DNA of 61,417 nt from Candidatus Bathyarchaeia archaeon (GCA_049515895.1 JBEKTQ010000024.1:1-61417), one strand, 5' to 3'; shown: positions 1-61,417, counted from the stretch's first letter. Made by a program: numbers and translations. Notes: generated from the letters alone by a model not told the origin.

Positions 1-885
1 GGAATAATTATTGCTTAAATTCAGGAGGTTTCTTAATTCTGGGTTTTTTTCCGCAAGTTTGTTTGCTTCTCTAAACATTTTCGATGCAGATGCAGGCATT
101 CTCATTGTTATGCTCGCGAGTTTTTGGTCGTCTTCGAAGTCAACTTGGTAGCAAGCTGTCCCACCGTACGATATTACATCAGTAGCTTCTGCTGTTTTTT
201 CCTCATATGATTGGTGAAGAGGAAGAATCGGTGCGTAACCCCATGCATGTTGAACTAGCCACGGGTCAAAGCCTAAAGTCAATAGTTTGAACATTCCTGC
301 GGCAACTGTTCCGCTTGAAACTTGGGTTGCACCAACGAGGTTTTTAGTCGAGTAAATTAAGAGGTAAAGATTGCTTGGATCAACATTGCATTTTTCGGCA
401 ATGTAGGCTATTGTCTCTTCTGTCGGTCTTATTTCTGTTTCAAGCGCCAAAACCGCTTTATCAAGTTTTTCCTTGTATCGAATTCTTTTGAACAGTTCGG
501 AAGATTCAAGCGCTAAAGCTCTGGCTGGTCCAGAGGCGATTGCTGAGAAACTGCCAACAGTGATTTTCCAATCTGAGTATTGTGATGCCAAAGTCGATTG
601 GACAGGGTAATCTGTGTATACGAATGCTGAGGGCAAAACCGTGTCTTCATATTGCATTGGAAGAATCTGAACGGACGCATAACCGCCCAGGCATATTTTG
701 CTCACAATTTCGCCGGCTAAGAATCCTCCTCGAGCTTGAATGCTGGAATCGATCAACGTAGCACCGCAACTTGCTCGTTCAACTAAAACCCGATATTTTC
801 TGGGATTGGCGATTAGTTTTTCAACTAATTTTAACGCTGCGGCATTGAGGTTGATTTCATTACTTTGTGATGTTTTGCCTTCCAA
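1..885 (-). CDS. mch: Methenyl-H4MPT cyclohydrolase (Mch) homologue, divergent; runs off the window start
   Basis: Manual translation from TTG 885, open to base 1: GGFLAGEIVSKICLGG, TDYPVQSTLASQYSDW, ASGPARAL, LGFDP, GYAPILP, SYGG match the Mch motif order. Confidence 0.85.
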   Translation of the reverse strand, partial: MEGKTSQSNEINLNAAALKLVEKLIANPRKYRVLVERASCGATLIDSSIQARGGFLAGEIVSKICLGGYASVQILPMQYEDTVLPSAFVYTDYPVQSTLASQYSDWKITVGSFSAIASGPARALALESSELFKRIRYKEKLDKAVLALETEIRPTEETIAYIAEKCNVDPSNLYLLIYSTKNLVGATQVSSGTVAAGMFKLLTLGFDPWLVQHAWGYAPILPLHQSYEEKTAEATDVISYGGTACYQVDFEDDQKLASITMRMPASASKMFREANKLAEKNPELRNLLNLSNNYS

Positions 886-1063
886 TATTTGTCATCACAA
901 ATTAAAGAAGCCTCGGTTGTTTAAGTTTTCTATTTTAACAGTTGCTTTAGTTTTCTCTTTTCTTGATTTCGCAATACCTTTTTAGCTCAAAGGCGACCAA
1001 AAAACCTGGTAATAAGCAAATTTGCGTAACTTTATTCCGAAAAAAAAGGAAAATTGGAAAAAG

Positions 1064-1318
1064 CTATGTTTCAAACTTGGCTTCGAGCGTTATTAAAGTC
1101 TCAGTTCTTACGATGCCTTGGATTGCCTGCAATCGAGATATTATCCACGACAGGTTTGTTGTTTCCACATGAGTGACAACATCGTATTGTCCAGCAACTG
1201 CTTTCGCAAACTTTACGCCTTCAATCTTTCTGGCTTCTTTTACCACGTGCCACAATTCGCCAAGCTTTGTATTAATCAGAATCACAGCTTCTATGGGATA
1301 ACCTTCTTCTTCTGGCAT
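1064..1318 (-). CDS. Stand-alone Lrp/AsnC ligand-binding (RAM) domain protein
   Basis: AVILINTKLG...IEGVKFAKAVAGQYDVV...IQGIVRTETLI; no HTH; start moved to ATG 1318. Confidence 0.85.
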   Translation of the reverse strand: MPEEEGYPIEAVILINTKLGELWHVVKEARKIEGVKFAKAVAGQYDVVTHVETTNLSWIISRLQAIQGIVRTETLITLEAKFET

Positions 1319-1508
1319 ATTTAATTCACTCATTATAACACTATTAATCAATCGCTTTTTAAATTTTGTCAATTTGATAGTGCGGCTTCCGAGTCTTGAA
1401 CCCTTTTTTATGCTCCCATCGATGGGATAAATTTTTGAGTGATGTTGGAGCAGATTTGAAATTGATCGCAATTATTATTATTCAGTAAATAAATAATGTT
1501 TCTAAAGG

Positions 1509-2312
1509 ATGTCTATGAGCAGCAAAATTGGTCACGCTTACATTCTTGTGGTGATTCAGCCTGGCAAAGAGCAGGAGTTCGCTGATGAAGTTGTGTCTAA
1601 GGGATTGATTCTTGATTCTGCAGTTGAGAAGTTAGATTTTGTTCATGGTTCCTTTGATTTCATCGTTGTCCTTACTGGAAGCAGAGACGATGTAGATCGC
1701 AGAATTCTAGAAATGAGAAAGATACCATTCGTTGAAAGCACGGAAACGCTAATTCCGTTTGAAATGCTCAACTGGGACGATGTATCTAGCGTTTTGAAGG
1801 ACCCCGCCTATGCTCTGCGGAAAAACGATGTTGTTGGCTTGCCTAGTTTAGAATTAGAGTTAGAGAATGATTGCACATCGCCAATAGTCATTTACTCGAC
1901 AAGAGGTGGGAAAACCAAAAAAGTTGCAGCTGAATTTGCTTCTGAACTTAATTGCCCGTGTGTGGAGATAAACAAAAGTTTAGATCTCTCTACCATCAAC
2001 TTGAGTGGTTATGATTTAGTGCTCATTGGGACTGGCATCTACGGGGCATGTCCAAATGTTGAAATGGTTCGTTTTCTAAAAAATGCAAACCTGGATAGCG
2101 AGAAACAATTCGCTCTTTTTTTAACTTGGTATAGACTTGGGCAAAATGACAAGGCGGTGTTTAACATAATAAATGGCATCTTAGATTCTAAAGGAAAAAA
2201 ACTTCTTGCCCAATACTTTGAATGTCCGGGTGATATTTCAAAAGGTCACCCAAATGCTGAAGACCTGAGTGCGGCCAGAAGATGGGTTAGTAAAATCAAA
2301 AGAAAGAGCTGA
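1509..2312 (+). CDS. Lrp/AsnC ligand-binding domain fused to a flavodoxin domain
   Basis: N-term AYILVVIQPGKE..VHGSFDFIV..VESTETLI; C-term IYSTRGGKTKKVA, YDLVLIGTGIY, GHPNAEDL. Confidence 0.85.
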   Translation: MSMSSKIGHAYILVVIQPGKEQEFADEVVSKGLILDSAVEKLDFVHGSFDFIVVLTGSRDDVDRRILEMRKIPFVESTETLIPFEMLNWDDVSSVLKDPAYALRKNDVVGLPSLELELENDCTSPIVIYSTRGGKTKKVAAEFASELNCPCVEINKSLDLSTINLSGYDLVLIGTGIYGACPNVEMVRFLKNANLDSEKQFALFLTWYRLGQNDKAVFNIINGILDSKGKKLLAQYFECPGDISKGHPNAEDLSAARRWVSKIKRKS

Positions 2313-2457
2313 AAGAGGGCTAAAGATCGCGTTTTCCAGTAAAGGGCACTATGGCTTGAACACCGACCAAACAAAATGCCTTTAGGTGTGAATCTATCGT
2401 ATAAGCCTTTGGAAAGTTTCTTAAGCTGGCCAGCTCAGAAATAAGGTGAGGGTATTA

Positions 2458-2757
2458 ATGAGCAGCAAAAGTGATCATGTTTACGTACTGGTGGTAATTC
2501 AGCCAGGAAAAGAGCAGGAGTTAGCTAATGAAATCGTGTCAAAAGGGTTGGCTCTTAGCTCCAAGGTTGAGAGAATGGACTTTGTGCATGGTTCCTTCGA
2601 CTTCATCATCATATTCAGCGGACCCAGAGAAGACATAGACAATAGGATCTTGGAAATGAGACGGTTGCCATATGTTCGAAGCACAACGACTTTGATTCCT
2701 TTTGATATGCTTAAGTGGGAAGACTTATCGGGCACAGCAAAAGAACCGAAACAATAA
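2458..2757 (+). CDS. Stand-alone Lrp/AsnC ligand-binding domain, close paralogue of the N-terminus of 1509..2312
   Basis: Shared LVVIQPGKEQE, DFVHGSFDFI, RILEMR, TLIPF; SD-like GGTGAGG upstream. Confidence 0.85.
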   Translation: MSSKSDHVYVLVVIQPGKEQELANEIVSKGLALSSKVERMDFVHGSFDFIIIFSGPREDIDNRILEMRRLPYVRSTTTLIPFDMLKWEDLSGTAKEPKQ

Positions 2758-2813
2758 AATGTAAAGAAACTAGTTAAGGCATTTAGAATTATCTAACAAG
2801 TCAGTGCCAAGAG

Positions 2814-3581
2814 TTATTTTTCCCTAAAGAGTGACATTCTTGGGTAAACTTCTATGCCTTTTTTGTCGATGGCGTAGGGGACAAGATTTGTGTTGACGTT
2901 TACGCCGCGCATTTTTTCGACCTGTAACCCTCTTGTTGTTGTTCCGCCTGAAAAGAGAGTCTGCATCATTATTACTCCATGAGCGAGAAATTCTTCGTCA
3001 AGTATATTTCTTTCCAAGCCTATCTTGGCGAGTTCTGTTGTTACTATCACTGTTACGCCAAGGTCAGACAAAGACTCAATCAAGTCAACACTTGCAGTTC
3101 GTCGCTCTGTGGGGTCAAAGAACCTGTAGAACAGCGAAGCAAGCGTATCTATGACGACTCGTTTGGCATTGACTTGCTTTATCTTCTCTTGCAGTTCTTC
3201 AATAAGCTTGTCTACCTGCAATTGCTTGCCCCGTAGGCTGCTGGCCTCTTCCTTGAGCATCTTCTCCTTCAAGATAGCAACTCTTGACAATCGGGTCGCA
3301 TCTACAAAGCCAAATTTGCCGTCTACTTCAGCCTTCCTGAAATCCCAACCGAATTTGGCCATTTCAGCGAAGAAGTGATTCTTCGCCTCGTCGAGGCTAA
3401 CTAAAATGCCATTTTCGTTGAAGCTCGTTATTCCCCTATACAAGAATTGGGACGCAAGAATTGTTTTTCCAGCTCCAGGTCCGCCCACCACAAGAATGAC
3501 TCGCCCCTTTGGGAAGCCACCGCTAATAAGCTCGTCTAATCCTTCGATCCCGGTTGGGACAGTTACGATTGTTTCCGTCAA
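2814..3581 (-). CDS. Single-domain KaiC/RAD55-family ATPase
   Basis: TGIEGLDELISGGFPKG, Walker A GGPGAGKT, Walker B RVVIDT, VEKMRG. Confidence 0.9.
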   Translation of the reverse strand: MTETIVTVPTGIEGLDELISGGFPKGRVILVVGGPGAGKTILASQFLYRGITSFNENGILVSLDEAKNHFFAEMAKFGWDFRKAEVDGKFGFVDATRLSRVAILKEKMLKEEASSLRGKQLQVDKLIEELQEKIKQVNAKRVVIDTLASLFYRFFDPTERRTASVDLIESLSDLGVTVIVTTELAKIGLERNILDEEFLAHGVIMMQTLFSGGTTTRGLQVEKMRGVNVNTNLVPYAIDKKGIEVYPRMSLFREK

Positions 3582-4049
3582 AGCACTTCACACCCTAACA
3601 AAAACAAAAACACTTGTTGTTGTATATTTAATTTTTGTACTCGGTAGTTTCTAAGCGTAAGAAAAATTCAGGATCCTAGTATCTTGCGCAATAGACATGC
3701 GGATGACGAGTCGTCATTCGAAGATTTATTCTGTCCATAGCACAATTCTGATGTGGTTTTTGGATTCTGAGAATTTTCGGAACCGTTTGCCGTCCTTTCG
3801 TCATGAGCCCGCAGAAACAGCCATGCTTTTCAACCAGGGTCGAGCAACAATGCGACCCCGAAGCTTTCCAAGCAGTCCTCAAACCCGCGTACGCACCCTC
3901 ACTACCGAAGACTGGGTTTCATCAAAAACAACGCTAAAACTCTGAGAATATAAAGGCCTGCCTCACACAGCGTACATTGCTGGGCAAAAGCTTTTCGCGG
4001 ATTGGAAGGTACGCTAAAAAAATGGTTCTGCTAAGACAATTTGAAGATT

Positions 4050-4176
4050 AGGGAAAAGTCCTCCGCTCTGAACCATTCTCGAAGGTTGTTAGCGCATCCG
4101 CTCCCCGAAGGTTTGCCCGGATTTTTGCGCGGCGAAAGCCGCCCTTCCCTTGACCTAAGTTTCCGCCTCCGCTTAG
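4050..4176. ncRNA. Candidate structured RNA of unknown family
   Basis: Nested stems: AGGGAA/TTCCCT closing AACC/GGTT, GCGCA-TCCG/CGGA-TGCGC (C-UUCG-G loop on the minus strand) and GCGGC-GAAA-GCCGC; no credible ORF. Confidence 0.3.
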
Positions 4177-4350
4177 ACTTGTCTTTAATTATGTAATTCA
4201 CCTTAGTCTATTATATCTTACGAATTCATTAAGTTGTGAGAGCGAAATAATATTTATGGTTGATTCGGAGCAGCCGTGGGCTTGGAAAACTGGAAATGGG
4301 GTCCAGTGGCCCCACCATTTATGGTTAAAATGTTAGGCCCCTATCCGAAA

Positions 4351-4629
4351 CTACTCATTGAATTCGTAACCGCAGCGCCTAACATTCCACATGTACTGGT
4401 CAAATTTACCGACTGGGAATTCTTTATAGCAAAGAAACGGGCGGTTACTATAAACCTTGCAAAGCTTGCCGCTATCCAAAAAATGGCAATTAACGCAGCA
4501 ATCTCCACAATGCAGGCATTTTCCTGTTCTTTTTGCCAGTTTCTTCTTGAGATAATTCTTATCGATTGTCATCATGAAGAGCCTTGTTGCCGCAGTTGGT
4601 GTCCTTAGAAGCCTCTTTAAGTTGCTCAT
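4351..4629 (-). CDS. YkgJ-like cysteine-cluster (CxxCxxCC) protein
   Basis: KCLHCGDCC..CHFL...LCKVYSNRPFLC..FP. Confidence 0.8.
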   Translation of the reverse strand: MSNLKRLLRTPTAATRLFMMTIDKNYLKKKLAKRTGKCLHCGDCCVNCHFLDSGKLCKVYSNRPFLCYKEFPVGKFDQYMWNVRRCGYEFNE

Positions 4630-4771
4630 TTTGTTCGCGTACAAGTTATGTCGAAAGCATTAAGAATTTTTTGGCAAGTTTTCCATTTTCCAACGACGCT
4701 TGTATAAAGTTACGAATTGTAAGAAAAATATTCAAACGAAGTTGCAAAGATCAATTAATTTTTAGAATTGG

Positions 4772-5872
4772 TTACGTGGCGTTTTCGGGTTTTCGCCTTA
4801 AACGTTGGACTGCTATTATTGCGTAGACTAAGATGATTTCGGGCACGGTTATGCCCACGGCAATAAAGGGCTGAATTAGTGGTGTTGATATCGATTTTGA
4901 AGGTATTGCGAATTGTATCGTCACCTGATGCGTACTGAAATGCGTCGTGTACCAAACGTAATAGTTACTGCTGTCTTGGACATAGCCTTGATTTTGACAT
5001 GATTGTTTGTCTATGTAGATCGTTGGGAAGCCTCCGAAGGGCACTGAACTTTTTGGAATGGTTATGTTGCTGAAGCCTGTCGTGCCCTTTTCACCTGCTA
5101 CGACAAAAGATACTGTTGTTGTCGTGACGGACTGGTTTGTTGTGAGGGTAACCTTGGAAATCTGTGAACTGGTTATGTTTCCACTGATTGCAAGATCAAC
5201 TGTTGTCCCGTTAGTTGCCGTCGCTTTGACCAATTTTGATGAAGGCGTTGGAGTAGGGGGCGTTTGTGTCGGAGTTGGAACTGTTGTAGACGGAGGCGTT
5301 GGAGTTGGTGTCGCCGTTGGTGTTGGTGTTGCGGTCGGCGTTGGAGTTGGAGTTGGTGTGTCCGTTGGTGTAGGTGATGGCGTTGGCGATATCGTAGGTG
5401 TTGGTGAAGGGGTTGTTGTTGGAGTCGGTATCGCCGTCGGTGTGGGTGTTGGGGTTGGTGTTATCGTTGGTGTTGGTGAGGGCGTAGGTGTCGGTGTTGG
5501 TGTTTGCGTGGGCGGTGGGGTCGGTGTCGGCTTTAGAGTTGGTGTTTGAGTTGGGGTCGCGGTCGGTGTAGGTGTAGGTGTTGATGTCGGCGTTGGCGTT
5601 ACCGTTGGGGCTGGGGTTGCTGTTGGTGTAGGTGTCGGTTTAAGTGTAGGTGTCGCAGTTGGAGTGGGGCTTGGTGTTGGCGTGGGCGTTGGAGTTGCTG
5701 TCGGTTTTGGTGTCGCTGTCGAGGTAGGTGTTGGAGTAGGTTTAGGAGTTGCCGTAGGCCTTGGGGTACGAGTAGGTTTAGCGGCTTTTGCTTGAATATT
5801 CGCGAATGCACAGATGGATAATAAGATTAGAAATACTGTTGTCATGATTTGTAGTTTCTTCATGTTTTTCAT
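4772..5872 (-). CDS. Secreted Pro/Thr-rich surface protein with C-terminal membrane anchor
   Basis: Signal peptide (..QAKA), about 180-aa PT repeat, globular domain, TM segment plus basic tail RLRRK. Confidence 0.85.
5240..5780 (-). repeat. Coding (Pro-Thr)n low-complexity repeat
   Basis: Degenerate ACN-CCN hexamer repeats encoding TPTPTP. Confidence 0.9.
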
Positions 5873-6036
5873 TCATTCTGTCTTTCTTGTTAACTTAAAT
5901 CTGGACCGCGATTGCCGCGAGTTTCAAGTGTTTCTTGATTTTCCTTGTTCGAAGCCAATGTTGAGACAGGCTCTGCCGCGTTATAGCATTTTTTGAACAT
6001 GAAGCGGAGATTCGATTGTGAAGAGAGAGGGGTCAC

Positions 6037-6471
6037 TTAGATTCTTGGAAAGAAGGGTGCTGGATATGCTATTCCAAATAGTGATCCAATCAGTATGCTT
6101 AGCAGGATGTAGATAACCCATGCTAGAAGTGCTATGAGTATTGCCTGAATCCAACCTGTACCGAAACTGGCTTTAAAAACCCAAATCCAAGCTATGAGAG
6201 CTAGAATATAACCAATAGCCAACGCTGCGGATCCTATTACTGCACCTAGGAAGAAGGCAACCAGAAAGGCAACGATTATGTAGACGATTGGTCCAGCTAA
6301 AGTTGCAAGTAGAGCGTCTCCAAATGTCGCTTTTCCACCAGTAGCCACTTTTCCCGCGAGCCAAACAGGGATAGAAACGACAATCCACAGAATTATCAGC
6401 CCGATTAGGGTTGCCAGTATGCCCGCGAGAGTTACTGTTACTCCGTTAAAAATCAATGGAAAAAACCTCAA
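6037..6471 (-). CDS. Hypothetical multi-pass membrane protein
   Basis: Four to five hydrophobic segments; start uncertain. Confidence 0.75.
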   Translation of the reverse strand: MRFFPLIFNGVTVTLAGILATLIGLIILWIVVSIPVWLAGKVATGGKATFGDALLATLAGPIVYIIVAFLVAFFLGAVIGSAALAIGYILALIAWIWVFKASFGTGWIQAILIALLAWVIYILLSILIGSLFGIAYPAPFFPRI

Positions 6472-6701
6472 ACAATGCTAGATAGAGCGTATAATTAAAG
6501 TTTTCTTTTTAGGCTCCTTCGAAAATGGCATAAAGATTAAGAACACATGACCGGTATTTTGGCTAATTTGGCGCAGATTCTAAGGTAATATTACCGAAGT
6601 GGCAAGAGTTAACCTTAGTTTCTACGATTGTACGATGAACAAAAAATTGCCATCTGGTACCTCAACCATGTATCAGTTACCGTGCATGTAGCTTGGACCT
6701 G

Positions 6702-6920
6702 CTAAATTTCAATTTGAGCGTCGGGTTCAACCTTAACCGTGACGTTTGGTCCTTTTATTCCAGCTAAAGGTGGAAGAAGGTGGGAAATCATTTGTTCTGC
6801 AGTGCATGGACGAACAGTTCCGTTCGGGCTGTATTCTTTCCAACCATCCACTTCCTTTCTAAATTTCTGTAGCCATCTGTCTTTGAACATGATGTAGATT
6901 GTGCATTCAGAATTTTTCAT
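6702..6920 (-). CDS. Small hypothetical protein
   Basis: ATG with AAGGA upstream and an AT-rich promoter-like stretch. Confidence 0.6.
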   Translation of the reverse strand: MKNSECTIYIMFKDRWLQKFRKEVDGWKEYSPNGTVRPCTAEQMISHLLPPLAGIKGPNVTVKVEPDAQIEI

Positions 6921-7057
6921 AGTTATCCTTTTGCAGATGATTATTAAAATTTAATGCCTAAGAAATGACCTGATAGTGCACGCTTCACGCTAAAGCATAT
7001 TTTGGAGAGTCCAAACTGGATTTTTATGTAACCTGAGAGTAATTAGCATGTACGAAA

Positions 7058-8029
7058 ATGAAAGCGATTGTACGGTCAAAATATGGCCCACCGGACGTTC
7101 TTCAACTCAAAGAGGCGCCGAAGCCAACTCCCAAGAACAACGAGGTACTTGTAAAAATATATGCGACAACAGTGAACCGAACAGACTGCGCCTTTTTAAG
7201 CGGTAAGCAATTTATAAATAGACTTATCAGTGGTCTCTTCAGGCCAAAAAGAACGATTTTAGGGAGTGAGTTCGCTGGAGAAATTGAAGCTGTGGGCAAA
7301 GACGTCAAATCATTTAAGAGTGCTGACCTTGTTTTTGGATTCAGTGGAGTTAGTTTTGGTGCCCATGCCCAGTACATGACTATGCCCGAACAAGGCATGC
7401 TGACAATTATGCCAGCAAATGTGACATTCGAAGAAGCCGCCCCTAGTACTGAAGGTGGACACTATGCACTTAACGACATTAGAAAAGCGAACGTTCGAAT
7501 CGGGCAAAAAGTCCTGATCAACGGCGCAACGGGCGCTATCGGTTCAGCAGCCATCCAACTTGCGAAATATTATGGGGCGGAGGTCACCGCTGTGTGCAAT
7601 ACTATGAATTTAACATTGGTAAAATCTCTTGGAGCCGACAAGGTAATTGACTACACAGTAGAAGATTTCACAGAAAGCGGTCAAGAGTATGATTTTGTTT
7701 TTGATGCAGTTGGTAAAAGTTCATTTGGCGCTTGTAAAAAACTGCTGAAACCAGGCGGGATTTATTGTTCAAGCGATCTTGGTTTCTTGTGGCAGAACCT
7801 ATTTTTGACACTCTGGACTTCAATATTTGGCGGCAAAAAAGTTATATTTCCAATTCCAAAAGAACAAAAAGAAGACATTCTTTTTTTCAAAGAGCTTATT
7901 GAGGCGGGAAAGTTTAGACCCTTAATAGATAGATGCTATCCGTTGGAACAAATTGCCGAAGCTTACAGGTATGTCGAAACTGGTCAAAAAACGGGAAATG
8001 TGGTCATAATTGTGGGACATGATGACTAA
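7058..8029 (+). CDS. NAD(P)-dependent MDR-family oxidoreductase (quinone reductase / ADH-like)
   Basis: YGPPDVL, GSEFAG, Rossmann motif INGATGAIG, GQKTGNVVI. Confidence 0.9.
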   Translation: MKAIVRSKYGPPDVLQLKEAPKPTPKNNEVLVKIYATTVNRTDCAFLSGKQFINRLISGLFRPKRTILGSEFAGEIEAVGKDVKSFKSADLVFGFSGVSFGAHAQYMTMPEQGMLTIMPANVTFEEAAPSTEGGHYALNDIRKANVRIGQKVLINGATGAIGSAAIQLAKYYGAEVTAVCNTMNLTLVKSLGADKVIDYTVEDFTESGQEYDFVFDAVGKSSFGACKKLLKPGGIYCSSDLGFLWQNLFLTLWTSIFGGKKVIFPIPKEQKEDILFFKELIEAGKFRPLIDRCYPLEQIAEAYRYVETGQKTGNVVIIVGHDD

Positions 8030-8226
8030 ACCTGATCGCCAAATATTTCTGGAAAAAATCCTAGCACGAGCTGGCAAGGCATGTTAAAAAAGCAAATATC
8101 TCAACAGTAGGCTAAGTTTGAACTAAGAAAACTACTATGTGTCAGAATCGTCCCCACAATATCGTTTATGATAAGGCAACGAATCATTGATTAAGCTTAA
8201 GGTTAGAAGCGGAATTCATGATCAGT

Positions 8227-8490
8227 TTAAATTGACAGGTTCATTTTGCTTGCCAAAACTAGAACCTGCTCTGACAAGAACTTCGTCAATCTTTCTGAGT
8301 TGTCACGTACTTTGTTGTGTTGGGCTACATGATTATTTAGGGCTCTGTTCATGGCTTTCATATCAGGCAACACCAAAATCTCGAAGCCACATGTGCATCC
8401 AACGAGAGGCATCCGTTTTTTGTGAACAGCGACTTTCCTTTGTCGAACTTGGTCAGAAAAATTTATTTCCTGAATACTTTTCCTTTTCAC
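8227..8490 (-). CDS. Small putative Zn-binding protein (CxCG...HxxxH)
   Basis: CTCGFEILVLPDMKAMNRALNNHVAQH; start uncertain. Confidence 0.6.
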   Translation of the reverse strand: MKRKSIQEINFSDQVRQRKVAVHKKRMPLVGCTCGFEILVLPDMKAMNRALNNHVAQHNKVRDNSERLTKFLSEQVLVLASKMNLSI

Positions 8491-8807
8491 GGCAACTCAC
8501 TCATGACATTACGAGAGTTAACTGGATTTATCTTATACATCGTCGCATATAAGAAGTAGTGATAGGCGCGATACTGTCACAAAACAAAGTCATGGAAAAA
8601 GCGCGAGAAATGTTAGGTCTTTCACGAATTGCGGGGTTGGATAAGTTAAGCCACAGTTTGTTTTTGCGATGGTTTTTTATACATTCTAATGACAATGGCA
8701 CATCTGCTAAGCCTTTATCCTTGTGTAGGCAGATTTTTGAAAAACCTTGAGCGAAAATGAATACTCGGCAATAAAAAGAAAAAATAAGAGAGCTCTTCGA
8801 CGCCGTT

Positions 8808-9140
8808 TTACATCATTGGCATTATTTCAAGGACTTCAATGCTTGCTTTCGGCATCATGTAATGCGGGTGGTTAGCGATTACCGCTTTCGCCCCTTCCAT
8901 GTCTTCAGCTTGCACAATAGAGTAGCCTGCCACATTGCTCTTCCCTTTAGAGCTTCCAGCTTTGGTAAAATTCATCCCGTTTCCCACCATGTTCCCATTG
9001 TCGACTATGGATTTCCCGCATTTCTTAAACCAGGTAAGCCAAGGCTCCATTCCTTTCTTTATTTCCTCGGGACTCCTCGCTTTCATTTGAGCTTCAACAG
9101 CGGACGCTGGCGCCATGTACAAAACCAAAAATTTCTTCAA
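8808..9140 (-). CDS. YciI-like dimeric alpha/beta barrel protein
   Basis: KKFLVLY...WLTWF...VAGYSIVQAEDMEGA...HPH...IEVLE. Confidence 0.8.
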   Translation of the reverse strand: MKKFLVLYMAPASAVEAQMKARSPEEIKKGMEPWLTWFKKCGKSIVDNGNMVGNGMNFTKAGSSKGKSNVAGYSIVQAEDMEGAKAVIANHPHYMMPKASIEVLEIMPMM

Positions 9141-9461
9141 AACAAATCACCATTTAATTTGTAATTTGACAGGTGTTTTTATCTTTATCCCCTGGAGAAA
9201 AATCGTCGTACATCGCGTGAGCTAAAAGGCTTACCCACCGCTTATCACAAGCCTTGTAAAGTCGCCTGTCAGAGTTGGAACAAGAAAAATTATTCGAACT
9301 CAAGCCTCCGCTCTATACAATTCTTTCCCCAGAATTCCCAAACACAAAATCAAAAGAAAAAGAAACAAAAACCGAGACAACAAAAGACTACATTCCGGCT
9401 TTTTGCTGTCTTTATTGCGTTGCAAAACTTTTATACCGTAGTTTATAGACTTTGTAGATTG

Positions 9462-9896
9462 ATGCCAACGGTAAAAGATTTTATGACAACCAATGTCATC
9501 ACAATTGATGCCAAAGGAACGGTGCTTCAGGCCGCGAAACTGATGCATCAACAAGACGTGGGTGATCTTGTGGTGATGGATGGCGTTGTGGCTAAGGGCA
9601 TAGTTACTGAGAGAGACTTGGTTAGAAGGGTAATGGCGCAGAAAAAACCGCTTGATACTAAAGTATCTGAGGTAATGTCGGACCCGCTCATAACTATCGA
9701 GGAGGACGACTCCCTCAGAGATGCAGCGAGGAAAATGGTCAAGTACAAAATAAGGCGACTCCCAGTTACGAAGAAAAACGTTTTGGTTGGCATAATAGCC
9801 ACTTCAGATTTTGCTAGGCACCTGAGCAAAAAATCTTTTAGTGAAGTAATGCTCGCAGCTATGAGCCGATATCCTTTGGCCGACAACAGCAGATGA
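9462..9896 (+). CDS. CBS-pair domain protein
   Basis: VKDFMTTNVITI, GIVTERDLV, IRRLPV, VGII. Confidence 0.9.
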   Translation: MPTVKDFMTTNVITIDAKGTVLQAAKLMHQQDVGDLVVMDGVVAKGIVTERDLVRRVMAQKKPLDTKVSEVMSDPLITIEEDDSLRDAARKMVKYKIRRLPVTKKNVLVGIIATSDFARHLSKKSFSEVMLAAMSRYPLADNSR

Positions 9897-9920
9897 ACGG
9901 CACGCTTGATTCTCCTGCGT

Positions 9921-9990
9921 TATAGATTTTTTCAGATGTTTCTAGATTAATCTAGATCTTTATAGATGTTTTTAGATGTTTCTAGATTAC
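9921..9990. repeat. Seven degenerate 10-bp tandem repeats (consensus about TNTAGATGTT)
   Basis: tatagatttt ttcagatgtt tctagattaa tctagatctt tatagatgtt tttagatgtt tctagattac. Confidence 0.85.
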
Positions 9991-10124
9991 AGTTGCAACC
10001 AATCCAAGCCCCAAATCAAAAAAGCAACTCATTTCACAAAGAACAAATTTGCCGCTATTTCCATGCGCAAAAACTTCTCACAAACTACCTCAAACCAAGC
10101 ATTGAAAGGCTGTAAAGCCGAAAA

Positions 10125-11348
10125 TCAAGCGCGTTTTTTGGTGCTGACTATGCTTATTACGTCTCTGTCTTTGAGGATGGCTTCTTCACCGATTCTTCTT
10201 TTGTCTCTGGCGTCGACTGCGTAGAGGAAGCTTTCTCCCAGTTCCGTGTGGATTATGTATGCGAATTGATGTGCGGTGGTCCCGTTCGGCACAAGGAACG
10301 TGTCAGGCAAAACCCTTGCGTTGTGGTCAGCGAGATGCTCCAAATCTTCCACGGGGTAAACGGTAATCATGTTAAGCAGCTTAAAGTATGCCATGTTCAT
10401 GGCGTCTTGAACACCTGTAGACCCGTTTTTCAACAGCACCTTTTCCCGTATGGCTTCCAAAGCCCTAATTTGTACCTGCGAAAGCTTTTCAGGCTGCTTT
10501 ATTTTGAAGTCGGGGTCACCAGGTTTGTAATCGATTAACCCCTTTTCGGCTGCACGTCTTAACGCAAGTTCAGCCTCCGCGGAACATGGAATAACCATGT
10601 AATCAAGCTTCTTCAACCGCTCCACGTTCGCAGCAGCCGTCGGCAAATCGATCTTGTTCGCTACAATCAGCATAGGCTTCGATATACGTCTCAAATTGTC
10701 GACAAACCGGTAGAAGTCCTCATCGCTCCAAGTTGCAGGTTTGTCGACATTTAGGTTTGCCTTCCTAATGGCTTCAGCCACGCTTTGACGTCTTATGCCT
10801 AAACCAGTCAAACGGTCTTCAAGCGGCGTAGCGATGCCCTTCTTGTCCGCTTCCGCAGTACGCGCGATCTTAGACCAATCTTTCTTAAGTATGGTCACCA
10901 TCCACATCGTTATTTCCCGTTCAAGAAACTGCACGTCTTCCAGCGGGTCATGTTCGCCGGGTTTGCACGATTTTCCCTCGCAGTCCGTTCCGCCGGAAGC
11001 GTCAACAACATGAATAAGCGCATCCGCCCTACGTATCTCATCTAGGAACTGGTTGCCTAAGCCGCGTCCCTCCCAAGCGCCTGGAACAAGACCTGCAATA
11101 TCAATCAATTCTACAGGAACCAGCCGCACGCCCTCGAGACAAAGAGAGTTTCGCGGGTTGTCTTTAACTTTGAATTCTTCATGAACGCATCGGGTGCGAA
11201 CGTAACCGACTCCCCTGTTAGGCTTGATTGTGGTGAACGGGTAATTTGCGATTTCAGCCGCTGCCAAGGTTGCTGCACTGAAAAACGTCGACTTACCCGT
11301 GTTAGGTTTCCCAACTACCCCGAGTAAACGCGAATATGACCGCTGCAT
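10125..11348 (-). CDS. ychF: Archaeal YchF-like Obg-family ATPase/GTPase with TGS domain
   Basis: [27 protein letters not shown]-terminal [11 protein letters not shown] region. Confidence 0.92.
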
Positions 11349-11583
11349 GAGTAAAGCTCCTTTAGATAGTGTTGCATTTGATGCGCTATATTACTTACGC
11401 TTACAAAAGAGGGTCTTGCCGAGCAAAAAGGCACGGCATCATGATTCTAAGACACAAAGACGCATGGAAGATCACTTGTCTCCTCAAGCGCTAAAACGCA
11501 GTTGCAACCGTTATTGTAAGCACTCTTAGCGTTGAATACATTTTTAAGTTTAGGCTGTTGAGACTCCTTGGAAGTGGGACGCT

Positions 11584-12129
11584 TTGAAAATTGCCGAAGG
11601 AATCTATCAGGTAGAAGGAGCCAACTGCAACGTTTACCTTGTTGAAGATAATGATAAGCTAATTTTGATTGATACGGGCTTACCTAGAAGCAGCGCGAAA
11701 ATCATAAAGTACATCGAAAGCTTAGGACACAAGCGGAATGATTTGTCAACGATAGTAGTAACTCATTTTCACATCGACCACGTAGGAAGCCTCAAAAAAA
11801 TGAAGACAGAAACTGGAGCCAAAGTAGTAGTACACGAAGCCGACGCCGATTTTGTTTCTGGCAAGAAAGCACCGCCTAAGCCTAAGAATTTGATGTTTAA
11901 GGCGCTTAGCTCTTTTGTTAAGCCAGCTCCTGTGGAGCCGGAAATGGTTCTCAAAGACGGCGACAAAATCGGAAGATTAACCGTAATCCATACTCCCGGT
12001 CACACGGAAGGAAGCATTTCATTGCTGGACAATGAGAAAAAAGTAATGTTTGTCGGGGACGCGCTCATAGATTTGGCAGCGCGCGCTAATGAAGCTTTCA
12101 AAAGACTTACAGGTGATTCTGACGGTTAA
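11584..12129 (+). pseudogene. MBL-fold metallo-hydrolase, apparently truncated at the C-terminus
   Basis: LIDTG, THFHIDHVG, HTPGHT and GDAL are present, but the final His (GHG) motif is absent; sequence becomes atypical near the GCGCGCGC run at 12079. Confidence 0.65.
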
Positions 12130-12213
12130 GAGCTTAATCTGTTATATGGCAGGGAAGCATTCAAAAATGAGAAACATGGAGAAGGAGTAGTCGTCGCGAA
12201 GGGAGAACCGGGT

Positions 12214-13077
12214 ATGATAAGGATTGTTGTACGTAGGTTCGGCGATATTAAGGAGAGATTTGTTGAGAAAGTTTTGGAAATCTTGAATGACTGCTATAAC
12301 CGTCTTGGTACTCATCCTGTAGATATTGTGGAAGTCTACATTTTTGAAAAGTCTTCTTCTATGAATGCGTTTATGAACTACGAGAAGAGAAAACTCGGAA
12401 TTGAGACGTCGGCTTTTGAAGAATCATTCTTAGCTGTTCATGACGCTTGGCAGGGAACACCCAGAATAATGGTAGCTCATGATAAGATGATACACGTACC
12501 AAAGTTGGTTGGAATAGGTGCTTTGCGCCATGAAGCAGCTCACACAGCGCTTCACGGCTCTCTTGAATACTACTCATTTTCCACACCAATGTTCTTAATT
12601 GAACTTGAAAGGAACCGCGTTGTTTCGAGACAGGTGATAAGAGACCTTGTCTATTTGGCCTCTATAGCGGTAAAAGATTATGAAGTTACGCGCCTTCTCT
12701 ATGAAAAAGGGTACGCGATAGATCAGGTGGCCTACAATGAATACTACCTGAAGCCATCTGAAGAGGAGCTTGAAGCATGGAAACTATCTGAGAAAAATAA
12801 GACTGCTATACTTCTTTTTCTAGTCTCCGCTCTAAAGACAGCTTGTTGCGCCACTCCTTTACTAAAAGATGAAAGATACGGTGAAGAAATTCTTAAAACC
12901 ATAACTGGAAGTATGAATTTTTTACCTCAAGAATTGTCTGCTCGACTCTTGAAAACACTTGAAGCAGCATCCAAGTTTGGTAGGAACACCCACGAAAATG
13001 TAGATCGGTTTATGAAGGAGATTATTGACGAATTGGTTATCAAGGGAAAATGCCTTGACACTAAAGAGAATCGATAG
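12214..13077 (+). CDS. Hypothetical protein with zincin-like HExxH motif
   Basis: LRHEAAHTALHG; 287-aa ORF. Confidence 0.75.
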   Translation: MIRIVVRRFGDIKERFVEKVLEILNDCYNRLGTHPVDIVEVYIFEKSSSMNAFMNYEKRKLGIETSAFEESFLAVHDAWQGTPRIMVAHDKMIHVPKLVGIGALRHEAAHTALHGSLEYYSFSTPMFLIELERNRVVSRQVIRDLVYLASIAVKDYEVTRLLYEKGYAIDQVAYNEYYLKPSEEELEAWKLSEKNKTAILLFLVSALKTACCATPLLKDERYGEEILKTITGSMNFLPQELSARLLKTLEAASKFGRNTHENVDRFMKEIIDELVIKGKCLDTKENR

Positions 13078-13229
13078 CGCGCGCAAAGACGAAGCCCAAG
13101 ATATAACTGTATTCCGATGCGATTGGAGGCTGACAACGCGTGTATGAGCTTAATCGACAAGCATTCGAGTACAGGAGATTATAGTTACCGTTAAATGTTA
13201 AGCAATTTCACTATTAGTGGTGGTCACCG

Positions 13230-14039
13230 ATGCACTCTAAGAATGATATGGGTAAACAGTATCATATCTGCTGCGGTCAAGGGGATTTGGAGGAAACTCT
13301 GCTTGTACCAGGAGACCCAGATCGGATTCCGAAAATTGCCAGGTTCTGGGATTCCTCGACCGAAGTAGCGAGCAACCGCGAGTTTCGCAGCATCAGAGGC
13401 GTTTATCATGGTCTACGCATTTCGGCGCTTTCGAGTGGAATTGGCCCCGCTTGTATGTCCATAGTTGTCAATGAGGCTTCAAGGATAGGCGTGAAGAATT
13501 TTATTAGGGTGGGCAGCAGCGGCACCTTGCAACCAAACATAGCTTGTGGCGATGTAGTCATTTCTTCTGCAGCCGTACGCTTAGACGCTACAAGCGACTG
13601 CTACGTTGTTCCTGAGTATCCGGCTGTCGCTCACTATGAAGTGCTTTTAGCACTTGTCGAAGCGGCCGAGCAATTGGGCATTTGTAATTATCATGTGGGC
13701 GTTACCGCGACCACGACTGATTTCTATGCAGGGCAAAACCGCCCCATAAGAAAAGGAATTTCTATTGGTGAAAATCTGGTTCCTACTCTTCAGAAGGCGG
13801 GAGTTTTGAACGTTGAGATGGAGGCTGCTACACTGTTTACGTTGGCAAGTCTTTTTGGTCTGAGGGCAGGCGCTGTATTGGCGATCTACAATAGCCATGT
13901 TACAGGCGAGTTCAAGCCGCATGCTGGGGAAGAAAACGCTATCAAGATCGCCAACGAGGCTGCTCGAATATTGAGTGAGTGGGATGCTGCGAAAACGAAA
14001 ACTGGGAAACCCTACCTTTTCCCTTCGATGCTAAAATAA
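13230..14039 (+). CDS. udp: Uridine phosphorylase-family nucleoside phosphorylase
   Basis: LVPGDPDRI, NREF, GIGP, FIRVGSSG, FYAGQNR, NVEMEAA. Confidence 0.88.
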   Translation: MHSKNDMGKQYHICCGQGDLEETLLVPGDPDRIPKIARFWDSSTEVASNREFRSIRGVYHGLRISALSSGIGPACMSIVVNEASRIGVKNFIRVGSSGTLQPNIACGDVVISSAAVRLDATSDCYVVPEYPAVAHYEVLLALVEAAEQLGICNYHVGVTATTTDFYAGQNRPIRKGISIGENLVPTLQKAGVLNVEMEAATLFTLASLFGLRAGAVLAIYNSHVTGEFKPHAGEENAIKIANEAARILSEWDAAKTKTGKPYLFPSMLK

Positions 14040-14042
14040 CTG

Positions 14043-14063
14043 ATGGTAAGAAGTGCTTACCAT
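14043..14063. terminator. Inverted repeat between convergent genes
   Basis: ATGGTAAG-aagtg-CTTACCAT immediately after the udp stop. Confidence 0.4.
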
Positions 14064-14157
14064 TAAACCTTGGTTGATAAGCGCACGCCCGCTGTTAAAA
14101 AGGAAATAAATACTCTTTTTGACATTTTTCTGAACAGCCGTGGGCACTTGCAAACGG

Positions 14158-15168
14158 CTAACTCATGATTTGTTCGATTCTTTGAATGCGTTTCGCTACC
14201 GATGGGTGAGTCCCTGATTTTCTGTCAGCAGGTACAAGATTTAGCGCCACCAGTTTTTGAAGGGCGCTCACCATAGGTTTTCCCTCTCCAAGTGTCCTCA
14301 CAGCAATCTCATCTGCTTCAAGCTCGAATTTCCGTTGAAGACGCAAAACAAGTTGAGGACTCAAGAACAGCGCAACAAAACCTGCGAGAATAGATATCAG
14401 CGGCCAAATGGAAGTTTGACCTAAAGTAGCTGCTACAACGAAGAGATCTATCCCAATAATGGAAGTGAGCAAAAGAAGACCGCTAATTTTCATCACGTGC
14501 TTTCGTTTCGCATGAGCAAGTTCGTGTGCCATCACGGCGTTCACTTCTTCCTTGCTCATGTTCTCTAAGAGATAATTTGAAATGAAGACTGAAAACTTGC
14601 TCGGTCCCGCTTGGAAGGCGTTAGCTATCTTGAACTTCTTCCAGTCTATTGAGTAGAGGTCGACATGGGAAATACTCATTTTGTTTGCAAGTCCAGAAAA
14701 AGATGAAAGGATTGATTCATCGGTTATTGGAACCGCTCTTTGTCCAAGCCTTAAAGCAACTGGAACCCTCGCGAAGAACAAGAAAGTGATTAGAAGCAAA
14801 CCATCGGCGTAGATCGCCGTCAGAATGCCAAACTTGGGTAGCATGTATTTGAAACCGAGCAGAGCGATACCTGGGACAAGCGCCATCAAGTAAAACGGAA
14901 AATTTAGTACCAAATAGTCCTTTTGAGTTGCAGTTACATGCTTGTACCTTCGGTCAATTCTGCATTGGGCGAAGGACAAAAGGAACACTCCCACAGAAGC
15001 TATGAGTATGCTCAGCGAAATCGCAACGATGGGCGCTTGGAATAGCACGACCTCTGGAAACCAAGAAAAAATCAGGAACAAGCCCAAGAAGAAATTTACA
15101 AAACTAATCTTTTTAGTGTACTCTTTGGGCTGTGGCCGCGACTCCGCTGTTCTAACCTGACCATTCAT
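14158..15168 (-). CDS. M48 (HtpX/Ste24-like) membrane zinc metallopeptidase
   Basis: ANAF, AVMAHELAH, ELEADE, THPSVAKRI; multiple TM segments. Confidence 0.9.
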   Translation of the reverse strand: MNGQVRTAESRPQPKEYTKKISFVNFFLGLFLIFSWFPEVVLFQAPIVAISLSILIASVGVFLLSFAQCRIDRRYKHVTATQKDYLVLNFPFYLMALVPGIALLGFKYMLPKFGILTAIYADGLLLITFLFFARVPVALRLGQRAVPITDESILSSFSGLANKMSISHVDLYSIDWKKFKIANAFQAGPSKFSVFISNYLLENMSKEEVNAVMAHELAHAKRKHVMKISGLLLLTSIIGIDLFVVAATLGQTSIWPLISILAGFVALFLSPQLVLRLQRKFELEADEIAVRTLGEGKPMVSALQKLVALNLVPADRKSGTHPSVAKRIQRIEQIMS

Positions 15169-15304
15169 GACTTAAGAGATGTCCGCACTTCGTTATTGGG
15201 TTTTTCTCTATTATTGCACTCTCGCCCCTTGTCGCCTTCTAAGTCTGAAACCTCTACTTCAGCCAAATCGGATAATCAAGGCAGGAAGCAAATTGTGTGT
15301 CAAG

Positions 15305-16195
15305 CTAGCGCCATATGCGCCGAGTAAGGATTAAAACTGCGATAGCGATTGTGAAGGCTCCAAGTGCAATGAAGAACAGCCCTGGCAGGTACTCTAAGAG
15401 CGATGGGAGAGAGCCTCCAGCTGCCTGAGGCGACTGCGTTAGGGAGAATAAATCCAAGATTGCCGGAGCATTCGAGCCTGCCAGAAAGTAATATTGACCT
15501 TGAGCCAGGCTCAGAGAAACGCTTCCAGTCTGGAGATCGTATTGACTCAGCCAAGACGGCGGCGTCCCAGAGAAATTCTCCAGTGTTGACGGTACCTGGC
15601 CGTCTGTAGCGTGTTGAAGAAGCAAAGCATCATGTTGCGTTGAATTCATGACATAGATGTATACGGGACTTGAGGCGCTCCAAGCGATGTTTAACGGTGA
15701 GGCACCTGACGGGACATTCCAGGATGTGAGCAATACCGTTGTGTTTTTTGGTATAGTCTGATTTAATATGGATACGTGCATGCTGTTGACTGTTGTCATC
15801 GTGGCAGGAAAAGATGCCAAAAGAAAAAGACCGGCGGAGATTAGAAGAATACCCGCGAGTATCAGCACTACAGCCACCGCAATTTTCAATGCCGAGTGCT
15901 GCTTCTTCTCCGCCTGTATTCTCTCGGGAAAGGTCCGGAGCAAATTGACGGCTAGCTGTCCTTTCTCGGTGAGGCGATACTTTCCTTGGTCATCCTTCGA
16001 TACAAGACCCTTCAGAGCCTTCAGATGGTAGTTGAGTCTGCCCGTGTTTGTTATTTGTAAGAGAGCCATTATTTCCGTGTAGCCGATTGCTTCTTTCTCT
16101 GCTAGCAACTCCAGTATGCTTCTCCTTGTAGTATCGCTGAGAATCTTGTGCAGGGATGACCAGTCCACTTCTTCCATGATTTCCTTTTTGTTCAT
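15305..16195 (-). CDS. Membrane-anchored ArsR-like wHTH transcription factor with extracellular domain
   Basis: LSDTTRRSILELL, TGRLNYHLKAL, YRLTEKG, then TM, about 140-aa S/T-rich domain, TM. Confidence 0.85.
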   Translation of the reverse strand: MNKKEIMEEVDWSSLHKILSDTTRRSILELLAEKEAIGYTEIMALLQITNTGRLNYHLKALKGLVSKDDQGKYRLTEKGQLAVNLLRTFPERIQAEKKQHSALKIAVAVVLILAGILLISAGLFLLASFPATMTTVNSMHVSILNQTIPKNTTVLLTSWNVPSGASPLNIAWSASSPVYIYVMNSTQHDALLLQHATDGQVPSTLENFSGTPPSWLSQYDLQTGSVSLSLAQGQYYFLAGSNAPAILDLFSLTQSPQAAGGSLPSLLEYLPGLFFIALGAFTIAIAVLILTRRIWR

Positions 16196-16214
16196 CAGTT
16201 GAATTTTAATGTTT

Positions 16215-16245
16215 TTGATAAGAGAGGTTATCTCCTACTTATCAA
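16215..16245. promoter_or_regulatory. Inverted repeat upstream of the membrane transcription factor (possible operator)
   Basis: TTGATAAG...CTTATCAA with an inner GAGA/TCTC pair. Confidence 0.4.
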
Positions 16246-16360
16246 GCGCGCGCGCCGCGTTTCTCGTTGGGTCGATGTACTTCTATTCTTCGTAAGCAGG
16301 TCCACATTCCGCAGGGAAGAGATACTGCAAAATGGAAGTAAATGCTAATCTGAAAGCTGA

Positions 16361-16891
16361 GCGCGCGCGACCATAGGATACGAGCCTATCTACGGGAATT
16401 TTAGTTTCCCTCAAGTTTCTCAGCACACGCTGTCTGGCAGGGACATCGTGACTGCTACCAAAGTTTCCGACGTTACGTTGCAAGTAACACCAGTTAATGA
16501 AATGGCATATATTTCTATAGCATCATACAACTCGTCAAGCACGAACATAGCCTCATTAACCAATGCGGAAATTACCGGACCCACAGACTTCAACGTTCCA
16601 GCAGGAACAACAAACGCAGTAGTGTAGGCCGCAGAAAGCACATACAGCGAGACCTCCTCTTCCGTAGTAATGATGACGCCTACGCCTACATCACCACCGT
16701 CTCCTTCACCGGTGTCGCCGTCTCCTTCGCTCAGTCCAACGTCATTTCAAAATCCAGCTGCTTCCCCTTCCCCGTCCCCCACAGTTCCCGAATTTCCTAA
16801 CCCAATGCTAGCAGTTACGTTAGCTATCTCTATGATCATGGTCTGGTCTTCAGTTATCATTGCACAGAAGAGAATGACCTCAAAACTTTAG
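16361..16891 (+). pseudogene. Remnant of a PEF-CTERM surface protein (no N-terminus, internal TAG)
   Basis: Frame open from GCG CGC GCG at 16361, in-frame TAG at 16625, then P/S/T linker, TVPEF, TM and basic tail. Confidence 0.7.
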
Positions 16892-17014
16892 CTTTAGATC
16901 TTACTTATTTCTTCTTTACAGAACTGCTTTGAAGCGTAACATAGTTTTTCTAAATGTAAGAGTTCTGAAAGTAAGTGTGTGTGTGTGGGTATTAAATTTT
17001 AGTCCAACTAGCAC

Positions 17015-17251
17015 TCAGAAAACGATTTTTCTAAGTCTGTCGTAGGATGAGAGGTAATCTCGTCCTTTCGTTGTGATGAGATATTTGCCGTTGTTTTGCA
17101 TAATCATGCTTCGCTGCGTGAGAATTGTCAAATAGGATTCTGCTTGCACATCGTTCAAACCTAACCTGTTCATAATTCTTCCCTTATCTTTTGATGTTTC
17201 GCAGAAGCGGATAATATGAGACACAATTCCTAATCTACCACTAAAAACCAT
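17015..17251 (-). CDS. Small winged-helix protein (archaeal HTH_45/ArnR1-like)
   Basis: RLGIVSHII...RIM..LGLN...YL..L...KYLITTKGRDYL. Confidence 0.75.
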   Translation of the reverse strand: MVFSGRLGIVSHIIRFCETSKDKGRIMNRLGLNDVQAESYLTILTQRSMIMQNNGKYLITTKGRDYLSSYDRLRKIVF

Positions 17252-17322
17252 TTAGTTCACAAGGTATTGTCGGTTGGGTAACAATTAAGCGTGTGTGACT
17301 GTTGAACAACTGTAACAAGTGA

Positions 17323-17345
17323 CCGTATACTCGATTCCGACTATA
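17323..17345. repeat. 23-bp quasi-palindromic site, copy 1
   Basis: CCGTATACTCGATTCCGACTATA; 21/23 identical to 19312..19334. Confidence 0.75.
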
Positions 17346-17615
17346 CCCATACCCTATTATTGGCTTGTTTTTCCATTACTAAGCGCGCAGTTAACCCGAA
17401 GATGCAGAACTGTCACTATCCAGAATACGAGTGCTTCATAGCTAAAAAAAGCAATGGGTATAAGCGTAAGAGCAGTGAGTGTAAACATGAGAAAAGAGGT
17501 AGATGAAAAAGCAACAGAGAAAAAACTGAATAACGTTTTATGTCCAAGGTGTCCTTATTGTGGTAGCACTCGCCTTGAAGAAGTAATAATATGAAAAACA
17601 TTGGAAAATTTGAAC

Positions 17616-17807
17616 ATGTCCGAATATGATAGAAGCCCACGTAGTAAATGGGGAGGAAATCAACCTTACGAGTGCCTTCGGTGCGGAGCAACCACGACGG
17701 GCGAAAACATAGAGGAAAGAAACGGCGAAATCAAATGTATCGTATGCGGATACAGAGTTTTAAAAAAAACTAAACCGCCAGTAGTAAAGAAAGTTCCCGC
17801 AACATGA
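17616..17807 (+). CDS. rpoP: RNA polymerase subunit P (Rpo12)-like zinc ribbon
   Basis: YECLRCG...IKCIVCGYRVLKKTKPPVVKKV. Confidence 0.85.
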   Translation: MSEYDRSPRSKWGGNQPYECLRCGATTTGENIEERNGEIKCIVCGYRVLKKTKPPVVKKVPAT

Positions 17808-18021
17808 CATAAGAACTCTGCATCAAAATTGTTTCTTTTTTAAGCCAATATAGCTCCCGCCACTTCTATCTACAGTCTAAATATCGAGACTAAAATTATG
17901 TTTACTTTAACAGTATCCTGAAAAGCTTGATGATTTGTTACCCGTAGTATTTTGCGTGCGCGCTTATGAGGGAAGATTTTAATGCACACTTAACTAAACG
18001 AGTATATAGGGTTGGGTTGAT

Positions 18022-18258
18022 ATGCCAGCTGCCTTTGTTTTAATGAATACCAAGATAGGTTCGGAATCTGACGTGCTGAAAGAACTGAAAAAGGTCGAGG
18101 GTGTTGAGGAAGTTCAGCCGTTTATGGAGTCTACGGCATAGTTGCAAGAGTCAAAGCAGAAACTACGGATAAATTAAAAGAAATAGTAGCGTGGCGGGTT
18201 CGACGACTAGATAATGTTACGTTCAACGCTAACAATGATTATCGTTGGAGAAAAATAA
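18022..18258 (+). pseudogene. Lrp/AsnC ligand-binding domain gene with two frameshifts
   Basis: MPAAFVLMNTKIGSESDVLKELKKVEGVEE / VYGVYGIVARVKAETTDKLKEIVAWRVRRLDNV / RSTLTMIIVGEK* with two frame changes. Confidence 0.85.
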
Positions 18259-18583
18259 CATCATTTAAACTCCCTTTCTTTTATAATAGCTCAAAGAATT
18301 GGCGACTACTGCTAATTTACTTCCAGCCTAGCTGAGATTAGCCGACATAGAGAAAGTTAATGGCTTGAGTATTTTTAAGAGGGGAAATGACTATGGGCGA
18401 ATGCCACACAACCCCTAACCATCCTATAATCAAACGATACGGCATAAAAGATTTTTCTATAATTCGGTACGAACTTCATAAGGGTAGAATAGTTCTTTTA
18501 TTACTCGTAGTATTTAGCCAAGTTTTCATAAAGACAAGTCTTAAATCTACAAGTGACAGAATAAAATTATTCAGGGTTTTACA

Positions 18584-18934
18584 TTGGACAAACAAGAAGT
18601 TGATATTCACGCTTTAGAAAAGACTTACGTGCTTGTTGTAAGAGTGGTTAATTTTCAAGGAAATAATCCCCTCGAGAATGTTAACGTTAAAGTTTTCAGA
18701 TTGGAAACGGAACCAATAACGCTCAAACAATGGGCTGAAAATCTCAAAAATGGAACTCCATTTAACAGGTTGATGCTCTCGATGAATACCGATAATGATG
18801 GGAACGTAACTGCTGAGCTTACAAAGGGCGTCTATGAAGCTGAAGTCGAAAAATACGGTTTAGATAAGGTTTGTGAATTAACGCAAAATGACAGGGTTCT
18901 CTTTATTGAACCGAAAAAGCATTGGTGGCAATAG
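18584..18934 (+). CDS. Hypothetical protein, carboxypeptidase-regulatory/prealbumin-like fold
   Basis: VVNFQGNNPLENVNVKV...TDNDGNV...LTKGVYEAEVEKYG. Confidence 0.6.
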   Translation: MDKQEVDIHALEKTYVLVVRVVNFQGNNPLENVNVKVFRLETEPITLKQWAENLKNGTPFNRLMLSMNTDNDGNVTAELTKGVYEAEVEKYGLDKVCELTQNDRVLFIEPKKHWWQ

Positions 18935-19044
18935 TCTTAAATCTGCATAGCGTAGAATTAGCCTGAAAATGGTTGAAAAACATACTTTATAATAAATATA
19001 AAATCGAAATCCTTACTGGTCTGATTAGGGCTGGAGGTGAAAAA

Positions 19045-19275
19045 ATGAGTGAAAATAACGACGTCTTAAACCAATTAAAATCTAAGAACATACGTATAGA
19101 AGCTTACAAGCAAATAATCAGGAGAAGAATTGAAGCAAAATTTGGTTATGAATTGCCCCTTTCACAAGAAGCATATTTGTTTGAAGACAAAACTAAAATA
19201 ATTAACGTGGTTAATGTTCTTTTTGAGGCTTTAGTCGAAGCTGTAGAGGATACAAATCTAACCAACAAGGACTAA
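19045..19275 (+). CDS. Small hypothetical protein
   Basis: Strong SD GGAGGTGA before ATG 19045. Confidence 0.65.
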   Translation: MSENNDVLNQLKSKNIRIEAYKQIIRRRIEAKFGYELPLSQEAYLFEDKTKIINVVNVLFEALVEAVEDTNLTNKD

Positions 19276-19311
19276 GTATGAAATTTTGACCAGCAATTAT
19301 GCAACTTGAGC

Positions 19312-19334
19312 CCGTATACTCGTTTTCGACTATA
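19312..19334. repeat. 23-bp quasi-palindromic site, copy 2
   Basis: CCGTATACTCGTTTTCGACTATA. Confidence 0.75.
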
Positions 19335-19344
19335 ATTTATTGCT

Positions 19345-19437
19345 TGAGGGGTATCTTTTCTCATATTTTTTACCCCTCATAGTATTATTTTTGTTCAATT
19401 TTGCAGGGGGTAATTTTTTTTGTACTTTTTACCCCCT
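19345..19437. promoter_or_regulatory. Two tandem GGGGTA-N17-TACCCC inverted repeats
   Basis: TGAGGGGTA-17-TACCCCTCA (19345-19379) and AGGGGGTA-17-TACCCCCT (19405-19437). Confidence 0.6.
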
Positions 19438-19698
19438 ATATACCGTTGATTAACTATTCTTATTTTTCAGATTACCTACCCGTGATTATCTTTTACAATG
19501 GTAACATGGGTAACTTAGTCTTGGTTCAACGTTGGTTGGTTGGATTAAAATTTATCCACAAAAATTATTTGTTTATAAAATTTAGTTTAAATCTTCATAA
19601 AAGAAAAAGTGAACGTGATTCACCTTAGCATGTTAACGCTCGTCGATTAAGTAAATTCTAAATAAAACAGCATTATATACGTAAGAAAGGGATGCAAA

Positions 19699-19953
19699 AT
19701 GGATTATGTAGCAATAATCGGCTTTATGGCTGCTGCATTTACAGTAATTGCGTTTCTTCCTCAATTAACGAAGGTTTGGAAAACGAAATCAACTAAAGAC
19801 ATTTCCTTGGGAATGTTCTCAATTTTTTGCGGTGGTACGTTTTTATGGCTCGTTTATGGAATGTTAACGCAAGACTCGCCTGTTGCGATCGCAAATTTCT
19901 TAATTTTCATTCAGGCATTTATTATTCTGATATTTAAGTTGAAGTATAAATGA
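19699..19953 (+). CDS. SemiSWEET (PQ-loop) sugar transporter
   Basis: AFLPQ, KSTKDIS, FLWLVYG, PVAIAN; three TM segments. Confidence 0.92.
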   Translation: MDYVAIIGFMAAAFTVIAFLPQLTKVWKTKSTKDISLGMFSIFCGGTFLWLVYGMLTQDSPVAIANFLIFIQAFIILIFKLKYK

Positions 19954-20020
19954 AATGTCTTGCGTAAAGAAATCATGCCTGCAAAAAGCATAGAATCTTC
20001 AAAAATCAATTACTTAATGT

Positions 20021-21136
20021 CTATATTATTGCGTTGGTTGTCTTCTTATCGAATACATGTATCTTGCTAGCGTCCATTTCCATGATTACTCCTTGACCAG
20101 CTTTCGCCTTTGTTTCTTTAACTGTTGCCACTATCGGAATCTGCCCAAGGTTTAGGTGTAGAAGCATGTAGGGTCCTACAGGTTCAATAAGGTTTATTTT
20201 CATTCTAAAGGCATTTTCCTGCGTTGTCCCTTCAGCGGATTCACTTTCATGTAAGTCTTCTGGTCTGATGCCCATTATGGTCTCTGTGCCAATGTAGCTT
20301 CTTAGCTCAGAAGCCATTTTAGTCGGCAAAGATATTTTGAATTCTTTTGCATCTAAGTACAGTCCTTTGTTTTCCTCAATCAAAGTGCAGTTGATGAAGT
20401 TCATTTCTGGAGATCCGATAAAACCGGCAACGAATAAGTTTGAAGGGTGATTATACAGTTCGTCGGGAGTGCCTATTTGTTCGACTTCGCCGTCTTTCTG
20501 AACCATGATTCTGTCTGCCATGGTCATGGCTTCTACTTGGTCGTGAGTGACATATATGGTGGTCACCCCTGTATCCAGCTGCAATTTCTTTAGCTCGATC
20601 CTCGTTTGAACCCTAAGCTTTGCGTCGAGATTTGCGAGAGGTTCGTCCATCAGAAAGACTTTGGGCCTTCTGACCATCGCTCTCCCCAATGCTACCCTCT
20701 GTCTCTGACCTCCGCTGAGTTGCCTCGGCTTCCTGTTTAAAAGGTGAGAAATACCCAGAAGCTCCGCGGTTTTCTTGACCCTTGCCTCAATTTCATCCTT
20801 TTTGACCTTGCTTATGGTGAGCGGAAAGGCAATGTTATCAAACACGGTCATGTGAGGGTAAATAGCATAGTCTTGAAAAACCATTGCAATTCCTCTCTCT
20901 TGAGGGGCTTTGTGTATGCCCTTTTCTGCAGAGCTTACCAGCTCGTCGCCTATCCAGATTTCTCCTGCATCTATTTTGATTAAGCCTGCGATAGCGAAAA
21001 GGGTTGTTGTCTTTCCACATCCGGAGGGCCCCAAAAACACAAAGAATTCCTTATCTTTAATTTGCAGGTTTAAGTCTTTTACAGCTATGGTGTTTTTATA
21101 TTTTTTGGTTAAATTCTTCGCTGTTATGTTAACCAT
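20021..21136 (-). CDS. Sugar ABC transporter ATP-binding protein (MalK-like)
   Basis: GPSGCGKTT, LSGGQRQRVA, DEPL, THDQVEAM, GIRPE. Confidence 0.95.
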   Translation of the reverse strand: MVNITAKNLTKKYKNTIAVKDLNLQIKDKEFFVFLGPSGCGKTTTLFAIAGLIKIDAGEIWIGDELVSSAEKGIHKAPQERGIAMVFQDYAIYPHMTVFDNIAFPLTISKVKKDEIEARVKKTAELLGISHLLNRKPRQLSGGQRQRVALGRAMVRRPKVFLMDEPLANLDAKLRVQTRIELKKLQLDTGVTTIYVTHDQVEAMTMADRIMVQKDGEVEQIGTPDELYNHPSNLFVAGFIGSPEMNFINCTLIEENKGLYLDAKEFKISLPTKMASELRSYIGTETIMGIRPEDLHESESAEGTTQENAFRMKINLIEPVGPYMLLHLNLGQIPIVATVKETKAKAGQGVIMEMDASKIHVFDKKTTNAII

Positions 21137-21150
21137 TCGCCATTACCAAA

Positions 21151-21990
21151 TTATCCTTTAATAGCTCCAGCCATGTATCCACGTATAAGATATTTGCCCA
21201 ATACGAGATAAATGATTAAGACAGGAAGCGCGTACCATAATGCTCCTGCCATTTGAACATTATAATTGAATGCGGTAGTTCCCTTCAAATTTGCCAGTGC
21301 GACCGAAGCTGGCATAGCCTCTGATCCCCTGGCTAGCGTGACACCAAAGAGGAAGTCGTTCCATATGCTAGTGAACTGAAAAACTGCGGCGACAACAAAC
21401 GGAAGTAAAGAAAGTGGTAACACAATGCGTCGATATATTGTCCATGTTCCTGCCCCGTCTACTTTGGCCGCCATTATGAGGCTATCAGGGAGTAACCCAT
21501 AGAAGTTTCTGAAAAGAAGAGTCGTGATGGTTATGCCGTATGCTGTATGGGTTAGGATTAGCCCTCCCACAGTGTTGTATAACCCTAACTTTGATATCGT
21601 CAGAACTAGAGGAACAAGCACTGCTTGGTAGGGAATAAATATCCCGATGGCAAACAGCAAAAACACGGTGTTGGACCCACGGAACTTAATCTTGGTCAGT
21701 ATGTAACCGTTGATCGAACCCAAAAGACAAGAAAAAATCATGGCAACGACCGTGAACGTGAGACTGTTGAGCAGAGGTCTTTCCATTATATTGAAAGCTG
21801 TTATCAACGGATCAATGGTTGGTGACGAGGGCAGTTCCACAGGGACGGTGTAAATAATATCGTGAATGCTTTTGAAAGAAGTCGTGAAATCGGTCCATAA
21901 AGGAAGCAGAAACAAAAACACGAAAACTACTAGCACAAAGTAAAGGACTATTCGTCTAGGTTTGGGGAATCTCAGTCCTTTTCCCTCCAT
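21151..21990 (-). CDS. Carbohydrate ABC transporter permease (MalG-like)
   Basis: EAA-like AAKVDGAG, WNDFLF. Confidence 0.93.
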   Translation of the reverse strand: MEGKGLRFPKPRRIVLYFVLVVFVFLFLLPLWTDFTTSFKSIHDIIYTVPVELPSSPTIDPLITAFNIMERPLLNSLTFTVVAMIFSCLLGSINGYILTKIKFRGSNTVFLLFAIGIFIPYQAVLVPLVLTISKLGLYNTVGGLILTHTAYGITITTLLFRNFYGLLPDSLIMAAKVDGAGTWTIYRRIVLPLSLLPFVVAAVFQFTSIWNDFLFGVTLARGSEAMPASVALANLKGTTAFNYNVQMAGALWYALPVLIIYLVLGKYLIRGYMAGAIKG

Positions 21991-22871
21991 ATGAAGGAGT
22001 ACAGATACGGCACAACTATGGCAAGCACAATTATGAAAAGTATTGTTGCAATTGCAGCTCCGTAGGCGAAGTTTGTTCTTAGAAAAGTCTCGATGAACAT
22101 CTTTAAGGGCACCACGTAAGTGGCGGTAGCCGCAGGTCCTCCACCCGTTAATACATAAATAAAATCGAACACTTTGAGAGCAAATATCATGAGAACAACA
22201 AATGCGCTTAGAGTAGAATTTTTTAATTGGGGTATTACAACGCGTCTATACAAGGTAAAACCAGCTGCTCCATCCACTTCCGCTGCCATTATTTGAGACT
22301 CTGGAATGGATTTTATCCCCGCTAAGAAAATTAACATAGTGTATCCCGAGAATTGCCATATAATGGCCAATATGACACAGTATAACGCAATATTTGGGTC
22401 GGTAGTCCATCCAGACTGCAGAAATCCGAGTCCGATTGCCTTCAACAACGTGTTTATGACACCCACATCTGGGTTGTACATCCACGCCCACAAAGTTGCT
22501 GTAATCACAAACGAGAGGGCGAAAGGCAGCAGGTATATACTCCTAAAGACGCCCTCACCTCTCACCTTTGAATCCAAAAGTATGGCCAAAAGGATACCTA
22601 GGCCAAGACTGCTGGGTACAAAAATCACTATTAAAATAATATTGTTTGTTAGAGCTGTTATAAATTCTGGGTCGTGGAACATGGTCACGTATTGACCGAA
22701 ACCGGCAAAACTGTAGCTCGGAGCAAGACCTTTCCAGTTTGAGACTGAAACCACTACATTCCATCCGATAAGGATGTAGACGAAATAGCCAACTAGTACG
22801 ACGGATGGAAGAATAAAGAGTAAGTTAACCATCGTTTCACGCGAAAACGCCCTTCTAAAGGGAAGTCTCAT
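21972..22871 (-). CDS. Carbohydrate ABC transporter permease (MalF-like)
   Basis: AAEVDGA, FAYGAAIA; start placed at ATG 22871. Confidence 0.92.
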   Translation of the reverse strand: MRLPFRRAFSRETMVNLLFILPSVVLVGYFVYILIGWNVVVSVSNWKGLAPSYSFAGFGQYVTMFHDPEFITALTNNIILIVIFVPSSLGLGILLAILLDSKVRGEGVFRSIYLLPFALSFVITATLWAWMYNPDVGVINTLLKAIGLGFLQSGWTTDPNIALYCVILAIIWQFSGYTMLIFLAGIKSIPESQIMAAEVDGAAGFTLYRRVVIPQLKNSTLSAFVVLMIFALKVFDFIYVLTGGGPAATATYVVPLKMFIETFLRTNFAYGAAIATILFIIVLAIVVPYLYSFIWREKD

Positions 22872-23187
22872 TTTTTGGTCAGCCCAAAGGAAATTTTGAT
22901 CTAGCTGTTTAGGAGATAACTCAAAGCTGTTAATCCCCTTTCTATCTTCACCAGACTCCAATCAGATAGAAGATTAAGAAGATAAAAAAGCCTTTCGACA
23001 AACCCCTCTTAGAAGGCTTATGTACGCGAATTCAATTAGACCAAAGCTCATTTAGGAAAATACTTTCTTTTTGCAGAAACATTCAGGATACGATTTCAAA
23101 TGTAATGAAACGCGTTTTACTCGATTTTAGAAAAAAAAAGGGGGTATTTGGTGTTTTCTTGTTGTTTAGCCTCGCGATTCATCTGCT

Positions 23188-24504
23188 TTACAATGACCAT
23201 ACTTTGGTGTAGTCGGCATGATGAGTACTTGCTGAGGAAGCTAATGCTGATGCTGCGGCATTAACGTCTTTGTTTGCTACGAAGCTTGATACTATGTTGA
23301 CCCAGTCGGTTGTGAAGGATTCAGGTGCGCCACTTCCGTGAGTTACGCTCGGGTACAAGTGTGCAGCCGCCTTAAAGTCGGCTTGGGCGGCTTTTTGATA
23401 CGCTCCGTATTTGCTTATGTCTGAGTCACTGCGTGGAGAAATGGAGCCCTTCAGCGGGTTGAACGCGTCTTGTCCATCTTTGGAACCGACAACCTTTAGC
23501 CAGTCTAAGGACTGAGTGGGATGCGCGACACCTTTTGGATGTTCGAAGCAGTCTACCACAAGTCCATACAGCCCTGCGGTTCCAGGCGTTGGAACTGTTC
23601 CGTAGTCGACGCCGTACGTCTTGCTTGCGAGTGTGAATTCTCCATTTGCCCAGTCTCCCATTACGTTGAATACGGCAGCTCCCGTAATTACCCTTGATGT
23701 TGCTTGATCCCAAGTTAGAGCCGAATGGTCATCATTAACATAGGTTAGATATTTTGCGAAAGTAGTTAACGCATCCTTCATCATAGAGTTGTTTGGATCC
23801 GTTATTTTCCCATTTATCCAATCCTGATAGAAGCTTATCCCTTCGCCCGCTATCATCGTCTCTAGAACATGTGCAGCCGCCCACGGGCCTGAGTCCCCTA
23901 GCGATATTGGGTGAGTTATTCCCGCGCTCACTAGTTTGTCGCATGCCGCAAAGAAAGCTGTCCAAGTCGTTAAGGTCGACGGATCTATTCCATTTGTTTT
24001 GAGAATTGGTAAGTTATACCAGAGCACATTTTGCCTGTGAATGTCCAGTGGAACTGCGTAGTAGTCGTTGCCGAACTTCACCATGTCAAGTATTACTTTT
24101 GGAAAGACGTTTTCCCATCCTTGCTGCGTGTAGAGGCTAGTAATAGGCTCCAAGTAGCCTCCGTCATAGTACGGTCTGCCCTCATATCCAGCGTGCAGCT
24201 GGAAGGAATCCGGAGCTTCTCCAGCCAGCACCAAAGGCTTGATAACTGCTTTGAACACGTAGCCTGCTCCTCCGGCCACCGGGCTTTGTATCACCGCTGT
24301 ATTGGGGTATTGTGTGTTGTAGTATGCCACAAGCGCGTTTATAGCTGCAGCTTCCCCGCCTGAGGTCCACCAATGATAAATCTCCAGCACATTCGCAGAA
24401 CTAGTTGGGGGTCGCGTAACAATGTATACTATTCCGCCTACAAGAAGCGCAGTTATAATCACTGCAGTGGCAACGAGGTATATTGCTTTAACCAACGAAA
24501 CCAC
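23188..24504 (-). CDS. Glucose-type sugar ABC substrate-binding protein with N-terminal TM anchor
   Basis: LEIYHWWTSGGEAAA, PDSFQLHAG, HRQNVLWYN, MGDWA, FNPLKGSI, HGSG. Confidence 0.92.
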   Translation of the reverse strand: MVSLVKAIYLVATAVIITALLVGGIVYIVTRPPTSSANVLEIYHWWTSGGEAAAINALVAYYNTQYPNTAVIQSPVAGGAGYVFKAVIKPLVLAGEAPDSFQLHAGYEGRPYYDGGYLEPITSLYTQQGWENVFPKVILDMVKFGNDYYAVPLDIHRQNVLWYNLPILKTNGIDPSTLTTWTAFFAACDKLVSAGITHPISLGDSGPWAAAHVLETMIAGEGISFYQDWINGKITDPNNSMMKDALTTFAKYLTYVNDDHSALTWDQATSRVITGAAVFNVMGDWANGEFTLASKTYGVDYGTVPTPGTAGLYGLVVDCFEHPKGVAHPTQSLDWLKVVGSKDGQDAFNPLKGSISPRSDSDISKYGAYQKAAQADFKAAAHLYPSVTHGSGAPESFTTDWVNIVSSFVANKDVNAAASALASSASTHHADYTKVWSL

Positions 24505-24730
24505 CTGCTTCTCTCTTATTTTGAGAAACTATAAAAGCTTTGCGTCTAGCATATGGGACTGAATTTTGATTTCCAATTTAAAATAAAAAAAATAACGCAA
24601 TCAACATCAAGTGCACGCCAGCTAGTAAATCAATCTTTTTGTGTCTATTTTTGGCTATCTGGCAAGAAGAAAGAATGATTGATCTTGCTTTTCTCAAGCA
24701 AGCAAGGCACCGTGGTAACTGAGGAGGAGG

Positions 24731-24758
24731 GGATTAAATTTTAATCTTTCTCTCTCTC
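24731..24758 (+). repeat. Left arm of 28-bp inverted repeat
   Basis: Core palindrome GATTAAA-T-TTTAATC followed by (TC)n. Confidence 0.9.
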
Positions 24759-24902
24759 TAAACCACAATAATCAAACTCCCAACTCAAACTTCCTTACTC
24801 TTAATATTTTGAATTTTGTTAAGGCTTCTGCTCTCTTAAACGGCAACATCACCATAGAAAAACACAAAAAAGCTGAAAACTTTAATACAGGTCAAATCCT
24901 AA

Positions 24903-25379
24903 ATGAATGGAGTTGTTATGTCAGGAATTGACATGGGACTTTTCTTAACTGCTATCGGTCTTATTCCACTCTATGTTGGTTTGGTCCCTCTCTATTTAGA
25001 CCTATTATCGAGAAGAAAAGTTGATTTTTACCTTTTGCGATACCAATACTTTAACGATGCCGATGCTGAGAAGTTCTTTGATAGAATAAGAACCTATCAC
25101 CCGAACAAAGCTATAGAGAGATGTTCAGTCTTCTATAATGATACCAGGCTAGTTTGGGATTATGAACCTTTACCCAATGACCAAAAGTTTATTGAAAAGA
25201 TGACTTTGGCAGATGTACGACTCCCGTCGAACGTTCTTCGTAAGGTTAAACCAAAAGATGGAATAGTTGTTGTTAAAGATGGAAAGAGAATAATTCGGAA
25301 AATGAATTTTTTGGATATACCCTTCGTTAATGAGCAAATTGCCCAAGAACAGATGAAAAGATATAGAGAGAAAGATTAG
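24903..25379 (+). CDS. Hypothetical protein with N-terminal TM segment
   Basis: 158-aa ORF; stop TAG lies within the palindrome TAGCGCGCGCGCTA. Confidence 0.7.
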   Translation: MNGVVMSGIDMGLFLTAIGLIPLYVGLVPLYLDLLSRRKVDFYLLRYQYFNDADAEKFFDRIRTYHPNKAIERCSVFYNDTRLVWDYEPLPNDQKFIEKMTLADVRLPSNVLRKVKPKDGIVVVKDGKRIIRKMNFLDIPFVNEQIAQEQMKRYREKD

Positions 25380-25715
25380 CGCGCGCGCTATCGTTCCATA
25401 TATCGAATAAGCTCGAAAACAGTGAATCAACGTTATCTTGGAAAATAATCGTTTTTAAGACTTTAAACTGAATTTATAAACCAGTATTTTTTCCTACTAA
25501 ACGTGAATGTAAACCTAACATCCCGCGCTTTGCTCCTTTTGCCAAATAAAGCTTGATTATTAGCTATTTTAGCAAATTGGGGCTGAAAGATCGACAAAGA
25601 AAGTCGCAAGATGCCTCGTTTCCTGAATAAGCGCCTGTCTAACGAGTTTACCGAAACGGTGCTTTCTGGAATGGGCACAAGCGCGCGCCCTTCTCTGCTT
25701 CACAGTATTTTCAGC

Positions 25716-27710
25716 TTAGACTGGAGGCGACGATATAGTCGTAGAAGAGACATGGCGACCACGCGTTCCAAGGGTAACAGCCACGAGGACGACAACCACG
25801 ATAACAACCACTACAACCGCTGCAATGCCAATGTACATCCATGGAATTAAAATATTTACAGACTGAATAGGGTGCGGTGTAGGCGACGGTGTGGGCAACG
25901 GTGTAGGCGATGGTGTAGGCGATGGCGAAGGAGTAGGAGTTGGGGAAGGCGTCGGAGTTGGAGTTGGAGGTGTGTTGACACTTACGGACGTGGCGGTGGA
26001 GTTCACTGATTCTCCCGCGCTGTCTGTGACTTGGACCATGAAGTTCCAGCTGCCCACAGTCGCGTAGGTCGCGGCGTTAAAGTAGTAGCTTGAGTAGGTC
26101 GCGCCGTAAATCATCGAGTAAAAAGAGGCGCCTGCCGTTTCCTCGAACCACTGGTACGTGTAGGGGGAACTCCCTGTCGTTACGGCAGATGCAGACAAAG
26201 CGCTGCTCTCGCCCTGACTAACCGCGCTGGGTGAAGCTGAAGCGGTCGGAGCGACCAAAGGAGGGTTAACAGTCACCGACGCTGCAGTAGAATTCACGGA
26301 TGCGCCCGTATTGTCGGTGACCTGAAGAATGAAACTCCAAGTGCCCAGAGCGGTAGAAGCCGTAGTCACGAAAGAATTACTCGACGCAGCCCCGCCAAGC
26401 AAAACATAACTACCGCCAGGAGCCTTACTGAACCACTCATACGTGTAGGGCGAAGGACCGCTTATCCCAGACGAAGACAAAGTGATAGTCTGGCCTTGAT
26501 CAACCGCACTGGGCGAAGCAGAAGCTGTCGGAGGAGCCAAAGGAGAGTAACCAAAAGCATAGACTTTGCCGTCTGTTGAGCCTGCGTAGACCACACCGTT
26601 GGCAATAGCAGGAGACGACCACACCCAGCCGGCTGTTTTATAGCTCCATATTGCAGCGCCTGTTGCCCCGTTCAAAGCGTAAACATTGTTATCTAATGAA
26701 CCGATATATACCACGCCGCCAGCGACAGCAGGAGAACCACTAATATACCCGTTGGTTTTATAACTCCATATTTGCGCGCCTGTTGTAGCATTAAAAGCAT
26801 ACACAGTACCGACATTCCCAATGCCATTATATGAGCCTATGTAAACCATACCGTTGGCAACAGCAGGAGCCACAGACTGGATTGAGAAGCCTGCTACTGT
26901 GCTCCAGATGTACGCGCCCGTCGCAACGTTTAAAGCATACACATTGCCGTTGTAAAAAGCTACGTAGACTATGCCGTTGGCAACAGAAGGAGAACCCGCA
27001 CCCCCAGTAACACCTGCGTAAGACCAGATATATGCCCCTGTTATAGCGTTCAAAGCATACACTTTGTCCGAGCTTATGTAGACCACTCCATTGGCAACAG
27101 CAGGAGAGGAGGAGACAGTGCCACCTGTTTTGTAGCTCCATATTTCGCTGCCAGTGGTAGCGTTCAGAGCATACATGTAATCGTCATTTGAGCCTATGTA
27201 GACTATGCCGTTGGCGACAGCAGGAGAAGACTGCACAGAGCCGGTTGTCGTGTAGCTCCAGATGTGTGCACCTGTTGCAGCATTTACAGCGTACACGTTG
27301 TCATCATTTGAACCTACGTAGACTATGCCGTTGGCGACAGCAGGAGAGGAAAAGGCGCCTCCTCCGGGTGTTGTGTAGGTATATATGTTAGTTCCAGTTG
27401 AAGCATTAAGAGCGTACAGGGCCTGCGTTGTGCTTACGTAGACTATGCCATTGGCAACAGCAGGAGACGTCCCGCCACTTATGGTTGCCCCTGTGTTCCA
27501 GCTCCATTTGATTTGGTTTGTTGTTGGACCAGTGGATGTGGAATAGCCTGTGTGGCTTAAATCACCCTGATACATTGGCCATGCGTTGGGGTTTCCGTTT
27601 GAATCGCTGCTTTGCGCGCGCGCCCTGTTTAAGTTTCCGAGGAAAACGGAAGCCATCATGCTACTTAGGAGAATTAAGACAAGAAAAGTGAATAATAGCC
27701 TCTTATTCAT
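25716..27710 (-). CDS. PQQ-like beta-propeller surface protein with Ig/PKD-like repeats, PT linker and TM anchor
   Basis: Signal peptide; WPMYQGDLSHTG; about eight SSPAVANGIVY..YALNA.TG..IWSY repeats; two YTYxWF repeats. Confidence 0.92.
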   Translation of the reverse strand: MNKRLLFTFLVLILLSSMMASVFLGNLNRARAQSSDSNGNPNAWPMYQGDLSHTGYSTSTGPTTNQIKWSWNTGATISGGTSPAVANGIVYVSTTQALYALNASTGTNIYTYTTPGGGAFSSPAVANGIVYVGSNDDNVYAVNAATGAHIWSYTTTGSVQSSPAVANGIVYIGSNDDYMYALNATTGSEIWSYKTGGTVSSSPAVANGVVYISSDKVYALNAITGAYIWSYAGVTGGAGSPSVANGIVYVAFYNGNVYALNVATGAYIWSTVAGFSIQSVAPAVANGMVYIGSYNGIGNVGTVYAFNATTGAQIWSYKTNGYISGSPAVAGGVVYIGSLDNNVYALNGATGAAIWSYKTAGWVWSSPAIANGVVYAGSTDGKVYAFGYSPLAPPTASASPSAVDQGQTITLSSSGISGPSPYTYEWFSKAPGGSYVLLGGAASSNSFVTTASTALGTWSFILQVTDNTGASVNSTAASVTVNPPLVAPTASASPSAVSQGESSALSASAVTTGSSPYTYQWFEETAGASFYSMIYGATYSSYYFNAATYATVGSWNFMVQVTDSAGESVNSTATSVSVNTPPTPTPTPSPTPTPSPSPTPSPTPLPTPSPTPHPIQSVNILIPWMYIGIAAVVVVVIVVVVLVAVTLGTRGRHVSSTTISSPPV

Positions 27711-27952
27711 AAAACGCTTCACTTCTCCCTTATTGAGCAGATGTGCTCTAAACATATATTACTTTTTGGGTATGTGGGGACTAAGTTTTAATCTGTTCTG
27801 GCTTTTCTTTTCTTGTTTTGTGGTGTTGTGCGGTGTCGTGCCGTGCGGTGTCGTGCGGCGGTGGCGGTGGTGGGTATGTTGAAGGGGTATATGAGTATAG
27901 GAGTAGCAGTTAGTTAGTTAGTTAACGAGTTAGCGGTTGGAAATAAATTTCT

Positions 27953-27980
27953 GAGAGAGAGAAAGATTAAAATTTAATCC
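27953..27980 (-). repeat. Right arm of 28-bp inverted repeat
   Basis: GAGAGAGAGAAAGATTAAAATTTAATCC. Confidence 0.9.
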
Positions 27981-28388
27981 ACACCCCATTGACGAAGTGA
28001 CACTTGCCTGACAAAACTATTACTTTTATTCTTAACTTGCAGCTTAACTTTACATACACAACAACTTAACACTTAACGACGTTTGTAAAATAAGGTGAAA
28101 AAGGCGTGGAGTAAAATCTTAGTATAAAATAAAATACAAGTTTGAACTTACATATACTGTACCATAATTTCGGTCAGGCTGACTTTTTCTTTCGGCTAAA
28201 TGCCGCGTGGATTATAAAAAGTTTGCTTGCGAGTCTGATGTATTTCTCAATTATTCATTAAGCCTTTTGCAAATGCTTTGATATATGCCATCGAGGCGCA
28301 ACTAATATTGCGAGAAGTTAAGATTCAAAAGGTTGTTTTTTGCAAAATGAAAGCTATATCAGTAAACTTGCAAAAGCAAAGATATGCT

Positions 28389-28622
28389 CTATTGCTCTAT
28401 TATTATCAGAGTAACCGTTGATCTCACTTGGTCAGTGGTTCGTATTTTATGCGAAACTGCATCTTTCAACTCATCCATAGTATCAGCCTTGAGCCTAATA
28501 ATAATGTCATAAACTCCATACGAAACGTAAGCTTCACATACTATATCAAGACTCTTAAACCGATCCAGAACCTTGCTCTCGGCACCAGGCTCAACATTAA
28601 GCAGAATGTAAGCTTGCACCAT
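28389..28622 (-). CDS. Stand-alone Lrp/AsnC ligand-binding domain protein
   Basis: AYILLNVEPGAE, YGVYDII, VRSTVTLI. Confidence 0.9.
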   Translation of the reverse strand: MVQAYILLNVEPGAESKVLDRFKSLDIVCEAYVSYGVYDIIIRLKADTMDELKDAVSHKIRTTDQVRSTVTLIIIEQ

Positions 28623-28767
28623 TCAAATAACTCCGAGTACTAGTAAAGAACCAAAATAATTAAACTTTGTTGGACACGAATAACGTTTCTTAAACCGATT
28701 GATTGCTGCGGATCCAAACTCACATGAAATCGTCTCACACAGGTCTAAAAATACTTAATCCACTTTT

Positions 28768-29565
28768 TCAAGCTGAATCGTCTGAAGTGTTCGTGGATTT
28801 CAACAGTTCTTGCAGAGTTTTGTGGCATTTACTGCACGCAAACATCGCGTTCCCGCATGAAGGACAGAACAATTCTTGCTTCTTTAGACGACCCAAAAGA
28901 CTCATCAATTCGGCAATATTTTGAATGTCATGAGGGCTATCATGCTTTTGGGTGGACGCCCCAACTTCTTTTCCCAATCGTGCATTTTCGCTCGATTTGA
29001 TTTCGCTGTAAACTTTGGCGATGCTGGCTTTCCCTTCGCGTAGTTTCTGCTTGTCGTCTTCACTTGCTGTTTCAATTATCTTTTTGCCCCTTTCGAAAGT
29101 TCGGGTTGAAACACCAGCCTTTCTGGCTACAACCTCAGTTGCCTTGGCTTTAAACCCTGGTTCAGTGCCATCTAGCGCTAAATCCAGTTGAAAGTTTCTG
29201 CCCTCCTTGCCTCCAATAGACTGTCGCTTCTTCGCAAGCGCTTTTTCTATCTCCAGTAACGGCACTGCCAGCTCGACAAGCTGAAAATTGTTGAGATGAC
29301 GACGCCTGAGGTTTGCTTCGATAACGAATTTTTTCTCAAGCAACTTATCCTCAAACCTGCGGACTTCAAAATCTGGTTCAATTCCGAGTTCGGTGCACGC
29401 CCGGTATCTGTGATGCCCATCTAAAACTTCAAGGCCTTCGTTCACAATTATTGGGTAATGTTGGCCTTCCGTTTTTATGGACGCTTTCAACTCGGCGAAT
29501 TCCTCTTCGGACATCTTTGGCAACAGTTTGCTGTATTCTGGATTTAAGCGTAAGCTCATGGGCAT
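28768..29565 (-). CDS. ParB/Srx N-terminal domain protein with HTH and C-terminal Cys motifs
   Basis: ELKASIKTEG..PIIV, VLDGHHRYRAC, ANLRRRHL, VARKAGVSTRT, CPSC..CSKC. Confidence 0.85.
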   Translation of the reverse strand: MPMSLRLNPEYSKLLPKMSEEEFAELKASIKTEGQHYPIIVNEGLEVLDGHHRYRACTELGIEPDFEVRRFEDKLLEKKFVIEANLRRRHLNNFQLVELAVPLLEIEKALAKKRQSIGGKEGRNFQLDLALDGTEPGFKAKATEVVARKAGVSTRTFERGKKIIETASEDDKQKLREGKASIAKVYSEIKSSENARLGKEVGASTQKHDSPHDIQNIAELMSLLGRLKKQELFCPSCGNAMFACSKCHKTLQELLKSTNTSDDSA

Positions 29566-30249
29566 CGCCGCTATCTGGGTCTTTATCTTTTGTCAGCCTT
29601 ATTATTTAAGGGTGAAGGATCAAAGACAATAAGCAGCGGAAGCTTCTTCTAGTCAGCTAACCTACCTCAAAATGGCGGTTAAGGGTCTACAGCTGCTTAA
29701 GGCTAACTGCCTTAGATGTTGGTTGTACGTTGTAGTCACATATTCTTTTATTTTCTTGTTCAGTTAAATTATTGCACAAGAAAACCCGCACAGAATAGCA
29801 TGTTTGGCGAATCAGCAGTTAAACAAAAATGCGGTCGATTCTCTCTCCTCGCTCTTTCCCAAAAATTTTTTGGTAGCTGCATCGGTTATCAGGGCGGTTC
29901 GTCAAACCCTACTTTTCGTTTGAAATAAGAAACAATATCTTCTTTTTGCTCGTCTGTAAATCGGTCTTAGTTTTCTCTTGGTTATGCCTTGGCGTCTTTG
30001 CCAAAATAATCTTGTCATAGGCTAACTGCTTGTGGTTGCAAGAAGAGAAATAGCTTATGGTTTGTCAGCACTTCGCTTTTCATTGTTTTGAGAAAGACTT
30101 GTAGAGCTAAAAACCATAAATATTATTAGACAGGTTACACCTAAAATGTATCAAATTAATAGAAAATTAGAATCTCATCATTGCGAGAAACACGCTCGCT
30201 TTATGTGATTAACAAATAATCAATAATAAATCATTAGGAGTGCATATTT

Positions 30250-31416
30250 ACGGGAACATCCCAGACATTTACGATTAAGTACGTTGTACTTGCTAGATTT
30301 GAAATAGAAGGCGTTGTAGAAAAACCCGATGTGATTGGAGCAGTTTTCGGGCAAACAGAAGGACTTTTTGGTCCAGAACTTGATCTGCGAGAACTACAGA
30401 AGACGGGCCGCATTGGACGAATCGAAATCGATTTACATTCAAAAAACGACCGCACAACCGGCTCAATAACCATTCCGACAAGCCTTGATAGAGTTTCAAC
30501 CGCACTTATCGCGGCAAGCATCGAAAGCATTAACCGTGTCGGTCCATGCTCAGCTAAAGTTAGCCTTGAAAAAATCGACGACATACGGGAAGCGCGTCGA
30601 AAAATCATAATAGACCGCGCCAAAGAAATCCTCCACAAGTGGAACATCGAATCAATGCCAAGCGTCGAGGACATTTACAAAGAAATCTCAGAAACAATGA
30701 AAGTAGGCAAAGTAGAAAAGTATGGTCCAGAAGACCTGCCTGCTGGCCCAGGACTGGAAGCCGCCAAAGAGATCATAATTGTAGAAGGGCGGGCAGACAT
30801 CATCAATTTGATGCGTTGTGGAATTTTCAACACCGTTGCGCTTGAAGGCGCTAAGGTTCCAGAATCAATAAAGAAACTCACGAAGGAAAAAAGTGCCACT
30901 GCTTTGCTTGACGGCGACCGAGGCGGTGACCTAATTCTGAAAGAACTTTTGCAGGTTACAAGCATAAAGTTTGTCGGCCGCGCTCCAAGAGGCAAAGAAA
31001 TTGAAGAGTGCAACTGCAAAGAAGTAACTGAAGCCCTTGAGAATAGAGTTCCAATTTCAGAAGTTACAGGAAAGCCGCAACCAACCCCTAAAAAGATGCC
31101 GGAACCAGTAAAGATTGAGGTCCCGGAACCAGTCTCACAAGCCGCCAAATCCTTGCAGGGAACGCTTGAAGCCGTTTTGCTAAACGAAAAGTTCGAGCAG
31201 GTAGAGCGGTTGCCGGTAAGCCAGCTAGCTGAAAAGCTCCAACAGGTGACGGGCGTTGATACGGTGGTTTTCGACGGCATCATCACTCAGAGAATTGTTG
31301 ACATAGCAGGCGAGAAAAACATCAGACGCATTATTGCCTCAAGAATTTCCGAAGCAGTTAAGCCCGCTTTAAATGTTGAACTGGCAACTTTCCAAGAAGC
31401 TATTTCTCAAGCGTAG
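30250..31416 (+). CDS. dnaG: Archaeal DnaG (primase-like, exosome-associated); probable non-canonical ACG start
   Basis: KYVVLARFEIEGVVEKPDVIGAVFGQTEGL, RELQKTGRIGRI, TOPRIM VEGRAD and DGDRGG; the frame is open well upstream of GTG 30331. Confidence 0.9.
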   Translation, partial: TGTSQTFTIKYVVLARFEIEGVVEKPDVIGAVFGQTEGLFGPELDLRELQKTGRIGRIEIDLHSKNDRTTGSITIPTSLDRVSTALIAASIESINRVGPCSAKVSLEKIDDIREARRKIIIDRAKEILHKWNIESMPSVEDIYKEISETMKVGKVEKYGPEDLPAGPGLEAAKEIIIVEGRADIINLMRCGIFNTVALEGAKVPESIKKLTKEKSATALLDGDRGGDLILKELLQVTSIKFVGRAPRGKEIEECNCKEVTEALENRVPISEVTGKPQPTPKKMPEPVKIEVPEPVSQAAKSLQGTLEAVLLNEKFEQVERLPVSQLAEKLQQVTGVDTVVFDGIITQRIVDIAGEKNIRRIIASRISEAVKPALNVELATFQEAISQA

Positions 31417-31466
31417 TTTTAACTCGCAGCAGCTCTTCTTTTTGAGTATTCCATTGCCTCTAGCGG

Positions 31467-33014
31467 TCAGCTTCTAAATTCCCTCTGTTCTGATCGGCTT
31501 TGATTGTTTAGGCTTGAAAAAGCCTTGACTATTGAGACTAATAAGACCGCTAACCCGCCTAAGATGAAAGCTAGTATGAGTAAGTATTGCCATGAAGTTT
31601 CGTCTGGCTGGAGCTGCGCGGGTTCGTTGGCTGAGATGGGTTTTGCTGGGTCAGTTGGCGTGGGGGTGTGTACTACACTCGGCTGTGACTTTGGCATTGA
31701 TAAGCTACTGGTTGAAGGGGTCGGACCCAAAGATTCTGTTGGGGTTGCAGTTGGAACGCTTGCGGGCACGGATGCAAGAGTCGGGGCTGGGTTGCCGACG
31801 GTGATGTTCTTGATTGTGTCGATGTTGACTGTGAAGTTGTATTCGTGATATGTTGTGAAGTTACTTGCAGACGCTGAGTTATGGTCGGTTCTTGGGTGAG
31901 CGGTTATTGTGTAGGTTCCCGCTGGCACGCTTAAGAAGTAGTAGCCGTTGCTTTGGGAAAACCAACCTGAGCAATAGTCATTCAGCGAAACTACGGCTCC
32001 CGTTATCGGGTTCCCTGAATAATCGGAAATATAGCCTGAGACTTTGAAGCCTGTGTATAAAGTAATGTTTTTCGTTACGTCCGAAGACACAACGAAGCCT
32101 AGTTGGTCATAGTCTACGTAGTTTGAGTCAAAGGGCGGCCAAACGTTGAAGTGGTAGATGCCAGCCGGCGCGTACATCGCGTAGTAACCTGAGTTATCGG
32201 TCCAGACGCTTGGAACGATCGATGGAACATTGAAAATAACCATTGCATCCGGTATACCTTTGCCGTTAGAGTCTGTGGCGTAACCTGAGATTTTAAAGCT
32301 GGCTGTATCTGGGGACGGGGACAACGTGGGTGTGGGCGTCGGCAATAAGTTACCCACGGTGATGTTTTTGACGGTGTCGCTAATAACTGTAAAATTGTAC
32401 TCATAGTAAGTTGGGAAATTGGTTGTTGTGCTTTGATAGGTTCCTACTCTTGGATGAGCGTCTATTCTGTAGGTCCCAGGCGGGACGGCTACAAAGTAAT
32501 AGCCTGCCGAATTAGAGAAGTAACCTGAGCCGTACCAGCAGGAGCCATAATACAGGAAGAAACATGCCCCGACAACAGGTGCTCCAGAGAGATCAGAAAT
32601 GTAGCCTGATACCTTAAAGCCTGTATTTAATGTGACGTTCTTGCTCACGTCGGCCGCCACTTCAAATGTCGGCTGATCAAAATCTGTGTACTTGGAGTCG
32701 AAAGGAGGCCATACATTCATGTGATATGTACCTGAAGGACCATAAGTCTCGTAGTAGCCTGAGCTATCTGTAAAAACGCCGGGGGCAACGGTGGGCTGAT
32801 TGAAAATGACGTCTGCACCAGCGATTCCGCGGCCATTTGAATCTAAGACGTAACCTGATATTTTGCATTTCGCGGACTGTGCACGTGCGCTTTCCAGAGC
32901 GAGGTTTAACGTTAAAGTGAACAACAAGGAAAGAACAATGAACTCGGCAAAGGGTTCGCTTAATCTCCATTTTCTCTTTCGTAAAAAGCTAATATTTTTT
33001 GGTTTCATAAGCAT
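31467..33014 (-). CDS. Surface protein with four carboxypeptidase-regulatory-like domains and TM anchor
   Basis: Duplicated KISGY..DSNG..GTYH.NVWPPFDS and KVSGYISD..GTY.I.AHPR units. Confidence 0.85.
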   Translation of the reverse strand: MLMKPKNISFLRKRKWRLSEPFAEFIVLSLLFTLTLNLALESARAQSAKCKISGYVLDSNGRGIAGADVIFNQPTVAPGVFTDSSGYYETYGPSGTYHMNVWPPFDSKYTDFDQPTFEVAADVSKNVTLNTGFKVSGYISDLSGAPVVGACFFLYYGSCWYGSGYFSNSAGYYFVAVPPGTYRIDAHPRVGTYQSTTTNFPTYYEYNFTVISDTVKNITVGNLLPTPTPTLSPSPDTASFKISGYATDSNGKGIPDAMVIFNVPSIVPSVWTDNSGYYAMYAPAGIYHFNVWPPFDSNYVDYDQLGFVVSSDVTKNITLYTGFKVSGYISDYSGNPITGAVVSLNDYCSGWFSQSNGYYFLSVPAGTYTITAHPRTDHNSASASNFTTYHEYNFTVNIDTIKNITVGNPAPTLASVPASVPTATPTESLGPTPSTSSLSMPKSQPSVVHTPTPTDPAKPISANEPAQLQPDETSWQYLLILAFILGGLAVLLVSIVKAFSSLNNQSRSEQREFRS

Positions 33015-33176
33015 AGCAGCTTGGCGTTAGCCACAATTTCTATAAATTTCCTTCAGATAAAACGGTTTTCGTCAATTTTTATTTACTAAATCCAGTCAAG
33101 CTTTCTTGACTAAATCAAAATACGTAGAAAAAAGCGTCAATTGAGAAGGCAAACGGGAAAATTGAACCCAGAGAAA

Positions 33177-35564
33177 CTAAAGGTAATCTGTCAGGCTTCG
33201 GCTTTGTTGGCGCTCACTCGATTCATTGCGCATCAGTTCTTCTTCTGTTACTTTGAAGAAGCTCAATATTCGCGCCGCAGCAGGAACCACTTGGTTATTT
33301 ATGTAGTAATCGACGTCAACCTCATCGTATTTGGCGAAGACATACGGCTTCACGCGATTGTAAAATCGTCCCGTCCCAGCCAGAATAACGAAGCCTACTT
33401 TGTCGCCGCCGGTTAGCCGCCAGCCTTTTTCCTTAAGCATTTTTGCAGCTTCCACATGCGGACTCCTAATCGCGTATTGTTCAGGAGGCTTTGTGAGAGT
33501 TTTCCAAATTATCAGGTCGTGGAAAGGAATCTGCCTGTTCCTGAGCTCCGCCACCACTTTATGCACGTAGTCAACCGCCTTCTCGGGTGATTTTTCCCGC
33601 AGGATTATACCAAGCACGTTCTCTTGCACGTTCTTAGCCACCTGAGCCCAGTCTCCCCGAATAACCTCTAGGCCAACGATGTCTAAGCTGCCGTCCGCCC
33701 TCAAACCTGCATATCGTTTCTTAGCTTCTGTAAAGAAAATACGCATGTAAACCTCGCTGACCTCTGCCTCGAGACCAAGTTCCTCGCCGATTTCTTTTTG
33801 CAGCTCGAGAATCTTCTTTTCGTTATTTGTCAAGAATAGGCTGTCGGTGTCGCCGTAGATAATTGTTAAGCCTTTACTTTCAACCAAGCGGACAGCGCTT
33901 AAAATCGAGAACCTGCCCCACGCTGAAGCGGCTTCGGCAACAGGTTTAATGTACCACCTTGCGCCAATCCACCCCGCGTACCCATAGGCTGCGTTTGTTA
34001 TGACTTTTACGGCTTTTTGCCTAGCGTCCAAAACGCTGTACTCAACGGTGCCCGGATGAAGGGCCTTCATCTTTACGCGTATTTGGCTTCGGACCTTTAT
34101 CAGAAAAGTTAATGCTTCTTTGTAGAATCCAGGAGGTTCTTTTCTGAATCTATGATTTACCTCTGGCGCTACATACACTCCGCCTTTCGGTTCTGGCGCT
34201 TCAGGCTGAAGGTATGTGTCGGGAGATAGGTTGTACCTTATCATTATATTCGGGTACATCGATTTGAAATCCAGCACCGCTATATCATCATGCAAACCTG
34301 GCTTCGGCTGAAGCACTAACCCACCTGCGTAAGGATGATAAGGCTGCTCAATTCTTCTGGGTACGAGTTCTCCGATTTTCCGTGTCTGTTTGATCAGGAA
34401 CCATTCGACTCTGAAACCCACCGCGGCAGTCATAACATGGTCAAGCGGTAGGCTCACCAAGCTTGAGAGTTGCATTGCGAAATCCAGCAGCAACACAGCG
34501 GAGGCTTGAATTTTGCGAGCGTTGTTTAGGCTAAACTGTTTAAGTTGTTCCCTCTTCTGCGGATCGTCCCAGTAATCAGCAAATTCGACGTCTTCAATTT
34601 CGCTGCTTGAAATATTTTTCTGCGCGCCAAGGTGATCAGCCAGGTTAGTTAGGGTTTGAACCTTCACTTCAGGAAAAACATCCATAAAGTCGGCGAGGTC
34701 AACGTTGGCAACGCCAATGAATGAAACGTGACCGTAAACGCTAGTGTGCGGCTCCTTCTTTGCTCGGTCAACGTCGAATGTTCTCTGCAGCCTATGACAG
34801 CGCTTTGTCAAGTAATCCCAGTATTTCGAGTTACCGCCGAAGCTCAGGATGATGTCAGGGTCAAAGCGGCGAACGTACTCAACGAACTGATGAATAAGGG
34901 CTTTATCGTCTTTATTCTTCTCTACACAGAAATGCTTTTCTTCGCCGTTGCTTGATACTGTAGATATTATTACGACGGGGTTCCTGTCTGGCTTAGGTGA
35001 CCCTTCACGACTGTAGCTGACCATGGAGAAACTCAAGGTTCGAAGCGTCGGTTTGTCAACAGATTCAAGTTGTTTTGGTGCAGAGCAGGCGCCGTAGACT
35101 TTGTCGACCCTTAAGTTAGATTGGTTTCTTTCTTCTTCGGCTTCCACTTCGTGCCACGCGCAAGGAACCATGTCGTTGTCGATTAGGTACTGCATTGGGA
35201 TGCGAATATCATCTTCGAGGCATTCTTTTACTGCTTCGAGCTCTCGAAGCTGTCGTGCAAGTTTTCCAGTTTCTGTTGCGATCTTACAGTAGACTTTTAT
35301 GGCCCGCACAATTTTGCCGAAGAAGCGACGTTCCAAAACTTCCGTTTTCAATATCGATGCTTGGTAAAGTTCCGAGATTTCCTTTGCAATCAGTGATGGG
35401 TCAAATTCTTCATTGACTATAACAAAAAAGTAAGCAGCAAAGTTTCTGTCAACAACGAGCACCCGGTTCTCATGAGTGTCAATTCCCCAAAGCCACAATT
35501 CAACTGGTTTTCCCTCTTCGATTCGTGGGTTGATGTCGAGTAGCCAAAACTTGACTTTCACCAT
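33177..35564 (-). CDS. polB: Family B DNA polymerase (PolB3-like) with degenerate exonuclease motifs
   Basis: LDFKSMYPNIM, KVITNAAYGY, YGDTDS, KKRYA, GLEVIRGDW. Confidence 0.95.
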   Translation of the reverse strand: MVKVKFWLLDINPRIEEGKPVELWLWGIDTHENRVLVVDRNFAAYFFVIVNEEFDPSLIAKEISELYQASILKTEVLERRFFGKIVRAIKVYCKIATETGKLARQLRELEAVKECLEDDIRIPMQYLIDNDMVPCAWHEVEAEEERNQSNLRVDKVYGACSAPKQLESVDKPTLRTLSFSMVSYSREGSPKPDRNPVVIISTVSSNGEEKHFCVEKNKDDKALIHQFVEYVRRFDPDIILSFGGNSKYWDYLTKRCHRLQRTFDVDRAKKEPHTSVYGHVSFIGVANVDLADFMDVFPEVKVQTLTNLADHLGAQKNISSSEIEDVEFADYWDDPQKREQLKQFSLNNARKIQASAVLLLDFAMQLSSLVSLPLDHVMTAAVGFRVEWFLIKQTRKIGELVPRRIEQPYHPYAGGLVLQPKPGLHDDIAVLDFKSMYPNIMIRYNLSPDTYLQPEAPEPKGGVYVAPEVNHRFRKEPPGFYKEALTFLIKVRSQIRVKMKALHPGTVEYSVLDARQKAVKVITNAAYGYAGWIGARWYIKPVAEAASAWGRFSILSAVRLVESKGLTIIYGDTDSLFLTNNEKKILELQKEIGEELGLEAEVSEVYMRIFFTEAKKRYAGLRADGSLDIVGLEVIRGDWAQVAKNVQENVLGIILREKSPEKAVDYVHKVVAELRNRQIPFHDLIIWKTLTKPPEQYAIRSPHVEAAKMLKEKGWRLTGGDKVGFVILAGTGRFYNRVKPYVFAKYDEVDVDYYINNQVVPAAARILSFFKVTEEELMRNESSERQQSRSLTDYL

Positions 35565-35698
35565 GGCTCGCCATTACAACGTAGATGTTTTAATCCTTTA
35601 AACTTTCAACATGCTCGCATGTTCACCAGAAGAGAAAACCGATTTTCATGAAATAGTTAGTTTTAAGTTAATCCCTGAGAATTTATTTTTGATGTTTC

Positions 35699-36625
35699 AT
35701 GGGTTCGACTGAGGCTTTGATTGAAGCAAAGGGTTTGACCAAGCTGTACGGTGAAGTCATCGCGGTAGATCATATCGACTTTAAAGTCTACAAAGGAGAA
35801 TGCGTAGGCTTTTTGGGACCCAATGGCGCAGGGAAAACAACATGTGTTCGGATGATGTACTGTTTTCTGCCGCCCTCCTCAGGCGAATTGCAAATTGCCG
35901 GTCTAAGCGTTAACACTCAATGTAGACAAATAAAGAGTCTAGTCGGCGTGGCTCCTCAAGAAGACAATTTAGACCCTGACTTCACAGTCATGAAGAACCT
36001 CACCGTTTACTGCCGCTACTTTGATATCTCGAAAGCCGAGGCGGCGAAACGGGCGAATGAGCAGCTGAAGTTCTTCCAGCTTGAAGAAAAAAGAGATGTT
36101 ACAATTGATGCCTTGTCAGGAGGCATGAAGCGTCGTCTCATCTTTGCAAGAGCGCTGATAAATCAGCCTCAAATCCTGCTTTTAGATGAGCCGACAACAG
36201 GCTTGGATCCGCAGGCGCGTCATTTGGCCTGGGATGAAGTGCGCAATTTAAAGAAGAAGCAAGTTACCATAATTTTAACGACTCATTACATGGATGAAGC
36301 CGCTGTCCTATGCGACCGAATACTCATCATTGACAAGGGAAAAATCATTGAAGAAGGCAACCCCTCAGAGCTTGTCAAGAAGCATGTCGGCGAGGAAGTT
36401 TTGGAGGTCGATTATGATGAGAGGCTGCTTCCAGCGCTGAAAGAGGCTTTTCCCGACGGAGACTTTGAAAGGCTGGGTGACCGACTGCAAATCTTCACTG
36501 ACAAGCCACATGGCGTCTTCGAAGGCTTTCTCAAGGATCATCCGATGCCGAACGTGACTATTCGGACAACTAATCTTGAGGATGTGTTTCTTAAGCTAAC
36601 AGGTAGGGGGCTTAGAGAAGAGTGA
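35699..36625 (+). CDS. ABC exporter ATP-binding protein (NodI/DrrA-like)
   Basis: GPNGAGKTT, LSGGMKRR, DEPTTGLDPQAR, THYMDEA. Confidence 0.93.
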   Translation: MGSTEALIEAKGLTKLYGEVIAVDHIDFKVYKGECVGFLGPNGAGKTTCVRMMYCFLPPSSGELQIAGLSVNTQCRQIKSLVGVAPQEDNLDPDFTVMKNLTVYCRYFDISKAEAAKRANEQLKFFQLEEKRDVTIDALSGGMKRRLIFARALINQPQILLLDEPTTGLDPQARHLAWDEVRNLKKKQVTIILTTHYMDEAAVLCDRILIIDKGKIIEEGNPSELVKKHVGEEVLEVDYDERLLPALKEAFPDGDFERLGDRLQIFTDKPHGVFEGFLKDHPMPNVTIRTTNLEDVFLKLTGRGLREE

Positions 36626-37470
36626 CGGGCCCGAATCTTCGGAAGTCTCCTGCACGATTCGCTATTCCAAAGTTGTCTTATCGCGTCTGGAAGGTTTGGC
36701 GCCGCAACTTCGACGTGTTCACCAAAACAATCACAGTAAACTTTTTTCCTTCACTGCTTGAACCCATTCTGTACTTGCTGGCCTTCGGCTTAGGCTTAGG
36801 CGGCTACATCACGAGTGTTCTGGGGCAGCCGTACCTCGTGTTCATTTCGCCTGCGCTTGTTGCGATCGCCATCATGAACGGCTCCTTCTTCGAATGCACG
36901 TTCGCCTCGTTTGTGCGCATGTATTTCCAGAAGACCTTTGATGCCATCGTAGCCACTCCAGTAAGCGTTGAAGAAGTTGTCGCGGGCGAACTCCTTTGGG
37001 GAGCAACACGAGCCACGATCAATGCGACGATCGTGCTGGCGGTGATTGGAGTAGTCAGCTTAACTATCAGGCCACTAATTTTTACGCCTCTGTTTCTATT
37101 AGCGATACCCCTGGCTTTCTTTGGCGGACTCATGTTCGGCTCCATCGCGATGTGCTTCACAGCCGCGGCGCCAAACATTGACTTCTTCAATTTCCCCTCG
37201 TTTCTATTCCTGACGCCGATGTTCTTTTTATGCGGCACATTCTTTCCGTTGTCAAAGTTGCCCCAAGGTGCCCAAGGAGTTGCGCTGGCGATTTTGCCCT
37301 TGACTCAAGTCGTTAATATCGCCCGAGGCATCATTTCAGGCCATGTTGAACCAATCCTTGGATTAAGCTCTCCCATCCTGCTGCTCATAAGCTTAGTCTG
37401 GATAATAGGCGTCACTCTGTTCTTCTTCGTCCTGAGCATAAACCTGATGAAGAAAAGATTAACAAGCTAA
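36622..37470 (+). CDS. ABC-2 type permease (NodJ-like)
   Basis: LLEPILYLLAFGLGLG, GTFFPL; 4-bp overlap with the ATPase gene. Confidence 0.9.
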   Translation: MTGPNLRKSPARFAIPKLSYRVWKVWRRNFDVFTKTITVNFFPSLLEPILYLLAFGLGLGGYITSVLGQPYLVFISPALVAIAIMNGSFFECTFASFVRMYFQKTFDAIVATPVSVEEVVAGELLWGATRATINATIVLAVIGVVSLTIRPLIFTPLFLLAIPLAFFGGLMFGSIAMCFTAAAPNIDFFNFPSFLFLTPMFFLCGTFFPLSKLPQGAQGVALAILPLTQVVNIARGIISGHVEPILGLSSPILLLISLVWIIGVTLFFFVLSINLMKKRLTS

Positions 37471-37518
37471 GCGATGCAAAACGTGCGTTTTAAGAAAAAG
37501 GAGAAGCTTAGCTGAAAT

Positions 37519-38031
37519 TCAAACTTTAGTTTTAGCTCGAATCTTCGGCACGACTTCCTTTTGCGTTTGCAAGATGCCAAAGGCGGTTATCCTAAACTTG
37601 TCGTCGGCAGTTTTCCCCACCCAACCATTTTTCACCAACTCGCCTAAGCGGGTGCTGACTATTTTGCCGCTTTTGCCAAGCTTAGTTTGCAGCTCCTCTT
37701 TCGAGAGGGCGTCGCCGCCAAGCAGGCTAAGCTCATGCCCCAGATGCTGTGCCGTAAGCCAAATCGACAACGCTTCATTATCCGTCAGCTTATTTTTTGG
37801 CGCCATCAAACTTGCTCCATCGCCTGAAAAGGCAACTAGACCATCTAGGTCTTTGGCAAGCTGATTGAGGTCGATGCCTAACCAAAGCTTCTGGGCAATC
37901 TCAAATGATGGAATAAACTCTTGAAAAAACTGTTTCAAAAGAAGCCAGGCCTCCTGCGGCTCAGCTGAAAAACCCTGTGAAATATCTTTGTATTTGATTT
38001 GAATTTGGATTTTTTGTGGTTTTTCGCTCAA
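37519..38031 (-). CDS. Hypothetical protein with C-terminal winged-helix-like domain
   Basis: IVSTRLGELVKNGWV..FRITAFG; resembles the adjacent gene. Confidence 0.8.
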   Translation of the reverse strand: MSEKPQKIQIQIKYKDISQGFSAEPQEAWLLLKQFFQEFIPSFEIAQKLWLGIDLNQLAKDLDGLVAFSGDGASLMAPKNKLTDNEALSIWLTAQHLGHELSLLGGDALSKEELQTKLGKSGKIVSTRLGELVKNGWVGKTADDKFRITAFGILQTQKEVVPKIRAKTKV

Positions 38032-38516
38032 GCCATTTTGCCTCGGAGCTTCGTGAGAACCTCATCTTCAACCCATTTTTCGCCTTGAATCGTTAACTTG
38101 AAATCGGGTTTGTTGGGGTCAGGCTTGAAAACTTGCCCGCGCTTTGTCATCTCGTTAAGACGGGCGGGAACCATGCTTTTTATTCCGCTAGACTCCAAAA
38201 GCTTTGTTATTTGAGCGGCGGTGCTCTTTCGGTCTACAGAAGCGTAAAGAACCAAGCCTACAGCCTCATAATGGGTCAATTTTTCCCTTGTTACAATCAC
38301 TGGACCCTCGGTTGTGGATTCAATAATACCTTTAAGCTGAGCCCCAGACGGCGTTAACCTGTCTGAAACAAAATCTGAAAGCTTCTCCACAAAGTTTTCT
38401 GGGATAAGCCCCAGCACATCAAGAATTTCTTGAGGGGTCTCTCCCTCGATAACGACTTCCCCGAAAGGAGTTTTTATCCGTGCCTCAATCCGCTTCAATA
38501 ACGTAGCCTCATTCAT
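38028..38516 (-). CDS. Hypothetical protein with C-terminal winged-helix-like domain
   Basis: VPARLNEMTKRGQV..FKLTIQG. Confidence 0.8.
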   Translation of the reverse strand: MNEATLLKRIEARIKTPFGEVVIEGETPQEILDVLGLIPENFVEKLSDFVSDRLTPSGAQLKGIIESTTEGPVIVTREKLTHYEAVGLVLYASVDRKSTAAQITKLLESSGIKSMVPARLNEMTKRGQVFKPDPNKPDFKLTIQGEKWVEDEVLTKLRGKMA

Positions 38517-38582
38517 GCTATAAGCTACGCCTAGCCTTTTTAGGATTTGCGGCTCAGCGTTGTTTTGCGAGAAAAACCGGGG

Positions 38583-40487
38583 TCACTTGAGGCGGTCCCT
38601 TAGAAGTTTTGCTACTAATTCAGGATTAGCCTTTCCACGCACTTCCTTCATCACAGCGCCCATAAGCAGCCCGTTAGCGCCCTTGCCAAGTTTTTCAACC
38701 TGCTGTTTGTTAGCTGCCATCACGCGGTCAACAATCAACGCTAAATCAGCTTCCGTGAACATTTTCAAGCCTAAAGCGTCTATTGCATCCTTAACTGTTT
38801 TGTCTTCGTTCTTTGAGAGCCATGTGAAAACATCGGAGAGTGCTTCTTTAGCGAGTTCTCCTGAACCGACAACTTGGAAGATGCTTTTAATCTGTTCTTC
38901 GCTGACAGCATCAATCTGAACGCCTTCGCGTTTGAGTGCTTTCAATGTCTCAGTTAAGAACACCGCTGCCGTTGAGGCTTGGACCCCACTTGACCGAGCC
39001 ATTTCTTCGAAGAAAAAAGTGTACTCCGAATCGGCAAGTTGTTTGGCTAATTTTTCGTTCAAACCAAATTGCTTAATTATGCGCGCCACTTTTTTTTCAG
39101 CTGGCTCAGGCAAGTTATCGCGAATTTTCTCAATCAATTCGTCGGTTATTGGCTGCGGCGGGATGTCGGTTTCAGGGTACATTCTTGCTGCGCCAGGTCT
39201 CGGACGCATGTACCTAGTTGTCCCATCATCCTTCGCAGCCCTAGTTTCAGCGGGAACACCTGTCACCAATTCTTGCGCTCGTTCAACCACGGCTTTCAGG
39301 GCATCTGAAACATTTTCTACTGTGTCAGCTACGAAAACAAAGGCGTCCGCCAAATCCGCGACTACGGCTTTCCTCACAGCGTCCACCTCTTCATTGGTGA
39401 TCTCATAGTCTGGCATTTCGTCAGAGTGGAAGATACCACCTACTCTGCCCCAGAACTTCGCCCGGTCTGAAAGCTCAGTTCCAACTCGGAAGCCAAGCAT
39501 AAGCTCCCGCTTAAGCAGTCCCGCAAAGGCTGGCAACTTTACAGCCATTACTTTTTGATGTTTGTCCACGGCTTTGCGGATGACTTTACATTTTGTCTCC
39601 TTAAAAACGCTCGAGACATCAACAAAATTCTGCTTGATTGCATCAGACTTGACGCACCGCTTGGCAAGTTCCTCTTTCACACTTATGAGCCCAAGCTGTC
39701 GGTCAACCTCATACTCGATAACTTTAGAGATTAGCTCCAGTTCTTGGACACCTTTAATCTCGATTAAGGCCCCGTTTGGCAAAGAGACGTTGAGATCTTG
39801 CCGAATCGTACCTAAACCACGCATGGCTTTGCCTGTATCGCGAAGAATCCTTCCTATAACTAAAGCGACTTCCTGCGCTTCTATTGGCGAATAGATAACT
39901 GGTCCCGTTGCGATTTCAATTAAGGGGATGCCCAAGCGATCGATACGGTAACGGATGGTTTTGCCCTCATCCTGCGTTCCCGTTTTGCGGGCGGCATCCT
40001 CCTCAAGGAACAAAGCCTGTACCGGAATGACTTTTTCTGCCGCCTTAATCCAGCCGTCAGAGGCAATGGTGCACGTGCGTTGGAATCCAGTTGTGTTGGA
40101 GCCGTCTATGACTGTTTTACGCATGACATGAACCTCATCAACGGGAGCGGCGTTCATCATCAACGAAACCGTCAAAACGATTTCCACGGCTTCCAAATTT
40201 ATCGGATGCGGCGGCTCCTCATCCATCTCCACGAGGCACGAGCTGGCTTTGCTGGCTTCATAGAGAATTTTAACCCCTTTCTGGAACTCAAAATAGGCAG
40301 CAGGATCGACTTGTCCAAGCTCGCTTTGGGTTGGTCTTAGCCTTCGAAGGAAAGTGATTTCTGGCTCTTCTTTGAAAAGTTCAGGGGGGCAACTACAGAA
40401 CAACTTGGTTTTGGCGTTGAGTTGCTGGTGGATTTCCAACCCTACTTTCAAACCGATTTTAGCGTAGTCAACAGCCAACTTTTTCAT
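38583..40487 (-). CDS. gatE: Glu-tRNA(Gln) amidotransferase subunit E
   Basis: GLKVGLEIHQQL, DEEPPHP, IDGSNTTGFQRT, RPRPGAARMYPETDIP. Confidence 0.97.
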   Translation of the reverse strand: MKKLAVDYAKIGLKVGLEIHQQLNAKTKLFCSCPPELFKEEPEITFLRRLRPTQSELGQVDPAAYFEFQKGVKILYEASKASSCLVEMDEEPPHPINLEAVEIVLTVSLMMNAAPVDEVHVMRKTVIDGSNTTGFQRTCTIASDGWIKAAEKVIPVQALFLEEDAARKTGTQDEGKTIRYRIDRLGIPLIEIATGPVIYSPIEAQEVALVIGRILRDTGKAMRGLGTIRQDLNVSLPNGALIEIKGVQELELISKVIEYEVDRQLGLISVKEELAKRCVKSDAIKQNFVDVSSVFKETKCKVIRKAVDKHQKVMAVKLPAFAGLLKRELMLGFRVGTELSDRAKFWGRVGGIFHSDEMPDYEITNEEVDAVRKAVVADLADAFVFVADTVENVSDALKAVVERAQELVTGVPAETRAAKDDGTTRYMRPRPGAARMYPETDIPPQPITDELIEKIRDNLPEPAEKKVARIIKQFGLNEKLAKQLADSEYTFFFEEMARSSGVQASTAAVFLTETLKALKREGVQIDAVSEEQIKSIFQVVGSGELAKEALSDVFTWLSKNEDKTVKDAIDALGLKMFTEADLALIVDRVMAANKQQVEKLGKGANGLLMGAVMKEVRGKANPELVAKLLRDRLK

Positions 40488-41826
40488 CTCCCTCAACGAT
40501 CCTATCTTGCGGAAGCGTTCTCGGCGAGAATTCTCCTGCAATGTTGGTCTTAAGAAGCTTCAGGGCTTCATCCGGATCGTCAGTCTGTCCCAAAGCCCAC
40601 ATTAGTTTAACGAGCGCAGTTTCAGGGAACATGTCATCAGTCGGGACCACGCCGAATGATAGCAAGTCCCTGCCCGTGTCGTACACGTTCATGTTTACTC
40701 TACCCCATATGCACTGAGAAGCCAATGCGACAACGACGCCTTTAGACACGGCGTTTTTGATACGGCTAAAGCAGAACTTGCTGACATGCCCCAAGCCTGA
40801 GCCTTCCAGCAAAATTCCTCGTATCCCTTTTTCGACATACCAGTCGATAACCGCTGGGTCAAGCCCAGGGTAAAACTTGATTAAAGCAACCTTTTCGCTA
40901 AAGTTTGGTTTCAAAACCAGCTTCCTTGCTGGATCTCGGCGCTGGTACTTGTCTGTCAACATGGTTACTATTGTGTCTTTCACGTTGGCGATGGGGAACC
41001 CGTTGATTGATTTGAAGGTGTCCCGTCGGCTCGTGTGGCACTTGCGTACTTTCGTTCCCCTGTGAATCACTATGCTGACATCTGAAACCCGTTCATGCAT
41101 GGCTAAGCCGACTTCAGCAAACGGCGCTTCCCCAGCGGCTTTCACTGCGCCAATAAGGTTTGTTGCTGCGTCGCTGCTTGGGCGGTCACTGGAACGTTGC
41201 GCGCCAACAACAATAACAGGGATGGGCAGATTCTGCAAAGCGAAGCTGAGCGCGGCTGAAGTATAAGCCATCGTGTCTGTTCCATGCGCAATAACCACGC
41301 CATCCACACCTGATTCTATCCGCTTGGCAACAGTTTCGGCGAGTTCTTTCCAGTGCTGTTGAGTTATGTTTTCGCTGTATAAGCTGAAGACTATTTCAGT
41401 GTCCACGCGGGCAACGTCGGATAATTCGGGGACGACACCGTAAAGGTCGCTTGCAGATAATGCCGAACGTACGGCTCCCGTTCGGTAGTCTACTCGGCTG
41501 GCGATTGTTCCTCCAGTGCTCATGATTACGACGTGGGGCAACGCGGGGTTCTGCTTTGGCAGAGGCGGCGCGGCAAACGCGGGTTTGGTGCCTTTTCCGG
41601 CTTTTTCGATTTTTTCCTGTGGCGTTATACGTAGGCCGATGTTGTAGCCGCTCTTGATTTTGATTATAACCACGGTGGCTTCGCCGAGTTCTGAGCGGGG
41701 AATAAGTATACCTTCGTAGGTTTTGCCTTTGCTGGTGATACGAATGATATCGCCGACTTCGCAATCTGCTTTTTTCAGCGCTTGCAACGCTGAGCCTCGA
41801 TAACCTGAATTTTCAAGTTGACTCAT
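40468..41826 (-). CDS. gatD: Glu-tRNA(Gln) amidotransferase subunit D
   Basis: KSGYNIG, TGGTIASRVDYRTGAV, HGTDTM, QRSSDRPSSD. Confidence 0.97.
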   Translation of the reverse strand: MSQLENSGYRGSALQALKKADCEVGDIIRITSKGKTYEGILIPRSELGEATVVIIKIKSGYNIGLRITPQEKIEKAGKGTKPAFAAPPLPKQNPALPHVVIMSTGGTIASRVDYRTGAVRSALSASDLYGVVPELSDVARVDTEIVFSLYSENITQQHWKELAETVAKRIESGVDGVVIAHGTDTMAYTSAALSFALQNLPIPVIVVGAQRSSDRPSSDAATNLIGAVKAAGEAPFAEVGLAMHERVSDVSIVIHRGTKVRKCHTSRRDTFKSINGFPIANVKDTIVTMLTDKYQRRDPARKLVLKPNFSEKVALIKFYPGLDPAVIDWYVEKGIRGILLEGSGLGHVSKFCFSRIKNAVSKGVVVALASQCIWGRVNMNVYDTGRDLLSFGVVPTDDMFPETALVKLMWALGQTDDPDEALKLLKTNIAGEFSPRTLPQDRIVEGDEKVGC

Positions 41827-43427
41827 ACTTGATTCACCAATTGTTTGGATACATAAACTCCATCGCGTTCGTAACCGAAACGCATGTAATACCTTCTTGT
41901 TCCTAACGCACTGATAACTAAAAGCTTTTTGAGACCGAAATCCACGCGTGCCATGCGCTCGGCTTCCTTCAGCAAGTCAGCACCGAACCCCTTATGTTGC
42001 CACGCGCCCGCTGAATGCTTCCCGACTGGCACCAACGGTCCGTAAACGTGAAGTTCCCGAACAATTGCCGACGGCGACGTGGTGACTTCTGACCTGTGAG
42101 CTTTGGCGGATGGAACACGCAGACGCAAATAGCCAAGCAAAACATTGTTTTCTCTATCTTCAGCTGAAATAAAAACTTCCTTGCCTTCCGAAGCATCGTA
42201 GCATAAGCTTTGAATCTGGACTTTTTCCAATTCCGGCTTAACGTTGTCAACCATCAATCTATGGCCAACCTCTCGGCAGCGGATGCACTGGCACCTGCCG
42301 CCTTGCTGGCTGAGTTTTTCCAATGCTAATTGGCGTAGGTTGCTTTTCTTGACACCGGCAAGGATCAAACCGGAAGGAATGTCTCGTTGCACCCGCATAA
42401 CGCGTATCCATGGTGGAATGAACCGTTTGATTTCAGCGATAAGTTCCAAGGCTTCTTCAGTTGTGTACGGTGTGTAAGCCCCTTTCTGGTACCATTCATA
42501 CGCTTTTGTCCCAGCGATGCAAAGGCACGGGTAAATCTTAACCATGTCGGGCTTAAATGCCGTGTCAGTGAAAACCCTCCTGAACGCGGCAAGATCCCGC
42601 TGCCTGCTGGAGCCAGGAAGCCCAGGCATCATATGATACACAATTTTTAGGCCAGCGTCTTTGGCTATGCGTGTTGCTTCTTGCACGTCGACTACGGTGT
42701 GGGTTCTTCCGACTAATCGATAAATGACGTCGTCGGGGTTTTGCACGCCTAGCTCGACGCGGGTGACGCCCATACCGAGTAATGAATCAATATGAGGCTG
42801 TTTTGCCCAGTCAGGCCGAGTCTCCACGGTTATACCGACATTTCGCACGACACTGGTTTCAGCGTTGACTTTTGCCTCTTCCAGGCTGGCGGATGCTTTG
42901 CCTGTTATTGCGTCTAGGCAGCGTTGAATGAACCAGGTTTGGTACTCTAAAGGCGTGGCTGGGAAAGTGCCGCCCATGACAATTAACTCGATTTTGTCAA
43001 CCTTATGCCCTATCGCTGTAAGTTGGTCAATACGGCTTCTAACCTGCAAGTACGGGTCGAAGTTATTTTGAGCGCCGCGCATTGCAGCTGGCTCATGACC
43101 AGTGTAGCTTTGCGGGCTCCCCTGCGATGGCCCCCCTGGGCAATAAGCGCATGGTTCTTGCTGCGGGCACGGATAAGGCTTAGTCATGGTTGCGACGACA
43201 GTGACGCCGGAAATAGTGCGAGTTGTTTTCCTGCGCAAAAGGGGCAGAAGCCGTTTAGTTTCTTGTGGCGTAAGAAGGCTAATTACATCCGCGTTCGACG
43301 GTACCCCTAAAAGCTTGTATTTGGCCGCCGCCTTCATTTTGAGCTGGTTCAAATCGTCATGAGTCGCCTGCGGCATGTCTTTTAACATCTCAATGATTTC
43401 TCGCAAGGCTAAGGTTTTATCCGTCAA
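41823..43427 (-). CDS. elp3: tRNA U34 acetyltransferase Elp3 (radical SAM plus GNAT)
   Basis: RTISGVTVV, CAYCPGG, SYTGHEPA, ETRPD, RELHVYG, WQHKGFG. Confidence 0.95.
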   Translation of the reverse strand: MTDKTLALREIIEMLKDMPQATHDDLNQLKMKAAAKYKLLGVPSNADVISLLTPQETKRLLPLLRRKTTRTISGVTVVATMTKPYPCPQQEPCAYCPGGPSQGSPQSYTGHEPAAMRGAQNNFDPYLQVRSRIDQLTAIGHKVDKIELIVMGGTFPATPLEYQTWFIQRCLDAITGKASASLEEAKVNAETSVVRNVGITVETRPDWAKQPHIDSLLGMGVTRVELGVQNPDDVIYRLVGRTHTVVDVQEATRIAKDAGLKIVYHMMPGLPGSSRQRDLAAFRRVFTDTAFKPDMVKIYPCLCIAGTKAYEWYQKGAYTPYTTEEALELIAEIKRFIPPWIRVMRVQRDIPSGLILAGVKKSNLRQLALEKLSQQGGRCQCIRCREVGHRLMVDNVKPELEKVQIQSLCYDASEGKEVFISAEDRENNVLLGYLRLRVPSAKAHRSEVTTSPSAIVRELHVYGPLVPVGKHSAGAWQHKGFGADLLKEAERMARVDFGLKKLLVISALGTRRYYMRFGYERDGVYVSKQLVNQV

Positions 43428-43523
43428 GTTAAGGAACCAACATATGGTTAAGTCAACGGATAGATAAAAGTACACTAAAGCTAAAGAAACCTTAAGGCTT
43501 GAAAAAACAGTTTTCGCCGACGC

Positions 43524-43685
43524 TTACATCCAGTTTTGGCCCGCTTTACGTTGCAGAATTGTACGTTTCTCGTAGTTACGTCTGTTTCGGTTTTTTGGGC
43601 TTGGCGCTGTTTTCTTCTGCGCCTGGATTTTCGGCGTTTGAGACCTGACTTTTCCAGCTTTCGATAAGCTACCGTGAGTCGGCAT
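43524..43685 (-). CDS. rps30e: 30S ribosomal protein S30e
   Basis: Manual translation: [25 protein letters not shown]...RNRRNYEKR. Confidence 0.95.
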
Positions 43686-43892
43686 TTAATACACCGTGCA
43701 CATAAATCATGACTGCCTCACTTAAATCTTTACCCGTTAAAGGGCGCCTGTGTGTGATGATCAAACTGCTTTGGGAGACTCCTATGTTTCAGCCTTGTTA
43801 CGGATCTAGCTTTTTGGTCTGTTTCCATCTAAAGTCAGTTACGCGTTAGGGAGCGAAGCTATATGTGGGAATTCTATTTTCCTATTTCAAAG

Positions 43893-44327
43893 TTATTTTA
43901 CTAGTTTTGTATGTAATCGCCCTAGCTCGCACACAAGTACGTGTTTCAGTTGTTCCTCTTCGTCAAGAATCCTCTCGCAAAGCAAGCGTGTATCCGTATC
44001 ATTTTCTTTCGTCGCCTCCAGAATTATTTCCTTTAATGTTGATACGAGATCGTTCTCCGACTTGATATCAAGCTCAACCATTTCTTTCAGCGAGCTTCCA
44101 ACGTTAACCGGTGGCGGTTGGGTTGCAGGTAATCCTTCAAGAGAGAAGAGACGTTCGCCAAGCGCCATCCCACGTTTAACTTTCTCAATAGAGGCGTCTT
44201 TGAAAGTATCTTTTAAGCTGGGATTTGATGCTCTTTCCAAAATCACGTACTGCCACAAGTATCTTATGCTATCGCCCAGCTCCAAGGTAATTGTTTCATT
44301 CAACAATTCTACAAGTTCTTCTGTCAT
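43893..44327 (-). CDS. Ferritin/bacterioferritin-like four-helix bundle protein, degenerate
   Basis: LLNETITLE..SIRYLWQ, GERLFSLEG.P, DIKSE, DTRLLCERILDEEE. Confidence 0.8.
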   Translation of the reverse strand: MTEELVELLNETITLELGDSIRYLWQYVILERASNPSLKDTFKDASIEKVKRGMALGERLFSLEGLPATQPPPVNVGSSLKEMVELDIKSENDLVSTLKEIILEATKENDTDTRLLCERILDEEEQLKHVLVCELGRLHTKLVK

Positions 44328-44699
44328 AATTCCAACAATTCTATTTCTGTTGAATAATGCTTTAAAACTTGTGATTAAGCCAATTGCCCAGTCCTTATGC
44401 CGAAAACCAGTCTTAAACAAAAGTTAGTTCGTGACTCAAATCCCAAAAAATTATACTTTCAACCTCAAAAGGGAGGTAACACCTACCTTCATTAGAGACA
44501 AACCATTTCTAATAAAAGAAAACACTGATATCAAAGGTTGGTTTCGTAGCCACCCTAAATCTTAAGGGAACCGGAAAATAAAGTGGCTCACAAGCGGTTG
44601 CCGGTAAGCTCAAGGGGAGAAAAACAGTCCTTTTCGGCAAACTCTTTCCTGCAAAGTATACGCTGAGTTAATAAATCTTATATTCACAGCGATAGGAAC

Positions 44700-46403
44700 A
44701 TGAATCAATCAGGAGCCACAAGGCTAATGGATATGCGGAAAATGCAAAAAATAAAAGTCAACCAAAAATCTCTTCAGCCCGCAAAAATATCAGCCTTAGC
44801 GATTTGTTTTGTGATTTTGCTTTCTTTGGCGGTAACGCCTCTAAATGCTCAGCTCAACGCAGCCAGAAACCTGAGTGGAACGTGGCAAAGCTCCTCTTCA
44901 GGAATGTATTATGAAATGGATGCCTTCGGCACTGGCATACGCCAAGCGGACGTAACAGGAACGTTTGCAATGGACATAACTCAAAATGGCAATCAAATAA
45001 CCATTGCTCTGTATTTGAACCCAATAAGTTGGGTCGCAGACCCCGCGTTTCTACAAGAGTACGGTGGCATCACTGGTGCTCCCCCAGTTGCTGGAGAAAT
45101 TGATTTCACTGGAACCGTTTCAAGTTCCGGTTTCACTGCAAGTGAAACAGGTAGCCAATTGACTTCCGAACAATTAACTGGTACATTCACCACAAATATC
45201 ATAACTGCCACATTGAGCGGAACAGCTGAAACAACAGATCAAAATGGCATAGTTGTCACATTAACAAGCTCATCCACGTCAGCGCCAACTCAAGCTCCGA
45301 CGTCTCCTTCAACAACAACCCAGCCGTTGGCCAGTCGCTACTACGGCAACATTGCATCAGTCAATGGCCAAGCGTGGACAAATGACGCAAACGGAAATAC
45401 ACCTCTCTCTACGGGTCAAATAGTAAGCGGCACCGAAATTCTGACTGGAAGCAGTGGGATTGTTGCTTTTGAGCCGCCTAATCAGGGTGGAACTGTATAC
45501 ATAGGTCCCAACAGCGATGGTGGCTGGGTGGGGCTCACTTCGGAGCCTGCTCCAGACAACGGAATCCAATACATCATTTATCCGCCAGTGTCAAGGGGAA
45601 CTATTTTTCCGAACGGCGCGGAACAGTTGACTGAAATGAAATATACCATACCGTTAGACATTGCACTTGCAGTTCTGGTTTTCAGTCATCCTCTTGGAGA
45701 AGCCGCAGCTGTCGCCCTTTTTGTTGAAGGCGGAGCCTTTCTAATACCCAACGGAGTCGCTTACGTCAAAGAAACCGTGTCGCATTTCTTAGCTGTACCT
45801 CAAGGGGGACTTGCCGGCGACAACACCGAGTATACTGTTAACGTTTCTTCAAACGGAACAACCTTAGTTCAAGTTATTAATGGCCCCGTGATATTCATGG
45901 ATCCAGTTACAAATAACACCGTAACTGTAGAAACTAATCAAGCTTTAACGCTTCCAGCGTTACAGCAAAGCGGCTTTACAGAATCCCAGTTGCAGTCTTA
46001 CGTTTCAGCTTTGGACCCCGCTTCAGTGAATCGCTGGTGGACGCAAGGATCAACCGACGCTTTCTCCCTGAACGGTTTTATGAGCCAATCCGCCATAATA
46101 ATGATTTTGGCCGTGATAATAGTGATCGTGATAGCTGCGTTAGCTGCCTCAATTACGCGAAATAGAAGGGTAATAAGACAGAGACATGCAAGTGAATCGT
46201 CTACTTCGGCACCAAATCCAGAGAGTGCCTCGCTAAATATCCTGCCATTCAAAAAAAGATCTACACCAGCACCTCAACAAACAACTGAACAGCCAAAGCT
46301 TCTGTTCTGTCCTGATTGTGGGCAAAAACTCCCATTGAGCAAAAAGTTCTGTCCCTACTGCGGTCACGATCTGAGCATGCAAGGAAAGCAAAACGAAGAT
46401 TGA
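44700..46403 (+). CDS. Exported membrane-anchored protein with cytoplasmic zinc ribbon
   Basis: Signal peptide, S/T-rich beta domains, TM segment, FCPDCG..FCPYCG. Confidence 0.8.
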   Translation: MNQSGATRLMDMRKMQKIKVNQKSLQPAKISALAICFVILLSLAVTPLNAQLNAARNLSGTWQSSSSGMYYEMDAFGTGIRQADVTGTFAMDITQNGNQITIALYLNPISWVADPAFLQEYGGITGAPPVAGEIDFTGTVSSSGFTASETGSQLTSEQLTGTFTTNIITATLSGTAETTDQNGIVVTLTSSSTSAPTQAPTSPSTTTQPLASRYYGNIASVNGQAWTNDANGNTPLSTGQIVSGTEILTGSSGIVAFEPPNQGGTVYIGPNSDGGWVGLTSEPAPDNGIQYIIYPPVSRGTIFPNGAEQLTEMKYTIPLDIALAVLVFSHPLGEAAAVALFVEGGAFLIPNGVAYVKETVSHFLAVPQGGLAGDNTEYTVNVSSNGTTLVQVINGPVIFMDPVTNNTVTVETNQALTLPALQQSGFTESQLQSYVSALDPASVNRWWTQGSTDAFSLNGFMSQSAIIMILAVIIVIVIAALAASITRNRRVIRQRHASESSTSAPNPESASLNILPFKKRSTPAPQQTTEQPKLLFCPDCGQKLPLSKKFCPYCGHDLSMQGKQNED

Positions 46404-46502
46404 ATATTTAGCTAGCGGCCTTTACCGTTTTTAGATGGCTGAATAATAGATTGTAGGAAGCCGGGTAAGCAGGTTGTCTGCAGATATGAAGACTTTACTT
46501 AG

Positions 46503-48056
46503 TCACCCAGTGAAGTCAAGTATGTAGATGCTTCTGGGCGATTGACCAAAAGTCTGCTCGGGTGTTACATGAGTGAAATTGTTTGAGCTGTATAATTGGG
46601 CGTAGATGTCCATTAAAGTGACCGTTTGGTTGAAATAGGCTAAGTGGTTCCCGCCAGTTTCAGTTGTGAATAGGAATTTCACGTTGTACTCTTTGCATCG
46701 GCTGATTAGAGTGGAGATGTTGAAGGTTGGATCTATGATTCTGGACCAAGGATACGCGTACGCATGGATTTGGGACCCCCCGTCTTTTAGGAGGTAAAAA
46801 TCCACTATACCTTTGCTGAAGTAATTGTCGGGGCAAAGCACCGTTATCGATTGGTTTCCGCTGTCATGGGCTATGGCATATACAACTGCTTTTTCCAACG
46901 CAAAAGGCGCTTTATCAAAGTTTATCCAATAAACGGTGTCATTTACGCTGTAGAAAAGGGACAGGCACGTAAAAACTATCAGCATTGAAGCACCCACTTT
47001 CGCCAAAGCTCTTCTGTTGAGGCCACGCAGTTTTGTGAACGTAACTGTAACAAAAACCGCAGCTGAAACCGCTAAGACTGGGAACAAAGGAAGAGCGTAA
47101 CGCCAACTTTTGTTGTTAACCAAGGTGTAGAAGACAACGACTGTGATGAACCATATCAAAAGGAGTTTGTCAGGCTTTTGTCTCCTGATAGCGAACAATC
47201 CCAAACCTAGAAAGCCCGAGATATACATTAGAAGCGAAATGGGGTGAATGGTGGGGTATATGCTGTTCATTTCAGTCAGGTAATAAAATGGCTTTATGGC
47301 TCCTCCCGTGGTGTCCATTCCCATAACGCTCAGCCACATTCCCACGTATCGCTGAAAACTGTAAACAAAATAAGCGGCGGCGACCAACAGCACCAAGATT
47401 ACCACAATGTAGATTTTTCTTGAAAAAGGCCTTTTAAGTTGACTTCTACCGAAAAACAAGACAGTGAAAAACATCACAAGTAAGGCGACGACAACTTGGT
47501 ATTTGACTAAGAAGCCGAGGATTAGGATTAGACCGATAAGGATTAGCATTCTGTCCTTATGGGTTTGCAGCCAGAGGTAACAAAAGAAGATCGCGAGGAC
47601 AAAAAAGAACGTCATCGCTATGTCCAACATGGCAAGATGGGAAGCGTAAAAGTAGCCCGGCATTAGGCTCAAAAAAATTGAGCCCAGCAACGCAGTTTGG
47701 CCATCGTAAACTTTGTAAGTGAACTCAAAAACTGCCCATAGAAGTAGAACGGAGAAGAGGGCGTCAATCAATCTAGCGGAAACGACGCTTACACCAAAAA
47801 TGTTGTAGAATAGAAAGGTTAGGAAATCATAAAGCGGTGGATAGAACAGGTTACTCGAGAATTGCTTGTACATTCCGAGTTTGAGGAATAGCCCGTTATC
47901 AAGATGGCCGGCTTCATCCCATTGGATAGGCATGTTTGAAAGATTTAAAATCAGAAAGGCTACAAGAATGCTAAGGTAGCAAATAGCAAAAACTAAGAAG
48001 GCTAATCTGAAGTTACAACTTTTTTTCAAGAGCCGCAAAAATTCTCTCTCTTGCAT
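46503..48056 (-). CDS. GT39/ArnT-like (GT-C) membrane glycosyltransferase
   Basis: WDEAGH, YPPLY, ARL, GFLVKY, RYALPLFP; many TM segments. Confidence 0.88.
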   Translation of the reverse strand: MQEREFLRLLKKSCNFRLAFLVFAICYLSILVAFLILNLSNMPIQWDEAGHLDNGLFLKLGMYKQFSSNLFYPPLYDFLTFLFYNIFGVSVVSARLIDALFSVLLLWAVFEFTYKVYDGQTALLGSIFLSLMPGYFYASHLAMLDIAMTFFFVLAIFFCYLWLQTHKDRMLILIGLILILGFLVKYQVVVALLVMFFTVLFFGRSQLKRPFSRKIYIVVILVLLVAAAYFVYSFQRYVGMWLSVMGMDTTGGAIKPFYYLTEMNSIYPTIHPISLLMYISGFLGLGLFAIRRQKPDKLLLIWFITVVVFYTLVNNKSWRYALPLFPVLAVSAAVFVTVTFTKLRGLNRRALAKVGASMLIVFTCLSLFYSVNDTVYWINFDKAPFALEKAVVYAIAHDSGNQSITVLCPDNYFSKGIVDFYLLKDGGSQIHAYAYPWSRIIDPTFNISTLISRCKEYNVKFLFTTETGGNHLAYFNQTVTLMDIYAQLYSSNNFTHVTPEQTFGQSPRSIYILDFTG

Positions 48057-48743
48057 TTACCTATGAAGCTGACTCTTTGTTGTTGGTAATTGGTTCGATT
48101 GAAATTTAAGGTTTGTCAAAATGTGGTCATCCAAAAAGTTGCAAGAAACACAAAGGTTGAGTGCTTAGATGGTGAGATGGATGAATCCACTTTTAACGAC
48201 ACATAGTTTTCTAATCTTGAGAAAACGAAAGTAACTATACAGCAACATTTAACCAACACCCTCACCTATTTTTATTGCCTCACCGAAATTGAGCACCCAT
48301 AACGACGGACTCAACAGAGGAACGCAAGAAACACAAATCTTGCACCCATGACGATAGGGTTCTACCCAATTATGGAACAGGTGAGGCGCGGGCGAAAGAA
48401 AAGTCCCATGCCGAGAGAACTTAGCTAAGCAAAAGGCAACGCCCAGCTATGCGGTTAAGCGTTAGGTTACATGGGAGACAAAAAGCCCGTAAAATAGACT
48501 TTAAACAGCTTTCATTTAGTTATAAGAGAAAAGAAGAAGGAGATAAAGGCAGTGTGCACACTTTTTCTTCCATGTTAGAGTTGCCTGATGAGCTGATCAC
48601 GCTTGTAGTAGTCTTATAGAATTATGAATGCCGGGAAAAAAGAATAACCGCAATTCAGGGATATGCAGAGCTTTAAGGATTAAACCAAGCAGAAATGCGC
48701 GGAGACCATCACAGTTGCGCTTGTTTAGAAATAAGACAATGAT

Positions 48744-48890
48744 TCAAACGCTTTCTTTGGCAACTTTGTCCTTAGCTAATAAGTATTCGACATATTCCTT
48801 TAATGTGCGGTTGGTTTCTTTTGCTCTTTTCTTGATGTCTTGATGAACCTTATCGGTGACTGTTATGCATTTGTATCCTTTTCGAGGCAA
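48744..48890 (-). CDS. Small ribbon-helix-helix-like protein
   Basis: Manual translation: MPRKGYKCITVTDKVHQDIKKRAKETNRTLKEYVEYLL. Confidence 0.75.
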   Translation of the reverse strand: MPRKGYKCITVTDKVHQDIKKRAKETNRTLKEYVEYLLAKDKVAKESV

Positions 48891-49023
48891 AAACATCTTC
48901 TCCTGAGTACTTTACCGTACAATTGAATATATAATTAACGGTGAAGGATAGCTGAAAAAAAAGCGTATATCGTGAAACCTTATATAAATACACATACGCT
49001 AACTAACTTGAGAGGGAAACAAA

Positions 49024-49212
49024 ACGCCGAGAAAAGGCTACAAAAGCATCACTGTAAAAGCTGAAGTTTACGATTATTTTTTTAACGAGTGGCTAAAGGT
49101 CAAAGAGGAATACGCCATCAAAAAGGGTATTCGTAGCTTCTCAGCTTTCATTACCTTTACCTTGGCTCAACTGATGAAAGAAGAAAAAGAATCCTCAGCG
49201 AAAGAAACTTAG
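49024..49212 (+). CDS. Small RHH-like protein, probable ACG start
   Basis: (ACG)PRKGYKSITVKAEVYDYFFNEW..GIRSFSAFI; GAGGG and a TATA-like box upstream. Confidence 0.65.
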   Translation, partial: TPRKGYKSITVKAEVYDYFFNEWLKVKEEYAIKKGIRSFSAFITFTLAQLMKEEKESSAKET

Positions 49213-49336
49213 AGAAAGTAAAATGGGTAATAATAAGATAAAGCTCGAGTTTTTGTTGTATCCTTTTGGCACCAACAAATCCTTATAATAATTTTCATGT
49301 TCAAAATAAGCCATGAAATTTTGAGGCAGAACCTAT

Positions 49337-49462
49337 TTGACTAAATGTCCTAATTGTGGAAAAGAAGTTTCTAAGCCTGATAAATTATTAGAAAACGAGA
49401 TGTTCCGCATCGAAGTTTATACGTGCAAAGAGTGTAATTGCTGCTTCAAAGTGATGAAATAG
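49337..49462 (+). CDS. Small CPxCG zinc-ribbon protein
   Basis: Manual translation: MTKCPNCGKEVSKPDKLLENEMFRIEVYTCKECNCCFKVMK; GAGG upstream of TTG. Confidence 0.7.
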   Translation: MTKCPNCGKEVSKPDKLLENEMFRIEVYTCKECNCCFKVMK

Positions 49463-49469
49463 TCTTTCC

Positions 49470-49679
49470 TTATGGTTTATAAATAATTAACAGACCGTTA
49501 TGCTCTTCTAATGAAAACCTTTTATTCAGAAAGATTTCGATCTGTTCGCAGTCATAATTTCCTTTAATTTTTAACTGAAAATTATCCGGTTTTCTTTGTT
49601 CGATAAGAACTGCAGTTGGCTGGAGCAAATGCTCAGCTTCTAATTCTTTTAATAGTGCTATCGCTTCAGCCCGTTTCAT
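49470..49679 (-). CDS. Small hypothetical protein
   Basis: MKRAEAIALLKEL...; GGGGGA SD-like motif upstream. Confidence 0.7.
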   Translation of the reverse strand: MKRAEAIALLKELEAEHLLQPTAVLIEQRKPDNFQLKIKGNYDCEQIEIFLNKRFSLEEHNGLLIIYKP

Positions 49680-49941
49680 GCTTTCCCCCGAACCCCATGT
49701 GGACGTACATTATTAATAAGACTTTGCTATATACTCTAAAGTAAATTGCACCCAGTTTTCATTTATGATACATCGATTGTTCTCGGGAAAACTAATTAAT
49801 TAGCTGAAGGCATTAGAACCATTAAACCAATGAAAAAATGAAATTGGGAGTTCAAAAGGGTGATACCGACCCAAATAATCAAAAATGAAAGTATTGTCAC
49901 TCTTAAATTCCTAGTTCCTATTAGCCATGAAGAACTGAGCC

Positions 49942-51039
49942 GTGAATGATTTGGATTTAGAGAAGAAGATTGAGCTTATCTGCCGACCTCCCACTGAAGA
50001 GGTAATCACCCCAGAAGACCTGCGGAAACTTTTGGAAACTGAAGAGCATCCAATAGCCTATAACGGTTGGGAACCGTCGGGTTTAGCGCACTTGGGAACA
50101 GGCGTTATTTGCGCCTACAAAATGAAGGACTTCGCTGAGGCGGGCGTTCATTTCAAGGCATACTTGTCCACATGGCATGCGTGGCTAAACAACAAGTTAG
50201 GCGGGGACTTAACTCTTATCCGTAAAGCCGCTGACCTGTTCAGGCATTCGTGGATTGCCCTCGGCGTTCCCGCTGGAAAAGTTGAATTCATCTACTCCGA
50301 CGAATTGTACAGAGATATAGATTACTGGGCAAAAACAGTCATAATTGCAAAAAACCTAACTATTGCGCGAACCACACGCACATTGGAGATAGCAGGCAGG
50401 AAAGAAGCTGAAGCTCATTACGTTTCAGACTACCTTTACACGCCTATGCAAGTCGCCGACATCTTCCAATTGAAAGTGAAAATTTGCCAGTTAGGCATGG
50501 ACCAGCGAAAAGCGAACGTCGTTGCAAGGGAAATTGGGGAAAAAATAGGCTGCTGGAAACCCGTCTGCGTGCATCACCATTTGCTTCAAGGTTTAGAGAA
50601 GCCTTCCATTTGGCCGATTCCTGAGGGGCAGGAAAAGGAGGCAGTGGCTTCAGCAAAGATGTCTAAGAGTAAACCGCAGACATGCATCTTCATCTATGAC
50701 ACGCCTGAAGAGATTAAGCAGAAAATGGCGAAGGCTTTCTGTCCAGAGAGAACCGTCAAGTTCAACCCAGTGCTTGACATATGCAAATACATTATTTTCC
50801 GTGAGAAACCCGTTTTTGGTATCGTGCGCCCTGCGAAGTTCGGGGGAAACACTGAGTTCTGCAGTTTCCAAGAACTTGAATCGGCTTATGCAGAAGGCAA
50901 TCTGCACCCAATGGATCTTAAAAACAGCGTTGCAAATGAACTTGCAGACGTGTTGGAGCCCGTTAGACGCTACTTTGCAAACAACAAGGAAGCCAAAGAC
51001 TGCTTAGAGACGGTGCGGCAAGCTAGGGTTACAAGGTAA
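49942..51039 (+). CDS. tyrS: Tyrosine-tRNA ligase (archaeal)
   Basis: AYNGWEPSGLAHLG, YTPMQVADI, GMDQRK, KMSKS, LHPMDLK. Confidence 0.95.
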   Translation: MNDLDLEKKIELICRPPTEEVITPEDLRKLLETEEHPIAYNGWEPSGLAHLGTGVICAYKMKDFAEAGVHFKAYLSTWHAWLNNKLGGDLTLIRKAADLFRHSWIALGVPAGKVEFIYSDELYRDIDYWAKTVIIAKNLTIARTTRTLEIAGRKEAEAHYVSDYLYTPMQVADIFQLKVKICQLGMDQRKANVVAREIGEKIGCWKPVCVHHHLLQGLEKPSIWPIPEGQEKEAVASAKMSKSKPQTCIFIYDTPEEIKQKMAKAFCPERTVKFNPVLDICKYIIFREKPVFGIVRPAKFGGNTEFCSFQELESAYAEGNLHPMDLKNSVANELADVLEPVRRYFANNKEAKDCLETVRQARVTR

Positions 51040-51044
51040 AGGCG

Positions 51045-51455
51045 TTGTCAACAAGGCTTCAAGAGAAACTGGAAAAGCTTGAACATCTCTTAGCTAAGCT
51101 GGCTGAAGATGCGGCCAAGGGTAAGCCGATAGTTGTAGAAGGCAAAAAAGACGCGCAGGCTTTGCAGGATTTAGGCGTTGAAGGAGCAATTATAACGGTG
51201 AAAACCGGCGGCAAATCCTTTCTTGAATCAACCACGGAAATAGAAAAACTAGGCGTTGATGCAGTTATTCTTTTTTTGGATTTTGATAGGCGAGGGAAAG
51301 AAGGAACTTTGCTTTTGAAGCGTGATTTGGAACGAGCCAAGATAAAAGCTGAAACAAGATTTTGGCGGGAACTACAGGCGTTGGTTGGTCGAGAAATCCA
51401 GTGTATTGAAAGCTTACCCGCCTACTTGAACACTCTACAACAAAAAGCTAACTAA
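51045..51455 (+). CDS. Stand-alone TOPRIM domain protein
   Basis: VVEGKKD, FLDFDRRG. Confidence 0.88.
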   Translation: MSTRLQEKLEKLEHLLAKLAEDAAKGKPIVVEGKKDAQALQDLGVEGAIITVKTGGKSFLESTTEIEKLGVDAVILFLDFDRRGKEGTLLLKRDLERAKIKAETRFWRELQALVGREIQCIESLPAYLNTLQQKAN

Positions 51456-51526
51456 CAAATTTGCTGCCGCGTTTGAGCAGAACCCTTTTTATAAACCGCT
51501 AATATCCCTGTAAATGGCGAATTCTT

Positions 51527-52105
51527 ATGCCTAAAAATTATGTTTTAGAAGCAATAAAATCGAGACGGGCGATCCGCAGTTACGAAGATAAACCCGTTCC
51601 TGAATCGGCAATCGAAACGATGTTGGAAGCGGCAACTTATGCTCCTTCCGCCATCAATATCCAACCGTGGAATTTCACGATAGTAACTAGTAAAGAGGAA
51701 ATGAAGCGTCTCTCAGACATAGCAAAGCCCGCCTTACTTCGAACTTTGCCTGACGCCGGCAACCAAGCGATGTCAGCTCTGAAGAAAAGCCTAGCAGACC
51801 CAAAATACAACGTTTTTTACGACGCCCCTCTTCTCATTTTCATCTCGGGCGCCCAAAGCCGCTTCGGAGTCTACGACTGCTCTATGGCAGCGCAAAACAT
51901 GATGCTCGCCGCCTACTCACTGGGCATCGGAAGCTGCTGGATAGGCACCGCCGTAGCTTTAGCAAATGAACCGAAAATCAAGGCAGAACTCGGAGTCCCT
52001 GATGACTATGAAGTTCACACTGCAATCATCTTTGGGTACCCAAAGAAAGGTTTCCCACAGTCTCCACCTAAACATCCAGCTCAGGTTCTGAAGCGAATAG
52101 AGTAA
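51527..52105 (+). CDS. Nitroreductase family protein
   Basis: SRRAIRSY, APSAINIQPW, AQNMMLAAYSLGIGSCWIG. Confidence 0.93.
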   Translation: MPKNYVLEAIKSRRAIRSYEDKPVPESAIETMLEAATYAPSAINIQPWNFTIVTSKEEMKRLSDIAKPALLRTLPDAGNQAMSALKKSLADPKYNVFYDAPLLIFISGAQSRFGVYDCSMAAQNMMLAAYSLGIGSCWIGTAVALANEPKIKAELGVPDDYEVHTAIIFGYPKKGFPQSPPKHPAQVLKRIE

Positions 52106-52116
52106 AGTGGTTTATT

Positions 52117-52857
52117 ATGGATGTCAAAGGCAAAGTGGCCATCGTAACAGGAGCATCAGGCGGCATTGGGTTAGCCACTGCAAAGATTTTATCCAGCAAA
52201 GGAGCCAAGCTGGCACTTGTCGCACGCTCAAAAGAGAAACTTGAGCAGTTGGCCAAGGAACTGCCTGAAGCCATAGCAGTTCCCGCGGACATGTCTAAGA
52301 TAGACGACGTCAAGAGCATGATTAGCAAAGTTGTCGGGCATTTCGGACAAATTGATATTCTTGTTAATAATGCCGGTCAAGGATACGATACATCAGTTGA
52401 AAAGACAGATACTAAAGTCTTTCAATACATTTTTGATTTAGACGTGGTCGGTCCTTTGTCAGCAATGAAAGAAGCCATCCCAATCATGCGAAGGCATGGT
52501 GGAGGAGCAATAGTCAACGTTAGCTCGGGAACGGCATTAATGATTCTCCCAAATAACGGGCCGTATTCAGGGCTGAAAAAGGCGTTGGCTCACATAAGCT
52601 TGACAGCAAGAACGGAACTTGCAAAAGACAAGATTGTTGTAAGCGTTGTTTACCCGTTTATAACGCTGACCGACTTCGAGAAAAACACCATCAAGGACTC
52701 ATCATTGCAAATGCAGGAAGAATCGCCTGAAGCAAAGGAAGCCTTCTGCAGAGCTGACACGCCTGAGTACACGGCACAGCGAGTAGTGGCGGGCATCGAA
52801 AGCGGGGAAGCAGAAGTTTTCGGGCACGACTGGATGAAGCCAGCACCAAAATCATAA
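52117..52857 (+). CDS. SDR family oxidoreductase
   Basis: TGASGGIG, NNAG, NVSS, YSGLK. Confidence 0.93.
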   Translation: MDVKGKVAIVTGASGGIGLATAKILSSKGAKLALVARSKEKLEQLAKELPEAIAVPADMSKIDDVKSMISKVVGHFGQIDILVNNAGQGYDTSVEKTDTKVFQYIFDLDVVGPLSAMKEAIPIMRRHGGGAIVNVSSGTALMILPNNGPYSGLKKALAHISLTARTELAKDKIVVSVVYPFITLTDFEKNTIKDSSLQMQEESPEAKEAFCRADTPEYTAQRVVAGIESGEAEVFGHDWMKPAPKS

Positions 52858-52858
52858 T

Positions 52859-53275
52859 CTAAACCAAGAATTTCCTTCTAACATGAGGCAGGGACAGATA
52901 GACTATCACAATTATACTATAACCTATCTCAGTTGGCGCAGCAAAAGATGGAATTCCAGGAATGCTGGGCAAACCCAAAACGGTTAAAGTGTCCGACGCA
53001 ATAACAAATAACAAAACCATGTAGGTGCCAATCCACCCCACTTTTTTCCCCTGCCATACGTACATGGTGAAAACTAGAACTAGGCTGCCGCATGCCACTG
53101 TGTAAACATCGTAGGCTATGCTTACTTGGCTATTCAGTATTTCAGCGGCTAAGAGCGTTAACCCGATGAGGAGATGTATGGATCCGATTAGCATTTGAGC
53201 AACCGTTAAGGCAATGATGCCTAAGCCTCTGCCTTTGTAAGTGATTGGTCCTCGCTTGCCACTCATGCATGCCAT
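52859..53275 (-). CDS. Hypothetical four-TM membrane protein
   Basis: Hydrophobic segments ending in YLSLPHVRRKF. Confidence 0.75.
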   Translation of the reverse strand: MACMSGKRGPITYKGRGLGIIALTVAQMLIGSIHLLIGLTLLAAEILNSQVSIAYDVYTVACGSLVLVFTMYVWQGKKVGWIGTYMVLLFVIASDTLTVLGLPSIPGIPSFAAPTEIGYSIIVIVYLSLPHVRRKFLV

Positions 53276-53568
53276 CGTAAACCTTGAAGCATTAATGAAT
53301 ACCGAATGGTCTTATAACCTTCGGTGCTTCTTTTGCAAATGATAATTTTTGGTTGCTAAAATGGAGCGCGTTTTGTTGCTTCAAATTTTCTGTTAACAGA
53401 ATTTCTATCGAGTTGCTTGCGGGTTCATGAGAGCGTTGTAGCGCACTTAGAGTGGCGATGTTTATCTACCGTGACATATCGGTTCTTGTTAAACCTTAGG
53501 CGCTGGATGGCGAGTCAAAGCTTATATCGCAGCGGTGCCAAAAACTCAGAAGAAGAAGGCGCTAACCT

Positions 53569-54513
53569 ATGGACTATGCTGTTGAAACCACTGACCTTAC
53601 GAAATGCTTCGGCACTTTGACCGCGGTAAACAGGCTTAATCTTAAAGTGGAAAAGGACTCAATTCATGGATTTCTCGGTCCCAACGGAGCGGGAAAAACA
53701 ACTACCATAAAAATTTTGGTTGGGCTTCTCAAACCTACATCGGGTTCAGTTAAGGTGCTTGGCAAAGAAGTTCATGTGGACGACGCTGATTCACGGCTGA
53801 GGATAGGTTACATGTCTGAACTCCCGAAGTTTCCTAGGCACCTTAAAGGCGCTGAGCTCCTTGACATTTATGGTCGCATGTACGGGATGTCGCAGCAGCA
53901 AAGAAGCGAAGAAATCCCGAGGTTAATTGAGATGGTCGGGTTGAAGGGCAGAGAAAACGACCTCATCGGAAAGTACAGCAAGGGCATGCAGCAACGCATC
54001 GGCATCGCTCAGGCCTTACTTGACAATCCGGAATTGGTGATTATGGATGAGCCAAGCATCGGATTGGACCCTGTTGGGATGGTTGAGGTTAGAGAGCTGG
54101 TCAAAAGCATCTCAAAAGAGGGCATGACTGTTTTTCTATCTTCGCACCTGCTCTTCGAGGTAGAGCAGATTTGCGACCACGTCACCATAATAAATAATGG
54201 GTCGATGCTTGTTTCCGATACCCCTGAAAACATTTCTCACCAGCTTGGACCAGCGATGATACATATCGAACTGGTTAATCTTTCTCCCGAGGTCATTACT
54301 GCTGTGAAGAGCTTAGATTTCGTTTCTGGCACCTGGAGAACAGATGATACCCTACTTGTCCAAGTTAACACTTACAACGACGTGAGAGCTAAAGTTTCCC
54401 AAGCGGTTACAAGCGCTGGGGGCATTATTGTGGGCATGAGCCAAAAAAACGCCAATTTGGAAGACATCTTCATCCAACTTGTCACAAAAGATAAGGGAGG
54501 AAAACCGCAATGA
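53569..54513 (+). CDS. ABC exporter ATP-binding protein
   Basis: GPNGAGKTT, YSKGMQQR, DEPSIGLDP, SSHLL. Confidence 0.93.
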   Translation: MDYAVETTDLTKCFGTLTAVNRLNLKVEKDSIHGFLGPNGAGKTTTIKILVGLLKPTSGSVKVLGKEVHVDDADSRLRIGYMSELPKFPRHLKGAELLDIYGRMYGMSQQQRSEEIPRLIEMVGLKGRENDLIGKYSKGMQQRIGIAQALLDNPELVIMDEPSIGLDPVGMVEVRELVKSISKEGMTVFLSSHLLFEVEQICDHVTIINNGSMLVSDTPENISHQLGPAMIHIELVNLSPEVITAVKSLDFVSGTWRTDDTLLVQVNTYNDVRAKVSQAVTSAGGIIVGMSQKNANLEDIFIQLVTKDKGGKPQ

Positions 54514-55460
54514 CCATGACGCCGAATCCGAAGAAAGACCGACCAAGCTGGTTCACAAGGTTCTGGGCTCTTGTACGCTACGAGATGCTTTGGAACATCC
54601 GAAAGAAAAAATTCATACTTATACTGGCGCTTGTATTTATTATCGCCACAATAATTCTGGTGTTGCCGCTTGCACTTAGCGTCTCCTCAGGCGTGAAGAT
54701 AAAAGCTAACCCAGACTACGCGATAACATTTGGCGGCACGGGCTTTGTATTTTTGCTTTTCGCTATTGGGACAGCGGTGAACACTTTTTCAAGCGAGTTT
54801 GAAACTGGAAGCATTGTGCCTTTGGTGACTAAGCCTGTTTCACGAACAATGATTTTCTTGGGCAAGCTTTTTGGAACATTCATTATTCTGATTATTTCAT
54901 ACGTTATCTTGTATGGCTACATAACGGCGGCTTCACTCATCATTTATGGCCACCAGAACAATCTGCAGTATATGCCTGTCATTGTGCTTGGAAGCCTCTT
55001 GAGCACCTTCATATGGGTTGCCTTACTATTTGCAGTGGGGACAATCTCAAAGAACACAATCATAACGGTTATCGCAGCTATCATCCTGTTTCTGGCTTTC
55101 TTCTTTGCCGCCCCCATAATTGGGGAGTTTTCTGGGCCGTCTCCAACGCTTAACTATTTCCCTGGAACTGGAGCTAGCGGAAACATCCTTGGCACCAATA
55201 CCACAGTGAGCTCGGGCACCGATAACATTGGACTTAACATTGTTGACTACGCGCTTTATCCTTCGGCAAACGTCACGTATTACAAGATAAACATCACCGC
55301 AATAAGGGTAGGCGAACCCTCAATACCGACAGCGGGACTAGTCTATACTGAGCCGACATCTCTGGTGGCGCTAAGGTCGGTGGCAGTAGCCGCAGCATAT
55401 ATCGCAGGGTTGCTAGTAGTAGCTTGGGTTGCATTCAAACGTTCACAAATACTGGAGTAG
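54510..55460 (+). CDS. ABC-2 type permease
   Basis: SSEFETGSI..TKPVSR..FLGK; multiple TM segments. Confidence 0.9.
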   Translation: MTMTPNPKKDRPSWFTRFWALVRYEMLWNIRKKKFILILALVFIIATIILVLPLALSVSSGVKIKANPDYAITFGGTGFVFLLFAIGTAVNTFSSEFETGSIVPLVTKPVSRTMIFLGKLFGTFIILIISYVILYGYITAASLIIYGHQNNLQYMPVIVLGSLLSTFIWVALLFAVGTISKNTIITVIAAIILFLAFFFAAPIIGEFSGPSPTLNYFPGTGASGNILGTNTTVSSGTDNIGLNIVDYALYPSANVTYYKINITAIRVGEPSIPTAGLVYTEPTSLVALRSVAVAAAYIAGLLVVAWVAFKRSQILE

Positions 55461-55468
55461 ACACTGTT

Positions 55469-55804
55469 TTAGCCGCTCATTATTTTGCCTATAGTTGCAA
55501 TGAACACATTGATGCGTTCATTTGTTCTGCCGTAATCAGCCATAGCCGTGATAGTCGTAACGGGAGTTTCGGCCGTTATGGACATTTTTGTGGTCTTTTC
55601 ATCTACGGCTGTCAAATCAATCTCCATTTTTGAGCCGTAGGATAGGAAGGCGCCTCTAGTTTTAACTTTAACGTGATACGTGGCCACATCTGCCTCCTCC
55701 ACTTTCCACTCCAGCTTATCAATCGCCTTCGGGATTGCTTGCCAGATAGCGTCAATCGGGTAGGAGACTTCAAAGGTCTCTTTTCCTTCGCGCATATAAG
55801 CCAT
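55469..55804 (-). CDS. Hypothetical protein
   Basis: 111-aa ORF with plausible composition. Confidence 0.7.
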   Translation of the reverse strand: MAYMREGKETFEVSYPIDAIWQAIPKAIDKLEWKVEEADVATYHVKVKTRGAFLSYGSKMEIDLTAVDEKTTKMSITAETPVTTITAMADYGRTNERINVFIATIGKIMSG

Positions 55805-55845
55805 TCTTATTCGCCCATCATACTATTCCCTAGAAGCACTTTTTA

Positions 55846-56642
55846 TTAAGGCAGATGGTTCTGATTTTGCTTTTCGCGCATCGTTTTGTGTCTCGTCCTT
55901 TTCACAGCTGTTGAGAGCACAAGCGCAATCAGAATTACGGCGACGGCAACTTCAACGGCATAGACCACAGTGTGAGTGGTATCATGATTTGCCGCAATGC
56001 CAACTAGCGCCCAAATAATCACCAAACTGTAGGCGATATCTCGCCGGAAAATTATGATTATCAAAGTAACCACCAAGGCAACAACCAGCATCGCAACCGC
56101 CCAAATGCTAGGGCTTAAGCCGTTCCAGTGTCCATAAACAAGTGCTGCAGCGATGTCAGCGAGGGTTGCGACTGTTATCCAACCGAAATAAACGCTGAAC
56201 GGTAAATGGACAAACAGCATTTCACTCGATGAGACCTTCGCGGCTCCAACGCCCAAGCGAAAGTAAACAGCAATCAAAGTAGCCAAGAGCACAAGAATTG
56301 CTACAACGGATAGGGAAATGAAATTGTATGCCAGAGAAAAATCCAGATGCAGTTGAAAAGGCTACTTAAAATGAATAGCCCGCTGACTTGTTTTTGAAAC
56401 TGCTTGTCTTTTTTGCTTGGCAAGGTTTGGTAAATTATGAAAATGAAGAGCAGCGCATATATCATGCCCCAAATGGCAAAAACATAGCCTGCTGGTGTGA
56501 CTAGGCTTGAGTACAAGTTAGAAACTTGAGCGGTTGTTCTGCCATTAAGGACCCCTACTCCTGCTAAGCCGTTGACTACAAGTGTAATAATGAAGGCAGC
56601 GATGTTTCCAAAGCGAAGGAAAACGGTTCTTGATTGAGCCAT
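55846..56642 (-). pseudogene. TspO/MBR-like tryptophan-rich membrane protein split by a frameshift
   Basis: TPAGYVFAIWG..NCIWIFLW, then a 1-nt shift near 56330 continues YNFISLSV..PFSVYFGWITVA. Confidence 0.8.
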
Positions 56643-56747
56643 ATACAACACTAATTAAGAAGAATCTTTCGGGATAATAAGCATTAACGTTCTTTGGGAG
56701 TTACGAGATTAGTGGCCGTAAGGCTGCAGGCAAGCTATTCAAAGTTA

Positions 56748-57176
56748 CTAAGAATAAAGCATTGCATAAAGAAGAAAACCCAAAAATAGCGAAGCGAACC
56801 AAAAGGACACTACCGCCAACATAAGTTTCTTATTCAAAGCGCTATAACACCGCATTCTAACGGAGACAACCATGAAAGGAGACATTAACCAGATGCCAAT
56901 AACCCAAACACTCAAAAGCAAAGCCAAAGCGCCCACGGAAGCATGCACCATTGTGAGGGTCGATGATGCACCCGTGACTGCGGAGCTAAGGTTGCGGAAA
57001 TTTGGAGACATTACAGCCATAAATGAGACAATATTCAAAACTACCGTTGCTAACATTATTTGTGCATGAGCCTTATTTTTGTGTTTACGTATAAAAAGAA
57101 AGCCGGCGACGACCAAAACAAAAACTGCAGTTTGAAAAGCAAGGTTAACTTGGGCTACTAGAAGAGAAACCATCAT
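56748..57176 (-). CDS. DUF420-like four-TM protein with His residues
   Basis: KAHAQIM and VHASVG within TM segments. Confidence 0.65.
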   Translation of the reverse strand: MMVSLLVAQVNLAFQTAVFVLVVAGFLFIRKHKNKAHAQIMLATVVLNIVSFMAVMSPNFRNLSSAVTGASSTLTMVHASVGALALLLSVWVIGIWLMSPFMVVSVRMRCYSALNKKLMLAVVSFWFASLFLGFLLYAMLYS

Positions 57177-57299
57177 TCTCTCCATGTAAATAACGCACGA
57201 TTTTATTATTAAGGATTGCTTAGATTTTAATAAAGCGAGCAGCCTTTCTTTTAAGGAAGCCAAAAATCAAAAAAAGAGATTGCCGAAAAACGTTTTCCC

Positions 57300-58577
57300 T
57301 TATTTCTTGATTAACTCCATCAGTTCTGGCATTAATTCGCATCCGCGATCAAGTGTGCCTAAGCTTCCTTTTGCGCATTCCTTCTCCGAGAACTTCAATG
57401 CCTTCCCGTCGCCTAGCTTACTGCCAGAAATCAAAATAGGTACGGGCGTGTCGCTATGCACTTTAAGAGCGCATGGCGTTGCATGATCAGCGGTTATGCA
57501 GATAAGGTTGTCTTTTAGCGAAATCTGCTGCAGCAACGGTCCGAAGAAATACTTGTCAATGGCTGCAATAATCTGAGTTTTTAACACGCAGTTGCCGTCA
57601 TGACCTGGCTCGTCCGGTCCTTTCAGGTGAATGTAAAAACAGTCATGACTAGGCAGCACATCTAGCAGTTTTTTGACTCTTACTTCGCAGTCTTTCTGCA
57701 GGTTGCCTGAAGGCGGCGGAAGTAACATCGAATCCATGCCGACAAGCTGTGCGATGCCCCTTTCGGCATGCATGTCGGTTAGGGCAGCGAAGTTAACGTG
57801 GTAGCATTCATCAATGTTAAAGAATTTAGGAAGCAGATGCCCTGCGTCTCGGGTTAATACGACATTCGCCTTGAGTTTGCCCTCGGCTGCACGTTTAATG
57901 TTTATCGGGTGTTTGTCCCATAGTTTGTGGGTTTTATCGATAAACTCGTTAACTAGTGCAGCAGAAACTTTGGCGGACTCTGTTTTGTCCGTGGGTTCGC
58001 AGGTTTTAAGGACCATTTCAACGTTTGTCTCCGCTACGCCGATGCCGTTTACTATTATGTAGGCTGGGTCGCTATTCGTTATGCTGCTTGAAAGAGGCTT
58101 TGCCTTGCTTTTTATCAGAAGGACTGCCCTGTGACCCAACGTGTTCTTGAACTCAAAAGATGCTGGGTAAGATTCGAGCTTAACCTGTTCGTTAGCGGCT
58201 TTGGACAACTCTGTTGCTTCTTCAGTGCTCAGGCTTCTTGCGACTCGGCGGTCAATTATGGTTTTTCCTTGCCCCAGCGTTGCAAAATTGCATCTCAAGG
58301 CTAAATCGCCATCCTTCATGGATAAACCAGCTCCAGCCACCTCAATGACGCCTCGCCCTGTGCTGTACTTGAACGGGTCATAGCCCAAAAGCGAAATAAC
58401 GGCCACATCGCTCTCAGGCGCAACGCCCTTCTTCACCGTATACATCAAGCCTGTTTTGCCGCCTGCGGCAAGCGCATCCATATTAGGGGTCTTAGCGGCT
58501 TCTAGTGGCGTTTTGTACCCTAAGGTTTTGATTGGCAGATCGCCCATTCCATCTATTGCAACGTAAATTAACTTCAA
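57300..58577 (-). CDS. apgM: 2,3-bisphosphoglycerate-independent phosphoglycerate mutase (archaeal type)
   Basis: IDGMGDLP, TPLEAAKTPNMD, ESDVA, TGRG, PDEPGHDG, TADHATP. Confidence 0.92.
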   Translation of the reverse strand: MKLIYVAIDGMGDLPIKTLGYKTPLEAAKTPNMDALAAGGKTGLMYTVKKGVAPESDVAVISLLGYDPFKYSTGRGVIEVAGAGLSMKDGDLALRCNFATLGQGKTIIDRRVARSLSTEEATELSKAANEQVKLESYPASFEFKNTLGHRAVLLIKSKAKPLSSSITNSDPAYIIVNGIGVAETNVEMVLKTCEPTDKTESAKVSAALVNEFIDKTHKLWDKHPINIKRAAEGKLKANVVLTRDAGHLLPKFFNIDECYHVNFAALTDMHAERGIAQLVGMDSMLLPPPSGNLQKDCEVRVKKLLDVLPSHDCFYIHLKGPDEPGHDGNCVLKTQIIAAIDKYFFGPLLQQISLKDNLICITADHATPCALKVHSDTPVPILISGSKLGDGKALKFSEKECAKGSLGTLDRGCELMPELMELIKK

Positions 58578-58818
58578 CAGGTGATTTCCTCCTTCAAGAC
58601 GTTGCTAGCTCGGCTGATGACCCTTATTATTCTTTTGATAAGTCACTTTTTAATCTAAAAGAAAACATTGAAATCTGCTTCAAAAAGTTGACTCTCCCGC
58701 ATTTTTGGCCGATAGGCTTGTTGGTTGATAAAAGATTTAACCCCAAAAAACGTGACCGATTAATGCCCATTCATGGTGCGTGTGCGTAAAAAAATCGGGG
58801 ATGTTGGCTTGCTGAAGT

Positions 58819-59682
58819 TTAAAATCCGCCGAAAAATCCTGAACCGCTGCTTTTCCACGTGACCGAGAAGCTTGTTCCATCCCTGGACAATGATGATGTC
58901 GAATCTTTGAGTGCACCCCTGCCTGTGACCATATTTATCTGCTGAACTGATGTCCCGAAAGAGCCGATTGGTCCTGTCACTTTATTAATCGTCGCGTAGC
59001 AGGTGTTCGGAGCACCGGTAAAGTAGTTGCCCAAGGTTGCCGTGCCAAAGTTTGCCAGTGGCAGTACACCAAAATTTGATGAGGGAGCCTCTACGATCCA
59101 CTCAGCCGAAGACTCTGTAGCACCTGATTGGCTTCCTGTCGTTGTAAATGTCCATCCTTCAGTAACGTCAGTAATAGTGAGTGTTTATGTGGTGCCGCTT
59201 ACCTGCGTCACTATTGCGGAGATTGTGTCCTGGGCGTTTACTGTGGCTGGGGTCGATGTTGTTGTCCCTATTTTCGTTGCTGTGGTTATTTCAATAATTG
59301 ACTCTAGGGGGTAGAATTCATACCAAGCGTAGTAAATCGTATGCGAAGTTCTTCTGTTGCCTGTCACTTGGGCAAGAATTCCTGTTTGTTCCAATGTGCT
59401 CGAACCATATCCGTCAATGCCAACCCAGAACGATGCGTACTGACCATTTGAACCAGTTACTGTTGGAACTATCCATGATCCTCCCGCAGAAGTCACTGAG
59501 CCAGCTGCGCCGGTCACTGCATAACCGCTCCAATTAGTGCTGTAGACAGTGCCGTTAATTGAGTCCACCAGGCTCATTGTAGGCGACGTTATTGGACCTG
59601 CGAGAGCTAATGCTGGGCTAAAAGCAGCTAAAAGCATAAGCGAACTGACGAAAAACATAGACAATTTAATAGCGATTTTCAT
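58819..59682 (-). pseudogene. Secreted G1 (eqolisin) glutamic peptidase with in-frame premature TAA
   Basis: STNWSGYA, WVGIDG, LEQTG, AWYEFYP, TAA at 59185-59187, then SAEWIVEAP..LANFG in the same frame. Confidence 0.85.
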
Positions 59683-59883
59683 AACATCTATCCCTCTTCT
59701 AATTTTTGATTTAGCATAATAAAACCTTTTTCCAAATTGGGTTATCATGAGTTAAGAAACCGGACATTATAGTCACTTATCACGCATTTTTGGACATATT
59801 GTCAAAATTGGGAATACTGTGAGAGTTAGAATAAGCTATTTAACTTTTTGCAGCCTTTTTTTGATTGAAGGGAGAAGGTATCT

Positions 59884-60102
59884 TTGCAAAATTCGGTAGC
59901 GACGCTACTTCTAGTAACTGCAGCCGTAGTGCTAGCTTGTGTAGTTGTCAATTACGCCGTAACTGTCGCACAACAAACAGCTAATAATGCAAGTAATCCT
60001 GAGTTTGGCCCCATAAGGGACCTTGAAAATAACCTCCTAAATCAAACCTATCAACTACTTAATCAAACTCAGCCGGTATTGCCGGGCCAAGCCACGCCGT
60101 AA
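59884..60102 (+). CDS. Small protein with pilin/archaellin-like hydrophobic N-terminus
   Basis: SVATLLLVTAAVVLACVVVNY; GGAG and AGGT upstream of TTG. Confidence 0.6.
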   Translation: MQNSVATLLLVTAAVVLACVVVNYAVTVAQQTANNASNPEFGPIRDLENNLLNQTYQLLNQTQPVLPGQATP

Positions 60103-60233
60103 ACTACCGTATTTTCAACGTAAAGGCATTTTCTAGATATTTTTCTCACTGGGTTCTCCAAGTTTATTTGAAGTATAGTTTCTCGATTCATAAATCCTAA
60201 TACCTTCGAGAACAAATTCTTCTCTGAAGGTTC

Positions 60234-60563
60234 ATGTCTGCGGTTACAACAGAAGTCTCAAGATTTGATGCCGAAAATGCAACGGCTATGACAATTGACT
60301 TCTTAAAAAGGCTGGGGTATAAAGGAAGCTGGTTGCCAATGAAGGTTTCTCTTGATGGAGAATTATACGTGGTTGAAATGATGCTTCATAGGTTAACCGC
60401 TAAAGTGCAGATAAATTCTAATACCAAAGAGATAAAAGAATACGAATTCCAAGAAAGCGAAGCAACATCAAACTCATTGTTCAAATCAAAAGGAAAACTA
60501 ATATTTCTTGTTGCCGCAATTTCAATAGCCATTGTTGTGATGAAAGTGATCGGTGTTTTTTGA
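60234..60563 (+). CDS. Hypothetical protein, PepSY-like domain with C-terminal TM segment
   Basis: DAENA...YVVEM..KVQINSNTKEIKEY. Confidence 0.65.
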   Translation: MSAVTTEVSRFDAENATAMTIDFLKRLGYKGSWLPMKVSLDGELYVVEMMLHRLTAKVQINSNTKEIKEYEFQESEATSNSLFKSKGKLIFLVAAISIAIVVMKVIGVF

Positions 60564-60820
60564 ATTAGCAAATGTTCATTTCTCTGAGATAGTTTTCGGA
60601 CGTCAATCAATGCTTCGCATTTTTTTCAAGAAAACTGGATCATCCTCTTGACCGTAAATAAGTCCAAATATAATATTAGACAACCTTAGATTTAACAAAA
60701 ATGCAGAATAGAATAATTTTTGTATACTTCAAAAGATTGTTTTAGCCAGCTTGAAAATAAAAATACGGAAATAAAAGTTTAAAACCTCATGCACGCGCAC
60801 TCCTCCTATTTAATTAAGAG

Positions 60821-61417
60821 TTAGGTCAACTGAGGGGGTAAATTTTTGTTTAATCCGTTTAGAACAATTTTCGTTTCGCGCTTCTTTACAATAATAAACA
60901 CAGACAAGACCAATATCATAAAGACAACTAACGTAATTCCTAACAATTGGTAAGGAAATTCTGGAACTGTTGGAGACGGAGAAGCAGTCGGTGTTGGCGT
61001 TGGAGTTGGGGTTAAAGTTGAAGCGGATGTTGGAGTCACAGTGACCGAAGCGGTGACAGTCGCGGCAGTAGACGGAACCGAAGTCGCACCTAAATTGTCA
61101 GTAACCGTTACAGTAACCGAGTAAGAACCCGAAGAAGAAAGAGAAAAATTAAACGTTGATGCAGTTTGACCACTCTGAGCAGCCCCACCCACATACCACA
61201 CATAAGCGTCGTATAATCCTGAACCCCCGCTAGGAGTAGCGGTAAACAGTTGAGACTGACCAACATTCAAAATAGCAAATCCAGGAGAGATAGTAACAGT
61301 CGGAGCAGCATTCACCATAACCGTTGCAGAACTCGAGTTTACCACTGCCGAAGCGGCATCAATGACCTCAAGCTCAAAACTCCAAGTTCCAGTTGCAGTA
61401 GAACCAGAAGTAACAAA
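60821..61417 (-). CDS. C-terminal part of a PEF-CTERM surface protein with PKD/Ig-like repeats; begins beyond the window
   Basis: YVWYV..GSYSVTVTVTD, PT linker, TVPEF, TM segment, KKR. Confidence 0.88.
   Translation of the reverse strand, partial: FVTSGSTATGTWSFELEVIDAASAVVNSSSATVMVNAAPTVTISPGFAILNVGQSQLFTATPSGGSGLYDAYVWYVGGAAQSGQTASTFNFSLSSSGSYSVTVTVTDNLGATSVPSTAATVTASVTVTPTSASTLTPTPTPTPTASPSPTVPEFPYQLLGITLVVFMILVLSVFIIVKKRETKIVLNGLNKNLPPQLT

What the first reader, a model, noticed from the sequence alone, without database searches (positions are those of the whole stretch)
12079..27623. (GC)4-5 runs mark module junctions across the accessory region: possible undescribed recombination or shuffling signal
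Seen: runs of at least 8 alternating G/C at 12079, 13077, 16246, 16361, 25379, 25681 and 27614, plus intergenic GCGCGC at 17383 and 17958. My manual scan found no run of 8 or more elsewhere in the window, and a rough base-composition estimate gives well under one chance copy. The positions look non-random: near the MBL truncation point, overlapping two TAG stops (13077, 25379), exactly where a headless surface-protein remnant begins (16361), just past a gene end (25681), and at a signal-peptide/mature boundary (27614, NRARAQ). Inference: the runs act as short palindromic crossover or insertion sites, loosely analogous to cyanobacterial HIP1, at which cassettes are joined. No recombinase is encoded in this window.
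Basis: partly seen in the sequence, partly recalled or inferred. Interest (0 to 1): 0.85.

Follow-up and report, generated by a model that had tools for sequence, protein, structure and literature searches.

The report
GC-run scars at archaeal island junctions
Short GCGCGCGC runs in this peat archaeon are real, far too frequent for chance and sit where unrelated DNA pieces meet, and they most likely trace to a group of jumping genes whose ends carry the same GCGCGC letters rather than to a new recombination signal.

Summary
The window has seven alternating G/C runs of 8 nt or more, at the stated places and nowhere else. The genome has 103, against about 15-18 per strand expected. The excess is phase-specific: in intergenic DNA, G-to-C 8-mers number 33 against 3.7 expected, while C-to-G 8-mers number 5 against 3.2. 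73 of 103 runs are intergenic, and they cluster. Contigs from four studies bridge them.

All seven lie in a 16-kb island that five relatives lack. Several sit exactly at homology breaks whose parental copies have no run. Paralog homology ends at 16 of 103 runs (controls 5.3) and spans 1 (controls 13.7).

All DDE transposase loci found carry IS5/IS1182-like genes. The complete elements and related MITEs end in GCGCGC. A 99.6%-identical strain has such a MITE where the window has the 13077 run.

Best reading, confidence 0.4: the runs are transposon-end scars. Against it, they lack target duplications and adjoining repeats, and genome G024 has 53 GCGCGCGC matches but no such element was found. 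De novo filler or an active site remain open.

The parts
12079..12086 (.). (GC)4 run at the left edge of the island. It joins the truncated metallo-beta-lactamase-fold gene to a 1-kb module.
   Evidence: Relatives' MBL proteins are about 220 aa. The G000 copy diverges after ...GDAL, and DNA homology ends ...GGCA|GCGCGCGC. Homology of L023 and L029 to the module starts at 12088, and their upstream DNA has no run. Bridged by contigs of X2 and X3.
12087..13076 (+). 990-nt module (287-aa gene of no Pfam family plus 127 nt upstream), bounded by two runs.
   Evidence: Homologues in 26 metagenome loci. The DNA matches are confined to about 12088-13089 and sit in several different contexts. No Pfam hit.
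13077..13084 (.). (GC)4 run overlapping the TAG stop. A polymorphic site that holds a MITE end in a sister strain.
   Evidence: L022 is 99.6% identical over 6214-13082. It then reads GATAGCTCGCATGCTTGTTCC..., the left inverted repeat of the C26:45870-46034 MITE family. Homologues have a native G(T/C)GCGCG-like stretch here.
16246..16255 (.). (GC)5 run abutting the operator end of the ArsR-like/DUF7347 gene module (15305-16245).
   Evidence: Four homologues (three relatives and paralog C3) align up to ...CTTATCAA at 16245. Each then continues differently, and none has a GC run. Bridged by X1 and X2 contigs.
16361..16369 (.). 9-nt run where a headless surface-protein tail begins. A 105-nt unique piece lies between it and 16246.
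   Evidence: The stop-to-stop frame 16361-16627 starts at the run. It continues, after a frame change, into a PT-rich linker and a membrane anchor. An X2 contig bridges both runs.
17383..17388 (.). GCGCGC hexamer at a module border.
   Evidence: X1 contigs share the DNA to the right of 17388 but differ to the left (table 7). Depth rises about five-fold here (table 2).
17958..17963 (.). GCGCGC hexamer at a module border.
   Evidence: Many genus matches to the next module begin at query 8963-8974, which is window 17962-17973.
25379..25388 (.). (GC)5 run overlapping the TAG stop of the 158-aa gene. Left end of a 310-nt unit.
   Evidence: Its inner flank TATCGTTCC...ATAT resembles the transposon inverted repeat only weakly. 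Bridged by X1 and X2.
25681..25688 (.). (GC)4 run 27 nt past the stop of the 679-aa PQQ-repeat gene. Right end of the 310-nt unit.
   Evidence: The inner flank read inward is TTGTGCCC..., the TTGT(T/C)(C/G)C core of the IS inverted repeats. 25498-25680 is multi-copy in the metagenomes (tables 2 and 7). An X4 variant contig stops matching at 25685 (table 8).
27614..27623 (.). (GC)5 run inside the 679-aa gene, encoding RARA between the signal peptide and the mature part.
   Evidence: Residues 1-47 have no paralog in G000, while the part after has many. Whether it is a junction is undetermined. Bridged by contigs of all four runs.
12079..28363 (.). G000-specific accessory island holding all seven runs.
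   Evidence: In five genus relatives the GTPase/MBL genes and the AsnC-like/ParB-like genes lie 2-5 kb apart. In G000 16.3 kb lie between them.

Best explanation
The (GC)4-5 runs are remnants of a group of IS5/IS1182-like insertion sequences and their miniature derivatives (MITEs), whose inverted-repeat ends begin with GCGCGC. These elements insert into accessory DNA, and they are associated with adjacent deletions and with joins between unrelated DNA. When the body of an element is lost, by deletion or misaligned joining between the palindromic GCGCGC tips of one or two elements, only a short G...C-phased run remains. It is 8 nt at its core and is lengthened by chance flanking bases or by an extra GC unit. 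The run therefore marks a former transposon position, which is often a module junction. Shown: the enrichment, the phase, the junction positions, the GCGCGC-tipped elements, and one site that holds a MITE in one strain and a run in the other. Inferred: that orphan runs derive from such elements, and how the element body is lost.
For: (1) Phase. 62 of 69 even-length runs start with G and end with C, like the element tips. Only that phase is in excess. (2) All 12 DDE_Tnp_1 hits in G000 (about 8 loci), and no RVT_1 or TnpB-type hit above cut-off, point to one kind of IS. The two complete copies (C10:118397-119505, C12:83353-84563), two MITEs (C26:45870-46034, C28:17452-17933) and six flank families all begin right after GCGCGC. 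Nine copies were fetched from relatives; seven start and end with GCGCGC, and L063 has it at one end. (3) L022 is 99.6% identical to the window and carries a MITE end exactly where the window has the 13077 run. (4) Elements sit beside deletions and lack matching flanks. The C26 MITE replaces about 330 nt of a gene that is intact in G052. This fits runs at breaks without target duplications. (5) Runs lie near these elements: 20 of 103 within 3 kb of an inverted-repeat tip or transposase, against 4.6 +/- 2.1 for random intergenic sites. They also lie near contig ends, several of which are IS copies: 24 of 103 within 2 kb against 7.4 +/- 2.7. (6) Across 19 genomes of the genus, (GC)4 counts rise with counts of the tip pattern, Spearman 0.74; the genomes are kin and not independent. 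(7) Lengths 8:55, 9:33, 10:13, 11:1, 12:1 fit a fixed 8-nt core plus chance extension, and do not exceed two full tips (12 nt).
Against: No direct repeats flank the runs: k=2 gives 7 against 9.2 expected, k=3 gives 0 against 2.2. TA on both sides occurs in only 2 of 103, so simple insertion followed by excision is excluded. Only 2-3 of 206 flanks of runs of 8 nt or more match each of three inverted-repeat-like patterns, 4 flanks in all. No graded series of decaying elements was shown. About 100 orphan runs stand against 23 recognisable tips. G016 has more tips (26) but only 17 GCGCGCGC matches. G024, from another family, has 53 GCGCGCGC matches that look the same (20 sampled). It has 0 tip-pattern hits, and no homologue of the one transposase tried was found. 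Co-location with IS copies could merely reflect shared residence in islands. No other IS family was available as a control.
Confidence: 0.4

Rival explanations
1. De novo junction filler. During illegitimate end joining, broken or incoming DNA ends receive a short self-complementary GC tail or linker, and the ends are joined through it. The run is then made at the junction and owes nothing to transposons.
For: Runs sit exactly at breaks whose parents lack any run: MBL, the left end of the module against L023/L029, an independent (GC)5 at another breakpoint in L025, the ArsR-like module, and C11:14732 against a 100%-identical 98-nt paralog. No target duplication. Short pieces of 105-800 nt are strung between runs. 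G000 has a complete Ku / LigD primase-polymerase / ligase-phosphoesterase operon. G024 has such runs although no such IS was found there.
Against: No known end-joining system adds a fixed, phased sequence (my recollection of the field, not a call). Ku is present in 15 of 18 genus genomes, most of which have few runs, and was not found in G024. The identity with the IS/MITE tips and the MITE at the 13077 site would be coincidences. No reverse transcriptase was found that could copy a template.
Confidence: 0.2
2. Active site. GCGCGCGC is recognised by a protein, either the IS5-like transposase or an unknown recombinase or nuclease. It serves as a preferred insertion target or pseudo-end, so breaks and insertions recur there.
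For: The motif is a phase-specific palindrome. The 13077 boundary was used differently in two strains that share the 12079 junction. Ends of other repeat families abut runs (C21:43199, C19:58260). In L022 two elements lie end to end. One IS copy (L065) has symmetric variant ends, ACGCGC...GCGCGT, as expected if the outer letters come from a palindromic target. The bases next to the run differ by lineage: A...T in G000, T...A in G024.
Against: Unoccupied comparison sites show no GC run: G060 for the C10 IS and G052 for the C26 MITE, though both sites are also rearranged. Parents of the junctions lack runs. A target model does not say what creates about 90 extra runs. Paralogous modules do not carry a run with them: 1 of 103 runs is spanned by paralog homology.
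Confidence: 0.2
3. Functional intergenic motif, such as a regulator binding site or a Z-DNA-forming insulator, kept by selection.
For: 71% of runs are intergenic. The motif is palindromic and long enough for Z-DNA (the length requirement is recalled, not from a call).
Against: Distances to gene starts and ends are scattered from 0 to more than 1000 nt, and all four gene-orientation types occur roughly in proportion. Z-DNA would not distinguish (GC)4 from (CG)4, yet only (GC)4 is in excess. The runs are not conserved in genus relatives. They sit at homology breaks.
Confidence: 0.05
4. Chance, base composition, ordinary microsatellite slippage or an assembly artefact.
For: L036 and L037 differ at one run, 12 against 14 nt, so some slippage occurs.
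Against: The excess is 6-7 fold over Markov expectation and 9-14 fold in intergenic DNA. Other dinucleotide repeats are near expectation. Lengths stop sharply after 10 nt. Identical junctions occur in contigs from four studies.
Confidence: 0.02

Closest known systems
Remnants left by 'nearly precise excision' of transposons, and solo transposon ends (Tn10/IS10 work of the early 1980s; recalled, not read here)
   Same: The body of an element is lost by recombination between short repeats in its inverted ends. A small palindromic remnant stays at the old site. The remnants mark places of IS-driven deletions and rearrangements.
   Different: Here the remnant would be only 8-10 nt of pure (GC)n. 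No target duplication survives. Remnants outnumber recognisable elements. The process has not been observed directly.
Excision footprints of cut-and-paste DNA transposons repaired by end joining (Tc1/mariner type; recalled)
   Same: A few end letters of the element remain at the donor site. This needs an end-joining repair system, which this genus has.
   Different: Canonical footprints are flanked by the duplicated target on both sides and lie in otherwise continuous DNA. Neither holds here. The transposases are IS5/IS1182-like, not IS630/mariner-like.
   Same: An over-represented 8-nt GC-rich palindrome that is specific to a lineage.
   Different: As I recall, HIP1 occurs about once per kb and also within genes. 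Here there are 103 runs in 3.18 Mb, 71% of them intergenic, clustered in islands and at homology breaks. No cognate methylase was found.
Integron gene cassettes with attC sites
   Same: Accessory genes are strung together with a short palindromic element at their borders. Native copies of the genes lack the element.
   Different: No attC-like 55-140-nt structure and no conserved flanks. Genes lie in both orientations. No integrase with attI adjoins. Modules do not carry a run with them.
Filler DNA / non-templated additions at Ku-LigD end-joining junctions
   Same: Extra letters at joins between unrelated ends. The Ku-LigD operon is present.
   Different: As I recall, known fillers are short and variable or are copied from nearby DNA. 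Here the same phased sequence recurs about 100 times.

Membership tests
IS5/IS1182-like insertion sequences and MITEs (element ends) | A DDE_Tnp_1 transposase of the family is encoded in the genome. | tested here: met
   12 PF01609 hits at about 8 loci. The two complete copies hit DDE_Tnp_1 plus DUF772. Their best NCBIfam models are IS1182/IS5, below the curated cut-offs. None lies in the window.
IS5/IS1182-like insertion sequences and MITEs (element ends) | The run is the tip of a terminal inverted repeat shared by copies. | tested here: not met
   True for about 25-35 hexamer/heptamer runs. For runs of 8 nt or more, each of three inverted-repeat-like patterns matches only 2-3 of 206 flanks, 4 flanks in all. 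The orphan runs are therefore not element ends now; at most they are remnants.
IS5/IS1182-like insertion sequences and MITEs (element ends) | Target-site duplication flanking the element or its remnant. | tested here: not met
   No direct repeats at 103 runs. None is evident at 10 IS copies in G000, G016, G060 and G038. The C26 MITE has TA on both sides.
Transposon excision footprints | Flanks are continuous in the unoccupied allele, and the footprint is an insertion into them. | tested here: not met
   Paralog homology spans 1 of 103 runs, against 13.7 +/- 2.8 for controls, and ends at 16. Orthologous and parental DNA diverges at the run.
HIP1-like highly iterated palindromes | Very high copy number throughout the genome, genes included. 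| tested here: not met
   103 runs in 3.18 Mb, 73 of them intergenic.
HIP1-like highly iterated palindromes | A matching DNA methyltransferase. | tested here: inconclusive
   The only PF00145 hits are in an Alw26I/Eco31I/Esp3I-type system. N4/N6 methylases were not surveyed, and no methylome data are available.
Integron cassette arrays | attC-type imperfect inverted repeat with conserved core sites at each cassette end. | tested here: not met
   No conservation beyond the base next to the run. Inverted repeats around 25379/25681 are weak.
Integron cassette arrays | An adjacent integron integrase and a uniform cassette orientation. | tested here: not met
   No recombinase was seen among the island ORFs scanned. 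All four gene-orientation types occur around runs.
Ku-LigD end-joining filler | Ku, polymerase, ligase and phosphoesterase present. | tested here: met
   The operon lies at G000:C15, about 71.6-74.9 kb.
Ku-LigD end-joining filler | Presence of the machinery tracks the feature across genomes. | tested here: not met
   Ku was found in 15 of 18 genus genomes whatever their run count. It was not found in G024, which has 53 GCGCGCGC matches.
Dinucleotide microsatellite | A long-tailed length distribution, with other repeats expanded as well. | tested here: not met
   Lengths are 8:55, 9:33, 10:13, 11:1, 12:1. (AT)4, (AC)4 and (AG)4 are 1.5-2 times expectation, against 6-7 times for (GC)4.

The most novel reading that the evidence does not exclude
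GCGCGCGC is the product or the substrate of a dedicated DNA-joining process in some uncultured peat and sediment archaea. One form would be addition of a self-complementary GC tail or linker to arbitrary DNA ends, which then anneal. Another would be a (GC)4-specific cut-and-join enzyme. Either would stitch captured and duplicated fragments into accessory islands. The resident IS elements would then have ends that merely match or exploit this process. This reading would explain junctions whose parents lack any run, the missing target duplications, the fixed phase and length, and genomes such as G024 that have runs while no such IS was found there.
Probability: 0.25. Interest if true: 0.85.

Novelty: new variant of a known kind. 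Interest (0 to 1): 0.55.

Why it matters
If the runs are transposon-end scars, they are a cheap, readable marker of past IS/MITE activity. They would mark the seams of accessory islands in an uncultured archaeal lineage that also carries a full Ku-LigD end-joining operon, which as I recall is rare in archaea. Island assembly could then be traced piece by piece from metagenomes. If the scars reading is wrong, about 100 identical, phased 8-nt inserts at joins between unrelated DNA would point to an undescribed way of joining DNA ends. In either case the motif gives a concrete handle, namely alleles that hold an element, lack it or hold a run in strain-resolved peat metagenomes. That makes the question testable without a culture.

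Tried and rejected
- **BssHII-like restriction or fill-in origin of (GC)5.** A circularly permuted C5 methylase seemed possible. The hits belong to a fused m6A+m5C methylase of an Alw26I/Eco31I/Esp3I-type system with its endonuclease. Direct parents also lack GCGCGC at the breakpoints.
- **Reverse-transcriptase-templated repeats.** No RVT_1 hit in G000.
- **Ku as the lineage-specific cause.** Ku is found across the genus and was not found in G024.
- **Longer hidden motif or repeat element around the runs.** None beyond the base next to the run.
- **Promoter or terminator placement.** Distances and orientations are scattered.
- **Simple MITE excision with TA duplication.** TA on both sides in 2 of 103 runs; no direct repeats.
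- **The 25379-25688 unit as a clear MITE.** Its arms are only weakly complementary beyond the GC runs. I keep this only as a hint.
- **27614 as a junction.** The N-terminal 47 residues have no paralog in G000, so nothing can be said.
- **C10 island synteny.** It is a mosaic of pieces that map to scattered places in five relatives. At 75-85% identity only some borders could be placed near runs.
- **Literature.** Three full-text searches gave nothing on GC-run junctions or such IS ends in these archaea: GCGCGCGC + archaea; insertion sequence, excision, footprint, archaea, end joining; Bathyarchaeia, insertion sequence, MITE. I saw listings and abstract starts only and read no paper. Supplements were not consulted.
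- **Parts of the laid runs without cover (X4 bins with depth 0).** No conclusion drawn.

Full report
**Observation**

The window is contig C24 of a 3.18-Mb, 53-contig genome.
- It holds seven maximal alternating G/C runs of 8 nt or more, exactly at the coordinates given, and none elsewhere. It also holds seven hexamers, including those at 17383 and 17958.
- The positional remarks hold. Two ORFs end in a TAG whose G starts a run. 25681 lies 27 nt past a gene's stop. 27614 encodes RARA in frame. A frame for a surface-protein tail opens at 16361.

**Is it more than chance?**

- The genome has 103 such runs, with lengths 8:55, 9:33, 10:13, 11:1, 12:1.
- GCGCGCGC occurs 224 times on both strands against 30-35 expected under Markov orders 3-4. 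(GC)5 occurs 30 times against 1.2-1.6. (AT)4, (AC)4 and (AG)4 are only 1.5-2 times expectation.
- Order-3 simulations were run separately for intergenic and coding DNA. The excess is intergenic and phase-specific:

| Class | Seen | Expected |
|---|---|---|
| 8-mers G...C, intergenic | 33 | 3.7 |
| 8-mers C...G, intergenic | 5 | 3.2 |
| 9-mers, intergenic | 27 | 2.3 |
| 10-mers G...C, intergenic | 7 | 0.5 |
| 8-mers G...C, coding | 15 | 6.8 |

  (all)
- By my own rough gene caller (3222 genes, 81% coding), 73 of 103 runs are intergenic, against 17.7% of random positions.
- Flanks share nothing beyond a preference for A before and T after the run. Distances to genes are scattered, and all gene orientations occur.
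- Runs cluster: 60 of 103 have a neighbour within 5 kb, against 31 +/- 5.8 for random intergenic placement.
- Contigs identical to the window, from runs of four different studies, bridge the runs, so they are not an assembly artefact. One of those runs may be the source sample.

**Where the runs sit**

- In five genus relatives the GTPase and MBL genes lie 2-5 kb from the AsnC-like and ParB-like genes. In G000 16.3 kb (12079 to about 28363) lie between them, and all seven runs are inside.
- **12079.** Relatives' MBL proteins are about 220 aa. The G000 copy loses homology at ...GGCA|GCGCGCGC.
- **12087-13076.** This module has homologues in 26 metagenome loci. The closest non-strain ones (L023, L029) align from 12088, directly after the run. 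They have unrelated, mutually homologous DNA upstream and no run.
- **Other lineages.** L025 has its own (GC)5 at a different breakpoint in the same region. L036 and L037 carry eight runs of 8 nt or more within 2.4 kb.
- **16246.** The ArsR-like module, with its operator TTGATAAG-N16-CTTATCAA, aligns to three relatives and one paralog up to 16245. Each continues differently, and only the window has the (GC)5.
- **Genome-wide.** Paralog homology within 600 nt ends at the run edge for 16 of 103 runs (30 control sets: 5.3 +/- 1.8, maximum 10). It spans only 1 (controls 13.7 +/- 2.8, minimum 8). Partner copies lack the run. This includes C11:14732, where a 98-nt 100%-identical paralog continues with the ancestral sequence.
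- **Borders without a run.** Many borders carry none: the island's right edge, the CBS-gene insertion at 9195-10129, and several borders between 17.5 and 19.4 kb.

**Link to transposons**

- L022 is 99.6% identical to the window over 6214-13082, including the 12079 junction. It departs at the 13077 run and reads GATAGCTCGCATGCTTGTTCC.... That is the left inverted repeat of a 165-nt MITE at C26:45870-46034, which begins and ends with GCGCGC.
- Two complete IS copies end the same way: C10:118397-119505 and C12:83353-84563. They encode DDE_Tnp_1/DUF772 transposases closest to IS1182/IS5 models.
- Of nine copies fetched from G016, G060 and G038, seven begin and end with GCGCGC and L063 has it at one end. 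No flanking duplication is evident.
- Clustering all flanks of runs of 6 nt or more recovers six families of inverted repeats that start right after GCGCGC. These account for much of the hexamer excess.
- All 12 DDE_Tnp_1 hits are of this kind, several at contig ends. No TnpB-type or RVT_1 hit passed.
- The C26 MITE replaces about 330 nt of a gene that is intact in G052, so these elements are found beside deletions.
- Orphan runs lie near tips or transposases (20 of 103 within 3 kb against 4.6 +/- 2.1) and near contig ends (24 of 103 within 2 kb against 7.4 +/- 2.7).
- In 19 genus genomes, (GC)4 counts correlate with tip-pattern counts (Spearman 0.74; the genomes are kin and not independent).

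**What does not fit the transposon reading**

- Runs have no flanking direct repeats.
- Each of three inverted-repeat-like patterns matches only 2-3 of 206 flanks of runs of 8 nt or more, 4 flanks in all.
- G016 has more tips than G000 but only 17 GCGCGCGC matches.
- G024, from another family, has 53 GCGCGCGC matches. The 20 I sampled are stand-alone, G...C-phased and AT-flanked, with T before and A after. It has no tip-pattern hit, and neither a homologue of the one transposase tried nor Ku was found.
- The two comparison sites without the element show no GC run. That argues against a pre-existing target, but both sites are also rearranged.
- One IS copy (L065) has symmetric variant ends, ACGCGC...GCGCGT. 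This would fit outer letters that come from a palindromic target.

**Other candidates checked**

- G000 has a Ku / LigD primase-polymerase / ligase-phosphoesterase operon, but so do 15 of 18 genus genomes.
- The only C5 methylase belongs to an Alw26I-type system.

**Verdict**

Runs do mark many seams of accessory DNA, but they were not pre-existing crossover sites in the parents, and a recombinase family with matching ends exists elsewhere in the genome.

- **Most likely (0.4):** the runs are remnants of GCGCGC-ended IS5/IS1182-like elements and MITEs, left at sites of element loss and element-associated rearrangement.
- **De novo GC filler at end joining (0.2)** and **an actively recognised site (0.2)** remain open. 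G024 and the missing duplications keep them alive.
- The remaining probability is unassigned.

I rate the finding a new variant of a known kind, with interest 0.55.

Noticed in passing
G000:C15, about 71.6-74.9 kb (L057:5602-8926): A complete end-joining operon: LigD-type primase-polymerase (349 aa), Ku (283 aa), and an ATP-dependent ligase fused to a 3'-phosphoesterase (476 aa). Ku was found in 15 of 18 sampled genomes of the genus and in 0 of 12 genomes of other genera of the order.
   Followed up: partly
window 16979-19290: A patchwork of 200-450-nt modules carrying small winged-helix, zinc-ribbon and unknown ORFs. They are 85-95% identical to many scattered places in genus genomes, well above the 70-84% seen for the core GTPase gene. 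Metagenome depth is 3-8 times that of the neighbouring DNA.
   Followed up: partly
window 16196-16245: A conserved palindromic operator-like element, TTGATAAG-N16-CTTATCAA, upstream of the ArsR-like/DUF7347 membrane protein gene. It is kept in three relatives and one paralog.
   Followed up: no
window 9195-10129: The CBS-domain gene (9420-9896) is inserted between neighbours that lie 85 nt apart in G060. No GC run lies at either border, so this is a synteny break without the motif.
   Followed up: partly
G000:C14, about 61.8-67.8 kb (L058:5842-11848): An Alw26I/Eco31I/Esp3I-type restriction system with a 1002-aa fused adenine + cytosine-5 methylase and a 520-aa endonuclease. A 432-aa tyrosine-recombinase-like gene lies next to it.
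   Followed up: partly
L046 against window 17506-17582: A metagenome contig of the same strain, 99.98-100% identical over 12824-17509 and 17581-18825. It carries about 155 and about 90 extra nt at two points that have no GC runs.
   Followed up: no
L036:1703-1714 and L037:2297-2310: The same run is 12 nt in one metagenome contig and 14 nt in the other, so the runs also change length by slippage.
   Followed up: no
L078-L097 (G024): Among the 20 sampled runs of G024, T is the base before the run in 13 and A the base after in 11. In G000 the preference is A before and T after.
   Followed up: no
L065 (G016:C4:198770-200130): One IS copy has ends ACGCGC...GCGCGT instead of GCGCGC...GCGCGC. This is a symmetric change at both outermost letters.
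   Followed up: no
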